Source of the DNA: an uncultured archaeon
Lineage (GTDB): Archaea; Asgardarchaeota; Lokiarchaeia; Sigyniarchaeales; SOKP01
Length of the DNA: 64,000 nucleotides
Assembly: GCA_964493715.1 (NCBI GenBank)
Contig: CAZBPC010000002.1
Span: forward strand, 73,637 to 137,636
Reading direction: 5' to 3'
Numbering within the stretch: position 1 is the stretch's first letter; every line of letters starts with the position of its first letter. Under the pieces are notes generated by a model, which saw only the letters and a program-made list of their open reading frames with translations, made no database searches and had not been told where the DNA came from. Below are positions 1 through 64,000 of the stretch, piece after piece. The position numbers were made by a program, and so were the translations under genes.

Positions 1-2
1 TG

Positions 3-257
3 CAGATCGAAAACTCGATGAGTGAAGCTTCCCTCGCAATTGAGGAGTTAGAAAAAGCAGACCCTAATACCATTGTATATAAAAATATTGGTGGAATTAT
101 GGTGAAAAGTGAAAGAAACAAGCTACTTGATGAAAAAAAATCACTAAAAATAACACTTGAAATGAGATCTAAAACGCTTGCTCAAAATATCAATAGAACC
201 AAAAGTAATTTGGAAACTATGCAAAAATCTCTTCAAAACGATCTACAAATTAATTAA
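3..257 (+). CDS. pfdB: Prefoldin beta subunit (5'-truncated by window edge)
   Basis: VYKNIGGIMV beta-hairpin between coiled coils; frame is open from position 3, so the true start lies outside the window. Confidence 0.85.
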   Translation, partial: QIENSMSEASLAIEELEKADPNTIVYKNIGGIMVKSERNKLLDEKKSLKITLEMRSKTLAQNINRTKSNLETMQKSLQNDLQIN

Positions 258-270
258 CACTGTTTAGTAT

Positions 271-1275
271 ATGTATAATTCTAAAATTGACGAGCTAATT
301 CAATTTTTAAAGGACAAGACGCCTTTAATCACTACTCATAATCTAGTCGATATTGATGCACTCGCCTCAACACATATTTTCAAGTATTTTCTTAATCAAA
401 TTTGGCCAAACAAGAATGTATTCTTAACCTATTCTAAATTCAAGAAATCAACAAAGAGTTTCATTTTAAAATTCAATCAGAAATTTCCCAAAATTGATCT
501 ATATGGAGACAAAGATTACGATCTTTCTCAAATTGATGTAATAATAATTTTAGATTCAAATAATTACAATCAAGTAATTATAAACGGAGTAGAAAATATT
601 ACAAAACTGGAAATCCCCTTCATTTTTATTGATCATCATTTAAATTTAAATCCAAATAGCTCTGCATTTAATTTAATAGATGATACACGATATTCTACTT
701 CAGAAATAATTTATGAATTTTATGCCCAAAAATCTTTAAAATTGTCAACACCTTACATTTTTCTTCTTATAGCAGGCATTTTAACTGATACAGGTTTTTT
801 TAAATATAGTGATAATGATTCAATAAAACTTATTTCAAGTTTACTAACACCAAAAATTGAGTTCCAAGAGGTAAAGAAGTTAATAGAAATTGAAAAAGAC
901 ATCTCAGAGAAAATTGCTGAAATTAAAGGGCTGCAAAGAGTAAAATTAATTCGTGTAGAAGATTGGTTAATTGGTATAACCCAAGTGAGTAATTTTAGAG
1001 CTTCTGTTGCATCTACTTTATTAAACGTTGGATTTGATGTAAGTATTGTATATTCAATCGATAAAACGGGTATTAGAATAACTACGAGGGCAAAAAATGC
1101 TGTATGTCAGAAATCAAGATTGCATCTTGGTAAAATTTTAAATGAATTACATCAAGGTAGCGGGGGTGGGCATAATGGGGCTGCTAGCGTATATATTAAA
1201 GATAAGACTGATGAAATTCTTGATGAATTGATACAAGAAATAAAACAAACTTTAATTAACGACCTTTCGTTATAA
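271..1275 (+). CDS. DHH/DHHA1 family phosphoesterase
   Basis: THNLVDIDA, ILD, IDHH, GILTDTG and GGGHNGAA motifs; follows prefoldin beta as is usual in archaea. Confidence 0.9.
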   Translation: MYNSKIDELIQFLKDKTPLITTHNLVDIDALASTHIFKYFLNQIWPNKNVFLTYSKFKKSTKSFILKFNQKFPKIDLYGDKDYDLSQIDVIIILDSNNYNQVIINGVENITKLEIPFIFIDHHLNLNPNSSAFNLIDDTRYSTSEIIYEFYAQKSLKLSTPYIFLLIAGILTDTGFFKYSDNDSIKLISSLLTPKIEFQEVKKLIEIEKDISEKIAEIKGLQRVKLIRVEDWLIGITQVSNFRASVASTLLNVGFDVSIVYSIDKTGIRITTRAKNAVCQKSRLHLGKILNELHQGSGGGHNGAASVYIKDKTDEILDELIQEIKQTLINDLSL

Positions 1276-1303
1276 ATAAAAGAAAAGTAGACCCGTTAAC
1301 ACG

Positions 1304-2140
1304 ATGAGCTTAGTTAAGTTTCATAATTTTTATTTTCGGTATAAAGGAAATGAGATCTATGCTTTAAATGATATTAATTTATCAATTGAAAATGATAAAT
1401 TTATATTATTGGCTGGAGAAACCGGTTCAGGAAAGACTTCCTTAATACGGTGTATGAATGGGTTAATTCCTCAATTTTATACAGGGTATTATAAAGGGTG
1501 TGTTGAAGTTCAAGGTAGAGAAACGACATCAACATCTATCGCAGCTCTCTCTTCTGAAGTAGGAGTTGTTTTTCAAAATCCTGAGAATCAGTTAATTACA
1601 ATGAATGTAGAACATGAACTTGCCTTTGGATTGGAAAATATTGGAATTTCCCCTAAAATCATTAAAGATAAAATCCAAGAGGTTGTAGAATTAACTGAAA
1701 TTAAGAATCTTTTATCTAAAGCTCCATTTGAATTAAGTGGTGGAGAACAGCAAAGAGTTGCAATTGCTTCTATTTTAATATTAGAACCAAAACTCATCAT
1801 TCTGGATGAACCGACTGCTAGTTTGGATCCCCTATATGCTCAAAAAATTATTAGCTTATTAAAAAAAATACAAGAAGAAAAAAAGGTGACCATTATAATT
1901 AGTGAACATAGATTAGATTTACTTATATCTTTAATTGATGAGATTATTTTAATGAAAGAAGGAAGGGTTCTTATTCATGACTCAACAGAAAAGGTATTAG
2001 AGAGTGAGGTTTTCGATAATTTGAATATAAATAAACCTATAATTTATTCGATCTTTAATCAATTAAATGTATACCAAAAATCAATCCCTTTTTCTCTTGA
2101 TCAAGCATTAAAAAGGTGCGCTCTTAAAAATGGTAAATGA
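1304..2140 (+). CDS. ecfA1: ECF transporter ATPase A1
   Basis: GETGSGKT, FQNPENQL, LSGGEQQR, ILDEPT. Confidence 0.9.
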   Translation: MSLVKFHNFYFRYKGNEIYALNDINLSIENDKFILLAGETGSGKTSLIRCMNGLIPQFYTGYYKGCVEVQGRETTSTSIAALSSEVGVVFQNPENQLITMNVEHELAFGLENIGISPKIIKDKIQEVVELTEIKNLLSKAPFELSGGEQQRVAIASILILEPKLIILDEPTASLDPLYAQKIISLLKKIQEEKKVTIIISEHRLDLLISLIDEIILMKEGRVLIHDSTEKVLESEVFDNLNINKPIIYSIFNQLNVYQKSIPFSLDQALKRCALKNGK

Positions 2141-2984
2141 TATTAATTCATTAATACGCTTTCAAGATGTTAATTTTTCCTACCCCAATGGAACGATAGC
2201 ATTAAAGGAGATAAATCTTAAAATTAGTAGAGGTGAAAAAATTGCAATTATGGGGCAAAATGGGGCAGGAAAAACAACTTTAATTCGAATGTTAAATGGA
2301 TTACTTCGACCTACATCTGGTCGAGTTTTGATTGAAGGAATTGATATCATTAATTCTACAATAGGTTCATTATCAAAAAAAGTAGGTATTATATTTCAAA
2401 ATCCTATGCACCAATTATTTTCAAATACTGTAGCAGAAGAAATTAAATTTTCCTTGAAGAGTTTGGATTTAGGTAAAGAAGAAGTAGAAGAGAAAACTAA
2501 TACTATTTTAAGGGAGTATGGTTTTGAAAAATATGCGGATCATTCACCAATGAATTTGTCTGGCGGTGAATCAAAAAAATTAGCGAATGCTTCAATTATG
2601 TGCCGTGATCCGGATGTTTTGGTCTTTGATGAACCAACTCTCGGTCAAGATGCTAATGAAATTAAAATTTTTCTAGATATGCTTGAAAAAGAGGGTAGGA
2701 AGAAAAAAACAATAATAATGGTTACTCATAATGTAGAATTTGCATTTGAACATGTTCCACGAGTAGTTTTAATGACTAACGGAAGAATTCTCGCAGATGG
2801 ACCTACAACCAGATTATTAACTAATGAAACTCTTGTTCATCGTTCCTCATTAATATTACCTCAAGTTTTTAGGTTAAAATTAGGGTTGAAAACCCTAGGA
2901 TTGGAAGTACCCGATAATGTAATAAATCAAGCAGATATGGTAAAATTCCTCTCTAACTATTTTGAGACGGAAAGTAAGAGGTGA
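2130..2984 (+). CDS. ecfA2: ECF transporter ATPase A2
   Basis: GQNGAGKT, FQNPMHQL, LSGGE, FDEPTLGQD. Confidence 0.9.
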   Translation: MVNDINSLIRFQDVNFSYPNGTIALKEINLKISRGEKIAIMGQNGAGKTTLIRMLNGLLRPTSGRVLIEGIDIINSTIGSLSKKVGIIFQNPMHQLFSNTVAEEIKFSLKSLDLGKEEVEEKTNTILREYGFEKYADHSPMNLSGGESKKLANASIMCRDPDVLVFDEPTLGQDANEIKIFLDMLEKEGRKKKTIIMVTHNVEFAFEHVPRVVLMTNGRILADGPTTRLLTNETLVHRSSLILPQVFRLKLGLKTLGLEVPDNVINQADMVKFLSNYFETESKR

Positions 2985-3747
2985 AAAATTGTCATTACAA
3001 TTTTTGAATGCTTTTAGATTTTTAAAGAAGAATACTTTAATACACAACCTTGATCCACGCGCTAAACTCTTATTTGCTATTATTTATACTTTAAATGCTT
3101 TAATGTTTAATGAGATATTACCTTTAATGATATTGTTTATTAGTTTAATACCTCTCATCCTTCTTGGTAAATTATTCAAATCATGGTTTAAAAGCTTAAA
3201 AGGCATGTCCTTTCTCTTTATCATCATTATCCTGTTAAATACCTTATTTATTTCATTGAATTTTGCAATTGCAATGACCCTTAGAATATCGATAATGCTA
3301 TCCGCATTCTCTGTTTTTTTTCTAACTGTCGATCCAAATGATTTAGCTTTATCTTTAATATCCATGAAAGTTCCATACGAATTTGCCTTCTCATTTTCAT
3401 TAGCATTTAGATTTGTTCCTACTATTGCAATAGAAGCCCAAAATATTATGGATGCACAACAAAGTAGGGGGTATGAAATGCAGCAGAAAGGTATAATTAA
3501 CCAAGTGAAAAATCTATTTCCTCTCTTAGTCCCTCTAATAATAAGCTCTATAAAGAGAGCTTTCAATGTGGCAGAAGCGTTGGAATCAAGAGCTTTTGGA
3601 AGTGAAAAGAAGCGTACGTATTATTTTACGATTAAATACACAGCTAAAGATTGGTTATTCACGTTGTATTTATTAGCATTAATATCTATACTAATTATCA
3701 TAAGGATTAATATGCCGATCTGGCTTTATTGGAGTATTCCAGTATGA
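2962..3747 (+). CDS. ecfT: ECF transporter transmembrane component T (CbiQ family); start possibly TTG at 2989
   Basis: LDPRAK, RFVPT, AQQSRG and ALESRAF motifs; hydrophobic. Confidence 0.9.
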   Translation: MRRKVRGEKLSLQFLNAFRFLKKNTLIHNLDPRAKLLFAIIYTLNALMFNEILPLMILFISLIPLILLGKLFKSWFKSLKGMSFLFIIIILLNTLFISLNFAIAMTLRISIMLSAFSVFFLTVDPNDLALSLISMKVPYEFAFSFSLAFRFVPTIAIEAQNIMDAQQSRGYEMQQKGIINQVKNLFPLLVPLIISSIKRAFNVAEALESRAFGSEKKRTYYFTIKYTAKDWLFTLYLLALISILIIIRINMPIWLYWSIPV

Positions 3748-4400
3748 TTACAAGAGCAATTATAATTAGTGAATTCGATTTGAAATATAGTGTTGGTATC
3801 TCGAAAATCCAATTGGGATTAAGTTCCTTGAGTTTGGAGGGACTCGTTAAATTGATTGAGGATATTCAAAAAGACAAGAAAGGATCTATGATACAATTTT
3901 TTAATGAGGAGTTCATTCTAAACTCAGAACACGTGTTTAACGCCGCTTATTTTACAATTAAAGCGTTTCATAATGGGATAAACATATCTAATCAAAAAAA
4001 TTTAGAATTTATCCTTTATTTAGCATCAAAAAGACAAATAAAACAATGTTTACAAGATTTTGGATTAAAACCTATACACATATCTAACAAAGAACTCACA
4101 TATTGCATTATATCTTCTTCAACGGAGCTCTCTCTAATAGATGAAGTCATCCTTCAAAAATTAAATGCTAAACATTTGCCTCTCGATTTGAATAAAATTA
4201 ATTATGATAAATTTAAACGTGTTAAAGATTATTTCCAAATATCGGACAATCAAATTTCAGTTGTCTTAAAAACATATAGTTTGAAATTTCTATCGGAAAC
4301 ACCCTCTAAAGAAGATTTAATTAGTTTATACCAAGTAATAAATGACTTATTATGTGAAAAAATGGCACTGTTAAGTTTAGAGAAAATAAAGGTTAATTAA
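3729..4400 (+). CDS. cgi121: KEOPS complex subunit Cgi121
   Basis: IQFFN...HVFNAA...EFILYLASKRQIKQ pattern. Confidence 0.8.
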   Translation: MEYSSMITRAIIISEFDLKYSVGISKIQLGLSSLSLEGLVKLIEDIQKDKKGSMIQFFNEEFILNSEHVFNAAYFTIKAFHNGINISNQKNLEFILYLASKRQIKQCLQDFGLKPIHISNKELTYCIISSSTELSLIDEVILQKLNAKHLPLDLNKINYDKFKRVKDYFQISDNQISVVLKTYSLKFLSETPSKEDLISLYQVINDLLCEKMALLSLEKIKVN

Positions 4401-4930
4401 ATCTTACAATTCTCTTTAGAAGCTTTAATGATATCATTTACTTGTAAAAATGATATTCCACAAAAATTTCCTAAAATTTCTATCCTTATTATCTTATCAG
4501 GATTGTCCAAATCCACTTTATTGTTAAAAATTTCTGCGATAACCTTAATTAACTGAGTTCTATTAATAATTTCATTATTCCGTCTTTTCAAATCTATCCG
4601 AAAGGACGCATTTTCCTTAAGATATTCTTTATGATGCTTTAGGATAATTTCTTTTATGACATCAACATTAGTTTCACATACAAAATCAATTGGAACTATT
4701 TTTAAAATATATTGAAAAAAATTTGGATCTGTTTTCAATAATTCTTTAATTTTAGAAATTACCTCCTCTCTTCTAAGAGCTGTAAATACAGTTAATAAAC
4801 CTTGAAATTCTAGACTGGAAATAATTGGATAGCGATCTCCACATATTAAAAAAGTAAACCATAATTCTGCCTTAGCATTAATCTCATTAAAACGGGAAGT
4901 TGATACTAAAAAATTGAAATTATTCGTCAT
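4397..4930 (-). CDS. THUMP domain RNA-binding protein
   Basis: ILKIVPID, SFRIDLKRR, KVDLDNPDKIIRIEILG. Confidence 0.85.
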   Translation of the reverse strand: MTNNFNFLVSTSRFNEINAKAELWFTFLICGDRYPIISSLEFQGLLTVFTALRREEVISKIKELLKTDPNFFQYILKIVPIDFVCETNVDVIKEIILKHHKEYLKENASFRIDLKRRNNEIINRTQLIKVIAEIFNNKVDLDNPDKIIRIEILGNFCGISFLQVNDIIKASKENCKI

Positions 4931-4943
4931 GTTCTTTAGATCA

Positions 4944-5612
4944 TTAATATTCTGTTTTTTTCAATACATCGAGAACCTCTTCTTCCGAAATTGCACCTAT
5001 TCTTAGAAATTTCGGTTCTTGGGAAGTACAATCTACAATAGTGGTAGATATTTTAGATTTTGATTTACCCCCATCAATAATAAAATCAATTGGACTTAAA
5101 AATTTATGGGCAACCTCATCTCCACTAATTGAAGGAGGTTCTCCTGAATAATTCGCTGAGGTTCCAATGATTCCTCCAAAACTTCCTCTGGCTTTTAACT
5201 TTTCCAGTATTTTCATAATTATGTTATTTTCTGGAACTCTAATACCAAGGGTGTTTTGAAATGCGGAGACCTCTTCTGGAATAATACATGATTCCCTCCT
5301 TTTTAATATCAATGTCAATTGTCCCGGCCAATAGTGTTTTACTAAAATTTTTGCCATTTTATTGAATTGAGCTATTTTAATTGCCTCTTCATAATTAGAA
5401 ACTAATAATAATAACCCTTTTTTTCGATCTCGAAATTTTATTTCAAAAATCCTTTCAATTACATCTTTATTGAGAGGATCACCTCCAATTCCATATACAG
5501 AATCAGTTGGAAAAGCGATCAATTTACCCTCAATGATGTTATCTACAGCAACCTCAAGGTATAAATCAATTTCATTAAGTGTTTTTTTGTTAAGCTTTAT
5601 TAGAAAACCCAT
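4944..5612 (-). CDS. sua5: L-threonylcarbamoyladenylate synthase (YrdC/Sua5, short form)
   Basis: FPTDSVYGIG, KFR, WPGQLT, GTSANYSG, STTIVD. Confidence 0.92.
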   Translation of the reverse strand: MGFLIKLNKKTLNEIDLYLEVAVDNIIEGKLIAFPTDSVYGIGGDPLNKDVIERIFEIKFRDRKKGLLLLVSNYEEAIKIAQFNKMAKILVKHYWPGQLTLILKRRESCIIPEEVSAFQNTLGIRVPENNIIMKILEKLKARGSFGGIIGTSANYSGEPPSISGDEVAHKFLSPIDFIIDGGKSKSKISTTIVDCTSQEPKFLRIGAISEEEVLDVLKKTEY

Positions 5613-5670
5613 TAGAACTCTCTTTAATAATAATTTTGTAAAAAAATCTGAAATATAATAATAAAAAAAT

Positions 5671-6609
5671 TTAGGTAGAATTTTCTTGGCATTTTATTTC
5701 ATTGGCGATTTTTACCCATTGAAGATCAAGTCTCTCTTGAAGTTCAATTAGAACTTTCTCTGATACTTTAGAAAATCTTTTTTGGCGGGACAAATAATCT
5801 ATTAATGGCGCTCTTTTTGAAGGATCTAATAATGGTTTACTCTTTTTTGATAAGCTCATAACCCCATTTTCAATTTCATATAAAATCCAAGATCCTGTCT
5901 TAACTGCAAGACGAGGAATTTCTATAGAATCTTCAGAGGGTATTCCCCATCCTGGGGGACAAGATGCTAACACATGGATATATTTACATCCTTCAATAGA
6001 TTTCGCTTTCTTAAATTTCTCGAAAAGATCTAAAGGTTCACTGACAGAACAAGTAGCAACATAGGGAATTTCATGTGCTGCCATTATTTGCGGAAGATTT
6101 TTTTTGTATTGTTCCTTTCCCAAAGTGGTAGTTGTTGTAATTGCACCATGGGGTGTACTTGATGAACGCTGAATTCCCGTGTTCATATATGCTTCATTAT
6201 CATAACAACAATATATGATATTTGAATTTCTCTCAGCAGCACCACTTAATCCTTGAATTCCTATATCAGTTGTTCCTCCATCACCTGCAAAAACTAAAGT
6301 TGTCATTTTTTCCCACACTTTACCAGGAAACCTATAAGCTTTTGCTTTAAAGGCTGCAGAAACACCCGTTGCTGCAGCAGCGCCTGCTGCAAATGCCATA
6401 TTAATAAATGGGAAGTTTGGAGCTGCTTTAGGCCATAATCCTACAACTACATTTAAACAACTTGCAGGTGTGACTAAAGATGTATTTGGTCCAAGAGCTT
6501 TCATTGCCCATCTTAAAGCAATTTCAAGTCCACAACCAGCACAAGTAGAGTTCCCTGGTAGAAAAAATTCCTCTTTATAGTTCTCTAAAGCTTCTTTTAT
6601 TGAAACCAT
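5671..6609 (-). CDS. porB: 2-oxoacid:ferredoxin oxidoreductase beta subunit
   Basis: CAGCG, GDGG..DIG TPP motif, YDNEAYMNTGIQRS, CPPGW. Confidence 0.92.
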   Translation of the reverse strand: MVSIKEALENYKEEFFLPGNSTCAGCGLEIALRWAMKALGPNTSLVTPASCLNVVVGLWPKAAPNFPFINMAFAAGAAAATGVSAAFKAKAYRFPGKVWEKMTTLVFAGDGGTTDIGIQGLSGAAERNSNIIYCCYDNEAYMNTGIQRSSSTPHGAITTTTTLGKEQYKKNLPQIMAAHEIPYVATCSVSEPLDLFEKFKKAKSIEGCKYIHVLASCPPGWGIPSEDSIEIPRLAVKTGSWILYEIENGVMSLSKKSKPLLDPSKRAPLIDYLSRQKRFSKVSEKVLIELQERLDLQWVKIANEIKCQENST

Positions 6610-6611
6610 TT

Positions 6612-7880
6612 TTATTCTACCTCCAATAAGCCATCCCAGAAAGTTCCATCAATCATCTCCCTTGGGAGTTCCCCAGTTTCATTCAACTTTATCAACATTT
6701 TAAGCTGGTTCTTTTGCTGTTCTAAGCTTACTTCTCTTCCTCCCAAACCCATAATGATTGGCAAAACTTGTGTAGAGACACCTGAATTATATAATGCCGA
6801 TTTCACTTCACTACTTAAAGGTCCACCAGTAGGAGAACCAAATGCTGTAGCTCTATCCGCTACCCCAAGAACTTTGACTTTCCTCGCAATATTTATAACA
6901 TCTTCTACAGGAAAAGGTCTAAAATAACGTAATTTAACACAACCCACTTTATATCCTTCTTCTCTTAAATCATCAACTGCTTGTTCCATTTGCATGGCTA
7001 ATTCTCCATAATTTATTATTGCTACATCAGCATCATTCATTCTATACTCTTGAATCAATCCATTCCCGTACTGTCTTCCAAAAGTGGTTCCAAATTCGTC
7101 CGTAACTTCTTTTATTTTTTCTTTAGCTAATAGCATTGTATGGTGAATTTTCAATCTAAACTCATTATAAAAACCAGAAGGCATTATTAAATTTCCATGC
7201 ATCATTGGTCTTTCTGGATCAAGAAATATATGTGGCCAACCTCTTTCATCTGGAAGTGGTGGTAAAAATTTATCGACTGCGTCTTGATCTTCTATGGTTA
7301 CTGGTTTAGATGTGTGAGATAGCGTAAATCCACCATATGCGACGAATTTTGGTAATAAAATATCGTAATCTTCACTGATCTTATAAGACATTAAAATATC
7401 ATCATAAATTTCTTGATGATTTGCTGCAAATGAAATCATCCATCCAGTATCTCTGCAACTCATTATATCTGTAAAATCTGCCCAAATATTCCAAGGTGGT
7501 GCTGGTCCTCGTGAAGCTATTGTTGTTACAATGGGTAAACGAGCACCTGCGGCCCAATGAACCATCTCATACATATAAAATAATCCTTGTCCCGAAGTAG
7601 CTGTGAAAGTGCGAGTTCCTGCAGTACTTGCACCAATAATTGAAGCCATCACTGAGTGTTCTGATTCTACTTTAATATATTCTGTTCCAGGCATCTCACC
7701 ATTATCCACAAACTCGGATAGTTTTTCTACCACAGTAGTTTGTGGAGTAATTGGATAAGCACTTATCACTTGAACACGCGCGGACTTTGCAGCGTATGCT
7801 GCTGCCACGTTCCCCTTTATTATTTTGGTTTCTCTTTCTTGCACAAAATCTTCTTGTGTTTCCACCATATTAATCTTCAC
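6612..7880 (-). CDS. porA: 2-oxoacid:ferredoxin oxidoreductase alpha subunit
   Basis: AYPITPQT, VESEHS, TATSGQGL, GLGGRE. Confidence 0.92.
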   Translation of the reverse strand: MKINMVETQEDFVQERETKIIKGNVAAAYAAKSARVQVISAYPITPQTTVVEKLSEFVDNGEMPGTEYIKVESEHSVMASIIGASTAGTRTFTATSGQGLFYMYEMVHWAAGARLPIVTTIASRGPAPPWNIWADFTDIMSCRDTGWMISFAANHQEIYDDILMSYKISEDYDILLPKFVAYGGFTLSHTSKPVTIEDQDAVDKFLPPLPDERGWPHIFLDPERPMMHGNLIMPSGFYNEFRLKIHHTMLLAKEKIKEVTDEFGTTFGRQYGNGLIQEYRMNDADVAIINYGELAMQMEQAVDDLREEGYKVGCVKLRYFRPFPVEDVINIARKVKVLGVADRATAFGSPTGGPLSSEVKSALYNSGVSTQVLPIIMGLGGREVSLEQQKNQLKMLIKLNETGELPREMIDGTFWDGLLEVE

Positions 7881-8208
7881 TCTCCCTTACCATTTCTATA
7901 CTTTTAGTTGGGCATTCTTTAGCACATATTCCACATCCCTTACAATATACATAATCGACTTCAAATTCTCCTTCTTCATTTCTGATTATAGTAGCTTCGG
8001 GGCAATACATCCAGCAAATCCCACATTTTGTACAAGTATCTCTATTAACGACTGGTTTAAACGTTCTCCAATCTCCTGTCGTACCTATACTGCCTTTAAT
8101 AGGAAATGATATAGGAATTGGAGGTAATTCTTTCCAGTTATGATATTCTTGTACTTCTGGTCTTTTATCTTTATCTTCACATATATTTTTCCATTTCACT
8201 TTGATCAT
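7870..8208 (-). CDS. porD: 2-oxoacid:ferredoxin oxidoreductase delta subunit (2x[4Fe-4S])
   Basis: TGDWRTFKP, CTKCGICWMYCP, CKGCGICAKECP. Confidence 0.92.
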   Translation of the reverse strand: MIKVKWKNICEDKDKRPEVQEYHNWKELPPIPISFPIKGSIGTTGDWRTFKPVVNRDTCTKCGICWMYCPEATIIRNEEGEFEVDYVYCKGCGICAKECPTKSIEMVRESED

Positions 8209-8837
8209 TCATACTCAACCTCCTTAACACTATTGTATGCTTCAATAGCAACATCCATATTTTTCTTGCCTCGACTCTCTCCAAATTCTTTATATATAAC
8301 TTTTTTCATTGTATCGATGTCATAATAACCCGTCATTTTACCAAATGCTCCTAACATGGGAATATTTAGTATGGGTCCACTGGAATGCATGAAATTTTGT
8401 TTAATACATATACCAGTAGCATCTACTATGAAATATTTGACATTTTCAGGAAAATCACAGGTATCAATTGGATTTTTGCTGTTAATAAGTAAAGTAACTC
8501 CACTTTTTATAGTGGCCATAATAGCAGGAATATCTAATAATGATGTATCAAAAATTATCATATAATCGGGAGTTTTCACGCTATCAAAGGTCTTTATTTG
8601 TTTATTCCTCGATAACTTAGAAAATGCTTGAATGGGGGCCCCTCTCCGTTCTGCACCTATTATAGGGATTGCTATAGCGTCTTTAAATCCTTTTTCATAG
8701 GCAAGTTGTGCTAATAATTGGCTCGCGGTAATTGCTGTTTGCCCACCGCGACCATGGAAAGTTACCTCTACAATTTTTTCCATATTCGTATCATTCCTCA
8801 TATTAATCAACACATTTAGAAGAAAAATAATTAACAT
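8205..8837 (-). CDS. porG: 2-oxoacid:ferredoxin oxidoreductase gamma subunit (true start probably ATG at 8783)
   Basis: HGRGGQ, GAERRGAP, NIPMLGA. Confidence 0.9.
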   Translation of the reverse strand: MLIIFLLNVLINMRNDTNMEKIVEVTFHGRGGQTAITASQLLAQLAYEKGFKDAIAIPIIGAERRGAPIQAFSKLSRNKQIKTFDSVKTPDYMIIFDTSLLDIPAIMATIKSGVTLLINSKNPIDTCDFPENVKYFIVDATGICIKQNFMHSSGPILNIPMLGAFGKMTGYYDIDTMKKVIYKEFGESRGKKNMDVAIEAYNSVKEVEYE

Positions 8838-9002
8838 TCCATTAAAAATTTCTGGAAAAGAATCATAAGTATACGTTTTAATAAGAATAAATCATTTGAA
8901 ATATCTTAGTTGACAATAAATAGTAAATCTCTTCATATTTTAAAGAATTATACATGAGATACAATAGAAAAAATCAAGAAATAAACGTTAAAATGTGAGC
9001 CA

Positions 9003-9578
9003 ATGTCTGAAAAAGCCAAAGAAATGGAAGAAGAATTTTCATTCAAATGTCCTATTTGTAATAGTGGAACGATCGAAATAACTAAAACAGTTTATGATAT
9101 GACTGACGGAGACAAGATGCTAATTGTTAAATTTGAATGCAATAAATGCACGTTTATAAAAAATGACGTGGTTCCATTAACAACTAGAATTGAACCCGGA
9201 ATTATATCATTACAGGTGATGAATGAAAATGATCTCAAATCTAAAGTTTATCGTTCACCAGTTGGCATATTAGAGATTCCTGAATTAGAAGTGTCAGTGG
9301 AACCGGGTCCACGTGCAGACTTTTATTATACAAATATAGAAGGAATCTTGGAGCGATTTCAGAAAGCAGTGCAAATTTATCGAAATGATCTTGATGAAAA
9401 TGAAGAAAAACAAGCAGAAATCGATGAAATATTAAATAATATTGATAAAGCTATGAAGGGTGATTTTAATTTCACCTTAAAGATAACTGATACGGGTGGA
9501 GGTAGCTATATAATTCCTCAAGATGAATCAAAATATTCCTTTCAAAAAATAGATCTTCCTTTAACCATGGATGAGTAA
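9003..9578 (+). CDS. ZPR1-type zinc finger protein
   Basis: CPIC...CNKC, IPELEVSVEPG, TNIEGIL, FTLKITDTGGGSYI. Confidence 0.88.
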   Translation: MSEKAKEMEEEFSFKCPICNSGTIEITKTVYDMTDGDKMLIVKFECNKCTFIKNDVVPLTTRIEPGIISLQVMNENDLKSKVYRSPVGILEIPELEVSVEPGPRADFYYTNIEGILERFQKAVQIYRNDLDENEEKQAEIDEILNNIDKAMKGDFNFTLKITDTGGGSYIIPQDESKYSFQKIDLPLTMDE

Positions 9579-10016
9579 AAAAGGAACATCATAATTTATT
9601 TGAATAGTTAATACTACTATGAGCTTTATTTTTCTTAAAAAATAAATTGAGATTTATAAAGATATAAAGATAAAAAATATTGAATAAATTTAATTTAAAA
9701 TTAAGATGGTGAATTAACAGAGAAGATTTGAAGGAAATAAAAAAAATAGGAATAGATCATTATAACAGATAAAAGTGAATTTAATTGTTCAGATCCTAAT
9801 CGATCCAAAAGACAAGAAATTAATCCCGGGTTATGTTATTTTGAATATCCTTTAAATAAATCTAGAAAGGATTTTCTTGACAAAGATGTTAATTTTTTAG
9901 AGATAATAGAATCAAAACATTATAATAGATGTTTAACTGACAATATTCAGACTTATCTAAAAAGTCTTGAGGGTGAAATCAGAATTTTATTCGAACCTTT
10001 CATAGAATTTAAGAAT

Positions 10017-10973
10017 ATGGGTGCACTTTTTGGGCTTCATAATAATTACATGCCAAATAATAGGATGTATAAAAATTGTAAAAAAATTATAGCTAAAAGT
10101 ACTTTAGATGAAATGCGAGTTAATTTCAAAAAAAATATTGAAAATTACACAAAGAAATTTCCACATTTGGTAGAGTTATTATTATTGTTTCATTCTGAAA
10201 TTTTGAAATTTATTAATGAATATGAGATAATTCTTCAACCAAAACCTACTCCAGATTATCAAATGTTCAATCACCATCCTAATCTTAAAAGAGATTATTT
10301 TGAAATAATTGATACATATGAAAAAGCGTACTGGCTTGGATTTCTATTTGCTGATGGATGGATAGCAATAGAACATAAAAAATCTGGAGATTATTATCGA
10401 ATGGGGCTCCAATTATCATATAAAGACAAGGATGTGCTTCAGAGGTTTTGTAAAAGTATTGGATTAAATCCTAAATATATAAAAAATCGTCTTGTTGGAA
10501 GTGATTTTAGCACAAAATTATATCATATAGGTGAAATTAGATGGGGAGATCAAAAAATAGCTCAAGATCTTGTAAAATTAGGGATAATATATGGATACAG
10601 TGAACAAAAAGGAAGGCGCGTTAAAACCCCTAGACTTCCAATACTACAGAACCGAAAACTGATGTTGGCATTTTTATCAGGTTTCTATGATGGTGATGGC
10701 ACTCTTGGATTTGATAAGAAGACAGGCAAAATTCGTCCAAGAATTGCCTCTTCTGAAATAGACTTTTTACATCAAATAAAGCAATATTTCGGAATAAAGT
10801 ATCAAATTTCTACAACAGAAATGGTTAAATTTAATATAAGAACAGAGAAAATGGTTAATATAATAGGTAGTAGACTAGATGTTGATAAAGAAATATTTAA
10901 AGAAATGTTAAGTATATTTAAGAATAGTCTTGAAAGAAAGAGAGTTCCAATAGATTTCTTTAATGAAAAATAG
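10017..10973 (+). CDS. Free-standing two-motif LAGLIDADG homing endonuclease-like protein (frame open upstream to about 9756)
   Basis: YWLGFLFADG and FLSGFYDGDG helices; no intein or intron context visible. Confidence 0.8.
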   Translation: MGALFGLHNNYMPNNRMYKNCKKIIAKSTLDEMRVNFKKNIENYTKKFPHLVELLLLFHSEILKFINEYEIILQPKPTPDYQMFNHHPNLKRDYFEIIDTYEKAYWLGFLFADGWIAIEHKKSGDYYRMGLQLSYKDKDVLQRFCKSIGLNPKYIKNRLVGSDFSTKLYHIGEIRWGDQKIAQDLVKLGIIYGYSEQKGRRVKTPRLPILQNRKLMLAFLSGFYDGDGTLGFDKKTGKIRPRIASSEIDFLHQIKQYFGIKYQISTTEMVKFNIRTEKMVNIIGSRLDVDKEIFKEMLSIFKNSLERKRVPIDFFNEK

Positions 10974-11057
10974 CAAGTTTTTTTTATAGATTGCTTTCTT
11001 ATTAAAATTGTAAGTATTTAGGAGAAAAATTTGAATAGAATTAAAAAGGTAGATTTA

Positions 11058-12244
11058 ATGGCTAAAAATGTAAAGCGAATAGGAATTTTAACGGGTGGTG
11101 GAGTTTCATTTAAGATACATCTTTTTGAACCACAGACTGTCCCGGATTAAATTCAGTGATTTATGGGATAATGCTGAAAGCTTACGATGCGGATGTAGAA
11201 TGCGTAGGAATTCTAAAAGGATGGAAAGGTTTTGTTGAAAATTTAACGATTCCCTTAAACATTGCAGAACATGACGATCTTCATACCAAGGGAGGGACAA
11301 TATTGTATACAAGTCGTACTAATCCATTTAAAGGAGTTGAGGCTAAAGAGGAAAAAGCAAAGCAATTAACTAATCAATTCAATGTGTTAGGTATAGATGC
11401 ATTAATTGCTATCGGTGGAGATGATACTCTTGGAGTAGCAGATACCATGTATAAAATTGCTAATGCAAATGTAGTAGGGGTTCCAAAAACGATAGATAAT
11501 GACTTGAAGGGTACTCATTACACTTTTGGGTTCTGGAGCGCTGTACAATTAGCTTCTAATGCGATGGATAATCTCACAACAACCGCACGTTCACACCAGC
11601 GTGTTTTTGTAGTTGAGATTATGGGAAGAGATGCTGGTTTTTTAACCATGTATAGTGGAATTTCAGCAGGAGCTGATATAATATTGGTTCCTGAAACCCC
11701 CTTTAGTTTAGAAAAAGATATTGTTGACGTACTCAAAAAAAGAGCTAATGCTGGGTATAAATATCACATCATTGCCACATCTGAAGGAGCTCATCCTCAT
11801 ATCGATTCATTAAATCGAGATTTCAAGACAATTTCAAAGGAAACAATTGATAAATTACCTAAAGATACATTTGGGAATCCTTTATTAGCAAAGTTAAACA
11901 TTTCACAAATTATCGTTGATGAATTAAATTTAAGAGACGATCTAAAAGAAGTATTTCTCCAAAATGACGTCGAATTCGAATGCAGGAGCGTAGTTTTGGG
12001 ACATACAATGCGAGCTGGAACACCTAATTCGTTCGATAGAATTTTGGGATTGAGATTTGGATTAGCAGCCATGAATATGGTTTTAGAGTCTAAATTTGGG
12101 AACATGGTTTCGCTTCAAGGTAATAAAATTAAAACCATGCCGCTTTCGGAAGGGGTAAAAAAGAAATATATTACCTCAGATAGTGATAAAATGGAATTAA
12201 GAGATTTACTTGTAAAAGTGCGGTATCTATCGAAACAAAAATAG
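11058..12244 (+). CDS. pfp: PPi-dependent phosphofructokinase (PfkA superfamily), 384 aa after removal of intron 11104-11135
   Basis: Spliced N-terminus MAKNVKRIGILTGGGDCPGLNSVI; GGTILYTSR, GGDDT and PKTIDND (Asp/Lys signature of PPi-type enzymes), EIMGRDAG, LGHTMRAG. Confidence 0.9.
11104..11135 (+). other. 32-nt bulge-helix-bulge (archaeal tRNA-type) intron in pfk mRNA
   Basis: Central helix GTGG 11098-11101 / CCAC 11130-11133; bulges AGT 11102-11104 and AGA 11134-11136; inner stem TTCA/TGAA plus AAGA/TCTT hairpin; removal gives GGA GAC TGT (G-D-C). Confidence 0.88.
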
Positions 12245-12266
12245 AATTTTACGTCATTTTTTATAT

Positions 12267-12350
12267 TTATCCGAACTGCTTTTCTTCTTCCACATCGCTA
12301 TCAAGAGTATTTTTCTCTAAATATCTGTCAAGCCCATTTTACGTTAGAAT
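12267..12350 (-). pseudogene. Diverged remnant of the acyl-CoA dehydrogenase 3' end
   Basis: Translates to ..LDRYLEKNTLDSDVEEEKQFG*, versus ..[21 protein letters not shown] of gene 13709-14953. Confidence 0.8.
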
Positions 12351-12450
12351 ACCACTTCCAGAAGGGGTAAAAAAGAAATATATTACCTCGGATAGTGATA
12401 AAATGGAATTAAAAGATTTGCTGGTAAAAGTTAGAGATTCATCTAAAAAA
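12349..12450 (+). repeat. Diverged direct repeat of the pfk 3' end (12137-12244)
   Basis: 12361-12432 versus 12149-12220: 5 mismatches in 72 nt, 4 of them synonymous; encodes EGVKKKYITSDSDKMELKDLLVKV. Confidence 0.9.
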
Positions 12451-13614
12451 TTAAAATATTAAATCCTTAGGCCTAACATCAGGAGCTTTAAGAAGAATTA
12501 ACCCTGATATAACCGTTATACAAGCTGCTACTGCAAAAGGAGTCCATCCTATTATTTCTATTAGTGATCCTCCTCTCATTATTGTAATACTTGATAAATC
12601 TACAATATATCCCATAAATATCGGACCAAACACAAAACCTATATCTCCAATCGTACGATACACGCCCATATAAATTTCAAGTTTATCCTGAGGCGCAATA
12701 TCAGTCACATAAGCAGCTATTGGCCCTGAAAGCCCAATCAAAGCTCCATAAATAAACATAACAAAAGAAATGTAAATCAGATTTGAAGTAAAAGGAATCC
12801 AAAGGGTTACTGGTGCAGAAACGACAAGTGATAATAAAAGAGGAGTTCGTCGCCCAATTTTGTCTGAAATCAAGCCAATAGGTAACATGGTAATTGTAGT
12901 TGCAATAGCCGCTATGGTTAATAATATACCAATATCAAATTCATTTAAACCAAGGTTATTACCCGAAAAAAGTGGTACAAGAGTGTTTCGCACTCCCGTC
13001 CGTATAAAGAATAACGAAAAAATTGAGGGAAGAACTGGAATGAATGATGGATCTCTTAAACTGAACCTTACTTGATGATAGAGATCTTGAATCTTAATAG
13101 GTTCCTTTTCATTCGAATTATTCACTCTTGGCAACGTAAGAGTGGGAACGATCCCTATAGCAGATATAATAGCATAAGCAAAAAATGGAGCGTTTATACC
13201 ATATAAATCTGCAATAAAACCACCAAAACTTGGCCCAAAAATGGATCCCAATAATAAAAAACCAGAATAAATGCTCATTAAAAAACCTCGTCTTTCTGGG
13301 CTAGCAACTAATGCAATAAAAATGGTTGCAATTGTTACATAAATTGCAGAACCAAAACCTTCAATAAATCGAGCTAAAAGTAAAATCCAATAATATTGAG
13401 CTGATCCCGCCAAAATTGAGGATCCCGATATGAGTATTAATCCCAAAAGCATCAAATTCTTTTTATTATATCTTTGAGATAAGAAACCAGCTGGTAAATC
13501 AATGAACATGCGAGCAATTCCAAATGCAGACACCACAAGTCCAATAAGCGTATAATTAACATTAAAAGATTCGGCATAAAAAGGTAAAATTGGAGCAATT
13601 ATGCTTAATCCCAA
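12451..13614 (-). CDS. MFS transporter (DHA1-like); frame and first TM helix extend upstream to an ATA at 13671
   Basis: About 12 hydrophobic segments, ARFIEGFG, GLISDKIGRR. Confidence 0.88.
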   Translation of the reverse strand: MGLSIIAPILPFYAESFNVNYTLIGLVVSAFGIARMFIDLPAGFLSQRYNKKNLMLLGLILISGSSILAGSAQYYWILLLARFIEGFGSAIYVTIATIFIALVASPERRGFLMSIYSGFLLLGSIFGPSFGGFIADLYGINAPFFAYAIISAIGIVPTLTLPRVNNSNEKEPIKIQDLYHQVRFSLRDPSFIPVLPSIFSLFFIRTGVRNTLVPLFSGNNLGLNEFDIGILLTIAAIATTITMLPIGLISDKIGRRTPLLLSLVVSAPVTLWIPFTSNLIYISFVMFIYGALIGLSGPIAAYVTDIAPQDKLEIYMGVYRTIGDIGFVFGPIFMGYIVDLSSITIMRGGSLIEIIGWTPFAVAACITVISGLILLKAPDVRPKDLIF

Positions 13615-13708
13615 TAATACGAGAAAGGTGACAACCGCAAGGTTTAATGTGATTATAAGGTCTCTTTTTATATCACATCTCCCCTTGTTATGATTTTAGC
13701 ATAACTAA

Positions 13709-14953
13709 TTAACCAAAATGTTTTTCTTCTTGATGATCTGAATCAATTGCGTCTTTCTCAACATCACGATCAACCCATTTTTCGCTTAGTAATTCTTTAT
13801 AGTATTCATGTTGTATTATCATGTTCATGATCTCTGTGGTTCCCGTCCACAATTCACCTATCCTTGAATCGCGTAAAATTTTTTCGATGGGATAGACTGT
13901 GGTATAACCAATACCCCCCATGATCTGCATCGCATTGTTTATGACTTTCCAACAAGATTTAGTTGAAAATTTTTTCGATTCTGAGACTAACCTTCTTTGT
14001 AAAGCAGGTGGTGCTCCTGCATCAATCGTTCTAGCAGTATTAAGAACAATTGCTCTTGCAGCGTCTAAAAGTGTAATACTATCTGCAACTTTAAAATTTA
14101 TTGCTTGGAAGTTTTTTATTGTTTGTCCAAAAGCTTTTCTTTTAGTTGAATATTTGGTAGCAATATGAAGACAAGTTCTTGCTGATCCTAATGAACCCGC
14201 TGCCGTTGTGAGACGTTCAGGAACCATCATTTGATAAAAAATTCTTCCTCCTTGTCCTTCTCCCATAATGATATTCTCTTTCGGTACTTGAACATTTGTA
14301 AATTTGAGTCTTCCAGCACCCCCACCTCTAGTTCCTAATAAACCATAAATGTACTCCGTTTCTACACCTTCGCTACGATCCACGATAAATAGACTAAGAG
14401 ATGATCGAGAATCCGATTTCGGATCCAAGTTAGTTTTAGCATAAACTAAAAAAAAGTCAGCTCCCTCAGCTCCCACAACAAAACGTTTTTCCCCATTCAG
14501 GATATAATAATCCCCTTCTTTAACAGCGGTGCAAGTTGCTCCAAAAAAATCAGATCCTCCTCTTGGTTCTGTTAGAGCTTCTGCAGTATACTTTTTACCC
14601 TCACACATTGGCTTCAAGTAATTTAATTTTTGACCTTCAGAGCCAAATAAATTCATGGCTTCTCCAGTAATAATAGGAAGAGAATATAAGCATGGTAATG
14701 AGCTCCCAAGTACGCCTACTTCTTCAAGAGCAACAACTTCACATTCCCAATTTAAGCCTCGACCACCAAATTCCTTGGGAAACCTTAATCCTATAAGATT
14801 TTTTTTGCCAAGATTCTGCAGGAATTCAGTTGGATAATTGATTTCTTCTTTATCCATTTTTTTAATTAAGGTGTGAGGAACATCGTCTCTTACAAATGAA
14901 CGTACTTCTTCTTTTATTTTTTTAGCATCTTCACTTATTATATAATCAAACAT
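13709..14953 (-). CDS. Acyl-CoA dehydrogenase
   Basis: [38 protein letters not shown]. Confidence 0.92.
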
Positions 14954-15175
14954 TCAAGATTCACTTGATTAATTGTATTGTTCTATGATAATATATTCAA
15001 GATTATAATTATTTTTTATTATTTATTATATGTATCAAAATTAATTCATGAATTCATTCATACTTCACTTAAAGAATCTATTTTAAGTAGAAGTCGTTTT
15101 TATTCTAGGGTATAAATATCTGAATATATATAACTATATAAAAAAGTCATAAGAAAAATTATAAGTTAACCAATT

Positions 15176-16422
15176 ATGTTTACAAAAATAAAAAAAAATT
15201 ATAAGAAATACCCAAATCCATTTAAAGTTCTGATTCTCGCCACATTCATCGATAGATTTGGAGGTTTTTTATTATTTCCCTTTTTTTCAGTGTCTCTTAT
15301 AGAACATTTTAAAGTAACAATAATTGAGGTAGGATTTTTATTTTCTATATTTGCTGGTGGAAGCATAATTGGTAGTACGATAGGAGGAGCATTAACTGAT
15401 AAATATGGCCGTCGTTCGATGCTGTTATTAGGTTTAATTTCAAGTGGAATTGGTAGTATCTTAATGGGTATAGTTAACGATTTATATCTTTTTTTATACT
15501 AGCAGCAGTTTTAGGCACATTAGGAGACTTGGGAGGTCCAGCCCGGCAAGCAATGGTTGTGGATTTACTTCCAGAAGATAGACGAGCAGATGGATTTGGA
15601 TTATTACGAGTGGCTGTAAATCTCGCAGCAGTAATGGGACCAATTCTTGGTGGAATGTTGCTAAATAGTTCATATCTGTTCTTATTTATATTAGACGCAG
15701 TATGTCGCTTAATTACTGCCTTAATTGTATTCATAGTCATTCCAGAAACAAAACCTGAAAAACCAGAAGGCAAACTGGAAGAATCTGTAATGAAAACTAT
15801 AGCTGGATATGAGGAGGTCCTTAAAGATGGATTGTATATATCATTTCTTTCCATTTCTGCTTTGACGGTACTAGTTTACATGCAAATGAGCAGTACGTTA
15901 TCGGTATTTTTGTGGGACGTGTACGAGTTTCCATTAAGCTTGTTTGGTGTGTTGTTGAGTATGAATGCGCTGATGGTGGTATTCTTTCAGTTCTTGATAA
16001 CTAGAATGACCGCAAAGTATGCACCCATGAAAATGATGGCTTTCGGCACACTTCTTTATATGATTGGTTTTGGGATGTATGGTTTTGTCTCCTTACCATA
16101 CTTGTTTTTCGTGGCTATGGCAATTCTAACAGTTGGAGAAATGATTGTAATACCCGTATCACAAGCTACAGTAGCTCATTTTGCTTCTGAAGATAAACGA
16201 GGGCGATATATGGCAGTGTTTGGTTTTCACTGGTCGATTCCAACCTTATTTGGAGTCTCAGCTGCTAGTTTTGTCTATATTTCGCTTGGTCCGAATTGGG
16301 TATGATATTTAGCTGGAATTTTATGCCTGATTGCTATCATCGGTTTTTTAATACTCAATGGTATCGCAAAAGATCGTTTTTCGAATCCGACAGAAATTTT
16401 GGTTGAAAAATTTAGTGAATAA
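15176..16422 (+). pseudogene. MFS transporter pseudogene (frameshift in T-run near 15489-15495; internal TGA at 16303-16305)
   Basis: GALTDKYGRR in the first half; the second frame continues ILAAVLGTLGDLGGPARQA; the last TM helix (YLAGILCLIAIIGFLIL) follows the TGA and runs to TAA at 16420-16422. Confidence 0.8.
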
Positions 16423-16515
16423 CAAATATTCCATTGATTTTTTTACTTTTTTTAGAGATTATTAAGGTAATATAGAGATCTATCTTAAAGTATTACGAAG
16501 GTATATATTAAAGTG

Positions 16516-16535
16516 CGTGAAAGTTTAGTTTCACG
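16516..16535. terminator. Perfect 7-bp inverted repeat between convergent genes (possible terminator or operator)
   Basis: CGTGAAA-gtttag-TTTCACG. Confidence 0.35.
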
Positions 16536-16563
16536 AATTCATTAATGTAAAAAATCTTGAATT

Positions 16564-16860
16564 TTAAATCTCGAATATTTCTTTAGCTTTTTCTTCTATA
16601 ATTTTGTTATTTACTAGATCCCATATTTCAGAGTAATAAAACTCATCATCATTTTTTACTATTAAAGGAATACTTTCTACACATGCACTCATATCGCAAT
16701 ATAGACTGTTAAAGGTCGGATTTTTCATCAAAGGATCATTAAAATCATTTGGATCTTGGTAATCAAGAATCTTATAATCAATGTTCTTATCTTTTAGCCA
16801 TTCTTTCAAGATTTCACAGAAAACACAATGCTTCTTAATAACAATTTTAAATTTAGCCAT
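16564..16860 (-). CDS. Glutaredoxin-like small protein
   Basis: CVFC after the first beta strand, cis-Pro motif ESIP. Confidence 0.6.
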   Translation of the reverse strand: MAKFKIVIKKHCVFCEILKEWLKDKNIDYKILDYQDPNDFNDPLMKNPTFNSLYCDMSACVESIPLIVKNDDEFYYSEIWDLVNNKIIEEKAKEIFEI

Positions 16861-16911
16861 AATAAAATATATTTTAGTAATAATTTAAATTTTTATTTAA
16901 AAAAACCAATG

Positions 16912-18063
16912 CTAATCTTCAATTTCAAAAATAATCTTTAAGTATTCATATTTAGAATTGAGTAATTTTAATATTTTACGAGAAAAATCTCTCAAATTTT
17001 TTGCGTGAATGGGTTTTTCTTCTGCTTGTTCATGGTAAAAATCATGCAGCATCTTTCTAGTTTCATCTGGACCATTATCTTCTAAAAATTTAACCCAATG
17101 GGTCGATATTCTACAATATATCTTCAAATTCTCATCTGGATGTTTGGATTTATCAAAAATGGAATCATTATATTTATTCAATTCACTACTCACTTTTTCA
17201 AGATGACTAGCGATTGCTAAAGAACTGCGACATAAACTGATTAAATTGGAGGTGGTTCTTGAATTTCTAGTATTTACTGCTTCTTCGAATGCACTCCAAC
17301 TTTCTAACCATTCATCTTTATGTATTCCTTCTTTTCCATCATTGATCATTGCTACATTTATAATATCGCTTAAATCAACATCATGACCTCTTTTGATTTT
17401 TTTATCAAAAATCTGTTTTAGATGTGAGCCTTCGAGAAAAGCACCTGCTCCAAAATCAAGCAATTGATTAAGATTATTTGCAGCAAATAATAATTCATTT
17501 TTTTTTTCTTCTGAGTTAAGTTTTACCCAATTAACTTTCTTTTCCCATTCTCCAGTTTTTTTATTTCTTATGAAATTACATTCCTTTAATTTCGAGTCTA
17601 AAAGACTAGTTTGGAACATCCAAAAATCAATATCATCAGTAAATCTTTTCCTTCTCCAATCTCTAGTGGTATATTTCCCAAGATATAACTTTAAAGTACC
17701 CCTAATTACGTTTAATTTCCCATTTTTCAAAGCATTACGCGCCTCTTTACAGTAATAGTGATTTGGATCATTTGAGCACAATTCTATTTTATTTAATACT
17801 TTTCTAGCTTCATTTGCAACAATATCACAAGGAATACTCCCATCAGATGGATAAGCTCTAGACCCCCCTCTTATAAAATCTTCAAATAAATCATATTCAT
17901 CATCAGGAATCGAGTACCAAGGATTATTAAAAAAAAATTTTGTAAAGACATAATGAGTGAATTGATTTTCATCTTTCCAAGTTTTTTCTACAATGGGAGA
18001 AACATCTCTAAGATTATCACCTTTTGCTCTAACATCAGCTTTTATATCCCAAATTCCATTCAT
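16912..18063 (-). CDS. Hypothetical protein, possible nucleotidyltransferase-fold domain
   Basis: 383-aa ORF; IRG...RFTDDIDF and HDVDLSDI resemble NTase motifs. Confidence 0.5.
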   Translation of the reverse strand: MNGIWDIKADVRAKGDNLRDVSPIVEKTWKDENQFTHYVFTKFFFNNPWYSIPDDEYDLFEDFIRGGSRAYPSDGSIPCDIVANEARKVLNKIELCSNDPNHYYCKEARNALKNGKLNVIRGTLKLYLGKYTTRDWRRKRFTDDIDFWMFQTSLLDSKLKECNFIRNKKTGEWEKKVNWVKLNSEEKKNELLFAANNLNQLLDFGAGAFLEGSHLKQIFDKKIKRGHDVDLSDIINVAMINDGKEGIHKDEWLESWSAFEEAVNTRNSRTTSNLISLCRSSLAIASHLEKVSSELNKYNDSIFDKSKHPDENLKIYCRISTHWVKFLEDNGPDETRKMLHDFYHEQAEEKPIHAKNLRDFSRKILKLLNSKYEYLKIIFEIED

Positions 18064-18191
18064 TTGAAATTCTTTTTAGTTTAATATTACTAATAAAATT
18101 AAATGAACAAACCAAACTTAAATCTTTTTTCTATAAAATAAAGAAGTAATCAAGCATATAGTATAAATAGAATATCTATTTCTTTCTCAAT

Positions 18192-18875
18192 ATGAAAGAA
18201 CTCTTTTCAGTTTTTGTATATGCACCTTGGGATAAGCTCAAAACAAAGAAGCTAACAGAAATTAGATTATTATCTCTCAAAAGCATATTTGAAAAATATC
18301 CCGTAATTGAACGGAAATTTTTTGATGATCTATCAGAAAACATTAGCAAAAACATCCATTATTCTTGGTTCGAATGTATTAAAAGAATTGTAGGCCCTGA
18401 CAAAGAAGATTATGAAATTCAAAGTTGGAATATTATTTGGGCAATGGATACGGATAATAGAATCTACCAATTCTTATTCCAAAAACTAGAGGATTCTGAT
18501 GAATCTCAAGCAATTATGGTTGGTTTGGCTCCTCCAGAGCTTGGGAAGTTATTTTCAGAATATAGAGATGATGCAATTCTTAGGATTTTATCCGTATTGA
18601 ATAATCCAACAAAATTAAAATTCTTGATGGGATTAGCTCCAAAAGGCATATCAATAGCTCAAGAACAACAACTTATACAGGCTAATAAAAATAATCTGGA
18701 CAAGATCAACTTCGTAAACTCACTAAAAGAACTACCAAACATCCAAGGGCAATGGTTTTTTCCTCGTAATCCAATGTGTCCATTTTGTAAAGGATTGCTG
18801 GTTGAGAAAATGGATTATGATATTAGTTGTCAAAAGCTAGTGTGTCCTCAATGCAACTATGAAAGAAAGAAATAG
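18192..18875 (+). CDS. Hypothetical protein with C-terminal Zn ribbon
   Basis: CPFC...CPQC at the C-terminus. Confidence 0.65.
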   Translation: MKELFSVFVYAPWDKLKTKKLTEIRLLSLKSIFEKYPVIERKFFDDLSENISKNIHYSWFECIKRIVGPDKEDYEIQSWNIIWAMDTDNRIYQFLFQKLEDSDESQAIMVGLAPPELGKLFSEYRDDAILRILSVLNNPTKLKFLMGLAPKGISIAQEQQLIQANKNNLDKINFVNSLKELPNIQGQWFFPRNPMCPFCKGLLVEKMDYDISCQKLVCPQCNYERKK

Positions 18876-18956
18876 GATATTAACAATAACAATTTTATTA
18901 AATATTAGAATATATAATTTATAACGAAAAATATATTATTTTGGTAGATAATTAAC

Positions 18957-20486
18957 ATGCCATATATTGTAGCACTCGATTTAGGCACCACAGGTTGTCG
19001 CACTTTTATATTTGACTTATCTGGAAGTATATTAGCAAGTGATTATCAAGAATGGGAGAGTATTTATCCTGCTCCATCACATGTAGAGCAAGATGCAAAT
19101 GTTTGGTGGGACTCAATTAAAAGAACAATTGAGAGAGCTATTAAGAAGAGTGGTATTGATAAAACTGAAATTGTCAGTTTATCCATAACAAATCAGAGAG
19201 AAACTATTGTTCCTGTAGATAAAATGGGAAATCCTTTACACAATGCGCTAGTTTGGCAAGATAGAAGAACAACGGAACAAGTTGAATATATCAAGAAAAA
19301 AATTGGCGTTGAAAAGATATATAAAACAACTGGTTTAACCATAGATCCATATTTTTCCGCTACTAAAATACTTTGGTTTAAAAATAATAAACCTGAAATC
19401 TATAACCAAACTCACAAATTTTTATTGGTCTCAGATTTCATAATACATAAACTCACGGGACAGTTTGTAACTGATCATTCAAATGCTTCACGAACCATGC
19501 TTTTCGATATAAACAATTTGAAATATTCTGAAGAAATTGCTTCTGAATTGGAAATTGACCTTGATAAAATGCCAGAATCAATGGAAAGTGGAGTTGATGT
19601 TGGAGAAATCGTGTCCAACGAGACTGATTTTGATAAGAAGACGTTAGTTATCACTGGAGCTGGAGATCAACAATCAGCAGCATTAGGAGTGGGTGTGGTA
19701 TCACCAGGGGAGATTAAATGCACAACTGGGACGGGTAGTTTTATCCTCGCCTTCCTAGAAGAACCTAAATTTGATCCTGAGAGAAGAGTCTTATGTAGTT
19801 GTCATGCTGTACCAGGAAAATGGGTTCAAGAGGCAAGCATTTTTACTTCAGGAGCTGTATTAAGATGGTTTAGAGACCAAATTGCTGTTGATGAATGTCA
19901 AAAAGCTGAAGAATTGGGTCAAGATCCTTATGAAATAATGACATCGGAAGCTGAAAAATCCCCCATAGGGTCTAATGGGCTGCTTTTTATACCTCATTTA
20001 GTAGGAGCAGGAGCACCTCATTGGAATCCTTATGCAAAGGGAATTTTATTCGGTTTATCACTAGGTCATCAAAGAAAAGATCTTTATAGAGCAGTTTTAG
20101 AAGGAGTAGCTTATGAAGTAAAAAAAAATATTCTTGTTTTTAAATCTCTAGGAATAGATCCGAAAGAATTAAAAATTACTGGAGGAGGTTCTCGTTCTGA
20201 TTTATGGAATCAAATATATGCTGATACCTTAGGAATATCTTGTGTAAGAAATGTTAATGAAGAAGCTACATCTTTGGGGGCAGCAATATTAGCCGCATAT
20301 GGAGCAGGGTTATTTCCAAATATATCTAAAGCTGCAGAAAATATTTGTAAAGTTGATAAACGATGGTCTCCAAATGAAAATCACGCTGAGATTTATGATA
20401 AAATATTCCGTTTTTCAAACAGATTGTATTCAATTCTGAGTGAAAATGAGGTTTATAAGAACTTTAATGATATATTTCAAATTTGA
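18957..20486 (+). CDS. FGGY-family carbohydrate kinase (xylulokinase/glycerol kinase-like)
   Basis: DLGTTGCR, TNQRET, WQDRRT, SNASRT, GDQQSA, GGGSRS. Confidence 0.92.
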   Translation: MPYIVALDLGTTGCRTFIFDLSGSILASDYQEWESIYPAPSHVEQDANVWWDSIKRTIERAIKKSGIDKTEIVSLSITNQRETIVPVDKMGNPLHNALVWQDRRTTEQVEYIKKKIGVEKIYKTTGLTIDPYFSATKILWFKNNKPEIYNQTHKFLLVSDFIIHKLTGQFVTDHSNASRTMLFDINNLKYSEEIASELEIDLDKMPESMESGVDVGEIVSNETDFDKKTLVITGAGDQQSAALGVGVVSPGEIKCTTGTGSFILAFLEEPKFDPERRVLCSCHAVPGKWVQEASIFTSGAVLRWFRDQIAVDECQKAEELGQDPYEIMTSEAEKSPIGSNGLLFIPHLVGAGAPHWNPYAKGILFGLSLGHQRKDLYRAVLEGVAYEVKKNILVFKSLGIDPKELKITGGGSRSDLWNQIYADTLGISCVRNVNEEATSLGAAILAAYGAGLFPNISKAAENICKVDKRWSPNENHAEIYDKIFRFSNRLYSILSENEVYKNFNDIFQI

Positions 20487-20560
20487 AATCCAAATCATTA
20501 TTTATTTCTTTTGTCTAATTACTTGATTCTGGGGTTAATGAACAATTTTATATAGTTAAA

Positions 20561-21187
20561 TTGTTATTCATTCTATACATAACAGATCAAGTGAAATTTA
20601 TGGAAACTCTTAAAGAAATAGATTATAGTTCTAACCAAAAAGCTGTAGGTGAATTATTTTATATCTTTATGGTGATAGCATGCATTGGAATTGTGATCGG
20701 GGTTGTATGGTCTATTTTAGATTTTGTTATGCCTTTAGGGAAATTTGACATATTCCTTGCATTAAATCTAGGATACCAGATTGCGATAATAGCTGGATTT
20801 TTAGCCGCATTATTTTTGCTTTTGATCTTTTTCTTTGGTTTATTCAAAAAAGGAGCAAAAGGAGTATTAAGATTTATTTTTAGAGAAAGAGAACTAGAAG
20901 AAAGGTATAAAAATCGTCTTGATGTTAAGATTGCAGCAGGAGGATTATTACTTAGCATCATGGCAGTAATAGTCGGCATAATAATTGCTATCATACAAGA
21001 TGTCGTAGCAGGATCCGGTTCTTCACCTTTAGCAAGCTTATTTACTGAATTTTCTGCTGGTAATTGGGTATTATTTGGAGGTATAGCATTCTTAGCGTTA
21101 GTAGGATTGTCATTATTTTTGATATTTTTCTGGAAAAATGGAAATTATGCCATCATGAAAATCGTGGGAATTCTCGAAAAAGAATAA
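20561..21187 (+). CDS. Membrane protein with two similar helical-hairpin halves (start probably ATG at 20599)
   Basis: Four TM segments; FFFGLFKKG and IFFWKNG repeats. Confidence 0.7.
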   Translation: MLFILYITDQVKFMETLKEIDYSSNQKAVGELFYIFMVIACIGIVIGVVWSILDFVMPLGKFDIFLALNLGYQIAIIAGFLAALFLLLIFFFGLFKKGAKGVLRFIFRERELEERYKNRLDVKIAAGGLLLSIMAVIVGIIIAIIQDVVAGSGSSPLASLFTEFSAGNWVLFGGIAFLALVGLSLFLIFFWKNGNYAIMKIVGILEKE

Positions 21188-21276
21188 TCTCTCTTTTCTT
21201 TCTATTTTATGGTTTGAAATTAGAAAATTAAAGCAGTTATTTCATTTTTATTTCATACTTATCCTTTTTTAACTCA

Positions 21277-22803
21277 ATGAGTGTTAAAGTGGGTACAGTT
21301 TTTAATTTCCTTCAATTACCAGATGTACATCAATTTCCATTTGTTATTGACAAATTAAATAATGAAAATATGGTTAAAAAAGGACAATTTGTTTACACTA
21401 TCTCAATTGAAGGATTTTTAATTGGAATGATTGAAAAAATCATTCTCTTAAACGAATATTTTTCAGATGCACTCACGATCAAGGCATATAATAGTAGTAG
21501 TAATCCTAATATCCTTAAAGGGTTATTCCCAAGCGATGAATTTGAATATGCCATTGCTATAGTGAAAAATTTAGGAATTATCGAATTTAAAGACGAAGAC
21601 AAGACGGAGATTAAATTAATAAAAAGAATGACATATCCCGCAAGTCCTGGAAAGAAAGTCTTCTTAGTCGAAGTAAATATCCTTAAAAAATTCATAGGAC
21701 TTGATAATGAAAATGGTTTAAATATTGGGAATTTAAAAATTGCGAAGATTGAAGCAAAAATTAACATTAACAGGTTACTCAATAAACACTTTTCAATTCT
21801 TTCTATTTCGGGAGGAGGAAAAAGTTATTTAACTTCAATTCTCTTAGAGGAATTACTCTCGCGTCCTAATTCAATAGGTACACCAGCAATAGTTCTCATA
21901 GACGTGCATGGAGAATATGCATACCTTAAATCAATTCCAGAACTTCAAGATAAGATTAAATTATTCGATGCTTTGTATCTTCAAATTTCTGTCCCCCAGA
22001 TGAATGCTTATAACTTTCGAAAATATCAAACGCAAATTTCCAGCGTCCAAGTTAGAGAACTCAATAATTTTATTAAAAAATTAAAGCAAGATAAATCTAA
22101 TAATGGTAATTATTCCCTAAAAGATATCATTACTCTTATTGATGATGAGAATGAAGGGAATAAAAGTACTCGTCAAGCTTTAGTCGGGTGGTTAGCAGAA
22201 TTAGAAAGATTAAATGTATTTGGGATCCAAGAAAATCCCATAATAAAAAACTCCATTAAACCTGGAGAATTAACAATTTTTAATTTTCAAAATGAGATTT
22301 CAATCAGAAAAAAACAAATTTTGGTAGACTATCTATGCAATCGACTCTTTTATATGCGACGGATGGATGAATTACCTCCTTTTCTTCTCATAATTGAAGA
22401 AGCTCATCAATTTTGTCCTGAAGCAGCTCAATCTAAAGCGATTTCAAAATCAATAATTGAAACTATAGCACGAGAAGGTAGAAAATTTATGGCTTGTTTA
22501 TGTCTAATTAGTCAAAGACCTAAAAAACTAAGTAGTACTGCACTTTCTCAAATGAATTCGAATATGATCTTAAACATTAAAAATCCTTATGATTTAAAGC
22601 ACCTTATGGATAGTTCTGAAGCCATAACTAAGGAATATGCCGATATGATTTCAAGTTTGGGTGTAGGTGAAACTTTACTTATGGGTAATGCGATAAATTA
22701 TCCGATCTTTATTGAAATTAGACCAAGAAAGTACAAATCTAAAGTTGAAGACCTTACATTATCTCAAGTATGTTTAAAGTGGAATGACAAACAATTAACT
22801 TAG
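21277..22803 (+). CDS. HerA/FtsK-like ATPase (DUF87)
   Basis: HFSILSISGGGKS, IDVHGEY, IEEAHQF, AREGRKF, SQRP. Confidence 0.88.
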   Translation: MSVKVGTVFNFLQLPDVHQFPFVIDKLNNENMVKKGQFVYTISIEGFLIGMIEKIILLNEYFSDALTIKAYNSSSNPNILKGLFPSDEFEYAIAIVKNLGIIEFKDEDKTEIKLIKRMTYPASPGKKVFLVEVNILKKFIGLDNENGLNIGNLKIAKIEAKININRLLNKHFSILSISGGGKSYLTSILLEELLSRPNSIGTPAIVLIDVHGEYAYLKSIPELQDKIKLFDALYLQISVPQMNAYNFRKYQTQISSVQVRELNNFIKKLKQDKSNNGNYSLKDIITLIDDENEGNKSTRQALVGWLAELERLNVFGIQENPIIKNSIKPGELTIFNFQNEISIRKKQILVDYLCNRLFYMRRMDELPPFLLIIEEAHQFCPEAAQSKAISKSIIETIAREGRKFMACLCLISQRPKKLSSTALSQMNSNMILNIKNPYDLKHLMDSSEAITKEYADMISSLGVGETLLMGNAINYPIFIEIRPRKYKSKVEDLTLSQVCLKWNDKQLT

Positions 22804-23013
22804 TTTTTCCATCACTTCATCTCTTATCTCTTGATTTGTCTTATTAAGAACTATCATATTCTTGTTCTTTGAGACTCTAAATAGATTAATAATATTTCTA
22901 CTCTCAAGTTTCATAAATATTTCTTCTAGTAACAGACTATTGACAAAAGGGAACTCCTTCTTTAATAATTCTTCCAAACGTTTGTCTAGGATTTCCCCTC
23001 TATTTTCTATCAA
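22795..23013 (-). CDS. Small hypothetical protein (possible winged-helix); frame extends upstream to about 23067
   Basis: EEIFMKLESRNIINL helix-wing-like pattern; directly downstream of cdc48. Confidence 0.55.
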   Translation of the reverse strand: MIENRGEILDKRLEELLKKEFPFVNSLLLEEIFMKLESRNIINLFRVSKNKNMIVLNKTNQEIRDEVMEKLS

Positions 23014-23144
23014 GATCTCAATAATAGAGTTAACGATTGGCTTTTGATTCCAGCGATTTGATTCGATTTCATATCACCTTTTATTTTAAATAGAAATAGC
23101 TTGTATATAAATAAATATTGAATTTTAAATTAAGTTTGTGAATA

Positions 23145-25376
23145 TTACACAAACAATCTATCCTCTTTTGATTTCTCAATTATTCGACTTTTGAGTTTTT
23201 CTCCAAATTGAGTATACCACTTGATCATTTCTGCTGAGATACTAGGGTTGGTAATTTCTCTGGCCTCTTTAAAATGTTCTAATGTTACTTTTCGAGCACG
23301 CATATTTTCCCTTAATGCAATCATTGCAGCTTCTCGACACAAGGTTTCAATATCTGCTCCAGAAAATCCCTTAAGCCTTTCATTTAATTTTTTAATAGTA
23401 ATGTCATTTGCGAGTGGCATTTTTTTTGTAAATATCTTTAAAATTGCTTCCCTCTCTGCTTCATCTGGAGGAGGAACCAATAAGATTCGATCGATCCTTC
23501 CAGGTCTAATTAAGGCAGGATCTAAAATGTCTGGACGATTTGTTGCGGCAATCACTAAAATGTCTTTTGTAATTTCTAGCCCATCCAATTCAGTCAAGAA
23601 TTGAGATAATACTTTTTCTGTCACTCCCGAATCTGAAGTGTACCTACCCCTGCTTGGTGCGATGGAGTCAAATTCATCAAAGAAAATAATGCATGGTGCT
23701 GCTAATTTTGCCATTCGAAAGACTTCTCGAATTGCTTTTTCACTTTCTCCTACGAATTTTGATAAGAGTTCTGGACCTTTGACAGAAATGAAATTTGCTT
23801 TACTTTCATTAGCAACTGCTCTAGCAAGAAGCGTCTTTCCACATCCAGGAGGCCCGTAAAGTAATATTCCCTTTGGAGGGGTAATTCCCATTCTAGAAAA
23901 TATATTAGGGTGTGATAAAGGCCAATCTACTGATTCTATTAATTTTTGTTTTAAATCCTCTAATCCACCAATTTGATCCCACTTAACATTTGGTACCTCT
24001 ACAAATACTTCTCGTATACCTGAAGGTAAAACTTCTTTCATTGCATTTTCAAAATCTTCCTTGGTAACACTAATTTGTTCCAATAATTCGGGATCAATAC
24101 TATCAGATTCTAAATTTATTTGAGGTAAATATCGTCTCAATGATGACATGGCCGCTTCTCTGCAAACAGCTGAAATATCTGCTCCAACAAAACCATGGGT
24201 GATGTTAGCAAATTCTTTCAGTTGAATTTTCTTCTCTAAAGGCATGTTTCTAGTATGTATCATGAAAATTTCCAACCTCCCTTTTTCATTAGGTACTTTT
24301 ATTTCAATCTCGCGATCAAATCTTCCCGGTCGCCTTAGAGCAGAATCTAAGCTATTCGGTCTATTTGTTGCTCCAATTACGATGACCTTTCCTCTACCAT
24401 GAAGACCATCCATTAATGCAAGTAACTGAGCTACAACTCTACGCTCAACTTCTCCCGTAACAGTTTCTCTTTTAGGAGCTATTGCATCAATTTCATCAAT
24501 AAATATAATCGAAGGGCTTTTTTCTTCAGCTTCTTCAAAAAGTTTACGTAATTTTTTTTCGGATTCGCCATAAAATTTACTCATTATTTCAGGTCCGTTA
24601 ATAGATATAAAATGAGCCTCACTTTCATTCGCAACTGCTTTAGCTAATAGTGTTTTACCACAACCTGGGGGACCTCTTAATAAAACTCCTTTTGGAGGAT
24701 CAATACCTAATCTTTTAAACAAAGAGGGATGTCTAAGAGGTAGTTCAACCATTTCTCTTACTCGTTCAATCTCTCTATCCAAACCACCTACATTTTCGTA
24801 AGTAAGGTATTCAGAGCCTTTCTCTTCATCATCTGTAACGACTTCACTGATATTTAATTGCGTTTCGGGTTTAATCAAACACACACCATTAGGTCTCATG
24901 CTTATAACCTTAAATGCAATTTCTCTACTAATTCCTATTGAAATATAGATAAAATCATCAATAGTTATAGGATAATTATTTAAGCGCCTTTTTACGAAAT
25001 TTTCAAAACGGGGATTCGTTCTAATTTTTACATTGGAGGGTGCTAATACAATATTTTGAGCAGGTAATGCCTTGACCTTCCGAATTTCGATGGTGTCATC
25101 TATGCTCGTACCTGTATTTTTTCGTAGTCTGGAATCGATTCTAATTATCCCTAAACCACTATCTTGAGGATAACTAGGCCACGCAATTCCCGCACTTTCC
25201 TTTTTTCCAATCAATGAAATCACATCACCAGTTTTAATCAGTAATTTCTCCATCGTAAGTGGATCAATTCTAATGATATTCCTTCCAATATCTCTTTTTT
25301 TTGCTTTTTGGACTCTTAAAGTTAATTTTTGTCCTCCTTTTTCATCTTTCCCATTTTGATTATCTTTTGTTGACAT
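23145..25376 (-). CDS. cdc48: CDC48/VAT (p97) AAA+ ATPase
   Basis: N-domain plus two AAA modules (GPPGCGKT twice, FIDEID/FFDEFD, RPGRFD/RPGRID). Confidence 0.95.
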
Positions 25377-25455
25377 CTTCGATCGATTCTTTTTTAAAAG
25401 TTTATTTTAATAATAATTAAATTTGTAAAAATTTTTCCATTTTATAATAAATATT

Positions 25456-26505
25456 TTATTTGAAAAAACTATCCAAAGATATTTGCTTTTTTGCTGAATC
25501 TAAATCCTTTAACTTTTTAAGAGCACTATCAATTCTATTTTGAGAAAAATTATGCTTTTCTACAAGCAGTTCATCTACTTTATCATAATCTACTTTTCCC
25601 CATAAAATCTTTGGATAATTAGAATTAATGGTTGGATTCAAAAAGATATCTTTAACACGTTGAACTAATTCTATATCGAAATTTATTTTTTTTCCAGATA
25701 CTTGGATATTATTCTTGAGAATGTTTTCTAATGAATTGTGCTTTTTTATCAAATCTAATGCTTTATGTTGCCCGATTCCTTTAATGCCTGGGAAAAAATC
25801 TGTACCAATAAGGATTCCCATATCTATGAGCTGTTCCCGAGTAATTCCCAAATTAATTAAAAATTTAGAAAGAGAAATATATTCAATATCTAAGGAAACT
25901 GTTGTATCTTTTACTTTTTTACTACGGTTTACACTAAAGTTGCGTAGAAATCGTTCACATCCAAATAATAAAGTGTCATAATCTTGAGATGCACTAGCCC
26001 AAGCATCTCCTCTATTTACTAAATACGCAGCTTGTGCTTCCCCTTCTGAAGCTGCCTCTATAACGGGAATGCCCATGTATAACAGCAATGATTTACTTTC
26101 TTCAATCATATCATGATCCAATTTGGAGGTTAATTGAGCAAATTTTCTAGCTTCTCTAAAATCTTCTTCTTCCTGAGCCTTTATCATTTTCTCTTGCGCT
26201 TCTACTTTAACTTTTCGCCTTTCGTTAATTGTTTCTAATTTCAATTCTGGTGGTTTTCCATCAAATACATAAATTGGTTTAATGTTATACTCTAAAAACT
26301 TAATATTCCGATAAAATAATCCCGATAAATGAGAAGTTACATTTCCTTCCAAATCCATCAGCAAAGTACCATCTCGTTGCCGAATAATTGCTAAAAATTG
26401 GTAAATAGTGTTAAATGCATCAATCGCTATCTTTTTATTTAACAGATTTTCGAAAGAGATAGTTTTCCGTACATCTTTTACTAATTCATTTATCTTGACT
26501 CCCAT
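25456..26505 (-). CDS. fen: Flap endonuclease 1
   Basis: MGV, IDAFNTIYQFL, EGEAQAA, SQDYD, GTDF; C-terminal PIP box QISLDSFF. Confidence 0.95.
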   Translation of the reverse strand: MGVKINELVKDVRKTISFENLLNKKIAIDAFNTIYQFLAIIRQRDGTLLMDLEGNVTSHLSGLFYRNIKFLEYNIKPIYVFDGKPPELKLETINERRKVKVEAQEKMIKAQEEEDFREARKFAQLTSKLDHDMIEESKSLLLYMGIPVIEAASEGEAQAAYLVNRGDAWASASQDYDTLLFGCERFLRNFSVNRSKKVKDTTVSLDIEYISLSKFLINLGITREQLIDMGILIGTDFFPGIKGIGQHKALDLIKKHNSLENILKNNIQVSGKKINFDIELVQRVKDIFLNPTINSNYPKILWGKVDYDKVDELLVEKHNFSQNRIDSALKKLKDLDSAKKQISLDSFFK

Positions 26506-26567
26506 TTTGTCATCTTCTCAAGTATTTCAATATATGAGTAGGCATGTTTATTTATAATTTCCACCAT

Positions 26568-27125
26568 TTAATTTTGAATATCTATTTTAGGTCTCCTTTT
26601 AAGCCGAGAACCACAATCTTCACATAATTCGTTTAATTTTTCATTTTTATGAATTGTTTGGCAATGAGGACAATAAACTTCGAATATAATTTGGTGTTCA
26701 ATTCCGTTTTTAAATAAAGATCTTACAGTAATATTTAGCTCAAAACAAAGATTTTGGATTGAATAATCATTTGTGAAGATTTCTACATCAAAGGAATTCA
26801 TTAATTCTAAAGCAAGTGCTATGATACTATAATCTTGATCAGATAACGCTTTTAAGTCTCCTGTATTTTTTGCTATGCTTTTCGCGTGGCTAATATATTT
26901 TTCAGTAGGATTTTTAATAACTAATTTCCTACTCTCCACAGCAGCTTCTATTCTATTGATAATATTCCTATTACGAGATTCATATCTTATAACTTCAATC
27001 TCATTAATAATATCTGGGGTAGTATATATCTTGTTTGGAAACAAGTTAAAATCAACGCCCAAGAGAAATATGTTGGTATCAAAAATTAGAATTGAACTCT
27101 TCTTCTGATTCCGGGCTGTCATCAA
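26568..27125 (-). CDS. nob1: Nob1-like PIN endonuclease with Zn ribbon
   Basis: DTNIF, TGDLKALSDQD, TNDYSIQN, CPHC..CEDCG. Confidence 0.88.
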   Translation of the reverse strand: MMTARNQKKSSILIFDTNIFLLGVDFNLFPNKIYTTPDIINEIEVIRYESRNRNIINRIEAAVESRKLVIKNPTEKYISHAKSIAKNTGDLKALSDQDYSIIALALELMNSFDVEIFTNDYSIQNLCFELNITVRSLFKNGIEHQIIFEVYCPHCQTIHKNEKLNELCEDCGSRLKRRPKIDIQN

Positions 27126-28011
27126 GAGGAACTCTTACTGTACCTATAATTTTTTTTCTTAATCGGTTTATATAGTTAGTACTTAGATCTTTCGATAAAC
27201 GTATAAATTTGGAATTAGAATTGGATTTGCGAATCTTGATTATTGTATTAGGTTGTATTTTTTTAAATGTTCTCTGCCCATCAATAATTATTTTTGCGTT
27301 TAACCTTGGTCTTAGCAATTGAATTTCGATTTCACTGCTAATAGGAAGGATGATGGGTTTAAGACCAGATCTGGCATAACTATTAATGGGTGTTAATTCC
27401 ATTATATCTACTGAAGGATCAACAATTGCCCCGCCCGCGCTTAAATTATATGCTGTTGAACCCACAGAGGTTGAAATTATAATACCATCCAAATAACTTC
27501 TGTTTAAGTAAGTTCCATTGATTTTTACAGAGACTAAGAGTACTTTTGAACTTTTAGATGAAACAATTAAGATTTCATTTAGAGCATTATTAAGTTTTAT
27601 CTCATCAGATTCTCTAACGATATATGCGGCTATTTTAGAGCAGGTCTCGATTATAAATTCACCATTCAATATTTTGATTAAATCATTGAACACCGTTCTT
27701 TCATTAGTTTCATCTAAAAAGCCGATAGAACCGATATTTATACCTAAGATTGGAGGAGGATTCCGTTGAGACAATCCACTAGCTACTCTCAACACTGTAC
27801 CATCACCTCCAGCAGAAATAATAAATTTTGTATTCTCTGCCGTCATCTCTTTTAGATCCATTCCATTATGAGGTAATATTTTAGGTGCTATTCTAGTTTC
27901 TAAATGTACTATTTCGCCTTTTTTTATCAAGAATTCAAAAATATCCTTAGTTAATTTAATTGCTCTTTCCGAATCCATCCTACACGCTAAACTTATAGCT
28001 TTTTTCTCCAT
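27079..28011 (-). CDS. nadK: NAD kinase
   Basis: GGDGT, GSIGFL, LNE, DG..STSVGSTAYNLSAGG. Confidence 0.92.
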   Translation of the reverse strand: MEKKAISLACRMDSERAIKLTKDIFEFLIKKGEIVHLETRIAPKILPHNGMDLKEMTAENTKFIISAGGDGTVLRVASGLSQRNPPPILGINIGSIGFLDETNERTVFNDLIKILNGEFIIETCSKIAAYIVRESDEIKLNNALNEILIVSSKSSKVLLVSVKINGTYLNRSYLDGIIISTSVGSTAYNLSAGGAIVDPSVDIMELTPINSYARSGLKPIILPISSEIEIQLLRPRLNAKIIIDGQRTFKKIQPNTIIKIRKSNSNSKFIRLSKDLSTNYINRLRKKIIGTVRVPLDDSPESEEEFNSNF

Positions 28012-28098
28012 TTAACTCAAGATTTAATCGGATTATGAAACTCAAATAACAAAATTTGAATATGAATTAATAAAAATAAAGTATTGTCTTAAATATCC

Positions 28099-28527
28099 TT
28101 AATTTATTATAACTCTATTAATTAATGACTTCCCTGCAAGTTGCCAATACTCTACTTGAGCAGTAGACAGCTTTTTTGGATTTGCTTGTAATTCCTTTAA
28201 TTTTGCGATTGAATCCTCATCTTTGGGCCAAGCAACATCCACCGATTCATAAGTTTGGAGATTCATTATATTGATTAATTTCTCTTCAATAAAATTAATC
28301 TGAGCATTATCTTTTATGATTTCTGGTACTTCACACATGTGTCCACTTGGAATCGTAATTGATCTTTTACCATTGTCAAATACTCCCACACAAACAACTC
28401 TGACTTTTGCGTGTCCGTGTTTACCTGATTTGCTTCTTTCTGTGGCCTTGATTATGCAAGGTTCATCATCTACCATTATATATTGACCTGTCTTTAATTT
28501 CTGAATCTCAATTCGCTTTATTGACAT
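28099..28527 (-). CDS. eif5a: Translation factor aIF5A
   Basis: SKSGKHGHAK hypusine motif. Confidence 0.95.
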   Translation of the reverse strand: MSIKRIEIQKLKTGQYIMVDDEPCIIKATERSKSGKHGHAKVRVVCVGVFDNGKRSITIPSGHMCEVPEIIKDNAQINFIEEKLINIMNLQTYESVDVAWPKDEDSIAKLKELQANPKKLSTAQVEYWQLAGKSLINRVIIN

Positions 28528-28751
28528 TTTTGTTATACCACCTATTCTCCAAATATTTTAAAAAATTGTATTTATTTTTTCTGATATTCAATAATATGTT
28601 TATTCTAAAATAAGTTTTTTATATGTTTTTAAAATTGTTTATATTTTTAAAGTTTTAAGATGTGTCAATTATCTGAAACATTAAATAAGAATTTAATATT
28701 ATCACAGATTTAAATATATTAAGTATAAAAAACGCGAGTTATGATTCTATA

Positions 28752-30125
28752 ATGGTTCTAGAGCAACTTGGTAGATCCTTGGATAATATTTTACGGAAAA
28801 TAAGGAGATTACCTCAAATAGATAAAGAAGCAATTAATGCACTTATGCAAGAAATACAGCGTAGCTTGTTTCAGGCTGATGTAAAGGCAGAATTAGTCCT
28901 TGAAACGACTGAAAACATAAAAAAAGAAGCAATGAATACCACACTTAAACGCGCTCAAAGAAAAGATTATATAATCAAACTTATTCACGATCAACTTATT
29001 AAAATTCTCGGAGGAAAACCCGCACCAATAAGAATAAAGTCGGGGAAACACAATGTGATTTTACTTGTAGGTATTCAAGGTTCAGGTAAAACCACGACTA
29101 TTGGGAAGTTAGCTCGCTTTTATAAAAGCAAAGGTTATAAAGTTGCATCAGTCACCACAGACACGTGGAGACCAGGTGCATATGAGCAGCTAGTTCAATT
29201 GTCTGATCAGGTTGGAATCAAGTGTTATGGAAACCCGACTGAGAAAAATGCTATTAAGATAGCAGTGAAAGAAACTAAAAAAGCAATAAATGATGGACAC
29301 GATATAATTCTTGTTGATACAGCTGGGCGTCATAAGGAAGAAAAAGAATTAATGAAAGAAATGACTCAAATTGAAAGTGCTTTAAAACCCAATGAAGTTA
29401 TTCTGGTTATTGATGGAACATTGGGGCAGCAAGCTTATAATCAAGCAGAAGCATTTTCGAAATCTACTAATATTGGAAGTATTATCGTTACCAAATTGGA
29501 TGGAAGTGCCAAAGGTGGAGGCGCTCTATCTGCATGTGCCGCTACGGGTCAATCAATAAGGTTTATAGGAGTTGGAGAAAAAATTGATGAATTGGAAGAA
29601 TTTCAACCAACTGCATTTGTCGGAACATTATTAGGAAAACCCGACTTAGAAGGGTTGGTTAAAGCAGTGCAAGACGCAGAAGTAGATATAGATTCCGATA
29701 TGCAAAAACGGATGATGAGGGGAAAGTTCACATTGGAAGATCTCTATTATCAATTAAAAAGCATTAAGAAAGTAGGAAAAATGAAGCAAATTTTAGCAAT
29801 GATGGGGGGCGGTAATATCCCAGATGTATTAAAAGAAGATGCCGAGAAAAATCTGGAACGATGGGAGGTTGTACTCAATTCGATGACATCAGAAGAAAAA
29901 GAGGACCCAAAATTAATTAAAAAAACTAGAAAACGACGGATCGCGATTGGAAGCGGTACAGATTACTCAACTATAAATAAAATGCTTGATCAATACAACC
30001 AAATGAAGAAATTTATGAAGCGATTCCTACAAATGCAAAAAAAAGGTAAAGGTAAAGGAATGCCAGGCTTAGGAAACATTGATCCTTCCTTTTTAAATAA
30101 ACTAGGAAAGGATTTTAAATTTTAA
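28752..30125 (+). CDS. srp54: Signal recognition particle protein SRP54
   Basis: GIQGSGKTT, DTAGRH, TKLDGSAKGGG, Met-rich M domain. Confidence 0.95.
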   Translation: MVLEQLGRSLDNILRKIRRLPQIDKEAINALMQEIQRSLFQADVKAELVLETTENIKKEAMNTTLKRAQRKDYIIKLIHDQLIKILGGKPAPIRIKSGKHNVILLVGIQGSGKTTTIGKLARFYKSKGYKVASVTTDTWRPGAYEQLVQLSDQVGIKCYGNPTEKNAIKIAVKETKKAINDGHDIILVDTAGRHKEEKELMKEMTQIESALKPNEVILVIDGTLGQQAYNQAEAFSKSTNIGSIIVTKLDGSAKGGGALSACAATGQSIRFIGVGEKIDELEEFQPTAFVGTLLGKPDLEGLVKAVQDAEVDIDSDMQKRMMRGKFTLEDLYYQLKSIKKVGKMKQILAMMGGGNIPDVLKEDAEKNLERWEVVLNSMTSEEKEDPKLIKKTRKRRIAIGSGTDYSTINKMLDQYNQMKKFMKRFLQMQKKGKGKGMPGLGNIDPSFLNKLGKDFKF

Positions 30126-30140
30126 AATGAAAATAAGTAA

Positions 30141-30764
30141 ATGATAAATTTGCTATTATTCTTAATTTTAAATAATAGTTATACTAAATATAATAAGAAA
30201 GATATTGATATAGGCAATACCCCTCTTGATGTATATAAATTATGCTCTGGAATCCGAGAATTTTTTTGTTTATCCTACGCAATAAGGAAGAGTAACATAT
30301 TATATTTATACTTTCATTCAGATCTCAAAATTATTAAATTAGATGGATCTAAACTAAGATTTTTAGGATCAGATGAACGATCTCAAGCATTATTATTATT
30401 AAAAGCATTAGAGAAATCGAGCACCTTAATTAATGAAAAATGGGAGAGATCGACTCCGGGTATTTATATGATGAAATTATTAAAACCGCTAAATATTGAT
30501 TGGCTTATTAAGAACTTGAGTTTTGAACGGATTTTCTTAATCAATCAATCAAAAAATTTTTGTCTCCAAAATGAATTTAATAATAATAATTTCACATCCC
30601 AAGATCTTTTTATTATTGTAAACGATTTAGGTGATGAATTTGTAAGAGAATTGTTTGATAATATGGATTCCTCAACTAATATAATACAAATAAGCTTTTC
30701 AGGAATAAAATCTTTAGAAAACAAAATATTATATATTAATTATCTACTAGATCAACTAAAATAA
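30141..30764 (+). CDS. TrmY-like (SPOUT) protein, divergent
   Basis: LDV..LCS..FCLSYAIR and LRFLGSDERS resemble the TrmY N-terminal motifs; SAM-binding knot poorly conserved. Confidence 0.5.
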   Translation: MINLLLFLILNNSYTKYNKKDIDIGNTPLDVYKLCSGIREFFCLSYAIRKSNILYLYFHSDLKIIKLDGSKLRFLGSDERSQALLLLKALEKSSTLINEKWERSTPGIYMMKLLKPLNIDWLIKNLSFERIFLINQSKNFCLQNEFNNNNFTSQDLFIIVNDLGDEFVRELFDNMDSSTNIIQISFSGIKSLENKILYINYLLDQLK

Positions 30765-30784
30765 TAAGTAAAATAGCGTTTCTA

Positions 30785-32194
30785 ATGATTTTAAAGAATG
30801 CGAAAATATTTATTGAAAATAAATTAATAGACGGAGCGCTATTTATCCAATCAGGCAAAATTCAATCAATAATTAAATTCCCCAATGAAGAAAAAATTGA
30901 AAAGATTAGATCGAATAATAGAAAAATAGTTGAGATTGATTGTGAAAAGAGAATTATTTTACCCGGTATAATCGATATTCATGCTCATTTACGTGATATG
31001 GGGCAAGAAGAAAAAGAAACTTTTCAAACTGGGACTAAAGCAGCGTTATTTTCGGGAATAACAACCGTATTGAATATGCCAAACACTAAACCTCCTGCTA
31101 TATCAGAAGACCAAGTTAAAAAATGGATGGAGCGAGCGCGAGATAATATCTATACTAATGTAGGATTCATTTCAGGCGTTCCTAAAAACATTAGTGAGGA
31201 GGAAATAAAAAAAATATTAGATTTAGGAGTATTTGGATTTAAAATCTATCCTTTATCACCAATAAGTGATATTGATTGGAACGATCCAGATAATTTATTA
31301 AATATCCTTAGAATTTCAGCTAAATATAGTATTCCAATTTTCATCCATGCAGATTATCCTTTACTCGAAGAAGAAAAAGATAAAATAAAGCAAAAAATAA
31401 AAAATAACAATGTCAAATTTCTAAAAATTCATAATGATCTTTATCCTGAGGAAAATGAGGCTAAATTTATAAAATACGTTCTAACTAATTATGATAAAGT
31501 CATTAATGATAATAAATCACAAATTAGGAATCTTCCAGTAATACATTTTTGTCATGTTAGCTGTAAACAGAGTTATGAATTATTATCTAACTTATCTAAA
31601 GATTACGATATTTCTTTTGAAGTGACACCTCACCATTTATTACTTTCTCAAGAAATTTTATTAGAAAACGAGAGTTTTGGTAAAGTACTTCCTCCACTGA
31701 GGAAAAAAAGTGAAGCAGAATTCCTTTTCAGTAAATTAAAAAAAGGAGAGATTAAATTTATTGGAACTGATCATGCTCCCCATACAATGAATGAGAAATC
31801 TCAGCATTTTTTTGAAGCGCCATCAGGTTTTCCCGGTTTTGAAACATATGCTCTCAAAATACTTGAAAAAGTTTTTGAAAATATTTTACCTCTTGAGTAT
31901 TTCGTAAAAGCAGCATCTGAAAATCCCGCTAAGAGGTTTAACATTATTAGGAAGGGATTTATCAAAAAAGGTTATGATGCTGATTTACTAATTATCGAAA
32001 AAATTACTCCTACTCATTTAAACTCCAAACTATTTATATCTAAAGCTAAGTTTACTCCATTCGAAAACTTAAACAGTTCAGACAGAAGCTCTAATGTTTT
32101 AATATGGAAAATCTTTTTAGAAGGTTCTGAAATTTCGTTGAATGAAACTTTTCCAAAAGGTAAAATGATATATAGAAGTACAATAAAAATATAA
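30785..32194 (+). CDS. pyrC: Dihydroorotase (amidohydrolase family)
   Basis: DIHAHLR, MPNTKP, HFCHVS, EVTPHHL, TDHAPH. Confidence 0.88.
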   Translation: MILKNAKIFIENKLIDGALFIQSGKIQSIIKFPNEEKIEKIRSNNRKIVEIDCEKRIILPGIIDIHAHLRDMGQEEKETFQTGTKAALFSGITTVLNMPNTKPPAISEDQVKKWMERARDNIYTNVGFISGVPKNISEEEIKKILDLGVFGFKIYPLSPISDIDWNDPDNLLNILRISAKYSIPIFIHADYPLLEEEKDKIKQKIKNNNVKFLKIHNDLYPEENEAKFIKYVLTNYDKVINDNKSQIRNLPVIHFCHVSCKQSYELLSNLSKDYDISFEVTPHHLLLSQEILLENESFGKVLPPLRKKSEAEFLFSKLKKGEIKFIGTDHAPHTMNEKSQHFFEAPSGFPGFETYALKILEKVFENILPLEYFVKAASENPAKRFNIIRKGFIKKGYDADLLIIEKITPTHLNSKLFISKAKFTPFENLNSSDRSSNVLIWKIFLEGSEISLNETFPKGKMIYRSTIKI

Positions 32195-32244
32195 GATTTG
32201 AAATTCTAAATTAATTAAAAAAACAATAACTATCTTGAATTAAA

Positions 32245-32877
32245 ATGTTTAAAGACAAAGAATTTGGATTAGACGATGGAAAAACCCTTATTAAATTTGC
32301 TCGAGAAAATATTGAGCATTATTTGAAAACATCACAAAGAATGGAAGTACCATCAAACATCAAAAATAAATATTATGATAAATATGGTGTTTTTGTAACC
32401 TTAAATGAATACAATGCTGAGGGAAACCCCTTAAGAGGGTGTATAGGTTATATCGAGCCCGTATACCCACTATATGAAGTCATTCATAGGGTATCGATTA
32501 GTTCCGCAGTAGAGGATTATCGATTTAATTCAGTTACTTTTAAAGATATGGATAATATAATCATCGAAATTTCTATTTTAACACCTCCAAAATTAATTGA
32601 AGTTATGGACCCAAAAGAATATTTTGATAAAATAGTAATTGGAAGGGATGGGCTAATAGCTGAAAAAGGAATGAAGCGTGGTCTACTTCTACCTCAAGTT
32701 CCTATAGATCATGGGAGGAATTGGGATGTAGAGACATTCCTTAAACATACTTGTAATAAAACTGGGCTTTCTGAGAATGCTTGGAAAGATAAGCAAACAA
32801 AAATTTTTTCATTTCAAGCAATACTTTTTGAAGAGCTTAAACCAAGAGGAGAAGTTGTGAGAAAATATTTAATTTAA
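32245..32877 (+). CDS. AMMECR1 domain protein
   Basis: GVFVTL, LRGCIG, GLLLPQV. Confidence 0.92.
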   Translation: MFKDKEFGLDDGKTLIKFARENIEHYLKTSQRMEVPSNIKNKYYDKYGVFVTLNEYNAEGNPLRGCIGYIEPVYPLYEVIHRVSISSAVEDYRFNSVTFKDMDNIIIEISILTPPKLIEVMDPKEYFDKIVIGRDGLIAEKGMKRGLLLPQVPIDHGRNWDVETFLKHTCNKTGLSENAWKDKQTKIFSFQAILFEELKPRGEVVRKYLI

Positions 32878-34605
32878 TCACCCCATACCATTAGCCTCTC
32901 GCATGATTTCGAACATTTCTTTTTCATCTTTTTCTGCTTCTTCTGGGAGAGCATAAATCGTACCTAATAAAGAGGCTCGATATTGAATTTTTGCTGCAAA
33001 TTCCACTAGTTGTAACACTGTATATGCATGTTTTATGTCCGTTCCAATACATATATTACCATGATTAGGTAAAAATACAGCATAATTATTTCCTAATGCT
33101 ACTAAAGCCTTTTGAGAGAGTTCTTCAGTCCCTGCCATTCCATACTGTGCTACTTCGCAACCTCCAATGAATGGTATAATTTCATCAACAATAGGACCTA
33201 ATGGCATCCGCGCGATTGAAAGTATAGTAGAATATGGCGCATGAGAATGTATAACAGCATTCACATCTCTTCTTGATTGTAATATCTTCACGTGAAGATG
33301 CTTTTCTGAAGTAGGATTTCGAATTCCCGCAATTACATTAAGATTTTTATCAATTAATACCATATCATCTACTGTCATATCTTCATAGGGAACTGTACTT
33401 GGAGTTAAAAGAAATCCATCTTCTCCGTTTGGTAATTTAATTCGCATTGATATATTACCCGCTGTACCTACAATAAAACCTTTCTCGACCATAGTTTTAC
33501 AAACGTTAAGGATTTCATTACTTTCTGTTTTATAACCGGATAAGGTTAATGGGATCTCTTTTCCTTTCTCTGGGAGGTTGTATCTATCAGCAGAATATCC
33601 CGGTAGCACTTCTGGATTTAGAATGTTAGAAGGGATTTCATTATTCATTAATTTTTCTATATCCTTAACAATCATCATACTATGGTTCTGATTTGTCTCA
33701 AAGGTGTTACCTCCTATATGGGGAGTTACAATTACGTTTTCTAATTGGAGGAATTCATTATATTGATCTACAGGTTCTACATTGAATACATCTATAGCAG
33801 CACCCGCAATTTTTTTTGCTTTAAGAGCTTGATAAAGAGCATCCTCATCCGTTATAGATGCACGTCCAAGATTTATAAAAAATGCACTTGATTTCATTAA
33901 ATCTATTTGTTCTTGCCCTACAAGTCCATCAGTTTCATCCGTGGGGGAACAATGAATTGAAATAATATCAGATTTTGCCATTAAAGTATTTAAATCAACC
34001 AGTTCTCCATTGATATATCTCAACCTTGATTCTTGAACATAGGGATCATAGATTAAAAATTCAACTTCAAAACATTTCAAGCGTTTTGCTACTTCAAATC
34101 CAACGTTTCCTAATCCAATAATGCCAATAATTTTACCCTTTAACTCATTTCCTTTAAATTGGTTGTAATAATCAACATAATCAGTAAAGTCATCAACTTT
34201 AAATTGATTAGAATGTAGTATCTGTGATATTTTATGCACTCTTCGCATTAAAGCAAGCATAAGAGTAATAGTCATCTCAGCAACAGCATTTTTATTCCTA
34301 CCAGGTGTAAAAAGTACAGGAATCCCCTTTTCTGTAGCAGTAAATAGGTCTATATTATTTGGATCATCACGAGTAGAGCCAATAATTTTAAGATCAACAT
34401 TTTCTATAACATCCTTCTTAACATTATCACCCTCACATATTAAGATTTCTGCATTATTCTCCTTTAACTTACTTACTAATTCTTTAGCATCGAAATACAT
34501 GTTCCTTGTATCACGCCAGCTTTCATAAAAAACCTCATCTTGTAATAAATCTTTCAGTTTTTGTATTGATTCTGGAGTCATTTGAGCTGTAATAAATGCC
34601 TTCAT
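32878..34605 (-). CDS. Fusion of D-isomer 2-hydroxyacid dehydrogenase and class II aldolase/adducin domain
   Basis: GIIGLGNVG, INLGRA, TPHIGG; then GTAGNIS, PTSEKHLH, HSH, NHG. Confidence 0.88.
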   Translation of the reverse strand: MKAFITAQMTPESIQKLKDLLQDEVFYESWRDTRNMYFDAKELVSKLKENNAEILICEGDNVKKDVIENVDLKIIGSTRDDPNNIDLFTATEKGIPVLFTPGRNKNAVAEMTITLMLALMRRVHKISQILHSNQFKVDDFTDYVDYYNQFKGNELKGKIIGIIGLGNVGFEVAKRLKCFEVEFLIYDPYVQESRLRYINGELVDLNTLMAKSDIISIHCSPTDETDGLVGQEQIDLMKSSAFFINLGRASITDEDALYQALKAKKIAGAAIDVFNVEPVDQYNEFLQLENVIVTPHIGGNTFETNQNHSMMIVKDIEKLMNNEIPSNILNPEVLPGYSADRYNLPEKGKEIPLTLSGYKTESNEILNVCKTMVEKGFIVGTAGNISMRIKLPNGEDGFLLTPSTVPYEDMTVDDMVLIDKNLNVIAGIRNPTSEKHLHVKILQSRRDVNAVIHSHAPYSTILSIARMPLGPIVDEIIPFIGGCEVAQYGMAGTEELSQKALVALGNNYAVFLPNHGNICIGTDIKHAYTVLQLVEFAAKIQYRASLLGTIYALPEEAEKDEKEMFEIMREANGMG

Positions 34606-34630
34606 TTACATTACCATTAACATATTCTAT

Positions 34631-35446
34631 TTAGAACATTAACTTACGTAATTTTAAAAGATTTTTCATCTTCCCTTTAACTTCAAGTCCTCCACTACTA
34701 TAGGCTTTGATAGGATTAATTTGTTTTGCCATTATTTTAATGTATAGGCCTGAATCTAAAATTACTTGCACAGCAGCATCCTCTTCAAAACCTTCCTCTA
34801 AAATAATTCCTTGATCTTTATTGATCTTAAACAAGTATGATCTTTCAAGGTCTGGAAATGTCATCATTAGCGTATTTTGCCAATCACTAAACACTTTGGA
34901 TACATTTGGGTTATTATATCGATCTACGATCTTTTGTAATGCTTCTTCGAGTGAAATATCAAGAACTGTATTTTGTGGGTTTTCCACTTTTTTAACTACT
35001 GGAACTGTTTCTTTAGAAACAATTTGTGGAGTTGATATTTGTTGTTTTGGACTTGGAAAACTACTCTTCATGGATTCAGTTTCAATCACAGGTATGCTAG
35101 GTCTAATAACTCGTAAACCTCCACCAATACCAGATAATTGATCTTTATTTTTCTCCAAACTTAAATCCCTCCCCTCAAGAAAAAGATCGATAATGTTTTT
35201 AATTTTAATCATTATTAATAAGGATTCAAAAGCTCCTAAAGATATCAAAATAAATCCAAATATAATCATTAGCATCACAAGATTTTGAAATAATTCATTT
35301 GTAATAATCACAGTATATTGCTCAAAACTAATAAAAAACCCAATCAAAATTAGAAATATCCCAACTAAGAATAATGATAATAGAGCGGTTATTAAATAAG
35401 CATTTAGCGCTTGAATGATACCTTTTTGTTTATTTGAAGAAATCAT
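34631..35446 (-). CDS. Two-TM membrane protein with C-terminal SCP2 lipid-binding domain
   Basis: Two N-terminal TMs, Pro/Ser-rich linker, INPIKAYSSGGLEVKGKM. Confidence 0.75.
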   Translation of the reverse strand: MISSNKQKGIIQALNAYLITALLSLFLVGIFLILIGFFISFEQYTVIITNELFQNLVMLMIIFGFILISLGAFESLLIMIKIKNIIDLFLEGRDLSLEKNKDQLSGIGGGLRVIRPSIPVIETESMKSSFPSPKQQISTPQIVSKETVPVVKKVENPQNTVLDISLEEALQKIVDRYNNPNVSKVFSDWQNTLMMTFPDLERSYLFKINKDQGIILEEGFEEDAAVQVILDSGLYIKIMAKQINPIKAYSSGGLEVKGKMKNLLKLRKLMF

Positions 35447-35520
35447 CGATTTGTATATAGTTGTTTATTATTTAATTTATTTATGAACATAAACATTTAA
35501 GCTAATAAATTTGTATTTAA

Positions 35521-37101
35521 TCATCCCAAACGGTATTTGTAATATTGTTGATAAATATTTAACCAACTATTATATCTACTAACTAATTTCTGTATCATCA
35601 ATTTTCGTGGTTCAAATTTATTTATGAGTTTTAGTTCATAATTTCGAGATTTGAGATCATCCAATGATCTTATTCTATTTGCAGCAACATCACACAACAC
35701 AAGCATTCCTTGGATAGAGCATTCATAATTAGTAGATGAGATAATAGGAGATTGGAGAAGGTCTGAAAATCGTTGTAAAAGGGTCAAATTTCGAGTAATC
35801 CCTCCCATAAATGCATAAAACGGATTCTGAATTTTTGCTAGTTTAATGAGATATTCAATATTTCGCATTATGGCAAACTGTATATTATCGAAAACTGCAG
35901 CAATAAATGCATTCTTTTTATGAAAAACCTCTTCCACACCTCCAGGACTTTCAAAATGAAAAAATCCAGGTGGAAGGCCCATTTGAGTGCTTGCAAATGG
36001 TGAAGGACCAAGTAAAGAATATACTGACGATTCTCTTATTTGGTCTGAAGTTGCTTGTAATTCGAATTGGTCATAATGTTCAAATGCTTCATCTAATTTT
36101 TGAAATTTTTGTTTTGAGGTCGAACTCTCTTCTCCATAAAATAAATTTGCCGCCCATTTCAATAACTGTCCTGTTATTCCAGTACTAGCCTCTAAATAAT
36201 AATGATCGAATAAGTCCTTACAAGCAAATATTCCACTCCATGTTTTTTCCTCGGGATCAAAATAAGGGTTTTTTGTTACTGCTTGCACTGGTGAAGTAGT
36301 GCCTAAAACAGCCCCAATTGAGCCTATTTCCATGCATTGGCAACCTAACAATGCTGCTTGAGTATCTGAAATTCCTGCAACCAATTGAACTTCAGAATTA
36401 AGGTCAAGTTCTTTTTGATACTGCTCAGAGACCGTACCAATTATTTCACCTGGTAAAACTGGCCATGGAAAAAAATATTCTGGTAAATCAAGAAGATCCT
36501 CCCAAGCAGGATGCCATAATTTTGTTTCTATATCAAAGAATCCAGATTCTCCTGCGCTGGTTATATTGGCATGAATCTCGCCCCCAAATTTTACCAAAAT
36601 CCAACTATCCATAGGAAGGTATTGTGAAATCTTATGGTACCTCTCCTCTTCTTTTTTCTCTTCTTTAAAATATTTATATCGAGCTGGTAAAAATAATAAA
36701 GAGGGAAAATGTCCAGAACTCTCATAAAATGATTTTCCCGTTCTTTCTAAGAATTCTTTGTCAATTTCTTCGGCATAATCGATTCCCCTAAGTTCAAAAC
36801 TTGCTCCAATATAAACAGCATTATTGTTTTCATCAGTAAATACGCAACTTGGACGCATTGAGGTGGCAGTAATATATTTTAAGTCTTTTGGATTAATTTT
36901 TGCAGCATTTATAGTAACTTTTGTAAGCTCAATCAAATTATTCCAATAATTCTTGTAATTCCATTCACGGTGGAAGCCATCCTTACTTTGAACAATTTTG
37001 CTTCTCCAAGATTTTAAAGCGATAATGTTCCCTGAATCATCTGCTATTGCACACTTCAATAGAGTACTGCCAGAATCATAAACCATCCGATATTCTGTCA
37101 T
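35521..37101 (-). CDS. FGGY-family carbohydrate kinase (LsrK/YoaC-like, divergent)
   Basis: DSGST, TSMRPS, SAGESG, SDTQAALLG, GTT, MGGITRN. Confidence 0.85.
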   Translation of the reverse strand: MTEYRMVYDSGSTLLKCAIADDSGNIIALKSWRSKIVQSKDGFHREWNYKNYWNNLIELTKVTINAAKINPKDLKYITATSMRPSCVFTDENNNAVYIGASFELRGIDYAEEIDKEFLERTGKSFYESSGHFPSLLFLPARYKYFKEEKKEEERYHKISQYLPMDSWILVKFGGEIHANITSAGESGFFDIETKLWHPAWEDLLDLPEYFFPWPVLPGEIIGTVSEQYQKELDLNSEVQLVAGISDTQAALLGCQCMEIGSIGAVLGTTSPVQAVTKNPYFDPEEKTWSGIFACKDLFDHYYLEASTGITGQLLKWAANLFYGEESSTSKQKFQKLDEAFEHYDQFELQATSDQIRESSVYSLLGPSPFASTQMGLPPGFFHFESPGGVEEVFHKKNAFIAAVFDNIQFAIMRNIEYLIKLAKIQNPFYAFMGGITRNLTLLQRFSDLLQSPIISSTNYECSIQGMLVLCDVAANRIRSLDDLKSRNYELKLINKFEPRKLMIQKLVSRYNSWLNIYQQYYKYRLG

Positions 37102-37192
37102 CGTTTTACCACTATTAAAAAATTAAAATATTTTATTCTATATTAAGAATATTTCCTATATCTAATTCTAACAAATAAACATAGATTAATAT

Positions 37193-37546
37193 TTACTGAT
37201 AAAGTACACAAACCATTATTGTAAAACCCCAGGGTGAATTTTCCTTTTCATAAATCAAGCTTTTGACTTCTTCATGCGGGGCTATTCCGGTATTATCTGA
37301 AAATAATTTCCAAGCAAGTTTTCCTATTATTTCTTCTTCCTGCAAGATTTCAAGAAAATTCTGCTTAATTCCCCCCCAATATATCCGCTTTACGTCCATA
37401 ATTTCCTTTAATTCAGATAATTCCATTAATCCTGCAAAAATGAGATTTTCTGTAACATTAGAGAAATGTGTAATAAAATTAGCTGAAACATCTTGAGGGG
37501 ATCCCTCATTTCGATCATATAAAAATACTAATCCAATCGCTTTCAT
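37193..37546 (-). CDS. Hypothetical protein
   Basis: 117-aa ATG-started ORF filling the intergenic space. Confidence 0.6.
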   Translation of the reverse strand: MKAIGLVFLYDRNEGSPQDVSANFITHFSNVTENLIFAGLMELSELKEIMDVKRIYWGGIKQNFLEILQEEEIIGKLAWKLFSDNTGIAPHEEVKSLIYEKENSPWGFTIMVCVLYQ

Positions 37547-37773
37547 GATGTTATAGAAATGAATTATGTTAATTATATTCAGTAATTTAGAGTAATTATA
37601 ACTTGAGGTTATTATTTAAAACTTCTTATCCAAAAAGTAAACCATAAAGTAAAAATCAGAAAATATTTGTTTATACAATTATATTTTATTATCAAAGCAA
37701 ATAAGGTATTATTAATATTTATGAAATGAATTAATAACCTTACTTACCTGAAATTAATAATTAAGTTGATTAC

Positions 37774-38229
37774 ATGTCAGAAATAATGGATAAATTTATT
37801 GGAAAACTTTATGATAAAGCTGAAATTGAAAATTGGAATTTACCAGAAAAGACTAAGGAACAAATTGGTCTAAAAGAAAATAAGTACTTTTTTTTAACCT
37901 CTTCACGAGAGGAAAAACACGGAATGAGGCATGTACATTTCTCCATATATCCAACAAAGTATGAAAAGGTTTATTTTATTTTTGTTAAATTGCCAGAAAT
38001 TAAGCCTCAAATATTGAGCAATGTATTAAATTATTTAAAAAAGTCTAATTTTGATATATTCAACTCAACGGGTTTTTGCTCTCAGGAAAATACCTGCTTT
38101 TTCGGTATATACTTCTCCTTTTATGAAGATCTTAATAAAGGCAAAATAATTGGAGATGTGGGTGAATTTAAAAACATCCAAGAAGTTAAATTATTTAAAT
38201 ATACTTGTATAGGATGTAATGAAGAATAA
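37774..38229 (+). CDS. Hypothetical protein (ACT-like C-terminal half possible)
   Basis: 151-aa ORF; LPEIKPQILSNVLNYL pattern. Confidence 0.55.
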   Translation: MSEIMDKFIGKLYDKAEIENWNLPEKTKEQIGLKENKYFFLTSSREEKHGMRHVHFSIYPTKYEKVYFIFVKLPEIKPQILSNVLNYLKKSNFDIFNSTGFCSQENTCFFGIYFSFYEDLNKGKIIGDVGEFKNIQEVKLFKYTCIGCNEE

Positions 38230-38655
38230 TTACCAAAACGCTTTTTGGAATTTTTGAATCGTTTCTTCCAAACTGTCCTCGATTTCTTTTTCAAAATCAT
38301 GGAAAATTGCTACATCTCCTTCCCACGTTTCCAAGATTTCTATTGGATATAAATCGAAAAAATGGTCAACTATTGATTGCAATTCTTCAATTACTTTTTT
38401 CATTTTGATTTTATTAGAAGAACTTGCCACGAATAGTATGTCATATTTCCTTATTAGAGTATATCTTTTGTCTTGTAATTCAAAATTAGAAAGCCCCTCA
38501 TTTGTTAATTCTTCTGCGAAGGAATTTAAAGCACTCATAAGTCCCCCAAATAGCTGATCATCAAATTTTTCATTAAAAATACGATGATATAGCACGATAC
38601 CTCCTTCCGAAATTATATAGAGATCTTGCAAGACCTTAACCAAGATATTCACCAA
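38230..38655 (-). CDS. Longin-like domain protein (Asgard eukaryotic signature protein)
   Basis: LYIISEGGIVLY...LFGGLMSALNSFAEEL...LFVA...FFDLY...FHDFEKEI. Confidence 0.7.
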   Translation of the reverse strand: MVNILVKVLQDLYIISEGGIVLYHRIFNEKFDDQLFGGLMSALNSFAEELTNEGLSNFELQDKRYTLIRKYDILFVASSSNKIKMKKVIEELQSIVDHFFDLYPIEILETWEGDVAIFHDFEKEIEDSLEETIQKFQKAFW

Positions 38656-38743
38656 AAAAATTGATGTATGAATATTATATTTTGAAAACGTCTTAAATTT
38701 ATAGTTACAAAATTAAAATTAAAAAAAAATTTTTCGCTAGTAT

Positions 38744-39487
38744 TTATTCGCTTGTTTTTGGCCGAATATACCCAAAATATGACGCTATCATTCCTAACAA
38801 CACGAAAATCCACGCTAAAAAATAAAACGGAGAAAATCCAGGTCCACCAAAAAGGATTAATAGTCTATCGATCAAAAAATTAAACGGTACTAGTATATAA
38901 AAGATGGACATCAAAGCTAATGATATAAATGCATTTTTGAAAGTTTTCCCTTCAGCTAACTTGAAAGATTTATATGAACTTATAAAGAATGGAACATAAA
39001 TCATTGCCATGAATAGGAATATCAACAAGAATGCGAATGCATCCAGCAGAGTATTTCCTCTTTCATATACTAGCAAACTGAATGTTAAAGTGATAATCCC
39101 GTAAATAATCACGATTATCTTATGAACTCGATTGTATCCCTTTTCGAAAACATTTACTTTCAAAACATAGGATATAAAAATAGCAATAGTTAGGAAGAAA
39201 AAACTAAATCGAAAATCAGTGATTCTCAAAACGAACCAAGACTGTATAGTTCCCGGATCAGCAAGAGTAGTATTGTAAATGTATTCTACTCCCGAATATA
39301 ATACTAGAACTTTAGATAACCATGAAAAGATTATAGCAATCATGTAAAACAAGAATATCAAGAATAAGTATAGAGTAAATTGGTGTTTTTTTTGGAAATA
39401 TTTCATTAATATTAAACCAAGTATAAATGCAGCTATGATAATAATCGTTGTTTCAAATACCATGCCAATGAATATTAAATCGGGCAT
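38744..39487 (-). CDS. Multi-pass (about 7 TM) membrane protein
   Basis: Seven hydrophobic segments ending in YFGYIRP. Confidence 0.7.
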   Translation of the reverse strand: MPDLIFIGMVFETTIIIIAAFILGLILMKYFQKKHQFTLYLFLIFLFYMIAIIFSWLSKVLVLYSGVEYIYNTTLADPGTIQSWFVLRITDFRFSFFFLTIAIFISYVLKVNVFEKGYNRVHKIIVIIYGIITLTFSLLVYERGNTLLDAFAFLLIFLFMAMIYVPFFISSYKSFKLAEGKTFKNAFISLALMSIFYILVPFNFLIDRLLILFGGPGFSPFYFLAWIFVLLGMIASYFGYIRPKTSE

Positions 39488-39680
39488 ATTAAAATCATAA
39501 AATTTGCATTATTTATACTTTAAGTTTACCAAATAAAATAATTCAAGTTGGATTAAAACTTTAGTATAAATATTATAATATTAATTTAAAACATTTTTTT
39601 GATTCCGAACCACATCAAAAATTTTATTGCTTTTTCAATATTTTAAGCTATTGTATCAATAAATCTATTATACCTCCAAT

Positions 39681-40604
39681 ATGATATCCACTATGACAAC
39701 ATACCATCAGGAATTGAAATTAGCAACCGAAATTGTAAATACAGCTTCAAAAATAACTGAATGGTTTAGAAATGTTGGTTTCCAATCTTTTCAGAAAGAG
39801 GATGATTCTCCTGTAACTATCGCTGATTATGCGAGTCAAATATATATAATTAATAAGATCTCGGAACAATTTCCCGAAGATCAAATAATTGCTGAAGAAG
39901 ATGATAATTCTTTTTTTGATAATGAAGTAAAAAGATCGATTAATTCTTGTTATAAATCTTTAAATATTGGAGAAAATATCAATATTGAAAAAGCAATAAT
40001 CGCGAAAGATAACAAAAAAACCTCCCGTCAGTGGACAATAGATCCAATTGATGGTACAAAAGGGTTCCAGAAAGGATTATCATATGCAATAGGTATAGGG
40101 TTTATGATAAATTCCGATCCAAAAATATGTGCAATCGCAGTTCCAAACTATAAGAAATATGGTAAAGCAATTTTTATCGCTGAAAAAGATAACGGTAGTA
40201 AAGTTGCTATTGAAGCTTTAAAGTTCAAAAAAATTAAAGTAAGTAATCAATTTCAGCTTAAACAAGCTAAATTGTGCCATTCATTGCACTATGATGAACC
40301 TTGGGTTATGGATTTTGCATCACGGGCGGAAATAACAAATTTCATTCAAATAGACAGTATGGTTAAATTTTGCATGGTTGCCGATGGAACTGCTGACTTG
40401 TATGTAAAACCAATGAATCCAAGTAGATCTTTTGTTTGGGATTTCCTTCCTGGAATCTTGTTAGTGCAAGAAGCTGGAGGAACTGTTACTGATTTGCGTG
40501 GAAACTCAATTGAATTTAATGATGATAAATGCATACTAACAACACCCGGATTGATCGCATCTAATTCTATAATCCATAGTGATATTATAGCAAAATTAGC
40601 GTGA
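39681..40604 (+). CDS. Inositol monophosphatase family, 3'(2'),5'-bisphosphate nucleotidase-like
   Basis: KEDDSPVTIADY, AEE, IDPIDGTKGF, WD..G..LVQEAGG. Confidence 0.88.
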   Translation: MISTMTTYHQELKLATEIVNTASKITEWFRNVGFQSFQKEDDSPVTIADYASQIYIINKISEQFPEDQIIAEEDDNSFFDNEVKRSINSCYKSLNIGENINIEKAIIAKDNKKTSRQWTIDPIDGTKGFQKGLSYAIGIGFMINSDPKICAIAVPNYKKYGKAIFIAEKDNGSKVAIEALKFKKIKVSNQFQLKQAKLCHSLHYDEPWVMDFASRAEITNFIQIDSMVKFCMVADGTADLYVKPMNPSRSFVWDFLPGILLVQEAGGTVTDLRGNSIEFNDDKCILTTPGLIASNSIIHSDIIAKLA

Positions 40605-40628
40605 TCTGAAATTTTTAAGAAAAATGGT

Positions 40629-41717
40629 TTACCCTTTTAAATAACTAAGTAAATCTTTTTGAATAATGGTTGATCTCGAAATCAAATTCGATAATTTGAT
40701 TCCAACTAATCTAATTTTACGTTTGTCATTGGAAAATTCTTTAAACAATTCGAGAATTATCTTGATTGTTTTTTCCTTGTTTTGTGTATGATTTGGAAGC
40801 GTCTTAGATCGAGTAAATGTTAAAAAACCTTCCAGTCGAATTTTTAAAGTAATTGTCTTATAGGAAATATTATCATTCTTGACTTTTTTATGGAGTTTTT
40901 CATTAATTTCATCAAATTTTGTTAATATCTCTTGAAAATCATTTGTATCTTTAAAAAATGTTCTCTCCTTGCTTATCGATTTTCTTTCCCTCATTGAATT
41001 CTTTACTTCTCTTTTATCCATTCCATTCGCAATATCCCAAACCCATTTTCCATTTTTTCCGAATTTTTCTATCATTCTGTGAAGGGGAGTATTAATTATG
41101 TCTCCGATAACTTTAATTCCTTGGTTATTATAATATTCTTTGGATTTTTTTCCAATTCCAGGAATGCGAGTAATATCCAAGGGTGATAAGAATTCCTTGA
41201 ATTTCTCTGGTTTTACAATAGTGATACCATTAGGCTTTTTAAAATCTGAAGCTATTTTTGCAATTGATTTAGTAGGAGCACATCCAATTGATAGGGTTAT
41301 TCCCACCTCATCTAAAACTCTACTTTGAATTTCTTTTGCAACAATGAATGCATCCTCATAAGTTCTGCAGTTTTCAGAGATATCTATATATGCTTCATCA
41401 ATACTAACTTGCTGAAAAATTGAACTGACTGAATTTATGATTCCCATTACCTTTTCTGAAGCTTCTTGGTATTTTGTAAAATCAGGACGTAAATATATAC
41501 CATAAGGGCATTTTTTATATGCAATTGAAATTGGCATTGCGGAGTGAAGACCATATTTTCTCGCTTCATAATTACACGTAGAAACCACTCCCCTTCCTTT
41601 TCCAGCTTTAGGATCTGCTCCAACTATAACGGGCTTATCTTTATAATCTGGATTATCTCTAACCTCAACAGCAGCGAAAAAAGCATCCAAATCGCAATGT
41701 AGGATTATTTGATTCAT
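40629..41717 (-). CDS. dinB: Y-family DNA polymerase IV (DinB/Dpo4)
   Basis: HCDLDAFFA, YEARKYG, SIDEAY, KPNG; C-terminal PIP-like QKDLLSY. Confidence 0.93.
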   Translation of the reverse strand: MNQIILHCDLDAFFAAVEVRDNPDYKDKPVIVGADPKAGKGRGVVSTCNYEARKYGLHSAMPISIAYKKCPYGIYLRPDFTKYQEASEKVMGIINSVSSIFQQVSIDEAYIDISENCRTYEDAFIVAKEIQSRVLDEVGITLSIGCAPTKSIAKIASDFKKPNGITIVKPEKFKEFLSPLDITRIPGIGKKSKEYYNNQGIKVIGDIINTPLHRMIEKFGKNGKWVWDIANGMDKREVKNSMRERKSISKERTFFKDTNDFQEILTKFDEINEKLHKKVKNDNISYKTITLKIRLEGFLTFTRSKTLPNHTQNKEKTIKIILELFKEFSNDKRKIRLVGIKLSNLISRSTIIQKDLLSYLKG

Positions 41718-41781
41718 ATTTTTAATTAGAGGAATTAATAACCAATTTCACAAGCATAAAGTGTTTTTATTAATATAAAAA

Positions 41782-42549
41782 ATGCCTCATCAAGAATTTT
41801 TTAATTTGGAAAGTTTAGTATTTATTGGACATAAGCAAAATCTATTTATTTCAAATATTAAAATCAAATATATGAGTTTAATTGATGAAGATCAAATGCG
41901 TTTAGTGATAGTGAACGCATCAAAAAAGATATATAGCAGAGGATTAGTTCAAGCAGGAGAGGGTAATTTAAGCCTTAGAATCCCTGGTAAAAATGAAATG
42001 TTTATCACTCCTACTTACAATACTTATGAAGACTTACAAAAAGCAAATTTAGTGCAAATCAATTTTGATGGCATCCTTGTAAATTCCACGAGACAACCCT
42101 CTTCAGAATACAGATTACATGTTGATTTATATAAAGCGCGTCCCAAGGTGATGGCAATCATCCACACTCACTCACCCTATGCTACAATGCTTTCTGTTGC
42201 TAGAATGAAAATTCCAGTTTTAATTGAAGAGCAAGTCATATTTCTTGGTGGTCATATCGATGTTTCCGAGTTTGCTTCTGCCCATACTGAAGAATTTAGT
42301 AATAATGCAATAAAAGGACTAGGAACAAGAAATGCAACTTTGATGGCTAATCATGGAGTTCTAGCTTGTGGTAAATCAATGAGTGACGCTATTAAAATGG
42401 CAGAATTAGTAGAAAAATTAGCTTGGATTTATTATGGTGCAAAATTAATGGGTGGTCCCGTAAGTATTTCTGATAAATCTTGCCCTATGTTTATTGAAGT
42501 GTTTGAAGAAAAATTTGCCACACATGAAAAGTTAATTAGTGATTGTTAG
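41782..42549 (+). CDS. Class II aldolase/adducin family protein (start probably ATG at 41872)
   Basis: GEGNLS, PSSEYRLH, HTH, NHG. Confidence 0.88.
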   Translation: MPHQEFFNLESLVFIGHKQNLFISNIKIKYMSLIDEDQMRLVIVNASKKIYSRGLVQAGEGNLSLRIPGKNEMFITPTYNTYEDLQKANLVQINFDGILVNSTRQPSSEYRLHVDLYKARPKVMAIIHTHSPYATMLSVARMKIPVLIEEQVIFLGGHIDVSEFASAHTEEFSNNAIKGLGTRNATLMANHGVLACGKSMSDAIKMAELVEKLAWIYYGAKLMGGPVSISDKSCPMFIEVFEEKFATHEKLISDC

Positions 42550-42590
42550 GTTTGAATTAGCTTTTTTAATCTTTTTTAATTTATTTATAT

Positions 42591-43265
42591 ATGGAACCAG
42601 AAAAAATTAGGGAATTGAGAAATGCTGTTGTAGATGCCGCTAAATCGATTTTTTCTAAAGGTTTGGTTGAAAATAATGAAGGTAATGTTAGCATCCGTGT
42701 TGGGAAAAATGAAGAATATTTAATTACTCCAACCGCAAATCAATATGATACACTCACCGAAGATCAGATTGTTCATATGGCTTTTGATGGAACTCCTTTA
42801 AGTTCTGGAAAATTGCCATCAAGTGAAACCAAACTACATACAGCAATTTTTAAATCAAGACCAAAAGTTCAATGCGTTATTCATACCCATTCAACCTTTG
42901 CCACAATGCTATCAGTTGTAAGAAAAGGTATCCCAATAATAATGGAGGAACAAATAATTTATTTAGGGGGGTCCATTGATGTGTCAAATTATGGAGAAGC
43001 TCATACTGATGATATTGGAGAAGTTGCCCTTAAAGCTTTAGGTTATAAGAATGGTGCGATATTAGCAAATCATGGAGTTATAGTATGTGGGAAATCGGCT
43101 TCTAATGCAATAAAAAACGCAGAATTAGTTGAAAAATTCGCAAAGATCTATTGGGGAAGCCTTCTTATTGGAGAGCCTCAACTCTTGATTGATGAGGATT
43201 TAGAAAGATTTCATAAAATGTTTCAACAATTATTTGCTAATTGCCCAAGAAAATTATTAAAATAA
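42591..43265 (+). CDS. Class II aldolase/adducin family protein (tandem paralog)
   Basis: NEGNVS, PSSETKLH, HTH, NHG. Confidence 0.88.
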   Translation: MEPEKIRELRNAVVDAAKSIFSKGLVENNEGNVSIRVGKNEEYLITPTANQYDTLTEDQIVHMAFDGTPLSSGKLPSSETKLHTAIFKSRPKVQCVIHTHSTFATMLSVVRKGIPIIMEEQIIYLGGSIDVSNYGEAHTDDIGEVALKALGYKNGAILANHGVIVCGKSASNAIKNAELVEKFAKIYWGSLLIGEPQLLIDEDLERFHKMFQQLFANCPRKLLK

Positions 43266-43281
43266 ACCTAAAGAAGAAATC

Positions 43282-44110
43282 ATGTTATTAGGGATTAGTA
43301 CTTTAGCACATTTAATAGACAATGTCTCCAAAAAAACTGGTAGTCTTTTTGATAATTTTTTTAAAGCAACAGAAGGTTGTTTTAATTTTGCTGAAGAAAA
43401 TGATATTCTTGTTGTAGAAATTGTTATAGAACCTCAGACTATCATTAGAGGTGAAAATAAACATAAATTCATTGATTTAGTTAACTCATACTCGCTTCAA
43501 AAACAAGTGCATGGACCTTATATCGATATCAATTTATGTTCTCATAATAATACTATTTCTATGGCATCAGTTGAATCATATTTAGAAACGTATAATATCT
43601 GTAAAGAAATTAATATTAATCTGATGACCGTTCATCCGGGACAAGCCAACCCCATGATGACTTCAATAGGATAATATAATAAAATACAGCTTGCAGAAGG
43701 TGTATCGAAAATATTAGACACAATTAATAATTCAGAGTTTACGATTTGCCTTGAGAATATGCCAAAAAGCACATTTATTATGCTTGATCAGAATGATATT
43801 GAAGTTGTTCTAAAGAAAATTAATCGATCTGATTTAAAATTGACCTATGATACTAGTTATTTCTATACTAATGATGGTAATATTAAGTTTTATGGGATAA
43901 ATATCATAAAATTATTAAACATGTCCACCTTGTTGAAAACTTTTCAAAATTTTCAGATACTCATCCAACCTTAGGGACTGGAAAAATTAATTTCCAAGAA
44001 ATTTTCAATCAACTCAAAAAATTTCAATATGGGGGATCTTTAATTATTGAATTAGCATCATCGATTAATCTACAAACGAGTATTCAATATATTTATCAAT
44101 TTTTAAAGTT
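43282..44110 (+). pseudogene. Sugar phosphate isomerase/epimerase (AP endonuclease family 2 TIM barrel) pseudogene
   Basis: VHGPYIDINL, TVHPG, in-frame TAA at 43672-43674, CLENMP, YDTSY, frameshift near 43890 into HVHLVEN..DTHPTLGTGKINF..LIIE. Confidence 0.8.
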
Positions 44111-44183
44111 AGTTAGAAGGGAACATTATTTTCTTTATTTTCGTTTAAAATTTATAATAAAATCTACCTTAATAATTGTAATT

Positions 44184-44576
44184 ATGAAAATAATTTCTTT
44201 GCAAATTAGCGATGATTTATTAGTTAGATTTGAAAAAGTTAGATTCAGAAGTGGATTTAATTCAAAAAGTGAAGCCTTGAGGGATGCAATTGTAAAATTC
44301 ATTGAGAATTATGAGAAATTTGAAAATCTGAATGGATATAAGATAATGACAATAAATTTGGTTTATCCATTTAAAAATATCATATCAGATGAGATTTCAG
44401 AATTATATAACCAATTCAACGCGATTATAAAAGCAATTACTGATTGGAGAATTGTAGAAAAAAAAATAGAAGTTGTATTAACAGTGGGAGAATTTGGACT
44501 TATTAAGGATTTGTATCAATCTCTGGCCAAAATAAAAGATGTATCTTGCTCAATTCATGAGATTGTTATCGATTAA
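44184..44576 (+). CDS. Ribbon-helix-helix regulator, NikR/CopG-like
   Basis: IISLQISDDLL...SKSEALRDAI plus ACT-like C-terminus lacking the NikR His ligands. Confidence 0.75.
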   Translation: MKIISLQISDDLLVRFEKVRFRSGFNSKSEALRDAIVKFIENYEKFENLNGYKIMTINLVYPFKNIISDEISELYNQFNAIIKAITDWRIVEKKIEVVLTVGEFGLIKDLYQSLAKIKDVSCSIHEIVID

Positions 44577-44585
44577 ATTGTTCAA

Positions 44586-45455
44586 TTAGTCAAATCGAAG
44601 TGAAATATCGACTTTTTCAGGAGGAAATTGGGTTAATTCACTGGAGCTTATAATATCTGGTTCAGCAATCACATAATCGACGAAATTTTCTAATGTAATA
44701 CCTCCTGAAACTTCAATTATTACCATTCCACGAACTTTATTCCTTTTCAATGTACTAATTGCATTCCCTACTTGATCAGGGGTCATATTATCGAGCATGA
44801 TGATGTCTGCCCCTAATTTAGCTGCAATTAAAACATCTTCAACCCTTTCAATTTCAATTTCAATTTTTTTTGTGAAACTAGCACTCTTTTTTATTTCTCT
44901 CATCATTTCCTCTATGTTTCCATTGTAATATTTTAAATGTGTATCTTTCAATAATATCATATCATCGAGTGAAAAACGATGTGTTTCCCCTCCACCGAGA
45001 AAAACTGCTTTCTTCTCAAAAATACGCAATCCTGGAAGCGTTTTACGTGTACATGCTATCTTTACAGCTTTTCCAGAATTTTTAATAATTTCTACATACT
45101 TACGAGTAGTAGTAGTTATGGCACTCATATGAGAGAGCAAATTTAGAGCTGTTCGTTCTCCAAATAGTATTGATTGTGTTTCTCCTTTTAGATGGGCAAG
45201 GATATCTCCTTTCTTCACTCGATCTCCATCTTCTTTAACAAGGTTCACGGATACATTTAAAATGTCATATATTAAATTCAATTCTTCTAATCCACTAATA
45301 TAACCACTGCTTTTTGCTATAACTTTTGCAGAACTAATTGCAATTTCGGGAATTATACTTGAACTCACGTCACTGAAATGACAATCTTCTTCAAGAAATT
45401 CTCTAATTTTTCTCTCTAAAATTAAGTTATTAAACTTCACTTTGATGATCACCAA
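44586..45455 (-). CDS. nadC: Quinolinate phosphoribosyltransferase
   Basis: ERTALN, TRKTLPG, HRFSL, KDTH, IMLDN, SGGIT. Confidence 0.93.
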   Translation of the reverse strand: MVIIKVKFNNLILERKIREFLEEDCHFSDVSSSIIPEIAISSAKVIAKSSGYISGLEELNLIYDILNVSVNLVKEDGDRVKKGDILAHLKGETQSILFGERTALNLLSHMSAITTTTRKYVEIIKNSGKAVKIACTRKTLPGLRIFEKKAVFLGGGETHRFSLDDMILLKDTHLKYYNGNIEEMMREIKKSASFTKKIEIEIERVEDVLIAAKLGADIIMLDNMTPDQVGNAISTLKRNKVRGMVIIEVSGGITLENFVDYVIAEPDIISSSELTQFPPEKVDISLRFD

Positions 45456-45495
45456 CTGTAGTATAATTATTATAGAATCAAATCTAATTAAAATT

Positions 45496-46152
45496 ATGCT
45501 AATGATTCAAGGTAATGAAGTATCTTTAGAAGCGGAGATTTTTCAGTCAGGAAATGAATTTAACAATACTGTAGTCTTAATATGCCATCCTCATCCTCAA
45601 TTTCTGTAGGGTTTCCTAAGAAAGGGAAAATATGGAGGATCGATGCATAATAATGTTATATCTTATATTTTCAATCATTTAGTTAAAAATGATATCTCGT
45701 GTTTACGTTTCAATTTCAGAGGTGTAGAAAGATCAACTGGAAAACATTCAGGAGGAAGTGGAGAGTTATCTGATGTTCATAGTTGTATTACATTTCTCCA
45801 AAAAAGAGAGATACAAAGGATAATAATATGTGGGTATTCTTATGGTGCCGCTATCGGATGCTCAGCTGTAAATTTTTCAGAATCAATCATAGGATTCTGC
45901 GCGATTTCTTTTCCGTGGGATTTTATGGGAAAAAATTACAAAAATCTCTCACAAACTGAAAAACCTAAACTATTTATTCAAGGGGATCAAGATTCTATTG
46001 CTAGTTTTGATAATTTCTTGTCTCATTATAATTTCTATAAGGAACCCAAAGAAAAAATTATTATCAAGGGAGCTGATCACTTCTATTGGGGATTAGAAGG
46101 AATTTTAGCAGATAAAGTGGTTAAATTTGTAAAAAAGTTCAATCCATCTTAA
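45496..46152 (+). CDS. Alpha/beta hydrolase (HPHP-x-x-GG-x-M family), 208 aa after removal of intron 45600-45629
   Basis: Spliced ..ICHPHPQYGGSMHNNV; RFNFRGV, GYSYG nucleophile, QGDQD, GADHF. Confidence 0.88.
45600..45629 (+). other. 30-nt bulge-helix-bulge intron in alpha/beta hydrolase mRNA
   Basis: Central helix TCCT 45594-45597 / GGGA 45624-45627 (one G-U); bulges CAA and AAA; inner stem TTTCT/AGAAA plus TAGG-gttt-CCTA; contains in-frame TAG at 45607-45609. Confidence 0.85.
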
Positions 46153-46182
46153 CCAACAACATTTAATCATATGAAATCTGAC

Positions 46183-46581
46183 TTAAATAGTTGATAATTT
46201 CTCTAAATCTTGAAAACTGTTTTGTACAGCCCAATCAAGCAGTTGTTCATAATATCTCTCAATATCATCCGATTCTGGTGGCTTAGAGAGAACAGCTAAT
46301 AAAAATTGAGTTTTATCGTCTTTCATAATAATATTTCTGCAAATAATAAAATCATTAACATACTTGATCTTCAAACTTGCTAATAGAGATAAACTTAATT
46401 CTTCAGATGCTTTATATGCGGCATCACTCAGTAAGGATCCCATAGCCGCTATTACTCTTTCATCAACCTCATCTACTTTTTGTGAAGCTAAAACAAGTCC
46501 TGTAGAAGTAGAAAAAAGAGACGCTCGAAAATTACCATTATCATTGAGTTCTTTCAGAATCATCTCAAGTTTGCCAACCAT
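46183..46581 (-). CDS. Roadblock/LC7 domain protein
   Basis: ASLFSTSTGLVLAS...VIAAMGSLLSDAA. Confidence 0.75.
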   Translation of the reverse strand: MVGKLEMILKELNDNGNFRASLFSTSTGLVLASQKVDEVDERVIAAMGSLLSDAAYKASEELSLSLLASLKIKYVNDFIICRNIIMKDDKTQFLLAVLSKPPESDDIERYYEQLLDWAVQNSFQDLEKLSTI

Positions 46582-46711
46582 TTTAAATTTCCACTTTCGT
46601 TAAATTGATTTATAAATATGTAAATTATAAGCTCTTTACTATATTTAACATTAACTGATTTCTAATTTTATACGATTACAATCATATTTTGATTCTAAAA
46701 AAAAAATAGCA

Positions 46712-47236
46712 TTAACCTAATTTTAGATTTATGATATAAGTAGATAAAATGTTATTTTCATCAATAGACATGGTTATCACGCTCGGTCTCGCAACGGGTT
46801 TATCAAATCCTCGTTTTTGAGCTGGAGCCTTAGGATTTGTAGGGCTACCTGGATTTATAAGTAATGTGTTAAATCTGGTCCCTTTGATTAATTGTTGATG
46901 AGAGTGACCTATGATCAATATATGAATTTCATTACTTTTAAAGAAATTCTCCAAATCTTTGGGTTCTTCGTGAATAACACCGATGTTATATTTTCCCGCG
47001 GGAAACTTAATGAATCTTTCAAGATCTTTTATGTTATCGTCATGACCTTTAACAGATATAGTTGGAGCAATCATATTTAAATCCTTTAGAAAATTCTTGC
47101 TACAAATATCTCCTGCATGAATAATTTGATCAACATCTTTGAAAACTCTTTTTAACTCATATAACAATTCATTAGTCTTAGTTACATCATCATTTTCAGT
47201 AATGTGTGTATCTGAAATTATTCCATATTTAACCAT
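46712..47236 (-). CDS. Metallophosphoesterase, YfcE/Vps29 family
   Basis: ISDTH, HAGD, KGHDD, GHSH, NPGS. Confidence 0.85.
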   Translation of the reverse strand: MVKYGIISDTHITENDDVTKTNELLYELKRVFKDVDQIIHAGDICSKNFLKDLNMIAPTISVKGHDDNIKDLERFIKFPAGKYNIGVIHEEPKDLENFFKSNEIHILIIGHSHQQLIKGTRFNTLLINPGSPTNPKAPAQKRGFDKPVARPSVITMSIDENNILSTYIINLKLG

Positions 47237-47248
47237 GCTATCGCACCA

Positions 47249-48304
47249 TTAATAAAAAACTACTCCTATAATAAAAATAAGAAATCCAAACAAAAAGTCG
47301 AGCATTATTCGTATTATTTTAGATTTAGTATTTTCTCTAATTTGAGCATCATTTTTGAAATATAGTTTTATATCTTTTGTACCTATTGAAAAGCTTTCTT
47401 TAATGAGAGGAAATTCTAATAATAATAAAACAATACCAATAACCATTAATGGAAGATAAAGAAACAATGCTAGAATCATAAAGTCATTTCCTTGAAGATA
47501 ATTCCAAATTGCATGTGCAGATATAATATTATTAATACCGTGTGCGAATATAGCGGGAAAAATCCATCGCCGCCTTAAAACAGTCATCGAAAGGATCATT
47601 CCTATAAAAAATGCTTCAATCATCCATATAAAAGGAAAAAATATTGGAGCTCTTGGACTTGCAGGGCTAAATAAATAAGCAAAATGACCCATACCAAAAT
47701 AAAAGGAAGAAATTACGACTGCCGACATTTTAGAAACATAATCACTTCCCCTATTTGCTAAAAATCCCCTAGTTAGAGATTCCTCATAAAAAGCGACTGA
47801 AAATTGTATGATTATTACTGAACCTAAAAATATGAGATATGGCTCAAAAAAATAGGAATTTGTGACGTTAAAGGTTAAGACCAAAGCAGAATATTCAAGC
47901 ATTTGTGGCGCAAAAAAATAAGTTAAGAAATCAATTGGAATAAAAACTAAAAATAAAATCAAAATCCCATATAATAATTGAAACTTAAAATTCGATCTTT
48001 TTATAACAAATAAACCGAGAAAATTTCGAGATGGGCTCGTATCTCTCTCTAATATAAGTTCTCCTCGCTTCCCATATAAGGCAAAATTAGAAACATACAG
48101 GAATAAAGTAATAGCTACAATCACTATCATAGCTCTTACTAGAAAATATGAGATGCCATAAATTGCTCCATAATTTTGAAGAAATGATAATGGAAGTAAT
48201 ATAATTGAGGTAATGAGGATGCCCAGAAAAATGAGGACAGTCTCAAGTAAAAAATAGAATCTTTGTATAACCATTTTTTTCGTTGAACTTCGTTTTCTTG
48301 TCAT
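47249..48304 (-). CDS. CPBP (Abi/CAAX) intramembrane metalloprotease
   Basis: EESLTRG, FGMGH, AHGINN. Confidence 0.88.
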   Translation of the reverse strand: MTRKRSSTKKMVIQRFYFLLETVLIFLGILITSIILLPLSFLQNYGAIYGISYFLVRAMIVIVAITLFLYVSNFALYGKRGELILERDTSPSRNFLGLFVIKRSNFKFQLLYGILILFLVFIPIDFLTYFFAPQMLEYSALVLTFNVTNSYFFEPYLIFLGSVIIIQFSVAFYEESLTRGFLANRGSDYVSKMSAVVISSFYFGMGHFAYLFSPASPRAPIFFPFIWMIEAFFIGMILSMTVLRRRWIFPAIFAHGINNIISAHAIWNYLQGNDFMILALFLYLPLMVIGIVLLLLEFPLIKESFSIGTKDIKLYFKNDAQIRENTKSKIIRIMLDFLFGFLIFIIGVVFY

Positions 48305-48413
48305 AGAGGAATTACCTTAATAGATTAATTTAGAAATTATAATATAATTAATAGTATAAATATTATCGTTTCATTGTTAAGTTTATCATCAGTATTTAAT
48401 CATCTAGTTGTAG

Positions 48414-49601
48414 TTAATTATATTCAAAAGAACCAAATTCTGATTTAATTTCAACGACATTTTTTTTAGCACTTGGGGATTCTTCACAGAAACCAATAAT
48501 TTTTGATTCAATTGCAAACTTTCTACAGATCTCCATAATTTTTTTTGCATTGGACTCACTACAGTAGATTTCTAAACGATTCCCCATATTAAAAACTTGA
48601 TACATATCTCTCCACGGCGTTTCAGAGGAGTTCTGAATAATTTCGAAAATTTTGGGTGCTTTAAATAGGTTATTCTTTATATATTTTATCCCCTTACCAA
48701 AATTTAGAACCTTAGTTTGCCCTCCTCCTGTATTTTGAATAATGCCATGAATTTCTTTTCTAAAATTATGTAAAATTTCAATTAATACTGGAGCATAAGT
48801 TCTAGTTGGAGATAGAAGAGATTTACCTATATCTAATTCTAATCCTGGAAGCTTATCTGTTAATAAATGTATACCAAAAAAGAGTAATTCCTCATTAGTC
48901 TCTCTATCAAAACACTCGGGATATGTTTCGTGGTATTTATGAGCCAGTACACCATGGCGAGCAAGTGTTAACCCATTACTCCCTATACCACTGTTATATT
49001 CATCCTCATATACTGCCTTTCCATCACTAGCTAATCCTAATATTACGTCACCGGGTTGAATATTTGATGCATCTATCACATCTTTTCGCTCCATTGTTGT
49101 AAACATTGACGCGTCAACTAATAAAGTCTTTACAATATCCCCCACATCAGCAGTTTCGCCTCCACACATAATCACTTTTAAGCCGAGTTCCGTCAATTTA
49201 CTACTATAGGACTGATATTCATTAATAATTTCATTAACAATTTGTCCTGAAATGTAATGACTATTTCTCCCGATATTGTTTGATAAGAAATAATCCCCCG
49301 TTGCTCCTACGCATAGCATATCATCAATATTCATGACCATCGCGTCTCTAACAATACCTCTAAATACAGAGATGTCATTTGTTTCTCTATAATACATGTA
49401 TGCTAAACTGCTTTTGGTTCCTGCCCCATCGGAATGAAATATTGAACAATATTTAGTTCTCATTCTTACATCTTCCACGATCTTACAAAAAGCTCCAGGA
49501 AATAATCCTTTATTGATATTTTCTATTGCATTGTGAACAACTTCTTTTTTAGATGAAACACCTAATTGGGAGTAAATATTTTTCTCATCTGGCATTTTCA
49601 T
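48414..49601 (-). CDS. purM: AIR synthase (long PurM form)
   Basis: DGAGTK, MNIDD, GGETADVGD, GSNG, NTGGG, FNMG. Confidence 0.9.
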   Translation of the reverse strand: MKMPDEKNIYSQLGVSSKKEVVHNAIENINKGLFPGAFCKIVEDVRMRTKYCSIFHSDGAGTKSSLAYMYYRETNDISVFRGIVRDAMVMNIDDMLCVGATGDYFLSNNIGRNSHYISGQIVNEIINEYQSYSSKLTELGLKVIMCGGETADVGDIVKTLLVDASMFTTMERKDVIDASNIQPGDVILGLASDGKAVYEDEYNSGIGSNGLTLARHGVLAHKYHETYPECFDRETNEELLFFGIHLLTDKLPGLELDIGKSLLSPTRTYAPVLIEILHNFRKEIHGIIQNTGGGQTKVLNFGKGIKYIKNNLFKAPKIFEIIQNSSETPWRDMYQVFNMGNRLEIYCSESNAKKIMEICRKFAIESKIIGFCEESPSAKKNVVEIKSEFGSFEYN

Positions 49602-50956
49602 ATTGTATATTTATTTCTCAATATTTCTATTAAATGATCAATTTGAGCTTCTGCTAACCCAGTATATTGATGAGGATCCAATAAATCTTTCAATTCTTTT
49701 TCAGAGAATTTTTGCTTTATTTTAGAATTATTACTTAAAATTTCTTCTATGAACTTATTTTCATTTATAGCATGCATTACAGCTTGTCTTAGTATTTCGT
49801 GTCCTTCTTGTCTTCCAATTCCTCGATTAACAAGTTCTAACATAATTTTTTCACTTAAACAAGCCCCTTTAGTAAGATTTAAATTTTTTTCTACGTTAAT
49901 TTCGTTAAATTCAACTCCTTGAAGAATTGAAATCATCTGTTGAATAATATAGTCTAAAAGTATGAAATTTTCAGCAAAAATTATTCGTTCATTGGCTGAA
50001 TTCGTAAGATCCCTTTCATCCTCTAAAATAATGTTATCTAAAGCAGGAATAACGTTAGATTTTAACACTCTCGCCAAACTACAAATTCTTTCCGATTTAT
50101 GAGGATTTCTTTTGTGAGGCATTGTTGAACTACCTACTTGACTTTTCTTGAACGGTTCAAACATTTCAGCAATTTCATTTCTTTGAAGGATACGAAATTC
50201 TCTGGCTATTTTTGCTATAGATTGACCAATTAATGATGTTAATATAATTACTTCAGCATGACGGTCTCTTTGTATTATTTGATTTGCGATTAGAACAGCA
50301 TTTAAATCAAGAAGTTGCATTAATTTTGTTTGTAATTTAATGCCTTTTTCTCCAAAGCTTGCCATTGTTCCCACTGCTCCAGACATTTTTCCAAAAGATA
50401 TTCTTTCTAAAATTTGCTCTAATCGATCAAGATGCCTACTTATTTCATAAGCCCAAACTCCAAATCGCATCCCATAAGTGGTAGGAATAGCATGTTGTCC
50501 ATGAGTTCTTCCAATACATACCAAATTTTTTTTTTCTTCAGCTATCTTTACAATTACCATTAATAATTTGGTTAATGATTTCTTAATGTAGGTTAAAGCC
50601 TCTCGAAGTTGTAAAGCTGTAGCTGTATCCTCAATATCATAGCTAGTTGCCCCTAAATGGATGTATTTACCTGCATTTCCTTCACATTGCTCTGTTAAAG
50701 CTTTAACCATCGCCATTAAATCATGATGAATTTCATCATCAATTTCTTTGACTCTTTCAAGTTTAACGTATTTCAAGTTAGCCTTTTTATTAATCTCTTC
50801 TGCTATTTTTAAAGGAATGATATTCAATTGGGCATTAACGGTCGCTAAAACAGCTTCAATTTTTAGCCAATTTTTTAATTTAGTCTCCTCCGTAAAAATT
50901 GAAGCAATATCGGTTCGGTATCGATTTTCAATTGGATTTACAAATTGATGATTCAT
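49598..50956 (-). CDS. purB: Adenylosuccinate lyase
   Basis: HLGATSYD, GRTHGQHA, GSSTMPHKRNP. Confidence 0.95.
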   Translation of the reverse strand: MNHQFVNPIENRYRTDIASIFTEETKLKNWLKIEAVLATVNAQLNIIPLKIAEEINKKANLKYVKLERVKEIDDEIHHDLMAMVKALTEQCEGNAGKYIHLGATSYDIEDTATALQLREALTYIKKSLTKLLMVIVKIAEEKKNLVCIGRTHGQHAIPTTYGMRFGVWAYEISRHLDRLEQILERISFGKMSGAVGTMASFGEKGIKLQTKLMQLLDLNAVLIANQIIQRDRHAEVIILTSLIGQSIAKIAREFRILQRNEIAEMFEPFKKSQVGSSTMPHKRNPHKSERICSLARVLKSNVIPALDNIILEDERDLTNSANERIIFAENFILLDYIIQQMISILQGVEFNEINVEKNLNLTKGACLSEKIMLELVNRGIGRQEGHEILRQAVMHAINENKFIEEILSNNSKIKQKFSEKELKDLLDPHQYTGLAEAQIDHLIEILRNKYTI

Positions 50957-51087
50957 AATTTCAATTTAACATTAAATAATTTCGATAATTAAAGTAATCT
51001 CCAATCTTTTAATACTTTTTGGCTGGTAAGATAATAAACTTGATTTGATTCAATAAATCAGGATAAATTTACAAAATTAAAAGAATT

Positions 51088-51780
51088 TTAGAGTGAATTA
51101 CTGCTAGTTAATAATACCATTATGTAATCAGCTACTGATTCAATAGAATCTGATATCGCTTCTAATATATCAAACACGTTCCCGACTGTAAAGATCGTGA
51201 AGAAGTTAACTTTATATTCCGTATCTTGAAGACTCTTCCGCAATCTAATATTGAGAAGATCAACAGCGTGTTCTTTTTGGTTAATCTGGGTAGTATATTC
51301 TTTAACATGTTCTCTATCTTTAAGAAGGTCTATCAATATTTTATCTAAGAATACTGAGCATTCAACGGTAATATCCATTATTTCTAAGATAATATCTATT
51401 GTTTCGTCACTGCTTTGTTCCCAAAAAATAAATGGAATAGTGACTATCCTACGAGCAACTCCTGTGCAACAATTTGCAACATCATCCATTCTTTTAACTA
51501 AATGGGAAAGATTTTGCCTTACACTGGGATTTAATTCTCCGCGAGAGACATCTTTTTGTATCTTTCTTCTAAGAACGTCTGCTTCTTTTTCGAGATTATC
51601 AACATTTTGCAGAATTTTGTGAGATTTTTCCTCTTCCTTTTCTCTCAATAACAATTTTAAACCATTATTCAATTCCTTGACACACTCTTGAACTATCTGA
51701 GCGTGTTTTATCGACTTTTCTAATGCATTCAGTGTTGTTTCTCGTTTCAAAAATTCTATTAACGAACCCATTTTTTTCAC
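51088..51780 (-). CDS. DUF47 (PhoU-like) phosphate transport regulator
   Basis: LEKEADVLRR, DDVAN, EHAVD, ISDSIESVAD. Confidence 0.85.
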   Translation of the reverse strand: MKKMGSLIEFLKRETTLNALEKSIKHAQIVQECVKELNNGLKLLLREKEEEKSHKILQNVDNLEKEADVLRRKIQKDVSRGELNPSVRQNLSHLVKRMDDVANCCTGVARRIVTIPFIFWEQSSDETIDIILEIMDITVECSVFLDKILIDLLKDREHVKEYTTQINQKEHAVDLLNIRLRKSLQDTEYKVNFFTIFTVGNVFDILEAISDSIESVADYIMVLLTSSNSL

Positions 51781-51839
51781 TTCCCTTCTATCTTAATTTT
51801 ATAATCATATCTTTTATAACTTATGATTTGAAAATTTTC

Positions 51840-52883
51840 CTAAATAAAACCTATTGATATTGATCCAAAATATAATAATCCTGCCATGATCGCTGCAATA
51901 GGAAATGTAAGAACCCAATAGATTGCCATTCTGCCAAGCCCCTTGGTATCGACTTCTTTCTTTTGAGCGAGAGTTAAGCCTATAATGCAAAATACAATCA
52001 CATGACTATGAGATATTGGTAAACTTAGTAATGTTGCAATCATAAGTATAATTGCGGAACTTGTTTGAATGACCAATCCTTCACTTGGACGGGAATCAGT
52101 CATTTGAGAAGCTAAATTTTTTATTACATAGCGAGCAGCAATATAAATTCCTAAGAATGCAAAAATTCCGCATGATATAGCATATAAAAAATATTGATCG
52201 ACCCCAATCGAACCATTATCTAGCAAACCATATAGAATTCCCAATGCTTCACCAGAATTTGCCCCCACCCATATTTCTGCGAATATCACCGCAACGAGAA
52301 GAATCCACTTGAAATATTGTTCTGACGTTTCAATTTGATTAAGGCCCTTTAATCGTTTAAGATATACTTTTGTAATAATTTTAAAAATTAAATAAGTAAT
52401 TATTAGTCCAGATATCGGAGATATGAACCAGCTAAGTATTACATTACCTAATTTCTCCCAATTAAAGGCTGTTTGAGGATCCACCCCTCCTTGAAAGATC
52501 GAATAAGTAATAACTACTCCAAAGACGCTACCTATTAAAGCGTGCGTGCTACTAAGAGGCATTCCAGCAAAGCTACCGATAACCAACCATAAAATGCTAC
52601 TAATTAATACGGTTAAAAGCATGCTAGTAGTATAAACAAGCCCTTCTCCTAAAATATCAGATCCCACTGTTTTTGCTACAAATCCCCCGCTAGTTGAGAT
52701 CATTCCTCCTCCAATTGCCATCCCCCCAATAATTAGAGCTAATCTAAATTTTATTACTCCAGTACCAACTAAGGCAGATAATGTTTCATCATTCGCACCT
52801 ATAGAAAATGCCAATGCAATAGCAAGAACGATTAAAACAATAATGATAATCTGATCTATCCCATCTGCCAATTTTATCCCCAA
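51840..52883 (-). CDS. Inorganic phosphate transporter (PiT family)
   Basis: GAND, PLSSTH, GANS, PISHSH. Confidence 0.9.
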   Translation of the reverse strand: MGIKLADGIDQIIIIVLIVLAIALAFSIGANDETLSALVGTGVIKFRLALIIGGMAIGGGMISTSGGFVAKTVGSDILGEGLVYTTSMLLTVLISSILWLVIGSFAGMPLSSTHALIGSVFGVVITYSIFQGGVDPQTAFNWEKLGNVILSWFISPISGLIITYLIFKIITKVYLKRLKGLNQIETSEQYFKWILLVAVIFAEIWVGANSGEALGILYGLLDNGSIGVDQYFLYAISCGIFAFLGIYIAARYVIKNLASQMTDSRPSEGLVIQTSSAIILMIATLLSLPISHSHVIVFCIIGLTLAQKKEVDTKGLGRMAIYWVLTFPIAAIMAGLLYFGSISIGFI

Positions 52884-52891
52884 GAAGACAA

Positions 52892-53566
52892 TTATTTGAA
52901 TATTAAATATTTAACAGCAAGAAATTGGATGTATTCTGAAAAATTTTTAATGTGATCCGCTAACATCATAATATCTCCAACCATATCTTTGAGATACAGA
53001 AAAGTTCTTGATAGATAATCCATATCATAATGATATAACCTTTGAATTAGTTGAAATTCAAGCTTGCGCATTTTTCTTCTTTCTTCTTTTATTTCCTCAC
53101 ATATGTCATGAGCTTTTTTCAAATCAGTTCCTATTAAATTTACAGAAGTTGCTAGATCATTTGAAATGAATTTTAATGATTCGAGAATACGAGATACTCG
53201 TAACTTAAATTCATCGTCAGGAAAGATTATACGATATACAAGCATCCTGTTAGCCATATATTCCGCGATAGTTTTTATATCATTGATTTTATTGAATAAC
53301 TTGAGGCGATCTGCTTTTGAAAACATTAATTTTGATGTGAATATCTTGGATTCAAACACTTTCTTAACTTGAACTTCTGTTGTGGTTTCGATTACAAAAG
53401 TCATATTCTTTTTAAAATGTTCATAATTTTCTTCAATTAGATACTCAATACCTTCAATTAATATGAAATTCTGTTTATTAATAATATCCATGAATAAGTG
53501 AGTTAACTCATCAATGCTCTTTTTCTTCAATTCATTTTCTTCATATTCTTGTACCATAAAAATCAC
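52892..53566 (-). CDS. Divergent DUF47-like protein
   Basis: Helical repeats, KADRLKL..INDI, LADHIKNFSEYI. Confidence 0.65.
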   Translation of the reverse strand: MIFMVQEYEENELKKKSIDELTHLFMDIINKQNFILIEGIEYLIEENYEHFKKNMTFVIETTTEVQVKKVFESKIFTSKLMFSKADRLKLFNKINDIKTIAEYMANRMLVYRIIFPDDEFKLRVSRILESLKFISNDLATSVNLIGTDLKKAHDICEEIKEERRKMRKLEFQLIQRLYHYDMDYLSRTFLYLKDMVGDIMMLADHIKNFSEYIQFLAVKYLIFK

Positions 53567-53725
53567 CTACATTAAACTATAAAAAATAATTGTAAGTAAA
53601 TTAATGCCGTTTTTTATTATTAATACAAAAATATGCTAAATATTTTTGGATTTCTAGGTTTAAATTCAAAATCAATAAAACTATCTTAACTTATAATTCA
53701 GGATTGAGAAAAAAAAATAAAAAAG

Positions 53726-54409
53726 TTAACCTCGTTTAGCTGCTGTTAGCATAATAATATAGTCAGCGACATCTTCAGCATTATCTGTTATCGTTTCGAG
53801 AGCATCAATACAATCATGAATTTCTATAGCTGTAAAAGCATTTTCTATTGGATTATTTGATACTAATAATCTGTTTATTGCAAAATGTAATTCATCACAT
53901 TGATGTTCTAATCTATTTACCTCCTCTCCCAATCTATGAATTTCAACATCTTCTGAGGAGATCAATTTATTTACCATAAGATTTAGCTTTTTAATAGCAG
54001 TTACAGAAATTCTAACAATTTCAAGCATTTTTTGATGAACATCATTTTCCAATTTTTGAAATGCAGTTTGATCTAAATATATTAAAATTCTAGCTGAAGC
54101 ATTTGTTGCATTAGCAATATCATCAATTCTGTTGGCTAACTGAGTTAAGTTTTGGTGTACTCTTGTTGGCAATTCCGCTTTTGAAAGCATATTAAGTATA
54201 TTTCTTCTAATACCATCCGCTTGGTGTTCTAATTCCGTGACTCGAAAAAGAACCTTCAGAGCAAGATCTATGTTTTTTTCCTCAATCAAATAAGATAATG
54301 CTTTTTCAAACTCGACAACACATTCTAAAACCTTTTGCATGTGTACGAAAATTTTATTTATGGCACTTTCCTCGTTTCGAGATTTAAACCATTCAAATAA
54401 AGAACTCAT
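53726..54409 (-). CDS. DUF47 (PhoU-like) protein
   Basis: LEHQADGIRR, IDDIAN, LEHQCD, TDNAEDVAD. Confidence 0.85.
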   Translation of the reverse strand: MSSLFEWFKSRNEESAINKIFVHMQKVLECVVEFEKALSYLIEEKNIDLALKVLFRVTELEHQADGIRRNILNMLSKAELPTRVHQNLTQLANRIDDIANATNASARILIYLDQTAFQKLENDVHQKMLEIVRISVTAIKKLNLMVNKLISSEDVEIHRLGEEVNRLEHQCDELHFAINRLLVSNNPIENAFTAIEIHDCIDALETITDNAEDVADYIIMLTAAKRG

Positions 54410-54450
54410 TATTTTCCTCCATTTTTTCTTTTATTAAATTTATTTAAATT

Positions 54451-55671
54451 TTATTCTAATTTTAGGATATTAGCTATTTCTTCTTTTCCTGGGTTCTTAA
54501 CTATAATTCCTAATTCCTTAGGGAAATATACAGTCACATCCAGATCTTCATTAAAGGTCTCATGAATTTCACTACTAGCAGGAATAGTTACGATTATGAT
54601 TTTCTCAAAATTAGTAAATTTTACTAATACTTCGAATCTATAAAATACTCCCATAAATTTACGACGAATTATTTTCCCAAATAATGCATTATTTTTCTGA
54701 TTAAGCCGATTACCCAATCTTATCTTCATATGATTTGCTCGAACCAATAATAATACATTTTCCTGATCAGTTTCTTCACAAAATGATTTATGTACGTATG
54801 CGGCAAATTTATTCTCCAGTCCGATATCAATTAATTTTGGCACCGAATCTTCTTGTATTTTCTGAAAAAATTTATCTCCTCTCTTAGATTTTCTATAAAT
54901 ATCCCAGGGTAGCTCTATATTTTTTAAACAATTACCCTCAAAATAATTGATTTCACTCATAAAATTAGCAACAAAGAGGTTTTTGGGACGGTAATAAATT
55001 TCATCTGGCGTTCCAACTTGAACGATTTGACCATTATTAATAATAGCTATTCTATCCGCAACCATCATTGCTTCTTCTTCCTCATTAGTAACATGGATAA
55101 CAGTGAGTCCTAATTGCTCAGATTTAGCCATTAATAATAATTCTCTCCTTAAATTCATTCTAAGCCCTGCATCTAACGCTTTCAATGGCTCATCCAGAAT
55201 TAATAGCTTGCTTTGTTCTAGATTCATTAATGCACGACATAGAGCCACACGCTGTTTCATACCTCCACTCATTTCTTCTGGGAATGCATTGTTTCTTCCA
55301 GTTAGAAGAGTCATCATTAAAACTTGATCTACAATCATTTTCGTTTGATCAATATCTCTAGCATTTACTCTGCCACTATAAGAAATATTGTCATAGATAT
55401 TCATATGAGGAAATAATGCATAATTTTCAAACATAAATCCTAAATTTCTTTCTTCTGGAGATAACGTTGATGCATTTTTTTCATCAAAATAAATATTGCC
55501 AGAATCTGGTTTTATAAGCCCTGCAATAACCTTTAATAATGTCGTTTTTCCTGCACCCGTGGGTCCAAGAAGAATAAAATATTCTTTATCTTTAATTTCT
55601 AGATTAATATTATCAAGTGCATTGAAATTTCTAAAAGATTTAGACACATTTTCTAATTTAATACTTACCAC
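54451..55671 (-). CDS. ABC importer ATPase (PotA/CysA-like)
   Basis: GPTGAGKT, MSGGMKQR, LILDEP, HVT. Confidence 0.9.
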   Translation of the reverse strand: MVSIKLENVSKSFRNFNALDNINLEIKDKEYFILLGPTGAGKTTLLKVIAGLIKPDSGNIYFDEKNASTLSPEERNLGFMFENYALFPHMNIYDNISYSGRVNARDIDQTKMIVDQVLMMTLLTGRNNAFPEEMSGGMKQRVALCRALMNLEQSKLLILDEPLKALDAGLRMNLRRELLLMAKSEQLGLTVIHVTNEEEEAMMVADRIAIINNGQIVQVGTPDEIYYRPKNLFVANFMSEINYFEGNCLKNIELPWDIYRKSKRGDKFFQKIQEDSVPKLIDIGLENKFAAYVHKSFCEETDQENVLLLVRANHMKIRLGNRLNQKNNALFGKIIRRKFMGVFYRFEVLVKFTNFEKIIIVTIPASSEIHETFNEDLDVTVYFPKELGIIVKNPGKEEIANILKLE

Positions 55672-55689
55672 TTCGATTACTCTCCGTTT

Positions 55690-56835
55690 TTAAGATAAAG
55701 ATAATTCATTGAATAGATTTTCTGGAGCTTTAAAAACATGTATATCACTCTGATGAACTCCTATAATCAGTTCATCGCCTTTTTGGTAATTCTCTTCATA
55801 ATTTCCCGGTTTTATAGATATAAATTGATCTCTATTATCTAAGCTTAAATAAAAGCGCTTAGTTGCACCTACAAATCTAGAAGAATCTAAATATGCTTTA
55901 AAAAATTGCATTTTTGACCAATCATAATGACTACCTTCAAAATCATAATTTTTAGGGAATAAATAAACATCTTCATATCTAAAAGCGACTAAAATATTAT
56001 CATCTAAATTAAACTTATTTTGTTTATTTTCACATAACATTTTTGGACCTCCTAAACGAATCCAAACTTGCATATAATTCTCTTCTAATAACTTTAAAAC
56101 AAATCCTTGAAGGAAATTTGTCTCACCTAAAAAATTTGCTACAAAGATGCTATTTGGGGCTTCATATAATTCATAAGGAGATCCCATTTGAAGGATTTTA
56201 CCAGCTCGCATAACAATTATTTTATCCGCGATTGCCATAGCTTCTTCTTGATTGTGTGTGACATGAATAGCCGTTAATCCTAAATCTTTGATAAGATTTC
56301 TCAATTCATGACGAAAAACCTTAGAAACTTTTGGATCCAAGGATCCCAATGGTTCATCCATAATCAGTATTTTTGCTCCCGTTGCAATTGCTCGCGCTAT
56401 TCCTAATTTTTGTAAGCCTGGGTTTCCAAAAATTGAAGGAAATTCATCCGCATAATTCAATAATCCAACAGTTTCCAATGCTTTTTGAGCTTTCTTTATA
56501 ATATAACTTTCTTCATAACCTCGCATTTCTAATCCAAAAGTTACATTCTCCCAAACTGTAAGATGGTGAAAAATTTCAAAATTCTGGAAGATAAAACCCA
56601 TATCCCGATCTTCGGGAGAAATTCCATCGACATCCTTATCATCTATTAAGATTTTTCCTTTTACTGGTTTTTCTAACCCTGCTATCATTCTTAAGGTAGT
56701 AGTTTTTCCACATCCACTAGGTCCAAGTAAAAACACATAATCTCCATTTTCAATTGTAAAGGAGATATTATCTACAGCTAAAACTTTTCCCTCATCAAAT
56801 GTCATTGTAATATTAATTAATTTAATTGTTGGCAA
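55690..56835 (-). CDS. ABC importer ATPase with degenerate signature motif
   Basis: GPSGCGKT, LIMDEP and VTH intact; signature reads FGNPGLQK. Confidence 0.88.
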   Translation of the reverse strand: MPTIKLINITMTFDEGKVLAVDNISFTIENGDYVFLLGPSGCGKTTTLRMIAGLEKPVKGKILIDDKDVDGISPEDRDMGFIFQNFEIFHHLTVWENVTFGLEMRGYEESYIIKKAQKALETVGLLNYADEFPSIFGNPGLQKLGIARAIATGAKILIMDEPLGSLDPKVSKVFRHELRNLIKDLGLTAIHVTHNQEEAMAIADKIIVMRAGKILQMGSPYELYEAPNSIFVANFLGETNFLQGFVLKLLEENYMQVWIRLGGPKMLCENKQNKFNLDDNILVAFRYEDVYLFPKNYDFEGSHYDWSKMQFFKAYLDSSRFVGATKRFYLSLDNRDQFISIKPGNYEENYQKGDELIIGVHQSDIHVFKAPENLFNELSLS

Positions 56836-58501
56836 GTATTTTTCTCCTCCTCGTAGTTACTGCTCTCAATGCGAAAATCAAGACTGCACTAAAAATTATT
56901 ACTACTGTACTAGCAAAAATTGCACTTGCAATATTATTAGCTTCAACCCAATCTACAATTAATACCGGAATAGTTCTAATATTTCCCATTACAACGATAG
57001 TGGCACCTGTTTCTCCCAATGATCGCGTGAATACCATTATGCATCCGGCAATAATTCCTTGTTTAATATTTGGAACGGTAATTTTCCTAAAAACTGTCAT
57101 ATTAGACGCTCCTAACGTTCTAGCGGCTTCTTCTATCCCAGCATCAGAATTTTTTAAAACACCAATGACTGGTCTCACCATATAGGGGAATGTGAATGTC
57201 ACGTGAACAAATAATATCATAAAAAACCCAGGTTGGAATAAACCAATCCCTGCAGGTCCCCAAAATAAGAAAATAGCAAACCCTAAAGCTGCTGAAGGAA
57301 TTGCTATAGGTAGATCCAGTATCGTATCTAGAATCGTAATAATCCTTCCCCAATTACGTTTAGTTATAATAAACGCAAAAGGAATTCCAAAAACCAAATT
57401 AATTATAACTGCTAGAGCTCCTATTTCTATTGAACTCATCAGACTTGTGTAAAGATAAACCCATTTATAATCTTGTCCTAAGAATAATTCTTTAAATAAG
57501 TTTCCTTCAGTTATTTGGCTAATAATGTAAAATGAAGGTATAAGTATTACAAAAATTAGAATGCTAATAGTTAAAATGTCTCTCAAATTTCTCAAAGTTT
57601 TATGACTTAAACTTCTCTCTAATTTTGGCCATACTTTTCTTACCGTAAAACTTCCTCTTCTTGAGAAAAACTTAATGGAAAATAACAAGCTTATAGAAAT
57701 AGCAATCAAGATTCCAGCTAGTAATGAAGCACTAGGAAGCTCTAATTGTCTTCGAAACCCAACAATTAAAATGGGTGCCGTTTCAACTAAACCTGAAAGA
57801 ATAAGTGTAGCTCCCGTTTCACCAAGACTTCTCGTAAAAGCGAGAATAGCACCTGCTATTAAACCTTCTCTCATCATTGGTAGTGTAATTGTTCTGAACA
57901 CTGTGAATCCTGATGCCCCAAGAGTTCTAGCAGCATCCTCATAAATTACAGCAGCTTGTTCTAAGACAATTTTCATGTTTCTTACGATATATGGAAAAGT
58001 GAATACGATATGACCAAGAATTATTAGAACCATGCCAGGACTTACCCCAAATATCCCCCAAAATAATAAAACTGAAAAACCTAAAGCACTCGTTGGTACA
58101 GCCATGGGTAAATCAACTAGCGCATCAAGAAATTTCTTTCCTTTAAAATCATATCTGGTCAAAATTATCGCAGTAGGAAAAGCGATGATAATGTCGACGA
58201 TTACTGCAATAGTAGCTATCGAGAAAGATGCTCCTAAAGATTTTAAAATATTCATCCATTGGAGATCTCCAATTAATTCATCATTAAAGACGTCCTTATA
58301 TATGGAAGGAATGTTTAAAAAAATTGTAGAGAATATGTTAATTATTGGTCCTATTATAACTAAAATAAAGAAAATAATTGTTATTGTATCTAGACTCTTT
58401 CGATAAATTGGTTTGGAAAAGAAGCGATCAAATTTTAAACTGAATGGGACACGGAGATTATTCAACTCTTGGTCTTCCAACACTTTTTTTAACTCACTCA
58501 A
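56822..58501 (-). CDS. ABC permease with two fused CysT/ModB-like domains
   Basis: Duplicated DLP..PS.ALG, EDAARTLGAS/EEAARTLGAS, FTRSLGETGAT. Confidence 0.9.
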   Translation of the reverse strand: MSELKKVLEDQELNNLRVPFSLKFDRFFSKPIYRKSLDTITIIFFILVIIGPIINIFSTIFLNIPSIYKDVFNDELIGDLQWMNILKSLGASFSIATIAVIVDIIIAFPTAIILTRYDFKGKKFLDALVDLPMAVPTSALGFSVLLFWGIFGVSPGMVLIILGHIVFTFPYIVRNMKIVLEQAAVIYEDAARTLGASGFTVFRTITLPMMREGLIAGAILAFTRSLGETGATLILSGLVETAPILIVGFRRQLELPSASLLAGILIAISISLLFSIKFFSRRGSFTVRKVWPKLERSLSHKTLRNLRDILTISILIFVILIPSFYIISQITEGNLFKELFLGQDYKWVYLYTSLMSSIEIGALAVIINLVFGIPFAFIITKRNWGRIITILDTILDLPIAIPSAALGFAIFLFWGPAGIGLFQPGFFMILFVHVTFTFPYMVRPVIGVLKNSDAGIEEAARTLGASNMTVFRKITVPNIKQGIIAGCIMVFTRSLGETGATIVVMGNIRTIPVLIVDWVEANNIASAIFASTVVIIFSAVLIFALRAVTTRRRKILANN

Positions 58502-58524
58502 AATATCACCATTATTGTAGCCTA

Positions 58525-59646
58525 TTAAGAGGTGGCTTTACATAGCAACCATAAATCGGGTATTTTCAATAGTACAGTTCCATCATTTGGAGCTACTAGC
58601 TCAGGAACAGTGATGTTAAAAGCTATACCGTTATTTTCATAATTAAAAACGTTAGGATCTAATGGTATAGATGTATCAATTGGACGAAAACCATATTCCA
58701 TGGCTGATTCAATCGTACTCGTTTGATTTAAATAATCTAAAAAAGCATCTGCAACCATTCTTTGATCTGGAGTAACCCAGTCACCATTTAATATACAAAA
58801 GGGATGATCACTATACAAAGTACCTTCTTCAGGATAAATCGCAATAATTTTGCCTCCCTCTGCTGTACTTGAAATATCTCTTATTAAATTTTCATAAAGA
58901 AAAACTACATTTAATTCAGAAGGTCCTTGAGTTTTCATATAACTTGCTAAAAAGCCAGTAGATTTTCCATATATGATCGCACTTGACTCGAAATCTTTTA
59001 ACCATTGCTGATTACTTATATTTGTAAGATCATTCATTGTAAGATTTTCTGAGGAAGTACCCGAAGCAGCAGAAATAGCCATGATAACACTCATAAATCC
59101 TGAGTTTGATAATCTTGGATCTGTGTGTGCCATTTTCACATCAATATTTGGGTTCAAATTTAAATTGCGCAAATCTGAAAGGCTCTTGATATTATAAGTT
59201 AGATTGAATGATTCCCAAGTGGCGATTACTATAGGTGAATAAATTATCCTAACTACTCCATCTGAATCTACGATAGACGCATCTCCCGTCAATTCATTCC
59301 ACTTAGTATTTAAGAAAGGTATCCAAATTGAACTTGCTGGGCTCCAAATCGTTGGGAAAATCTCACCATTTAAAATACTAATTATTGAATCAGAAGATCC
59401 ATAAGGATACATATCAACTTTTATCTTAATATCCGGATTATTAATTTCCCATTCATTTATAAAATTACTATAAGCAGCCGTCATCCAGCTTGCTTTCTCT
59501 GAACTATAAACAATGCTAATATGAATTGCATCTTCTCCACTTTGTAAAACTAGAGTAGTGGATAATGCACCAATAAAAAAACCTAAAATAAAAATTAAAA
59601 TATATATCCCTTTCTTTTTTTTTTTAACTTTACGGTTAAATGACAT
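58525..59646 (-). CDS. Membrane-anchored ABC substrate-binding protein
   Basis: N-terminal TM; SSEK, WSPASS, SPIVIA, HTDPRLSNSG, YPEEGTLYSDHP. Confidence 0.82.
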   Translation of the reverse strand: MSFNRKVKKKKKGIYILIFILGFFIGALSTTLVLQSGEDAIHISIVYSSEKASWMTAAYSNFINEWEINNPDIKIKVDMYPYGSSDSIISILNGEIFPTIWSPASSIWIPFLNTKWNELTGDASIVDSDGVVRIIYSPIVIATWESFNLTYNIKSLSDLRNLNLNPNIDVKMAHTDPRLSNSGFMSVIMAISAASGTSSENLTMNDLTNISNQQWLKDFESSAIIYGKSTGFLASYMKTQGPSELNVVFLYENLIRDISSTAEGGKIIAIYPEEGTLYSDHPFCILNGDWVTPDQRMVADAFLDYLNQTSTIESAMEYGFRPIDTSIPLDPNVFNYENNGIAFNITVPELVAPNDGTVLLKIPDLWLLCKATS

Positions 59647-59670
59647 AATATATTACCGATTCTAACTAGG

Positions 59671-59784
59671 TTATATAAAAGATCTAATATAATTATCAAT
59701 TAAAGCGAAAATAACACCAATAAGCATTCCAAATGTTAAAATCAAAAAATATATAATCACTCGTTTCATTGGAATATCCAACAT
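59671..59784 (-). CDS. 37-aa single-TM small protein at the head of the ABC operon (not in ORF track)
   Basis: MLDIPMKRVIIYFLILTFGMLIGVIFALIDNYIRSFI*. Confidence 0.5.
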   Translation of the reverse strand: MLDIPMKRVIIYFLILTFGMLIGVIFALIDNYIRSFI

Positions 59785-59973
59785 TCACTCTTTCTAATTA
59801 AAAAAAAATATTTAATACATCCGTTTGGATAAAATCTACAAATATCTATAATATTTACCAATATTAATCATATAGTTATATATATTCTATATATGCTTCG
59901 TTAATAATTTAAAAATCAATAATTTAAGAAACTGACCTTGATTATTAATTTTAGGATATAGTATAATTAAATT

Positions 59974-60225
59974 ATGGTGAAGTTTTTTTTCTTCCGTTGT
60001 TATCATTGCGGTGAATGGTATTATAGCAATAAAATCATTAAATCCAAGAAATGTTGGAAATGTAACAGAACTTTTCAATTCAAAAATGCAATTAATGTAT
60101 CACGCAGTTGTTCCATTAACGAAGCAATCTCGATAATAAAACAATTAAAAGGAAAGGGAGAGATGGAATCACTTTCAACATTTGTCTTACGTGCTGAAAA
60201 CATTACTAAGGGCAAAAATGAGTAA
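59974..60225 (+). CDS. Small Zn-ribbon protein (DUF1922-like)
   Basis: FRCYHCG...KKCWKC. Confidence 0.7.
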   Translation: MVKFFFFRCYHCGEWYYSNKIIKSKKCWKCNRTFQFKNAINVSRSCSINEAISIIKQLKGKGEMESLSTFVLRAENITKGKNE

Positions 60226-60313
60226 AAAACAAAAAAGCTTTATTTCTTCACTCCTTTTTAAAGTATACTTATTGTTCTTATTTCCAGTAAATTACTTAAT
60301 TTAAAGCGAGATA

Positions 60314-61771
60314 ATGAAAATGGCAGAAAATGAAGAATTACTTGTCTTCACTGACGATTTAATAAATCAATTATACGATAAAGCTCAAAATGAAGTTGAT
60401 TACTGGGATATTCGGGCAGGTGTGAGTAAAGGAAATACAATAGAATTTTCAGATGAGAAGAGTAAGGAGATAACTTCATATTTATTAACTGGATGTAGCA
60501 TTAGAACATTCATCGATGGAGGTTGGGGCTTTCGTGTTTTAAAAAGTGTCTCAAAAAAAAATTTGCTGAATGAATTTGTCAAGACCATAAAATTAGCAAA
60601 ATTTTCTTCTTCTTTATGTAAATTCCAGTTTCATATAAAAGAAAGAAATGCTTTAACTCAAAATTTTAAGGTTAACAGCAAAAGAAAGTTAGAAGATGTA
60701 GATTTAACGGAAAAAATAGAATTGGTAAAAAACAATGAAAATATTGCTTTCAACTATTCTAAATTGATAAAAAGTACGAGAACTATTTATTTAGATAGTC
60801 ATGTTGATTTAATATTTCTAGATGCTTTTGGTTCTAAAATTAAACAAGAATTAGAGATTCTTCGCTTATTTTCTTCAGTTTATGCCCAAAATAAAGGAAT
60901 TATTCAAAATGGGACAAATTCAATAGGTGGTGTGGGTGGATTTGAAGTCATGAACACTGAAAAAGCCCAATATTTAAGTAAAAAATCCTCTGAACAAGCA
61001 ATTAATCTACTTAATGCTAAATCACCCATAGGAGGTAGTTTTAGAGTCATATTAGATTCTAAATTGACAGGGACATTTATTCATGAAGCACTGGGTCATG
61101 CTTGTGAAGCTGATTTAGTATTAAATAAGGAAAGCATACTTACTGGAAAAGTTGGGAAAAAAATTAGCATAGAAGATGTTTCCGTTGTTGATGATCCACG
61201 TTTTGGACAAGGCGAAAAATTTAATCTACCTTATGAATTATTTGGATGTTATTTCATTGATGAAGAAGGTACTCCAGCACAAAAAACCGTTATTATTAGA
61301 GATGGAATTCTCCGAAGTTTTATTCATTCTTTAGAAACAGCTTCTAGAATGAATGTTGAACCTAATGGACATGGAAGGGCAAGTTCAAACAGTTCAAAAC
61401 CCCAAGTTAGAATGGGTTTTACATACTTAGAACCAAAAGATTGGAATCTTGACGAAATGATTGAAGATACAAAAAAAGGAATATTATGTGAAGATTTCCA
61501 GTATGGTTATACAGATCCCACTACAGGAAACTTTCAGTTTAAATGTAGAATCTCAACAAGAATAGAAAATGGAGAAAAAAAAGAAAATTTGAGAGATGTG
61601 TCTTTCGGAGGAATGACCTTAGATGTGCTAAATAAAATTTCTGCGATAGGTAATGAGAATACTTTTAATTATTCAGATGGGATTTGTGGGAAAGGTGGTC
61701 AAGGCATAAGAGTTTGTGATGGGGGACCATATATAAGAATCGATAATTTAACAGTAGGAGGATTGAATTAA
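60314..61771 (+). CDS. tldD: TldD metalloprotease subunit
   Basis: HEALGHACEAD, DEEG, GHGR, CGKGGQ. Confidence 0.92.
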   Translation: MKMAENEELLVFTDDLINQLYDKAQNEVDYWDIRAGVSKGNTIEFSDEKSKEITSYLLTGCSIRTFIDGGWGFRVLKSVSKKNLLNEFVKTIKLAKFSSSLCKFQFHIKERNALTQNFKVNSKRKLEDVDLTEKIELVKNNENIAFNYSKLIKSTRTIYLDSHVDLIFLDAFGSKIKQELEILRLFSSVYAQNKGIIQNGTNSIGGVGGFEVMNTEKAQYLSKKSSEQAINLLNAKSPIGGSFRVILDSKLTGTFIHEALGHACEADLVLNKESILTGKVGKKISIEDVSVVDDPRFGQGEKFNLPYELFGCYFIDEEGTPAQKTVIIRDGILRSFIHSLETASRMNVEPNGHGRASSNSSKPQVRMGFTYLEPKDWNLDEMIEDTKKGILCEDFQYGYTDPTTGNFQFKCRISTRIENGEKKENLRDVSFGGMTLDVLNKISAIGNENTFNYSDGICGKGGQGIRVCDGGPYIRIDNLTVGGLN

Positions 61772-63148
61772 ATGGAAAATGATGTAGATATATTTCAATT
61801 AGCAAATCATGGACTTAATACCCTAAATAAATATGGATCTACATTAAAATGTGCAGAACTTTTCTTCGGTCTAAATGAATATCTCACTATCGAAATAGAA
61901 GAAAATTCAATAAAAAATAGTGAAATTGGTAGTGATGAGGGTGTCTCAATAAGAGCAATAGGACGAAATGGTTCTCTTGGTTTCTCTTTTACAAATCGAT
62001 TGAATGATCAATCTATAGATCATATGATTGAAAATTCTATCAAAATGATGCATTCAGGAACAGAAGATTTGGACTTTATTGATCTCCCCCAACCTTTCGA
62101 CTCGTATCCAAGCGTGAAGGATATGTATGATCGAAACGTTCAATCATTAACAATAGAAGATTCTATCGATTATGTAACAGAATTAATAAGAATATGTGAT
62201 GAAGATGATTTAGCTATTTCTCAATCGGCAAATTTTACAGCAAGTACATCTAAAAGTAATATTTTTAACACTAATGGGTTGGAAGTGGAAGGAGAAGAAA
62301 CTATTTGTTCAATTTCTTCTCATGTAATTGTAAAAGACAAAACTAGAAAAGATACAACTTTCGGGTTTGAATATCAAAGTGAGAGATTTTTGAGTGAAAT
62401 TCATCCCTCAAGTATCATTAAATCTGCGTTAACAAAAGCAAAACAGAATTTAAATCGAAAAAAAATTAAAAGTATGCGTTGTCCAGTAGTCTTAACTCCA
62501 AATGGAACGATAAGCTTGATCTTAAAACCTATTGCTGCTGCTGTCAATGCTGAAGCATTCCAACATAAAAGAACATTCTTTGTAGATAAAAGAAATGAAC
62601 AAATAGGTTCTGATCAGATTACTATAAGAGATGATGCGTTGATAAATGGAGCAGTTGGATCCGCGATTTTTGACGCTGAAGGTGTTCCTTGTCAAAATAC
62701 AATGATTATTGAAAATGGACTTTTCTTAAACAACGGATTATTACATAATAGCTATACCGCCGGGAAAGAAGGAGTCAAAAGCACGGGAAATGCCTCAAGG
62801 AATTCATATTCCTCAACTCCCTCAATAGGAATTTCAAATTTCATCGTATCGCCTGGAAAAATAGCAAAAAATGAACTCATTGAAGATATAAAACTTGGAA
62901 TATTACTTGATTACACAGGAGATAGCCCTAATATATCAACTGGAGATTTTTCAGGTCTCATTCTACAAGGAAATATTATTGAGAATGGTGAAATAGGACA
63001 TGCTCTAAATGAAACAATGATAGGCATAAATTTATTGGAGTTATTCAAGAAAGTTGATTGCATTTCTTCTGAATATAAAATTTATGGGTCCTATCAAGCT
63101 CCATTCTTAAAAATTAACGATATTCAAATTATTGGGAGCAGTACTTAG
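61772..63148 (+). CDS. pmbA: TldE/PmbA subunit
   Basis: FDAEGVP, STGNA, NISTGDFS; no HExxH. Confidence 0.9.
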   Translation: MENDVDIFQLANHGLNTLNKYGSTLKCAELFFGLNEYLTIEIEENSIKNSEIGSDEGVSIRAIGRNGSLGFSFTNRLNDQSIDHMIENSIKMMHSGTEDLDFIDLPQPFDSYPSVKDMYDRNVQSLTIEDSIDYVTELIRICDEDDLAISQSANFTASTSKSNIFNTNGLEVEGEETICSISSHVIVKDKTRKDTTFGFEYQSERFLSEIHPSSIIKSALTKAKQNLNRKKIKSMRCPVVLTPNGTISLILKPIAAAVNAEAFQHKRTFFVDKRNEQIGSDQITIRDDALINGAVGSAIFDAEGVPCQNTMIIENGLFLNNGLLHNSYTAGKEGVKSTGNASRNSYSSTPSIGISNFIVSPGKIAKNELIEDIKLGILLDYTGDSPNISTGDFSGLILQGNIIENGEIGHALNETMIGINLLELFKKVDCISSEYKIYGSYQAPFLKINDIQIIGSST

Positions 63149-63669
63149 GTTGTTACGTTTAAATTTTGCCAGAGAATCTCCCAAAACACTTCATTTAAGT
63201 CTAATTTAATTTCCCAGAACTCCATTATAATACTATAATTTACTCCTGGTACCAAAAATGATACATTCAACTTTTCCGATGTCCATCTAGTTCCATGATT
63301 GATTTTCACATTTGTGATATTCAGATATGAAGTGGCATTTACAGAACCTAAAGAACTCTTAATAGTTTCATTATCCCCTTTCAAAATTTCTAAGCGAAGA
63401 GTAAATTCTCGATTTAACTGGTTTTCCACAAATACATAAAAAGAAGCATTTTCTCCTACTGAAAGTTCAGATGGAAAATCATCAAGTTTCATATCTGAAT
63501 TTAATACTCCAAAGGAAATAAAACCGGGTGCAGGTTTTAACACGTAATACAAAATAAACCCTGATATTACCACTATTCCTATGATTAATAAAACTTTCAA
63601 TAAATTATCAAACTCTAATCGGTTTGATATATTCTCTTTTCTATTTGTTTGTTTAATGGTGTTAATCAT
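63145..63669 (-). CDS. DUF1616-like membrane-anchored protein
   Basis: Single TM, then FISFGVLN..DDFPSELSVGE beta-rich domain. Confidence 0.65.
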   Translation of the reverse strand: MINTIKQTNRKENISNRLEFDNLLKVLLIIGIVVISGFILYYVLKPAPGFISFGVLNSDMKLDDFPSELSVGENASFYVFVENQLNREFTLRLEILKGDNETIKSSLGSVNATSYLNITNVKINHGTRWTSEKLNVSFLVPGVNYSIIMEFWEIKLDLNEVFWEILWQNLNVTT

Positions 63670-64000
63670 TATCCTTGAACCATAAAATTGTTTTTTCTAA
63701 TGCTTCTTTTAATGAAGTTTTGGGTTCCCATTTTAAAATTTTTCTTGCTTTACTAATATCAGGACTTCGACGTACAGGATCATCAACAGGTAAGGATTTA
63801 AAGATAATTTTCGATTTTGAATTGGTTAAATCTTTAATTAAATTGGCTAATTCAAGTATTGTATATTCTTTTTCATTACCTAAATTAATAACTTCCCCAA
63901 TTGCTTCTTTATTATATACAAATTTTAGAATTCCTTCAATTTCATCAACTACATATGTGAAAGATCTCGTTTGAGAGCCTTTACCAAAAACTGTGATATC
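63662..64000 (-). CDS. NAD-dependent epimerase/UDP-glucuronate decarboxylase-like, 3' end (truncated by window; not in ORF track)
   Basis: Minus frame from 64000: ITVFGKGSQTRSFTYV..INLGN..DDPVRRSPDISKA..WEPK. Confidence 0.88.
   Translation of the reverse strand, partial: DITVFGKGSQTRSFTYVVDEIEGILKFVYNKEAIGEVINLGNEKEYTILELANLIKDLTNSKSKIIFKSLPVDDPVRRSPDISKARKILKWEPKTSLKEALEKTILWFKDND

What the first reader, a model, noticed from the sequence alone, without database searches (positions are those of the whole stretch)
11058..11160. 32-nt bulge-helix-bulge intron inside the phosphofructokinase GGGDCPG motif
Seen in sequence: ATG 11058 reads MAKNVKRIGILTGGG, then 32 extra nt shift the frame (unspliced stop TAA at 11148-11150), then DCPGLNSVI resumes. 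The region folds into a BHB: central 4-bp helix GTGG/CCAC, 3-nt bulges AGT and AGA on opposite strands, inner stem TTCA/TGAA with an AAGA-taca-TCTT hairpin, and outer exon pairing G11097-C11137 plus CGGG/CCCG. Established: the archaeal splicing endonuclease EndA cuts after the second base of each bulge and RtcB ligates. Applying that rule joins GGAG to ACTGT and restores G-D-C exactly. BHB introns in archaeal mRNAs are known mainly from crenarchaeal cbf5. Inference: a central glycolytic enzyme in an Asgard archaeon is expressed by tRNA-type mRNA splicing.
Basis: partly seen in the sequence, partly recalled or inferred. Interest (0 to 1): 0.95.

Follow-up and report, generated by a model that had tools for sequence, protein, structure and literature searches.

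The report
tRNA-type mini-intron in Asgard phosphofructokinase gene
The only phosphofructokinase gene of this Asgard (Lokiarchaeia-like) archaeon is interrupted by a 32-base intron shaped like a tRNA intron, and the same kind of ~30-base intron sits in several other essential genes of the genome, so tRNA-type splicing of messenger RNAs looks routine in this lineage.

Summary
The pfk gene starts at 11058.

The fold alone is not significant (z = -0.26), and BHB-like hairpins are no commoner in this AT-rich genome than mirror-image ones. The comparative evidence is strong:
- 32 related Asgard alleles (16 of 80 genome loci, 16 of 77 informative metagenome loci) carry a 31-32-nt insert at the same codon.
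- All 32 keep the 4-bp helix, with compensatory changes.
- Carriers are under the same purifying selection as intron-less alleles (dN/dS 0.051 vs 0.050).
- pfk is single-copy, and both EndA subunit genes and RtcB are present.

The intron is not unique. At least six more genes of this genome carry 29-32-nt BHB inserts whose removal joins Pfam profile coordinates exactly: RtcB itself, LeuRS, aEF-2, NadE, CdhD and a thiolase.

Relative to its nearest relatives (about 95% DNA identity), the window has gained a 1.5-kb block holding the genome's only LAGLIDADG endonuclease gene, pfk exon 1 and the intron. This suggests homing-like mobility.

No RNA data could be obtained, so splicing itself is inferred.

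The parts
11058..11103 (+). pfk exon 1 (15 codons plus the first base of the Asp codon): MAKNVKRIGILTGGG + G
   Evidence: Orthologue N-termini ..[IV]GILTGGGDCPG...
11104..11135 (+). 32-nt BHB intron (third nt of the 5' bulge, the inner hairpin, the 3' strand of the central helix, and the first two nt of the 3' bulge)
   Evidence: Homologous 31-32-nt inserts at the same codon in 32 related alleles.
11136..12244 (+). pfk exon 2 (AC of the Asp codon, then CPGLNSV... to the stop)
   Evidence: PF00365 E 1.4e-82. TIGR02483 / NF002872 from profile position 11-12.
11098..11101 (+). central helix H, 5' strand (GUGG, exon 1, Gly codons); pairs with 11130-11133 (CCAC, intron)
   Evidence: 4 of 4 pairs in 32 of 32 related alleles. 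U-A here and in 2 relatives against C-G in 30. Pair 11-44 of alignment A1 is compensatory.
11102..11104 (+). 5' bulge AGU; predicted cut between 11103 and 11104
   Evidence: Cleavage rule from PMC2738675 passages.
11134..11136 (+). 3' bulge AGA; predicted cut between 11135 and 11136
11105..11129 (+). inner helix h' (UUCA 11105-08 / UGAA 11126-29) with a terminal hairpin (11112-15 / 11120-23)
   Evidence: The first two h' pairs are kept in 32 of 32 alleles, with both-side changes.
11092..11097 (+). outer (exon-exon) helix h, 5' strand: CGGG 11092-95 pairs with CCCG 11141-44; G11097 pairs with C11137
   Evidence: Helix 1 has 98% of cells paired and helix 2 has 100%.
10017..10973 (+). free-standing LAGLIDADG endonuclease gene 85 nt upstream of pfk
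   Evidence: PF14528 / PF00961. It is the only PF14528 match in the genome. Homologues or remnants lie upstream of pfk only in intron-bearing alleles.
9614..11133 (+). 1.5-kb block with no counterpart in the nearest relatives (77 nt there instead): LAGLIDADG gene, pfk upstream region, exon 1 and intron
   Evidence: blastn of the window against L133-L135. Sequences read.
9003..9578 (+). ZPR1-like zinc-finger gene, the conserved upstream neighbour of pfk
   Evidence: TIGR00340. It is found upstream on the same strand in 62 of 63 intron-less loci, and 117-169 nt from the CPG codon in 60 of those 62.

Best explanation
The 32 nt at 11104-11135 are an archaeal bulge-helix-bulge (tRNA-type) intron inside the single pfk gene of an Asgard archaeon.

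Proposed mechanism. In the pre-mRNA, the Gly codons of exon 1 pair with the 3' end of the intron to form the 4-bp central helix. Two 3-nt bulges flank this helix. The heteromeric (alpha-beta)2 splicing endonuclease EndA cuts after the second base of each bulge. RtcB joins the exons (GGA G + AC UGU), which restores GGGDCPG and the reading frame. Without splicing, only a 30-residue peptide, or an N-terminally truncated protein lacking the motif, could be made.

Shown here: the anatomy of the insert; its conservation at the same codon; covariation in the helices; purifying selection on carriers; single copy of the gene; presence of the enzyme genes; and a class of equivalent introns in other genes of the genome.

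Inferred: the cleavage and ligation themselves.
For: 1. Anatomy. The insert and the fold are as described.

2. Same-site inserts in independent assemblies. 16 of 80 species-level genome loci carry one (63 are intron-less, 1 is masked by N). So do 16 of 77 informative metagenome loci (3 of the 80 gave no motif).

3. Structure anchored on homology-defined borders. 32 of 32 alleles form all 4 central-helix pairs, the adjacent outer pair and the first two inner pairs. Helix types seen are GCGG/UCGU, GCGG/CCGU, GCGG/CCGC, GCGG/UCGC and GUGG/CCAC.

4. Covariation in alignment A1 (17 rows, 15 distinct). 99.4% of cells are paired, against 33-54% when partners are slid. Three pairs change on both sides. 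0 of 500 shuffles reach the covariation score.

5. Exon constraint. All 16 genome-derived carriers use one sequence for the Gly codons plus the first base of the Asp codon. The 63 intron-less alleles use 34 different 12-mers (Gly codons plus the whole Asp codon).

6. Selection. Median dN/dS is 0.051 for carrier pairs (63 pairs) and 0.050 for intron-less pairs (872 pairs).

7. Copy number. The genome, 100% complete by marker count, has one PF00365 match.

8. Machinery. There are two PF01974 genes. One has a Tyr/His/Lys pattern and one lacks the His (this motif is recalled). RtcB is present. Passages of PMC5829648 state that Asgard archaea have (alpha-beta)2 EndA with the L1 loop linked to broad specificity.

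9. The same class in other genes. Removing the BHB insert joins Pfam profile positions as follows:
- RtcB 1-47|48-426 (found without any BHB search)
- NadE 143|144
- LeuRS 46|48
- aEF-2 37|48
- CdhD 178|181
- thiolase 49|52

10. Frame-restoration test. Among frame-restoring hits with a 9/9 inner stem and length 29-32, 10 fall at the correct cut offset and 2-3 at each shifted offset.

11. Other introns in other assemblies. The RtcB intron recurs with its pairs kept in G074. The LeuRS intron recurs in 2 of 29 other loci.
Against: - No RNA evidence: no sequencing run was listed.
- The fold is not more stable than shuffles (z -0.26).
- BHB-like motifs are not enriched genome-wide over the mirror topology. 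Loose frame-restoration counts show no excess at the correct offset.
- RNAalifold prefers another register for the GGCGGCGG repeat (columns 8-13 with 39-44). That register is not a BHB, although three of its pairs are broken in 1-2 of the 17 sequences.
- The outer helix next to the 3' bulge is only 1 bp before an internal loop.
- RtcB, the ligase, is itself interrupted, so its supply depends on its own activity.
- Of 18 BHB-scan candidates taken to Pfam, 3 were simply adjacent genes and 2 were not contiguous. The scan alone is therefore unreliable.
Confidence: 0.85

Rival explanations
1. The insert is a small hairpin-forming mobile insertion that inactivated pfk. The gene is a pseudogene, or is expressed only as an N-terminally truncated protein from GTG 11156 or ATG 11171.
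For: Gene callers treat carrier alleles this way: P0033 is labelled 'partial' and P0108/P0109 start at MLKA. The unspliced frame is broken. AT-rich hairpins are common in this genome.
Against: - dN/dS is 0.051 in carriers, equal to intron-less alleles, with dS about 1.8.
- Exon 1 is intact with its ATG in the carriers.
- The gene is single-copy.
- The same kind of insert sits in LeuRS, aEF-2 and RtcB, which cannot all be dead in a genome that is 100% complete by marker count.
- The exon Gly codons covary with the insert.
- A truncated protein would lack the GGGDCPG motif.
Confidence: 0.05
2. The ribosome bypasses the 32 nt (translational hopping as in phage T4 gene 60) or shifts frame, with no RNA splicing.
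For: A hairpin follows a GGA codon, as in gene 60 (recalled). The frame is restored by skipping a fixed number of bases.
Against: - No matching landing codon gives GGGDCPG. The next GGA (11144-46) would delete D-C-P-G, and relatives have GGG/GGT/GGC there.
- The insert boundaries fit the BHB cut rule in 32 of 32 alleles.
- The other introns have unrelated flanking codons.
Confidence: 0.03
3. The insert is removed from the RNA, but by something other than EndA/RtcB: another endonuclease, or Ire1-like or self-cleaving chemistry.
For: No enzyme assay exists. The second pfk intron found in relatives has only 2-3 of 4 central-helix pairs. The outer helix here is weak.
Against: The geometry is exactly that of EndA substrates: 3-nt bulges 4 bp apart, with junctions after the second bulge base. 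Both enzymes are encoded. The genome's tRNA genes carry introns of the same size, four of them 29-30 nt.
Confidence: 0.05
4. Assembly or sequencing artefact.
For: The genome is a 160-contig assembly.
Against: Homologous inserts occur at the same codon in 32 independently assembled alleles.
Confidence: 0.01

Closest known systems
cbf5 pre-mRNA intron of Crenarchaeota (Desulfurococcales, Sulfolobales); PMC2738675, passages read
   Same: [quoted passage not shown] Cleavage is between the 2nd and 3rd bulge residues by a hetero-oligomeric EndA. It lies between the 1st and 2nd letter of an Asp codon in a catalytic motif. Its distribution implies gain and loss. It is too short to encode an endonuclease.
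   Different: Different gene (pfk), different phylum (Asgard), and at least seven interrupted genes in one genome instead of one. Here H is a full 4-bp helix, while most cbf5 structures are described as unconventional. A LAGLIDADG gene lies beside the interrupted gene here.
Archaeal tRNA introns, including the many non-canonical ones of Asgard tRNA genes (bioRxiv 10.64898/2026.10.13.758758: abstract and two passages seen)
   Same: The same motif and presumably the same enzymes. The same size class occurs in this genome: ARAGORN reports tRNA introns of 11-39 nt, four of them 29-30 nt.
   Different: The host RNA is an mRNA. The exon strand of the helix is made of codons, so protein coding and RNA pairing constrain the same bases.
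Archaeal rRNA introns that carry LAGLIDADG homing endonucleases (stated in PMC2738675 passages; I-DmoI is recalled)
   Same: A BHB-spliced intron associated with a LAGLIDADG endonuclease and with patchy, mobile-like distribution.
   Different: There the endonuclease ORF lies inside a long intron. Here the intron has no ORF and the endonuclease gene stands free, 130 nt upstream.
Free-standing homing endonuclease beside an ORF-less intron: cyanophage S-PM2 psbA / F-CphI (PMC6083498, listing and abstract only) and T4 mobE trans-homing (PMC2790892, abstract only). The term 'collaborative homing' is recalled.
   Same: Endonuclease gene next to the interrupted gene, an intron without an ORF, and a block of foreign flanking sequence.
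   Different: Those are self-splicing group I introns in phages. Cleavage of the intron-less site is shown there and untested here.
XBP1/HAC1 unconventional mRNA splicing in eukaryotes (recalled; mentioned in the abstract of PMC12530127)
   Same: A very short frame-shifting intron in an mRNA is removed by an endonuclease that cuts in RNA loops, and the exons are joined by RtcB (animals).
   Different: The endonuclease is Ire1, not a tRNA-splicing endonuclease, and the event is regulated by stress. No regulation is shown here.

Membership tests
Archaeal BHB (EndA-dependent) intron | Two 3-nt bulges on opposite strands separated by a 4-bp helix | tested here: met
   The MFE fold gives GUGG/CCAC between AGU and AGA. 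4 of 4 pairs in 32 of 32 related alleles. 100% of helix-3 cells paired.
Archaeal BHB (EndA-dependent) intron | Cuts between the 2nd and 3rd bulge residues give the functional junction | tested here: met
   Rule from PMC2738675 passages. Applied to 11102-04 and 11134-36, it restores GGGDCPG as in intron-less orthologues.
Archaeal BHB (EndA-dependent) intron | Flanking helices h (exon-exon) and h' (intron) | tested here: met
   h' is 4 bp plus a hairpin. h is 1 bp, then an internal loop, then 4 bp, so it is relaxed on the outer side.
Archaeal BHB (EndA-dependent) intron | Structure kept by compensatory change | tested here: met
   Three pairs change on both sides; 0 of 500 shuffles reach the covariation score. 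Exon GGT/GGC covaries with intron A/G within the window-like family. Caveat: RNAalifold offers another register.
Archaeal BHB (EndA-dependent) intron | Host encodes the splicing endonuclease and RtcB ligase | tested here: met
   Two PF01974 genes and one PF01139 gene, itself split by a 29-nt BHB insert.
Archaeal BHB (EndA-dependent) intron | Spliced RNA, excised or circular intron, or cleavage by EndA observed | not testable with these tools
   No RNA run was listed.
Phosphofructokinase (PF00365) | PFK domain with the N-terminal GGGDCPG(L)N motif | tested here: met
   Exon 2 matches PF00365 positions 11-276 of 277. The motif is complete only after the 32 nt are removed.
Mobile intron spread with a homing endonuclease | Endonuclease gene in or beside the intron | tested here: met
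   LAGLIDADG gene at 10017-10973, the only PF14528 hit in the genome.
Mobile intron spread with a homing endonuclease | Patchy distribution and foreign flanks ending at the insertion site | tested here: met
   Scattered on the PFK tree. Block 9614-11133 is absent from relatives that are about 95% identical elsewhere, and homology resumes at exon 2. Intron identity is 83% against 55% at exon third codon positions.
Mobile intron spread with a homing endonuclease | Endonuclease cuts the intron-less allele at the insertion site | not testable with these tools
   Needs an enzyme assay.

The most novel reading that the evidence does not exclude
Asgard archaea of this family carry a population of mobile, minimal (~30 nt) BHB introns in mRNAs of core genes: pfk at two sites that share the same target sequence, the RNA ligase RtcB itself, LeuRS, aEF-2, NadE, CdhD and a thiolase.

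The pfk intron spreads by DNA-level homing together with a free-standing LAGLIDADG endonuclease. The endonuclease would cut intron-less pfk at the GGNGGAG|AC site. The intron would interrupt that site and so protect its carrier. Repair would copy the endonuclease gene, exon 1 and the intron as one block.

This would be the first case of an enzyme-spliced (tRNA-type) mRNA intron cooperating with a free-standing homing endonuclease, in the closest prokaryotic relatives of eukaryotes.
Probability: 0.35. Interest if true: 0.92.

Novelty: new member of a known kind. Interest (0 to 1): 0.85.

Why it matters
Introns in archaeal protein-coding genes have rested almost entirely on one gene, cbf5, in Crenarchaeota. 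Here a central carbon-metabolism gene is interrupted, together with several translation, RNA-repair and cofactor genes, in an Asgard archaeon.

- **Annotation.** Gene callers mis-annotate such genes as partial or truncated (P0033, P0108/P0109, P0043/P0071). Metabolic reconstructions of Asgard genomes may therefore wrongly score the pathways as incomplete.
- **Mechanism.** The exon strand of the recognition helix is made of Gly codons. All 16 genome-derived carriers share one Gly-codon sequence, while the 63 intron-less alleles use 34 different 12-mers. This shows RNA structure constraining synonymous sites.
- **A self-dependent ligase.** An intron inside RtcB makes the ligase depend on its own product.
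- **Evolution.** Short, frame-breaking, RtcB-ligated mRNA introns in the closest relatives of eukaryotes bear on the origin of unconventional (XBP1/HAC1-type) mRNA splicing and on how introns spread. The adjacent LAGLIDADG gene turns the long-open question of how BHB introns move into a simple nuclease assay.

Tried and rejected
**RNA evidence.** The look-up of sequencing runs (kind rna, window 10000-13000) listed no run: 'no RNA holder listed'.

**Fold significance.** Not significant (z -0.26).

**Genome-wide statistics.**
- Loose BHB plus ORF-restoration scans gave no excess at the correct cut offset. Adding structure, start-codon or codon-usage filters did not change this.
- The background is adjacent genes.
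- An excess appeared only for length 29-32 with a 9/9 inner stem: 10 hits against 2-3.
- BHB topology against mirror topology showed no excess at any length from 24 to 41.

**Candidates rejected by Pfam.**
- C3:118048-118077: thiolase followed by an unrelated ORF.
- C53:13262-13291: D-serine dehydratase-like followed by L-PSP.
- C61:613-643: FmdE followed by TauE.
- Not contiguous, so not counted: MFS gene C2:89134-89165 (profile 88|104) and a methyltransferase C90:7761-7801 (39|56).
- Never tested: C1:146274-146303 and C4:68129-68156. For C33:13413-13443 only exon 2 was scanned (Cdc6/AAA families), which left it undecided.

**Candidates only partly supported.** RNase HII, the alpha/beta hydrolase, mevalonate kinase, thiolase C145 and a TPP enzyme on C53. 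In each, the short exon gave no Pfam hit or only a weak one.

**Other rejected ideas.**
- Translational bypass: no landing codon fits.
- Rfam: no family matched in the window.
- ARAGORN: no tRNA in the window.
- The pfk 3'-end repeat as a trace of the homing event: rejected because the nearest relative L134 has it too.

**Literature.** Six searches found no paper on BHB introns in Asgard protein-coding genes. This covers only the held open-access and bioRxiv library. Supplements were not consulted.

**Technical failures.** treekit.build was killed by the sandbox limit and replaced by MAFFT plus FastTree on the C-terminal 270 residues. Four loci were dropped there for lacking the anchor motif. 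That tree has no support test.
Full report
**1. What is in the sequence**

The + strand has an ATG at 11058 that reads MAKNVKRIGILTGGG. It then leaves the expected sequence and stops at TAA 11148-11150. The frame that starts at 11138 reads CPGLNSVIYGIMLK... for 368 residues to the stop at 12242-12244.

That frame is a phosphofructokinase. It matches PF00365 with E 1.4e-82 from profile position 11, and NCBIfam PFK_mixed and PRK03202 from positions 11-12. The best 120 homologues listed are mostly 380-386 residues. Where a source names them, they come from Lokiarchaeota, Promethearchaeota and other Asgard bins. The intron-less ones I read begin ..[IV]GILTGGGDCPGLNSV... Removing exactly 11104-11135 (32 nt) therefore gives the orthologous protein.

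- outer stem 11092-95/11141-44
- 4-bp helix GUGG/CCAC
- 3-nt bulges AGU and AGA
- inner stem UUCA/UGAA with a small hairpin

**2. Is it more than chance?**

Not by folding energy: z is -0.26, and 73 of 200 shuffles fold at least as well. Not by motif frequency either. In this AT-rich 3.68-Mb genome, BHB-like arrangements with strong inner stems are as frequent as their mirror-image arrangement at every length from 24 to 41.

The signal lies in position and conservation:
- **Genome loci.** Among 80 species-level Asgard genome loci with a pfk orthologue, 16 carry a 31-nt insert at the same place, 63 have none, and one (L015) is masked by N at the site.
- **Metagenome loci.** Among 80 loci, 77 were informative. 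Of these, 16 carry a 31- or 32-nt insert and 61 do not.
- **Structure on fixed borders.** With borders anchored only on protein homology, all 32 inserts form all four central-helix pairs, the adjacent outer pair and the first two inner pairs.
- **Helix variation.** The helix changes while staying paired. It is GCGG with UCGU, CCGU, CCGC or UCGC in 30 alleles, and GUGG with CCAC in two alleles and in the window.
- **Clean covariation.** Within the window-like intron family, the exon Gly codon GGT goes with intron A (window, L146, L148). GGC goes with intron G (L175, L182).

On the 17-row alignment A1, the named structure has 99.4% of cells paired, against 33-54% when partners are slid. Three pairs change on both sides, and none of 500 shuffles reaches the covariation score.

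One result cuts the other way. RNAalifold chooses a different register for the GGCGGCGG repeat, columns 8-13 with 39-44. That register is not a BHB, and three of its pairs are broken in one or two of the 17 sequences. It could be a competing conformer.

**3. Gene or wreck?**

- **Selection.** Carrier alleles are under the same purifying selection as intron-less ones. Median dN/dS (NG86, last 273 codons) is 0.051 for 63 carrier pairs and 0.050 for 872 intron-less pairs. dS is about 1.8.
- **Exon constraint.** All 16 genome-derived carriers use one sequence for the three Gly codons plus the first base of the Asp codon. The 63 intron-less alleles use 34 different 12-mers for the same four residues. 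This is as expected if these bases must pair with the intron.
- **Copy number.** The genome is 100% complete by marker count and has a single PF00365 match.
- **Machinery.** There are two splicing-endonuclease genes. One ORF has a Tyr/His/Lys pattern and the other lacks the His (this motif is from memory). That fits the (alpha-beta)2 enzyme with the L1 loop that PMC5829648 assigns to Asgard archaea and links to broad substrate range (passages read). RtcB is present.

**4. The intron is one of a class**

The RtcB search showed the ligase gene itself split between profile positions 47 and 48 by 29 nt. The sequence folds as UUGG/CCAA between bulges AUA and AGA, with a 9-bp inner stem. The cut rule restores GVGY-DINCG. 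This case was found without any BHB search.

I then scanned the genome for BHB motifs whose removal fuses open frames. The scan is noisy, because neighbouring genes give thousands of chance hits. Only for lengths 29-32 with a perfect 9-bp inner stem is there an excess at the correct cut offset: 10 hits, against 2-3 at each shifted offset.

I took 18 candidates to Pfam, each exon as an unjoined reference. Five are clear:

| Gene | Place in G000 | Intron length | Pfam profile join |
|---|---|---|---|
| NadE | C39:8748-8777 | 30 nt | 143\|144 |
| LeuRS | C44:26027-26056 | 30 nt | 46\|48 |
| aEF-2 | C76:5211-5240, minus strand | 30 nt | 37\|48 (short exon weak, E 0.074) |
| CdhD | C8:45566-45597 | 32 nt | 178\|181 |
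| thiolase-like | C28:23007-23036 | 30 nt | 49\|52 |

Five more are likely but have exons too short to score: RNase HII, an alpha/beta hydrolase inside this window, mevalonate kinase, a second thiolase and a TPP enzyme. Three candidates were plainly adjacent unrelated genes. Two were not contiguous. Two were not tested, and a third (C33) had only exon 2 scanned, which left it undecided.

In the 12 accepted or likely introns, the first base of the 3' bulge is A in 12 of 12. The first base of the 5' bulge is A in 10 of 12.

Independent assemblies share some of these introns. The RtcB intron is in G074 with its pairs kept, and is absent from 27 of 28 informative relatives. The LeuRS intron is in 2 of 29 other loci.

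ARAGORN finds only 27 tRNA genes in this complete genome, 12 of them with introns of 11-39 nt (four of 29-30 nt). This agrees with the heavily interrupted Asgard tRNA genes described in a 2026 preprint, of which I saw the abstract and two passages.

**5. A second pfk intron in relatives**

Truncated translations, again not a BHB search, revealed a 30-nt insert inside the IGG|DDT motif. It occurs in 15 genome loci and 17 metagenome loci. The window lacks it.

The DNA target is the same at both sites (GGNGGAG|AC). This intron has a 5-bp outer helix and a 4-10-bp inner stem. Only 2-3 of its 4 central pairs form, so it is a relaxed motif.

**6. Signs of mobility**

- **Patchy distribution.** On a FastTree of the PFK C-terminal part (76 rows, no support test), both introns are scattered. 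For example, the sister alleles L024 and L017 each carry a different one.
- **Intron conservation.** The 15 introns of the main family are 83% identical, while third codon positions of the adjoining exon are 55% identical.
- **An adjacent endonuclease gene.** Directly upstream of pfk lies a 318-codon LAGLIDADG endonuclease gene (10017-10973). It has a weak match to intron-encoded I-AniI. It is the only PF14528 match in the genome.
- **Association with carriers.** Homologues or decayed remnants of this gene lie upstream of pfk in L034 (82% DNA identity), L052 (two frames), L054, L156 and L157. All five carry the intron. None was found beside any of the 124 intron-less alleles (63 genome, 61 metagenome). 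Kin are not independent, so I give no p-value.
- **Conserved neighbour displaced.** The usual upstream neighbour is a ZPR1-like gene. It lies 117-169 nt from the CPG codon in 60 of the 62 intron-less loci that have it upstream on the same strand. It is 1563 nt away in the window.
- **A foreign block.** Against the nearest relatives (L133-L135; 96-97% protein identity; 94-96% DNA identity in the L133/L134 flanks), the window has a block, 9614-11133, with no counterpart. Homology stops just after the ZPR1-like gene and resumes exactly at the start of exon 2.
- **Divergent exon 1.** Exon 1 differs from L134 at 7 of the 21 bases compared by eye, whereas exon 2 is 94% identical.

The endonuclease gene, exon 1 and the intron thus look like one acquired unit whose edge is the intron site. 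This is the pattern left by homing. The endonuclease's target is untested.

**7. Comparison with what is known**

The closest known case is the cbf5 pre-mRNA intron of Crenarchaeota. It has the same cut rule, the same kind of enzyme and a similar length. It even has the same placement, between the first and second letter of a catalytic Asp codon (PMC2738675 passages).

The present case is a new member of that kind, in a new gene and a new phylum. It differs in three ways: many genes are affected, the ~30-nt form is uniform, and an endonuclease gene lies next door.

Six literature searches in the held library found no report of such introns in Asgard protein-coding genes. Subscription journals and supplements were not visible to me.

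**8. Verdict**

This is a genuine BHB intron in pfk, spliced in all likelihood by EndA and RtcB (confidence 0.85). The missing piece is RNA or enzyme evidence. Rivals are each at or below 0.05: pseudogene, ribosomal bypass, another nuclease, artefact. The boldest reading still open is that the intron is mobile and cooperates with the free-standing LAGLIDADG endonuclease (about 0.35).

Noticed in passing
window 45496-46152 (+), insert 45600-45629: A second likely BHB mini-intron inside this window. A 30-nt insert splits an alpha/beta-hydrolase gene at ..CHPHP(Q)|YGGSMHN.., with helix UCCU/GGGA. Exon 2 matches Abhydrolase_11 from profile position 12. The 72-residue exon 1 gave no Pfam hit.
   Followed up: partly
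G000 C2:12134-12162 (minus strand; outside the window), loci L003/L004: The RNA ligase gene RtcB is itself split by a 29-nt BHB insert between Pfam positions 47 and 48, so making the ligase would require the ligase. The same intron is in G074 (L125). It is absent from 27 of 28 informative relatives.
   Followed up: yes
loci L013, L020, L024, L031, L041, L043 and others (15 genome and 17 metagenome loci): Relatives carry a second, 30-nt pfk intron inside the IGG|DDT motif. Its DNA target (GGNGGAG|AC) is the same as at the first site. Its central helix has only 2-3 of 4 pairs.
   Followed up: yes
window 12137-12238 and 12349-12450: The last 102 nt of pfk are repeated 110 nt downstream of the stop at 84% identity, a relic of a pfk 3' end. 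The nearest relative L134 also has such a relic, separated from pfk by about 1.1 kb that the window lacks.
   Followed up: partly
window 11405-11420 and 11480-11500 (IGGDDT and PKTIDND): The residues Asp in GGDD and Lys in PKTIDND are, from memory, the signature of pyrophosphate-dependent rather than ATP-dependent phosphofructokinases. Sources name the homologues ATP-dependent. NCBIfam places the protein in the mixed PFK subfamily, below its cut-off.
   Followed up: no
whole genome G000: ARAGORN finds only 27 tRNA genes in a genome that is 100% complete by markers, 12 of them with introns. Many tRNA genes are probably hidden by non-canonical introns.
   Followed up: no
locus L015 (CP070831.1) around position 1400-1500; G003: The stretch homologous to the finding reads as about 100 N in this record. 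Its protein P0033 is annotated 'partial' and starts at YGIMLK, as expected for an intron carrier. It was left uncounted.
   Followed up: no
window 15498-15529 (+) (G000 C2:89134-89165): An MFS transporter gene is broken here. A 32-nt BHB-like insert would fuse the frames, but the Pfam coordinates do not join (88|104). This may be a different lesion, or the borders may be wrongly placed.
   Followed up: partly

Follow-up and report, generated by a model that had tools for sequence, protein, structure and literature searches.

A population of probable BHB mini-introns in the protein-coding and tRNA genes of an Asgard archaeal genus

Background

A bulge-helix-bulge (BHB) intron in the cbf5 pre-mRNA of Crenarchaeota is said to have been reported by Watanabe in 2002. 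The archaeal splicing endonuclease is known from the tRNA literature to cut each bulge after its second base. IRE1-type splicing involves the IRE1 kinase-RNase and twin stem-loops, with 7-nt loops, at the splice sites. According to the available sections of Yokobori 2009 (PMC2738675), cbf5 was as of 2009 the only archaeal gene with confirmed pre-mRNA splicing. The tRNA genes of Asgard archaea are described as heavily interrupted, with introns gained repeatedly, in the accessible text of a recent preprint (bioRxiv 10.64898/2026.10.13.758758). IRE1-dependent splicing of HAC1/XBP1 is mentioned in the excerpted text of PMC13149111, and the text of the paper on SOS splicing (PMC12779559) has 106 occurrences of RtcB. 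In the literature searched, we found no earlier report of introns such as those described below in Asgard archaea, nor of further archaeal genes beyond cbf5 since 2009.

Here we describe two interrupted genes in a 64,000-nt stretch of DNA from an uncultured archaeon (hereafter the window), together with similar inserts elsewhere in its genome and in those of its relatives. The relatives belong to the Promethearchaeota, i.e. Asgard, in agreement with the host proposed in a first-pass annotation of the window. We consider it very likely that the inserts constitute a population of BHB mini-introns, 29-33 nt long, in the protein and tRNA genes of this genus, for which we infer cleavage and ligation in vivo.

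Results

Two interrupted genes in the window

The phosphofructokinase (PFK) gene appears in the DNA as two ORFs (11031..11150 and 11156..12244) in different frames. Its exon 1 (11059..11103, forward strand) comprises codons 1-15 and the first base of codon 16. It is followed by a 32-nt insert of phase 1, designated PFK-A (11104..11135, forward strand), and by exon 2 (11136..12244, forward strand), which begins with DCPGLN, extends through the stop codon and was matched in the Pfam search to PF00365 (E = 2.9e-78, profile positions 18-276). A retained insert causes a frameshift. Excising 11104-11135 joins GGU GGA G|AC UGU CCC at codon 16 and restores the GGGDCPG motif, moving both cuts by 1 nt giving an identical product; the intron-less relatives read GGN GGN GGN GAY TGY CCN across the same site. 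The predicted BHB structure consists of a fully paired central helix (4/4) between GUGG of exon 1 (11098-11101) and the intronic CCAC (11130-11133), two bulges, AG|U and AG|A, and an inner hairpin of 8 bp. The AG of the first bulge (11102-11103) ends exon 1 and the AG of the second (11134-11135) ends the intron, which thus reads as 1 nt, a 25-nt hairpin (11105-11129), CCAC and AG. This geometry was matched by none of 2000 shuffled introns.

The second gene, encoding an alpha/beta hydrolase (ABH), is also split into two ORFs (45442..45609 and 45643..46152). Exon 1 (45497..45599, forward strand) runs from the ATG at 45497 through the CA of codon 35, and exon 2 (45630..46152, forward strand) supplies the A of that codon and continues with YGGSMHNN through the stop, matching Abhydrolase_11 (PF20408) in the Pfam search (E = 4.1e-9). 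Between them lies a 30-nt insert of phase 2 (45600..45629, forward strand), which is in frame and contains a TAG (45607-45609). Its excision yields HPHPQ|YGGSMHNN and restores the HPHPQYGG motif; numbered from the ATG, codon 35 is the one interrupted. The central helix pairs UCCU of exon 1 (45594-45597) with the intronic GGGA (45624-45627) at all four positions. The bulges are CA|A, whose CA (45598-45599) ends exon 1, and AA|A, whose AA follows GGGA; the hairpin (45601-45623, 23 nt) has 9 bp, the order within the intron being 1 nt, hairpin, GGGA and AA. Again, 0/2000 shuffled introns reached this geometry. Both inserts had been interpreted as real BHB introns in the first-pass annotation, a reading that excision and the alleles of the relatives bear out.

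Paired positions covary among the alleles of both introns. For PFK-A, 100% of the cells are paired among six alleles and three pairs are compensatory, a comparison which sets one lineage (that of the source genome) against five others, with alleles related by descent. Among 16 ABH alleles, 90.6% of the cells are paired and seven pairs are altered on both sides; cells changed on both sides number 19, against 8.1+-2.5 in shuffles, and none of 500 shuffles reaches 19, these being counts over sequences related by descent. The predicted spliced ORF is full-length and reads CHPHPQYGG in 14 of the 16 ABH alleles, as resolved automatically. The flanking exon sequences were previously noted as self-complementary, as possible proto-splice sites. 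This stands for the CGGG/CCCG pairing of PFK-A, which forms an outer helix (CGGG at 11092-11095 in exon 1) paired in 100% of the six alleles, and fails for ATCCTC/GAGGAT of ABH, which is not a conserved pairing. In that gene it is UCCU and intronic GGGA that form the invariant helix, and the two exons pair as CCAYCC/GGNGG in the outer one.

A common layout at fourteen sites

The two introns are not isolated, as had been anticipated: we found 14 sites of the BHB type in 13 different genes of the genus. Nine of them are in the source genome, in rtcB, RNase HII, PFK, the hydrolase, a Ras-like GTPase, an EF-2 paralogue, a thiolase-like gene and an aldolase gene (two introns). One layout is common to all 14, with lengths of 29-33 nt and strong inner hairpins of 8-10 bp; the 3-nt bulges in 14/14 hold by construction, since the layout was chosen to restore the ORF. 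With G-U pairs allowed, the central helix is paired at 4/4 positions in 12 introns, at 3/4 in the second aldolase intron and at 2/4 in PFK-B, another PFK intron; for these last two, cleavage would need an enzyme of relaxed specificity. No shuffled intron among 2000 was as good for 13 of the introns, and 3/2000 were for the remaining one. Invariably present is the helix in which exon 1 pairs with the intron's 3' part. Outer helices are limited to 0-5 contiguous bp (longer, though interrupted, in ABH and PFK-A), so that the motif is a relaxed one, and self-complementary exons as proto-splice sites cannot be upheld as a rule. Self-splicing group I and group II introns, which possess a ribozyme core of hundreds of nucleotides, were considered and rejected, given the length of the inserts and the absence of any Rfam match at gathering score in the window.

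Excision in silico, with the cut placed after the second bulge base, rejoins conserved motifs in the other genes as well: GVGY|DINCG in RtcB, DEAG|RG in RNase HII (Pfam positions 9-199 being in exon 2), WDVAGQ|P in the Ras-like GTPase (one exon covering Pfam Ras positions 1-58, the other 60-160) and CPN|CG in an Elf1-like zinc ribbon. In an Amidohydro_3 gene, profile positions 1-288 and 303-472 flank the insert.

As DNA, each of these genes is interrupted by a frameshift or stop codon, and the genomes are metagenome-assembled, the source genome as 160 contigs. One may thus ask whether one is dealing with pseudogenes in decay or with artefacts of assembly, that is, random small insertions without function. 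A 27-nt insert at about position 4464 of contig C43, which contains two stops and for which no BHB solution was found, would suit such an explanation. It is nevertheless very improbable in our view. The same insert sites recur in independently assembled genomes, with diverged sequences and preserved pairing; the flanking ORFs are intact, as in the 14/16 ABH alleles; the precise geometry shared by 14/14 inserts is one of which shuffles fall short; and the hosts include the single-locus rtcB, RNase HII and PFK.

Most of the introns lie within a codon, in phase 1 or 2 (PFK-A, rtcB, RNase HII, ABH and both aldolase introns). Conserved residues such as the aspartate of PFK and the arginine of RNase HII are encoded by such split codons, which requires joining at the level of nucleic acid. 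This bears on a further explanation, that the inserts are skipped by the ribosome rather than removed from the RNA. In the programmed bypassing of phage T4 gene 60, a gap between matched take-off and landing codons is skipped in frame. The inserts are indeed short and hairpin-forming, and often carry an early stop, such as the TAG of ABH or the TAA that lies soon after the 5' boundary of the EF-2 intron. However, a hop between matched codons cannot rebuild a conserved residue from a split codon, the central helix between exon 1 and intron with its two 3-nt bulges is specific to an endonuclease substrate, and the same type of insert occurs in an untranslated tRNA gene. We regard bypassing as even less credible than pseudogenes or artefacts, and very probably the 29-33-base inserts are spliced out of the mRNA.

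The positions of the introns span roughly codons 12 to 330, and the 5'-end bias suggested by the two genes of the window does not extend to the whole set. Nor does the proposal that a retained intron blocks translation apply throughout. It is right for PFK, by frameshift, and for ABH, by the TAG, and 8/9 of the source-genome introns would abolish the protein if retained; the first aldolase intron, being in frame and free of stops, could be translated through.

Splicing enzymes and tRNA genes

Two EndA homologues above the Pfam cut-off lie outside the window, on contigs C5 and C58. The alpha-like subunit keeps the Tyr/His/Lys residues in its alignment to 3p1z_B, its best match among solved structures; the beta-like subunit, aligned to 1a79, has a serine at the position of the catalytic histidine. 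A single rtcB locus, itself interrupted, is found about 61 kb upstream, on the contig that also carries the window, consistent with the earlier observation that the window contains neither endA nor rtcB. From these sequences the genome is predicted to encode a single rtcB and an EndA of two subunits, whose architecture the first-pass annotation had proposed to identify. An (alpha-beta)2 EndA, with an L1 insert linked to broad specificity, is attributed to Asgard archaea in the available portion of PMC5829648. Introns are present in 13 of the 27 tRNA genes tallied by aragorn, and a tRNA-Val gene is hidden by an insert of about 30 nt of the same kind as those in protein genes.

Number of introns per genome

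Introns occur in about 1% of comparable genes, so that a few dozen BHB introns per genome are likely, as extrapolated from sequence comparison. A whole-genome scan combining the motif with the joining of ORFs did not, at any stringency, recover the true cut geometry more often than frame-shifted decoys (36,650 against 35,920-37,936; 592 against 570-615; 40 against 37-46; and, at dG <= -3, 531 against 585-625). The excess of BHB motifs over controls that had been expected was thus not seen, in a scan which we judge low in power because the introns found by comparison are inseparable from its background. The genome-wide number accordingly rests on the comparison with about 45% of the genome of one relative.

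Presence and absence among relatives

The introns are distributed patchily. The rtcB intron is present in 2/29 loci, those of genomes G000 and G001, and missing from G022, which is 91% identical. The EF-2 intron, whose hairpin arms change together among relatives, is present in 4/19 loci; it is missing from L261 and L262 (91% identical), yet carried by L250 (85% identical). The genome has a second EF-2 paralogue, so the EF-2 case is no proof of essentiality. PFK-A occurs in 6/22 genus loci, with diverged sequence, and is missing from 16/22, and PFK-B also occurs in 6/22 loci. These introns are scattered on the PFK gene tree, where G013, having both introns, is sister to G017, having none (support 99/80). 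The ABH intron is found in 16/22 genus loci (16/30 overall), and is missing from six genus and eight outgroup loci.

The first-pass annotation had raised the idea of a regulatory switch comparable to the action of IRE1/RtcB on HAC1/XBP1. That the introns are spliced and also serve as a conserved switch of this sort, if only at certain sites (rtcB or the hydrolase, for example), is to us unlikely, though clearly less so than the two alternatives above. In favour of a switch, retention of most source-genome introns would abolish the protein, most genomes of the genus keep the ABH intron, with an invariant central helix, and the rtcB intron means that ligase activity is needed for the ligase to be produced. 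Against this, presence and absence differ between the closest relatives (rtcB in G000/G001 and G022; EF-2 in L250 and L261/L262; PFK in G013 and G017), no sensor component was identified, and the rtcB loop would presumably amount to positive feedback, not homeostasis. A conserved switch accounts for the patchy presence less well than does the gain and loss of elements that are tolerated or selfish. Most likely, the introns are frequently gained and lost as such elements, and probably they are not conserved switches.

Discussion

We propose that exon 1 of the pre-mRNA would pair, through its last bases, with four bases close to the intron's 3' end, giving a 4-bp central helix, while the intron body would fold into a hairpin of 8-10 bp and a 3-nt bulge would be left on each of the two strands. 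Cutting after the second base of each bulge would fall to the heteromeric EndA, made of a catalytic alpha subunit and a beta subunit without the catalytic histidine. RtcB would then ligate the exons, restoring the reading frame and often rebuilding a split codon. To the fuller picture, in which mini-introns of about 30 nt have colonised the protein and tRNA genes of this Asgard genus at a few dozen per genome, with quick turnover, and including core genes such as that of the ligase, we give even chances.

If about 1% of genes need splicing by EndA/RtcB, gene callers would annotate them as split, truncated or frameshifted, and estimates of completeness and pseudogene counts would be biased. The closest prokaryotic relatives of eukaryotes would then tolerate introns in coding genes and already run routine mRNA splicing based on protein enzymes, which bears on the origin of intron-rich genes and of RtcB-type cytoplasmic splicing (HAC1/XBP1, SOS splicing). 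They would offer a living model of how introns invade coding genes in the lineage nearest to eukaryotes, and might stand at the evolutionary root of mRNA splicing that depends on RtcB and needs no spliceosome. Polymorphism of the introns among genomes of a single genus makes the gain and precise loss of BHB introns tractable to study, and the rtcB intron gives the ligase a self-dependence that can be tested.

Among known systems, SOS splicing of animal DNA transposons (PMC12779559) is similar in that base-paired inserts are excised from mRNA independently of the spliceosome. As far as the retrieved text goes, it differs in its animal hosts, in being triggered by inverted terminal repeats, which belong to far larger elements, and in an endonuclease that is different or unknown, so that the likeness is one of analogy only. 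IRE1-dependent splicing of HAC1/XBP1 also removes a short mRNA intron without the spliceosome, RtcB-type ligation altering the frame. There, the IRE1 kinase/RNase and twin stem-loops are used in place of EndA and the BHB motif, and the reaction is a stress-regulated switch, whereas regulation is not evident for the Asgard introns. The BHB introns of archaeal tRNAs and rRNAs, including those at non-canonical positions and with relaxed motifs (PMC5829648, in the portion available), have the same motif and the same predicted enzymes. The hosts described here are mRNAs, with an outer helix built from coding sequence and often weak. In a term search of the main text of the preprint on Asgard tRNA introns (bioRxiv 10.64898/2026.10.13.758758), neither 'mRNA' nor 'RtcB' occurred, and the single use of 'protein-coding' refers to neighbouring genes. 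The closest counterpart is the cbf5 intron of Aeropyrum and Sulfolobus, a BHB intron in an archaeal protein-coding gene, associated with a hetero-oligomeric endonuclease and likewise gained and lost among relatives (PMC2738675, available sections). The splicing of cbf5 has been shown experimentally, whereas that of the Asgard introns is deduced from sequence. In contrast to this one gene, the Asgard genus has at least 14 sites in 13 genes, nine of them in one genome, with a near-uniform length of about 30 nt and with one intron in the gene of the ligase itself.

The split phosphofructokinase and hydrolase genes

The phosphofructokinase gene (PFK; Pfam PF00365, E-value 2.9e-78), near 11.1 kb of the window (about 31% G+C), is broken up into two ORFs that do not share a frame. 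The alpha/beta hydrolase gene (ABH; Pfam PF20408), near 45.6 kb, is split by an in-frame TAG. Excision of 32 nt (11104-11135), which interrupt PFK codon 16, joins GGA G|AC UGU CCC and restores the PFK motif GGGDCPG; excision of 30 nt (45600-45629), which interrupt ABH codon 35, gives HPHPQ|YGGSMHNN, with its motif HPHPQYGG. The first-pass annotation had described both inserts correctly, and their observation is confirmed by this reading of the DNA.

In archaeal pre-tRNAs, the 5' half of a bulge-helix-bulge (BHB) comprises the outer helix, a 4-nt central strand, a 3-nt bulge with the cut between bases 2 and 3, the inner helix and the loop, and the 3' half comprises the inner helix, a 4-nt central strand, a 3-nt bulge again cut after base 2, and the outer helix. 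Both inserts match this layout exactly at the protein-restoring cut positions. PFK exhibits a central helix GUGG/CCAC, bulges AG|U and AG|A and a hairpin of 8 bp; ABH exhibits UCCU/GGGA, CA|A and AA|A, and 9 bp. None of 2000 shuffled introns was as good for PFK, nor any of 2000 for ABH. Plain MFE folding of both regions is unremarkable (z from -0.4 to -1.5), thus the signal lies in geometry and not in stability. The CGGG/CCCG helix proposed earlier for PFK corresponds to the outer helix. For ABH, conservation does not fall on the proposed ATCCTC/GAGGAT helix: the invariant pairing joins UCCU of the exon to GGGA of the intron, and an interrupted exon-exon helix (CCAYCC/GGNGG) comes in addition.

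The PFK start is preceded, at a distance of 85 nt, by a free-standing LAGLIDADG homing-endonuclease-like ORF (window 10017-10973, plus strand; Pfam PF14528, PF00961). This ORF does not align in the syntenic DNA of five relatives and looks like a recent insertion. Being the sole copy in the genome, it was ruled out as a general partner of the introns.

An interrupted rtcB and the predicted splicing enzymes

A genome search for the enzymes located rtcB, the RNA ligase gene, on the same contig as the window, 61 kb upstream. Its match to Pfam RtcB comes in two parts, positions 1-47 in one frame and 48-426 in another, and 29 nt interrupt it inside GVGY|DINCG (contig C2:12136-12164, minus strand; locus L004). 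This insert forms a textbook BHB, in which UUGG/CCAA make up the central helix, AU|A and AG|A are the bulges, and the hairpin has 9 bp. The genome has a single RtcB locus, itself the interrupted one, so that production of the ligase would need ligase activity. Two homologues of the splicing endonuclease EndA, about 205 aa each, are also encoded. The first aligns best with 3p1z_B, a PDB tRNA-splicing endonuclease chain from what we take to be the Aeropyrum pernix heterotetramer, and keeps the Tyr, His and Lys residues; the second has a serine at the position of the 1a79 catalytic histidine. This pair fits the (alpha-beta)2 type, an architecture that one study ascribes to Asgard archaea, with a loop linked to broad substrate range (PMC5829648).

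Number of introns in the genome

Motif scans were of little use. A hairpin scan of the window listed 100 hits and, at the thresholds used, missed both true introns. Two scans covered the whole genome, one requiring a 4-bp central helix, an inner stem and a joined ORF and judged against 11 frame-shifted or shifted-cut decoys, the other with limits taken from the known introns (26-36 nt long, 8 or more bp in the hairpin, 3 or 4 of the 4 central pairs formed). In both, with the ORF-joining filter, the true cut geometry was never commoner than frame-shifted decoys, and the excess of BHB-compatible inserts over controls by which the first-pass annotation would have judged its proposal did not appear. 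The background is made of hairpins near gene boundaries in a 31% G+C genome and swamps a few dozen real cases; since the known introns are indistinguishable from it, the scan has no power for such a number, and its result argues against many hundreds of introns.

Because the motif scans failed, genomes were compared instead. Comparing the syntenic contigs of eight relatives with the 143-kb contig of the window revealed a further mRNA intron of the window's genome, in RNase HII (DEAG|RG), together with inserts in tRNA-like genes; among the relatives, introns turned up in one unknown protein and in an Elf1-like zinc ribbon (CPN|CG). The comparison was next widened to the whole genome, set against 1.66 Mb of the relative G017, of which 869 kb aligned. 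This brought in a thiolase-like gene, a Ras-like GTPase (WDVAGQ|P) and an EF-2 paralogue as hosts, as well as a DeoC/LacD aldolase with two introns about 70 nt apart; G017 has its own in an acyl-CoA dehydrogenase and an amidohydrolase. A protein-level pass (tblastn) with 1264 G017 ORFs, 806 having an ortholog-like hit, detected these 8 introns, spread over 7 genes, once more and added no BHB case among those 806; the PFK intron at codon 16 (site A) was missed because exon 1 is just 15 codons. Such introns thus occur in about 1% of comparable genes. Extrapolated from 0.87 Mb to 3.68 Mb, the count would come to a few dozen per genome, an estimate biased low since introns common to both genomes are invisible.

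None of the other 21-66-nt insertions in the tblastn comparison fitted the geometry; apart from those at C135:1183, C67:13259 and C43, they were read as ordinary protein indels. C59:4068 and C18:23317 were rejected for want of a convincing BHB solution. The C43 insertion (about 4464, minus strand) adds 27 nt and two in-frame stops to a gene whose G017 orthologue is 39% identical; decay to a pseudogene, another type of element and misalignment are its candidate explanations. The EF-2 intron lies in one (C76:3150-5336) of two paralogues that are 33% identical (the other, C1:99256-101256), and with a second paralogue present an argument from EF-2 essentiality was dropped. In two EF-2 loci of relatives the match is longer than the usual 2061 nt, which points to further, larger insertions: 2390 nt in L258 (1501-3890; about 329 nt extra) and 2235 nt in L265 (1501-3735; about 174 nt).

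Interrupted tRNA genes

Aragorn tallied introns in 13 of 27 tRNA genes. A tRNA-Val(TAC) gene (C2, about 62180-62290) escapes it because of some 30 nt inserted in the D-arm region and is called once these are taken out; in the relative G023 the insert at this position is a different one. Probably more tRNA genes are hidden beyond the 27 called genome-wide. Two candidate mRNA introns, X2 and X4, were discarded as their hosts are non-coding, X2 being this tRNA-Val gene. A 31-nt hairpin-forming insert between tRNA T-arm-like sequences in a further genome (G019, C8, about 148; locus L147) probably represents one more tRNA intron of the non-canonical type. A recent preprint describes Asgard tRNA genes as heavily interrupted, and a term search of its main text found no mention of mRNA (bioRxiv 10.64898/2026.10.13.758758).

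Distribution and covariation

We searched 40 genomes of the same order, 24 of them of the same genus; the record titles of the relatives give Promethearchaeota, that is, Asgard. PFK site A bears an intron, diverged in sequence, in 6 of 22 genus loci, and the other 16 read straight through GGGDCPG. A second PFK site, B (GG|DDT, 30 nt), is occupied in 6 of 22, the window's genome not among them. The ABH intron occurs in 16 of 22 genus loci; the remaining 6 lack it, as do 8 loci outside the family. The rtcB intron is found in 2 of 29 readable loci (the window's genome and G001) and is absent from the 91%-identical G022; that of EF-2 is found in 4 of 19 and is absent from the two closest loci (91% identical). 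In the PFK tree, G013, with both introns, is sister to G017, with none. The tree is poorly resolved within the genus (15 of 27 inner branches open), thus no order of gain and loss is drawn beyond the resolved G019/G017/G013 clade.

Across 16 ABH alleles, 90.6% of cells in the full BHB structure are paired, falling to 70% when the partner slides by one column. Seven pairs changed on both sides, giving 19 such cells against 8.1±2.5 in shuffles (reached in 0 of 500). The ABH central helix is invariant, always paired yet uninformative for covariation. All cells are paired in the six alleles of PFK site A, and three pairs are compensatory, including a C-G to U-A change in the central helix through a synonymous glycine codon, a comparison of one lineage with five others. 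For both genes the alleles compared are related, and the counts should not be read as probabilities. If the inserts were pseudogene decay or assembly artefacts, their recurrence across genomes, the covariation of paired positions and the intact host ORFs would be hard to explain; we regard this as very improbable. Ribosomal bypassing is likewise very improbable: it is unable to rebuild split codons and is inapplicable to the tRNA gene bearing the same type of insert.

Shared features and interpretation

All 14 introns found in the genus, predicted to be spliced, measure 29-33 nt (1 nt, a hairpin of 22-26 nt, then 6 nt), mostly with both bulges starting with A. Phases 0, 1 and 2 are all present. 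The position near the 5' end that the first-pass annotation saw in both of its inserts is not general, as the interrupted codons lie anywhere between about 12 and about 330. Retention, which it saw to block translation in both, would do so for 8 of the 9 introns in the window's genome, by stop or frameshift, and would not for the first aldolase intron. The proposed site rules are unsupported. Many introns sit in conserved motifs, but detection itself requires alignable, conserved sequence, so we claim no preference for such sites. A role as a regulatory switch, also proposed, is possible but unsupported, the distribution being patchy even between sister genomes (G013 and G017).

What stands of the suggested genome-wide system is a multi-gene set of tRNA-type mRNA introns, supported by the genome comparisons and with splicing predicted, in numbers of a few dozen per genome rather than hundreds. 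Searches of the openly available full-text literature brought up no description of BHB introns in protein-coding genes of Asgard archaea. An earlier paper names cbf5 as the only gene with confirmed archaeal pre-mRNA splicing at its date (PMC2738675).

Follow-up and report, generated by a model that had tools for sequence, protein, structure and literature searches.

A predicted BHB mini-intron of 30 nucleotides in an alpha/beta hydrolase gene of an Asgard archaeon, one of several such inserts in the genome

A gene of the Abhydrolase_11 family (45496-46152, on the + strand, as are its parts and the pfk insert described below) raises the question of how an alpha/beta hydrolase can be made from a coding sequence that is interrupted, inside the motif HPHPQ|YGG, by 30 nucleotides (45600-45629) that include a stop codon. 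The gene lies within the window, by which is meant the whole stretch of 64,000 nucleotides (64 kb) that was analysed. The window belongs to contig C2 of a draft genome (G000) of 3.68 Mb and 31% G+C, assembled in 160 contigs and scored 100% complete, in which an archaeal 16S rRNA is present; the public records of close relatives are labelled Promethearchaeota archaeon, that is, Asgard archaea. From the ATG at 45496 the frame is open for 35 codons to ..VLICHPHPQ, and after the insert the same frame resumes with YGGSMHNNV.. and continues to the stop at 46152. An unspliced RNA would be translated only up to the in-frame TAG at 45607-45609, yielding 37 residues. The answer favoured here, with a probability of about 85%, is that 45600-45629 is an intron with a relaxed BHB motif, located in coding sequence and spliced by EndA and RtcB.

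The read-through protein, with the stop read as X, matches Pfam PF20408 (Abhydrolase_11) at 38.3 bits against a cut-off of 27, as well as the solved alpha/beta hydrolases 3trd (4.3e-24), 2i3d (3.9e-17) and 2fuk (2.3e-10) in the PDB, which bears out the original prediction of a 30-nt insert with a TAG in a gene of this kind. In the alignments with 3trd and 2i3d, both full-length, HPHP(Q/L) and (Y/H/F)GG are set apart by a gap of exactly 10 residues. The GxSxG nucleophile elbow and the Asp and His motifs are retained, as had been claimed for a Ser-Asp-His triad, with GYSYG, QGDQD and GADHF aligning to the motifs of 3trd; exon 1 alone has no match in Pfam. In a first set of 17 insert-bearing orthologs, the insert-free product is 203-215 residues long in 16, the seventeenth ending at the end of its contig. 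Exon 1 has a pooled pN/pS of 0.53 and exon 2 one of 0.33 (120 pairs, computed without G014), and the comparison of G000 with G022 gives a pS of 0.398 and a pN of 0.059 in exon 2; such ratios indicate that purifying selection acts on both exons of the hydrolase.

The predicted exon 1 (45496-45599) runs from M1 into the Gln codon of HPHPQ, of which it includes the first two bases, and is kept as protein in the orthologs, while exon 2 (45630-46152) begins with the third base of that codon and extends through YGGSMHNN and the GYSYG, QGDQD and GADHF motifs to the stop. In the pre-mRNA, UCCU of exon 1 (45594-45597, comprising the third base of the second His codon and the second Pro codon) would pair with the non-coding GGGA of the intron (45624-45627) to form a central helix, H, of 4 bp that includes one G-U pair. 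A 3-nt bulge would be present on each strand, CAA (45598-45600) on the 5' side and AAA (45628-45630) on the 3' side, and the intron hairpin (45601-45623) would adjoin the 5' bulge as an inner helix, h', in which 45601-45605 pair with 45619-45623 and 45607-45610 with 45615-45618 around a GUUU loop. The exon strands 45587-45593 and 45631-45640 have an outer pairing, made of Pro and Gly codons, that consists of A45593-U45631 and of 45587-45592 with 45635-45640, leaving one A-U pair and three unpaired bases between this outer helix and the 3' bulge. The predicted cuts, after the second base of each bulge, fall after 45599 and after 45629, and removal of 45600-45629 joins CA to A TAT; three neighbouring cut registers (-1, +1 and +2) also yield the identical product, because of repeated A and U at the junction. 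The coordinates of central helix, bulges, inner stem and exon pairing are all as originally predicted, and so is the junction, where CAA TAT restores HPHPQYGGSM in agreement with intron-less relatives and with the 10-residue gap against the PDB structures. The insert is present in a single copy with no related sequence elsewhere in the genome. Searches of the 64-kb window yielded no Rfam match and nothing with ARAGORN. A self-splicing intron of group I or II was considered and rejected, as these need a ribozyme core of hundreds of nucleotides and the insert is only 30 nt long, with no Rfam match.

The distribution of the insert was examined among relatives of G000. A first search of 40 relatives covered 24 genomes of the genus of the window, of which 22 have a hydrolase ortholog, in many cases with one internal stop of varying kind. 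Of 30 loci fetched for the first set, 28 were readable (two lacked the motif); the insert is present at the hydrolase site in 17 of these and absent from 11, six in the genus and five in other families. A wider sample comprised 119 genomes from 13 genera of the family, 108 of which possess the ortholog. The insert is found in 28 of the 108, namely 24 of 38 in the genus of the window and 4 of 10 in a second genus, and all 28 insert-bearing loci, including 11 new ones from the wider sample, were read at the level of sequence. In a third genus, two genomes show a stop at another place in the ortholog and have no insert at this site. The inserts are 33 nt (19 genomes), 30 nt (six) or 31 nt (three) in length, and their stops may be TAA, TAG or TGA; the nearest relative of G000 bears a 31-nt insert. 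Since the three 31-nt inserts shift the reading frame, neither read-through nor reassignment of stop codons can rescue these genes, and only removal of the insert restores the protein.

Every one of the 28 inserts has one register that is both BHB-shaped and productive of the right sequence. The central helix has all four pairs in 26 of them and three of four in the other two, and the inner helix adjoining the 5' bulge has at least four contiguous pairs in 28 of 28. Twenty-five inserts are of one main type, in which GGGA and the AA that follows are fixed (25/25) while loop and stem drift; the UCCU of the exon is invariant in 17 of 17 aligned orthologs. The 5' bulge is GAA in one ortholog (G061), the 3' bulge is AAG in five of the 25 main-type introns, and the A-U pair beyond the 3' bulge shows no variation in the 17-sequence alignment. 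Five of nine inner-stem pairs change on both sides among the 17 orthologs: one is C-G in eight, U-A in seven and U-G in two, and another is G-C in ten, A-U in three, U-A in one, G-U in one and unpaired in two. The covariation score is 0.143, compared with 0.094 for shuffles (none of 500 reaches it) and a maximum of 0.105 for slid controls, the shuffle test being inflated by the homology of all 25 main-type introns. The central helix, being without variation in the main type, gives no covariation. The comparison of orthologs supports the original interpretation: the insert is removable in 28 genomes, its stops vary, three of the inserts shift the frame and the inner stem covaries.

Codon choice at the site also appears to be constrained. 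The second His-Pro pair is CAT CCT in all 28 intron-bearing genes, and the first pair varies freely; intron-less orthologs use CAC, CCC, CCA and CCG as well at the second pair, although this test loses force through the relatedness of the genes. In three genomes of the second genus, the hydrolase site is occupied by a 30-nt sequence unrelated to the main type, which gives the same product and in which the inner stem has 10 bp and the central helix is shifted by one base (CCUC with GNGG). These inserts are a second type of predicted intron, with structure in common with the first without common sequence.

The fold was less clear-cut when the sequence of the window was taken alone. Among 100,000 shuffles of its 30 nt, 0.17% reach four of four central pairs and at least four inner pairs in any of the four registers. 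The original prediction had proposed folding as a check; the minimum-energy fold proved not to be the BHB and is ordinary in energy (z = -0.73), but a BHB-compatible fold lies only 0.7 kcal/mol higher (-15.0 versus -15.7 kcal/mol), and the pairs of the inner stem have probabilities of 0.85-0.89. RNAalifold applied to the 17-sequence alignment gave a ladder of 2-bp helices, which was rejected as physically weak. The outer helix by the 3' bulge amounts to only 0-1 adjacent pair across the inserts, and the distal 6-bp exon pairing (ATCCTC/GAGGAT), although present in the window as claimed, is paired in 63.7% of cells across 17 orthologs and is a feature specific to the window. The claimed BHB thus stands in its central helix, bulges and inner stem, and falls short of strict hBHBh' in its outer exon helix. 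As judged from the aligned sequences, the predicted motif is a relaxed, HBh'-like BHB with a weak outer helix, a form named in PMC5829648.

Intron-less members of the genus read HPHPQ(F/Y)GG, the exact sequence predicted by the BHB cutting rule, and the predicted spliced string of G013 and G021 is identical to that of their intron-less sister G018. Such members nest among intron-bearing clades, G018 being sister to G013/G021 and G012 grouping with G024/G015. A protein tree of 27 orthologs calls for five changes between presence and absence of the intron, at least two of them forced by well-supported branches. We read this as an old intron that would have undergone repeated precise losses; the tree is unrooted and based on a single gene, and repeated gain would also fit it.

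The genome was examined for the enzymes that splicing of this kind would need. Two genes with the PF01974 endonuclease domain are present in G000, at C5:37733-38356 and C58:18440-19057. One encodes an EndA alpha-like subunit, which has its best match in the catalytic subunit of the Aeropyrum pernix enzyme (1e-36) and aligns without gaps over the segment that corresponds to the crenarchaeal loop; we take its catalytic Tyr, His and Lys positions to be kept. The other encodes a beta-like subunit that aligns with the enzyme of M. jannaschii and has Ser at what we presume to be the catalytic His position. RtcB is present, with Pfam matches over model positions 1-46 and 48-426. Many predicted tRNA genes have introns (11-39 nt), several of them at non-canonical positions; a tRNA-SeC is also predicted. 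Heavily interrupted tRNA genes have been described in Asgard archaea (bioRxiv 10.64898/2026.10.13.758758; PMC11291895), for which PMC5829648 gives an (alpha-beta)2 EndA with a loop tied to broad specificity, and the bioRxiv report counts two EndA paralogues in 44 of 60 Asgard genomes. The two subunits predicted here fit the (alpha-beta)2 type of broad specificity.

The insert, its placement and conservation, its precise absence from relatives, its covarying fold and the enzyme genes are the observations from which we infer cleavage and ligation. A two-subunit EndA would cut after the second base of each bulge, and RtcB would join the exons and probably circularise the 30-nt intron. The spliced mRNA, reading HPHPQ-YGGSM at the junction, would encode an enzyme of 208 residues.

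The hydrolase is not the only gene of this genome with such an insert. At least seven inserts occur in six genes of G000, which encode the hydrolase, pfk, NAD synthase, mevalonate kinase, an EF-2-like protein (two inserts) and RtcB, those in genes other than the hydrolase being 29-32 nt long. The second insert of the window, in pfk (11104-11135), is 32 nt long, shifts the frame and lies between GGG and DCPG. Its helix pairs 11098-11101 with 11130-11133 (GUGG/CCAC), its bulges are AGU (11102-11104) and AGA (11134-11136), and its inner stem has 4 bp; exon 2 of pfk matches Pfam PFK positions 11-276 of 277. As originally proposed, the hydrolase and pfk inserts are unrelated in sequence (the former being single-copy) and have structure in common, obeying the same geometry. 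The pfk insert is present in three of 23 orthologs read and absent from 20, and the other two insert-bearing orthologs have a helix of GCGG with YCGU, a compensated change between exon and intron. Six other species have a further pfk insert, absent from G000, between IAIGG and DDTL of the motif IAIGGDDTL.

In RtcB the insert is 29 nt long and frameshifting, exon 1 corresponding to model positions 1-46 and exon 2 to 48-426. Among ten RtcB orthologs read, only G000 and G001 have it, and open-frame lengths suggest that the remaining orthologs likewise lack it. This location suggests a self-dependent loop, in which splicing of the RtcB mRNA would itself require the RtcB ligase. Inserts of 30 nt are also present in the genes for NAD synthase and mevalonate kinase, which show gaps of exactly 10 residues against 2e18 and 2hfs, respectively. 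The EF-2-like gene has one insert of 30 nt and one of 31 nt at the P-loop, the latter found by eye. As the two short exons of this gene have no match in Pfam, the P-loop insert, which is its first, was placed by reading and by what we take to be the P-loop motif. The same geometry restores exact family motifs in pfk, RtcB, NAD synthase and mevalonate kinase. Six of the seven inserts in G000 came from a scan that required BHB geometry, and the seventh, found by eye, has only three of four helix pairs; in the scanned cases BHB shape and fusion of frames are requirements of the scan, not independent evidence, and the fit to the family motif is independent. The introns are placed at GC-rich codons for Gly and Pro within the best-conserved motifs, likely because half of the splicing motif has to come from the exon, in a genome with a G+C content of 31%.

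Genome-wide scans served to nominate candidates, each of which was then checked by homology, and a census is not possible in this way. A strict BHB pattern has 90,252 matches in the genome. Filtering for fusion of open frames left 1806, versus 1576-1722 for four decoys with displaced structures, and a demand for two or more G-C pairs and for a codon-usage score at a threshold of 0.1 left 41, versus 24-36 for the decoys; neither was counted as an excess. A structure-free scan for fusions (442,185 combinations in 11,518 clusters) also gave no BHB excess at any length from 24 to 40. Since the scans do not exceed their decoys, the other examples rest on homology and not on scan statistics. Among the candidates rejected, that at 11147-11169 of the window overlaps the true exon 2 of pfk, that at 255-270 sits between two separate genes, and C88 has an EamA gene on one side and a DUF3604 gene on the other; C108 is an uncertain case. 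The family is probably a hotspot in which mini-introns of about 30 nt, of the tRNA type, entered coding genes, with gain and precise loss still going on from species to species.

Explanations that would leave the RNA uncut were weighed against splicing. An error of assembly or sequencing, or insertion of a small repeat element, might be suspected in a fragmented draft of 160 contigs; it is hardly credible for an insert that recurs in 28 separately assembled genomes and, being single-copy, has no relatives elsewhere in its own. It is very improbable that the gene is broken or in two pieces, that is, a pseudogene or a gene for a protein that starts at ATG 45643 without the HPHP segment. This ATG does lie four codons past the junction, and the open reading frame 45643-46152 alone scores 36.9 bits for PF20408, but the ATG is not conserved (G016 has Leu at the equivalent residue), exon 1 is open, with its start kept, and is under purifying selection in 16 intron-bearing species, and the length class and fold of the insert are kept over the divergence of the genus (pS up to about 0.5). 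Interruptions of this sort would also have to have inactivated RtcB, pfk, NAD synthase, mevalonate kinase and the EF-2-like protein in a genome scored 100% complete. Translational bypass, in which the ribosome hops over some 30 nt of an RNA that is never cut, is known from gene 60 of phage T4 and from the mitochondrial 'byps' of yeast, and the similar size, the hairpin and the stop codons inside the gap recall it. Bypass is nevertheless very unlikely here: the take-off and landing triplets differ in the hydrolase (CAA versus AAA or AAG), and precise losses at the DNA level fit a spliced RNA intermediate. Furthermore, codons are split across the gap in other genes. The RtcB exons divide a Tyr codon into T and AC, where hopping would give Asp in place of the Tyr found in all eight intron-less orthologs read, and pfk of G020 and G019 likewise has an Asp codon divided between its exons.

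The insert might instead be removed from the RNA by machinery other than EndA and RtcB, such as a different nuclease or ligase or a guide-RNA system, the BHB-like shape being incidental. The weak outer helix and the lack of significance of the plain fold are compatible with this, and cleavage by EndA is a prediction, not an observation. Such machinery is unlikely, as BHB geometry is all that the seven inserts of G000, unrelated in sequence, have in common (six came from the scan that required it), each of the two intron sequences known at the hydrolase site forms a BHB, the genome has an EndA of the broad-specificity type, and the same relaxed motif is described for the cbf5 intron in PMC2738675. 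Splicing of 45600-45629 by EndA and RtcB is accordingly preferred as the reading of this locus, at the probability given above.

As summarised in PMC7714728 (2020), only the cbf5 mRNA intron had been reported beyond those of tRNA and rRNA, to which that report added a case in a 5' UTR; PMC10485636 (2023) counts two archaeal genes and expects more. A literature search, incomplete for subscription journals and supplements, found no BHB introns in Asgard protein-coding genes, and cbf5 was the only coding-sequence BHB intron that it found reported. The conclusion is well supported that the hydrolase insert adds a new case to a kind of intron already known, though very rare, that it does so in another gene and phylum, and that its genome has several such inserts. 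Provided that they are spliced as predicted, these inserts would constitute the first group of BHB introns known from coding sequences other than cbf5, and the first known from the archaea most closely related to eukaryotes. Since the host is an Asgard archaeon, they bear on the distribution of introns, and of mRNA splicing without a spliceosome, before eukaryotes. They also offer a testable system, in which gain and precise loss can be traced at the level of species and short RNA substrates can be made. Gene callers will report such genes as truncated, split or pseudogenes, and with pfk, RtcB, NAD synthase, mevalonate kinase and the EF-2-like gene miscalled, metabolic reconstructions of such genomes will be biased.

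Several known systems resemble the one proposed here. The HAC1/XBP1 mRNA of eukaryotic stress signalling contains a very short intron that is cut by an endonuclease without the spliceosome, its removal changes the frame, and in animals the ligase is RtcB. The nuclease there is IRE1 and not a tRNA-splicing endonuclease, it recognises stem-loops and not a BHB, and the process is a regulated stress response, whereas splicing of the hydrolase is not known to be regulated. The BHB intron in the 5' UTR of Haloferax volcanii HVO_1309 is described as an mRNA substrate of the archaeal splicing endonuclease, from which 46 nt are excised (PMC7714728); it lies in an untranslated leader, where no reading frame is interrupted, and its host is given a homodimeric EndA in PMC10485636. 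Closest among messengers is the cbf5 pre-mRNA intron of Crenarchaeota (Desulfurococcales and Sulfolobales), which according to PMC2738675 and PMC10485636 is likewise short, in coding sequence and of relaxed BHB form, in hosts with a hetero-oligomeric EndA, and has been gained and lost among related species, as here. It differs in belonging to a pseudouridine synthase of another phylum, whereas the present gene encodes a hydrolase of an Asgard archaeon (Promethearchaeota), and its splicing is reported there from experiment, whereas here it is predicted; unlike the situation described for cbf5, the hydrolase insert is accompanied in its genome by at least six more, spread over five other genes. 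The introns of archaeal pre-tRNAs have the same motif, cutting rule, enzymes and size range as the mini-intron of the hydrolase, but here the host RNA is a messenger, in which the half of the motif contributed by the exon has to code for protein as well.

Three genomes of the second genus, the other genus of the family in which the hydrolase site is occupied, carry there a 30-nt intron sequence of an unrelated type (G091, G064 and G076; loci L090, L091 and L092), with the motif offset by one base and an inner stem of 10 bp. The intron type of the window is found in G089 of that genus, and the presence of both types within one genus points to replacement or a second gain of the putative intron. 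In G061 (L095), the 5' bulge of the hydrolase intron is GAA and not CAA, so that the first base of this bulge is not fixed and the predicted spliced hydrolase would have Glu instead of Gln.

The phosphofructokinase gene (pfk) of the window contains a frameshifting mini-intron of 32 nt (11104-11135, + strand) between GGG and DCPG; its bulge-helix-bulge geometry is that of the hydrolase insert. Among 23 orthologs read, this insert is present only in the window's genome (G000), G020 and G019, and comparison of these three revealed a compensated exon/intron change in its central helix. A free-standing LAGLIDADG-type endonuclease-like gene (10017-10973, + strand; Pfam LAGLIDADG_3, 2.3e-08) lies immediately 5' of the intron-bearing pfk. 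A different insert of approximately 30 nt, absent from the pfk of G000, is found inside IAIGG|DDTL of orthologs from six other species (L046, L048, L055, L053, L056 and L057, from G009, G005, G016, G013, G018 and G021, respectively); it contains two or three stops, and its central helix, read by eye, is imperfect, with 2-3 of 4 pairs.

The genes encoding NAD synthase (L070, 849-878, + strand) and mevalonate kinase (L067, 1654-1683, - strand) each have a 30-nt insert that contains a stop and corresponds to an exact 10-residue gap versus a solved structure. An EF-2-like gene has two inserts (L069, 2512-2541 and 2635-2665, - strand), including one of 31 nt at the P-loop that was recognised by eye only.

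Only 27 tRNA genes were identified by ARAGORN in the whole genome of G000 despite its score of 100% completeness. Introns occur in 13 of these genes, in several cases at non-canonical positions; thus, many tRNA genes probably escape calling because they are so heavily interrupted. The genome also has a tRNA-SeC. The gene of the RNA ligase RtcB is itself split by a frameshifting 29-nt insert inside GGVG-Y-DINCG (L068, 1837-1865, - strand; contig C2 of G000, outside the window), its exons matching Pfam model positions 1-46 and 48-426. This insert was seen in G000 and G001 only, among ten orthologs read. If it is spliced as predicted, the RtcB ligase would need to join its own mRNA.
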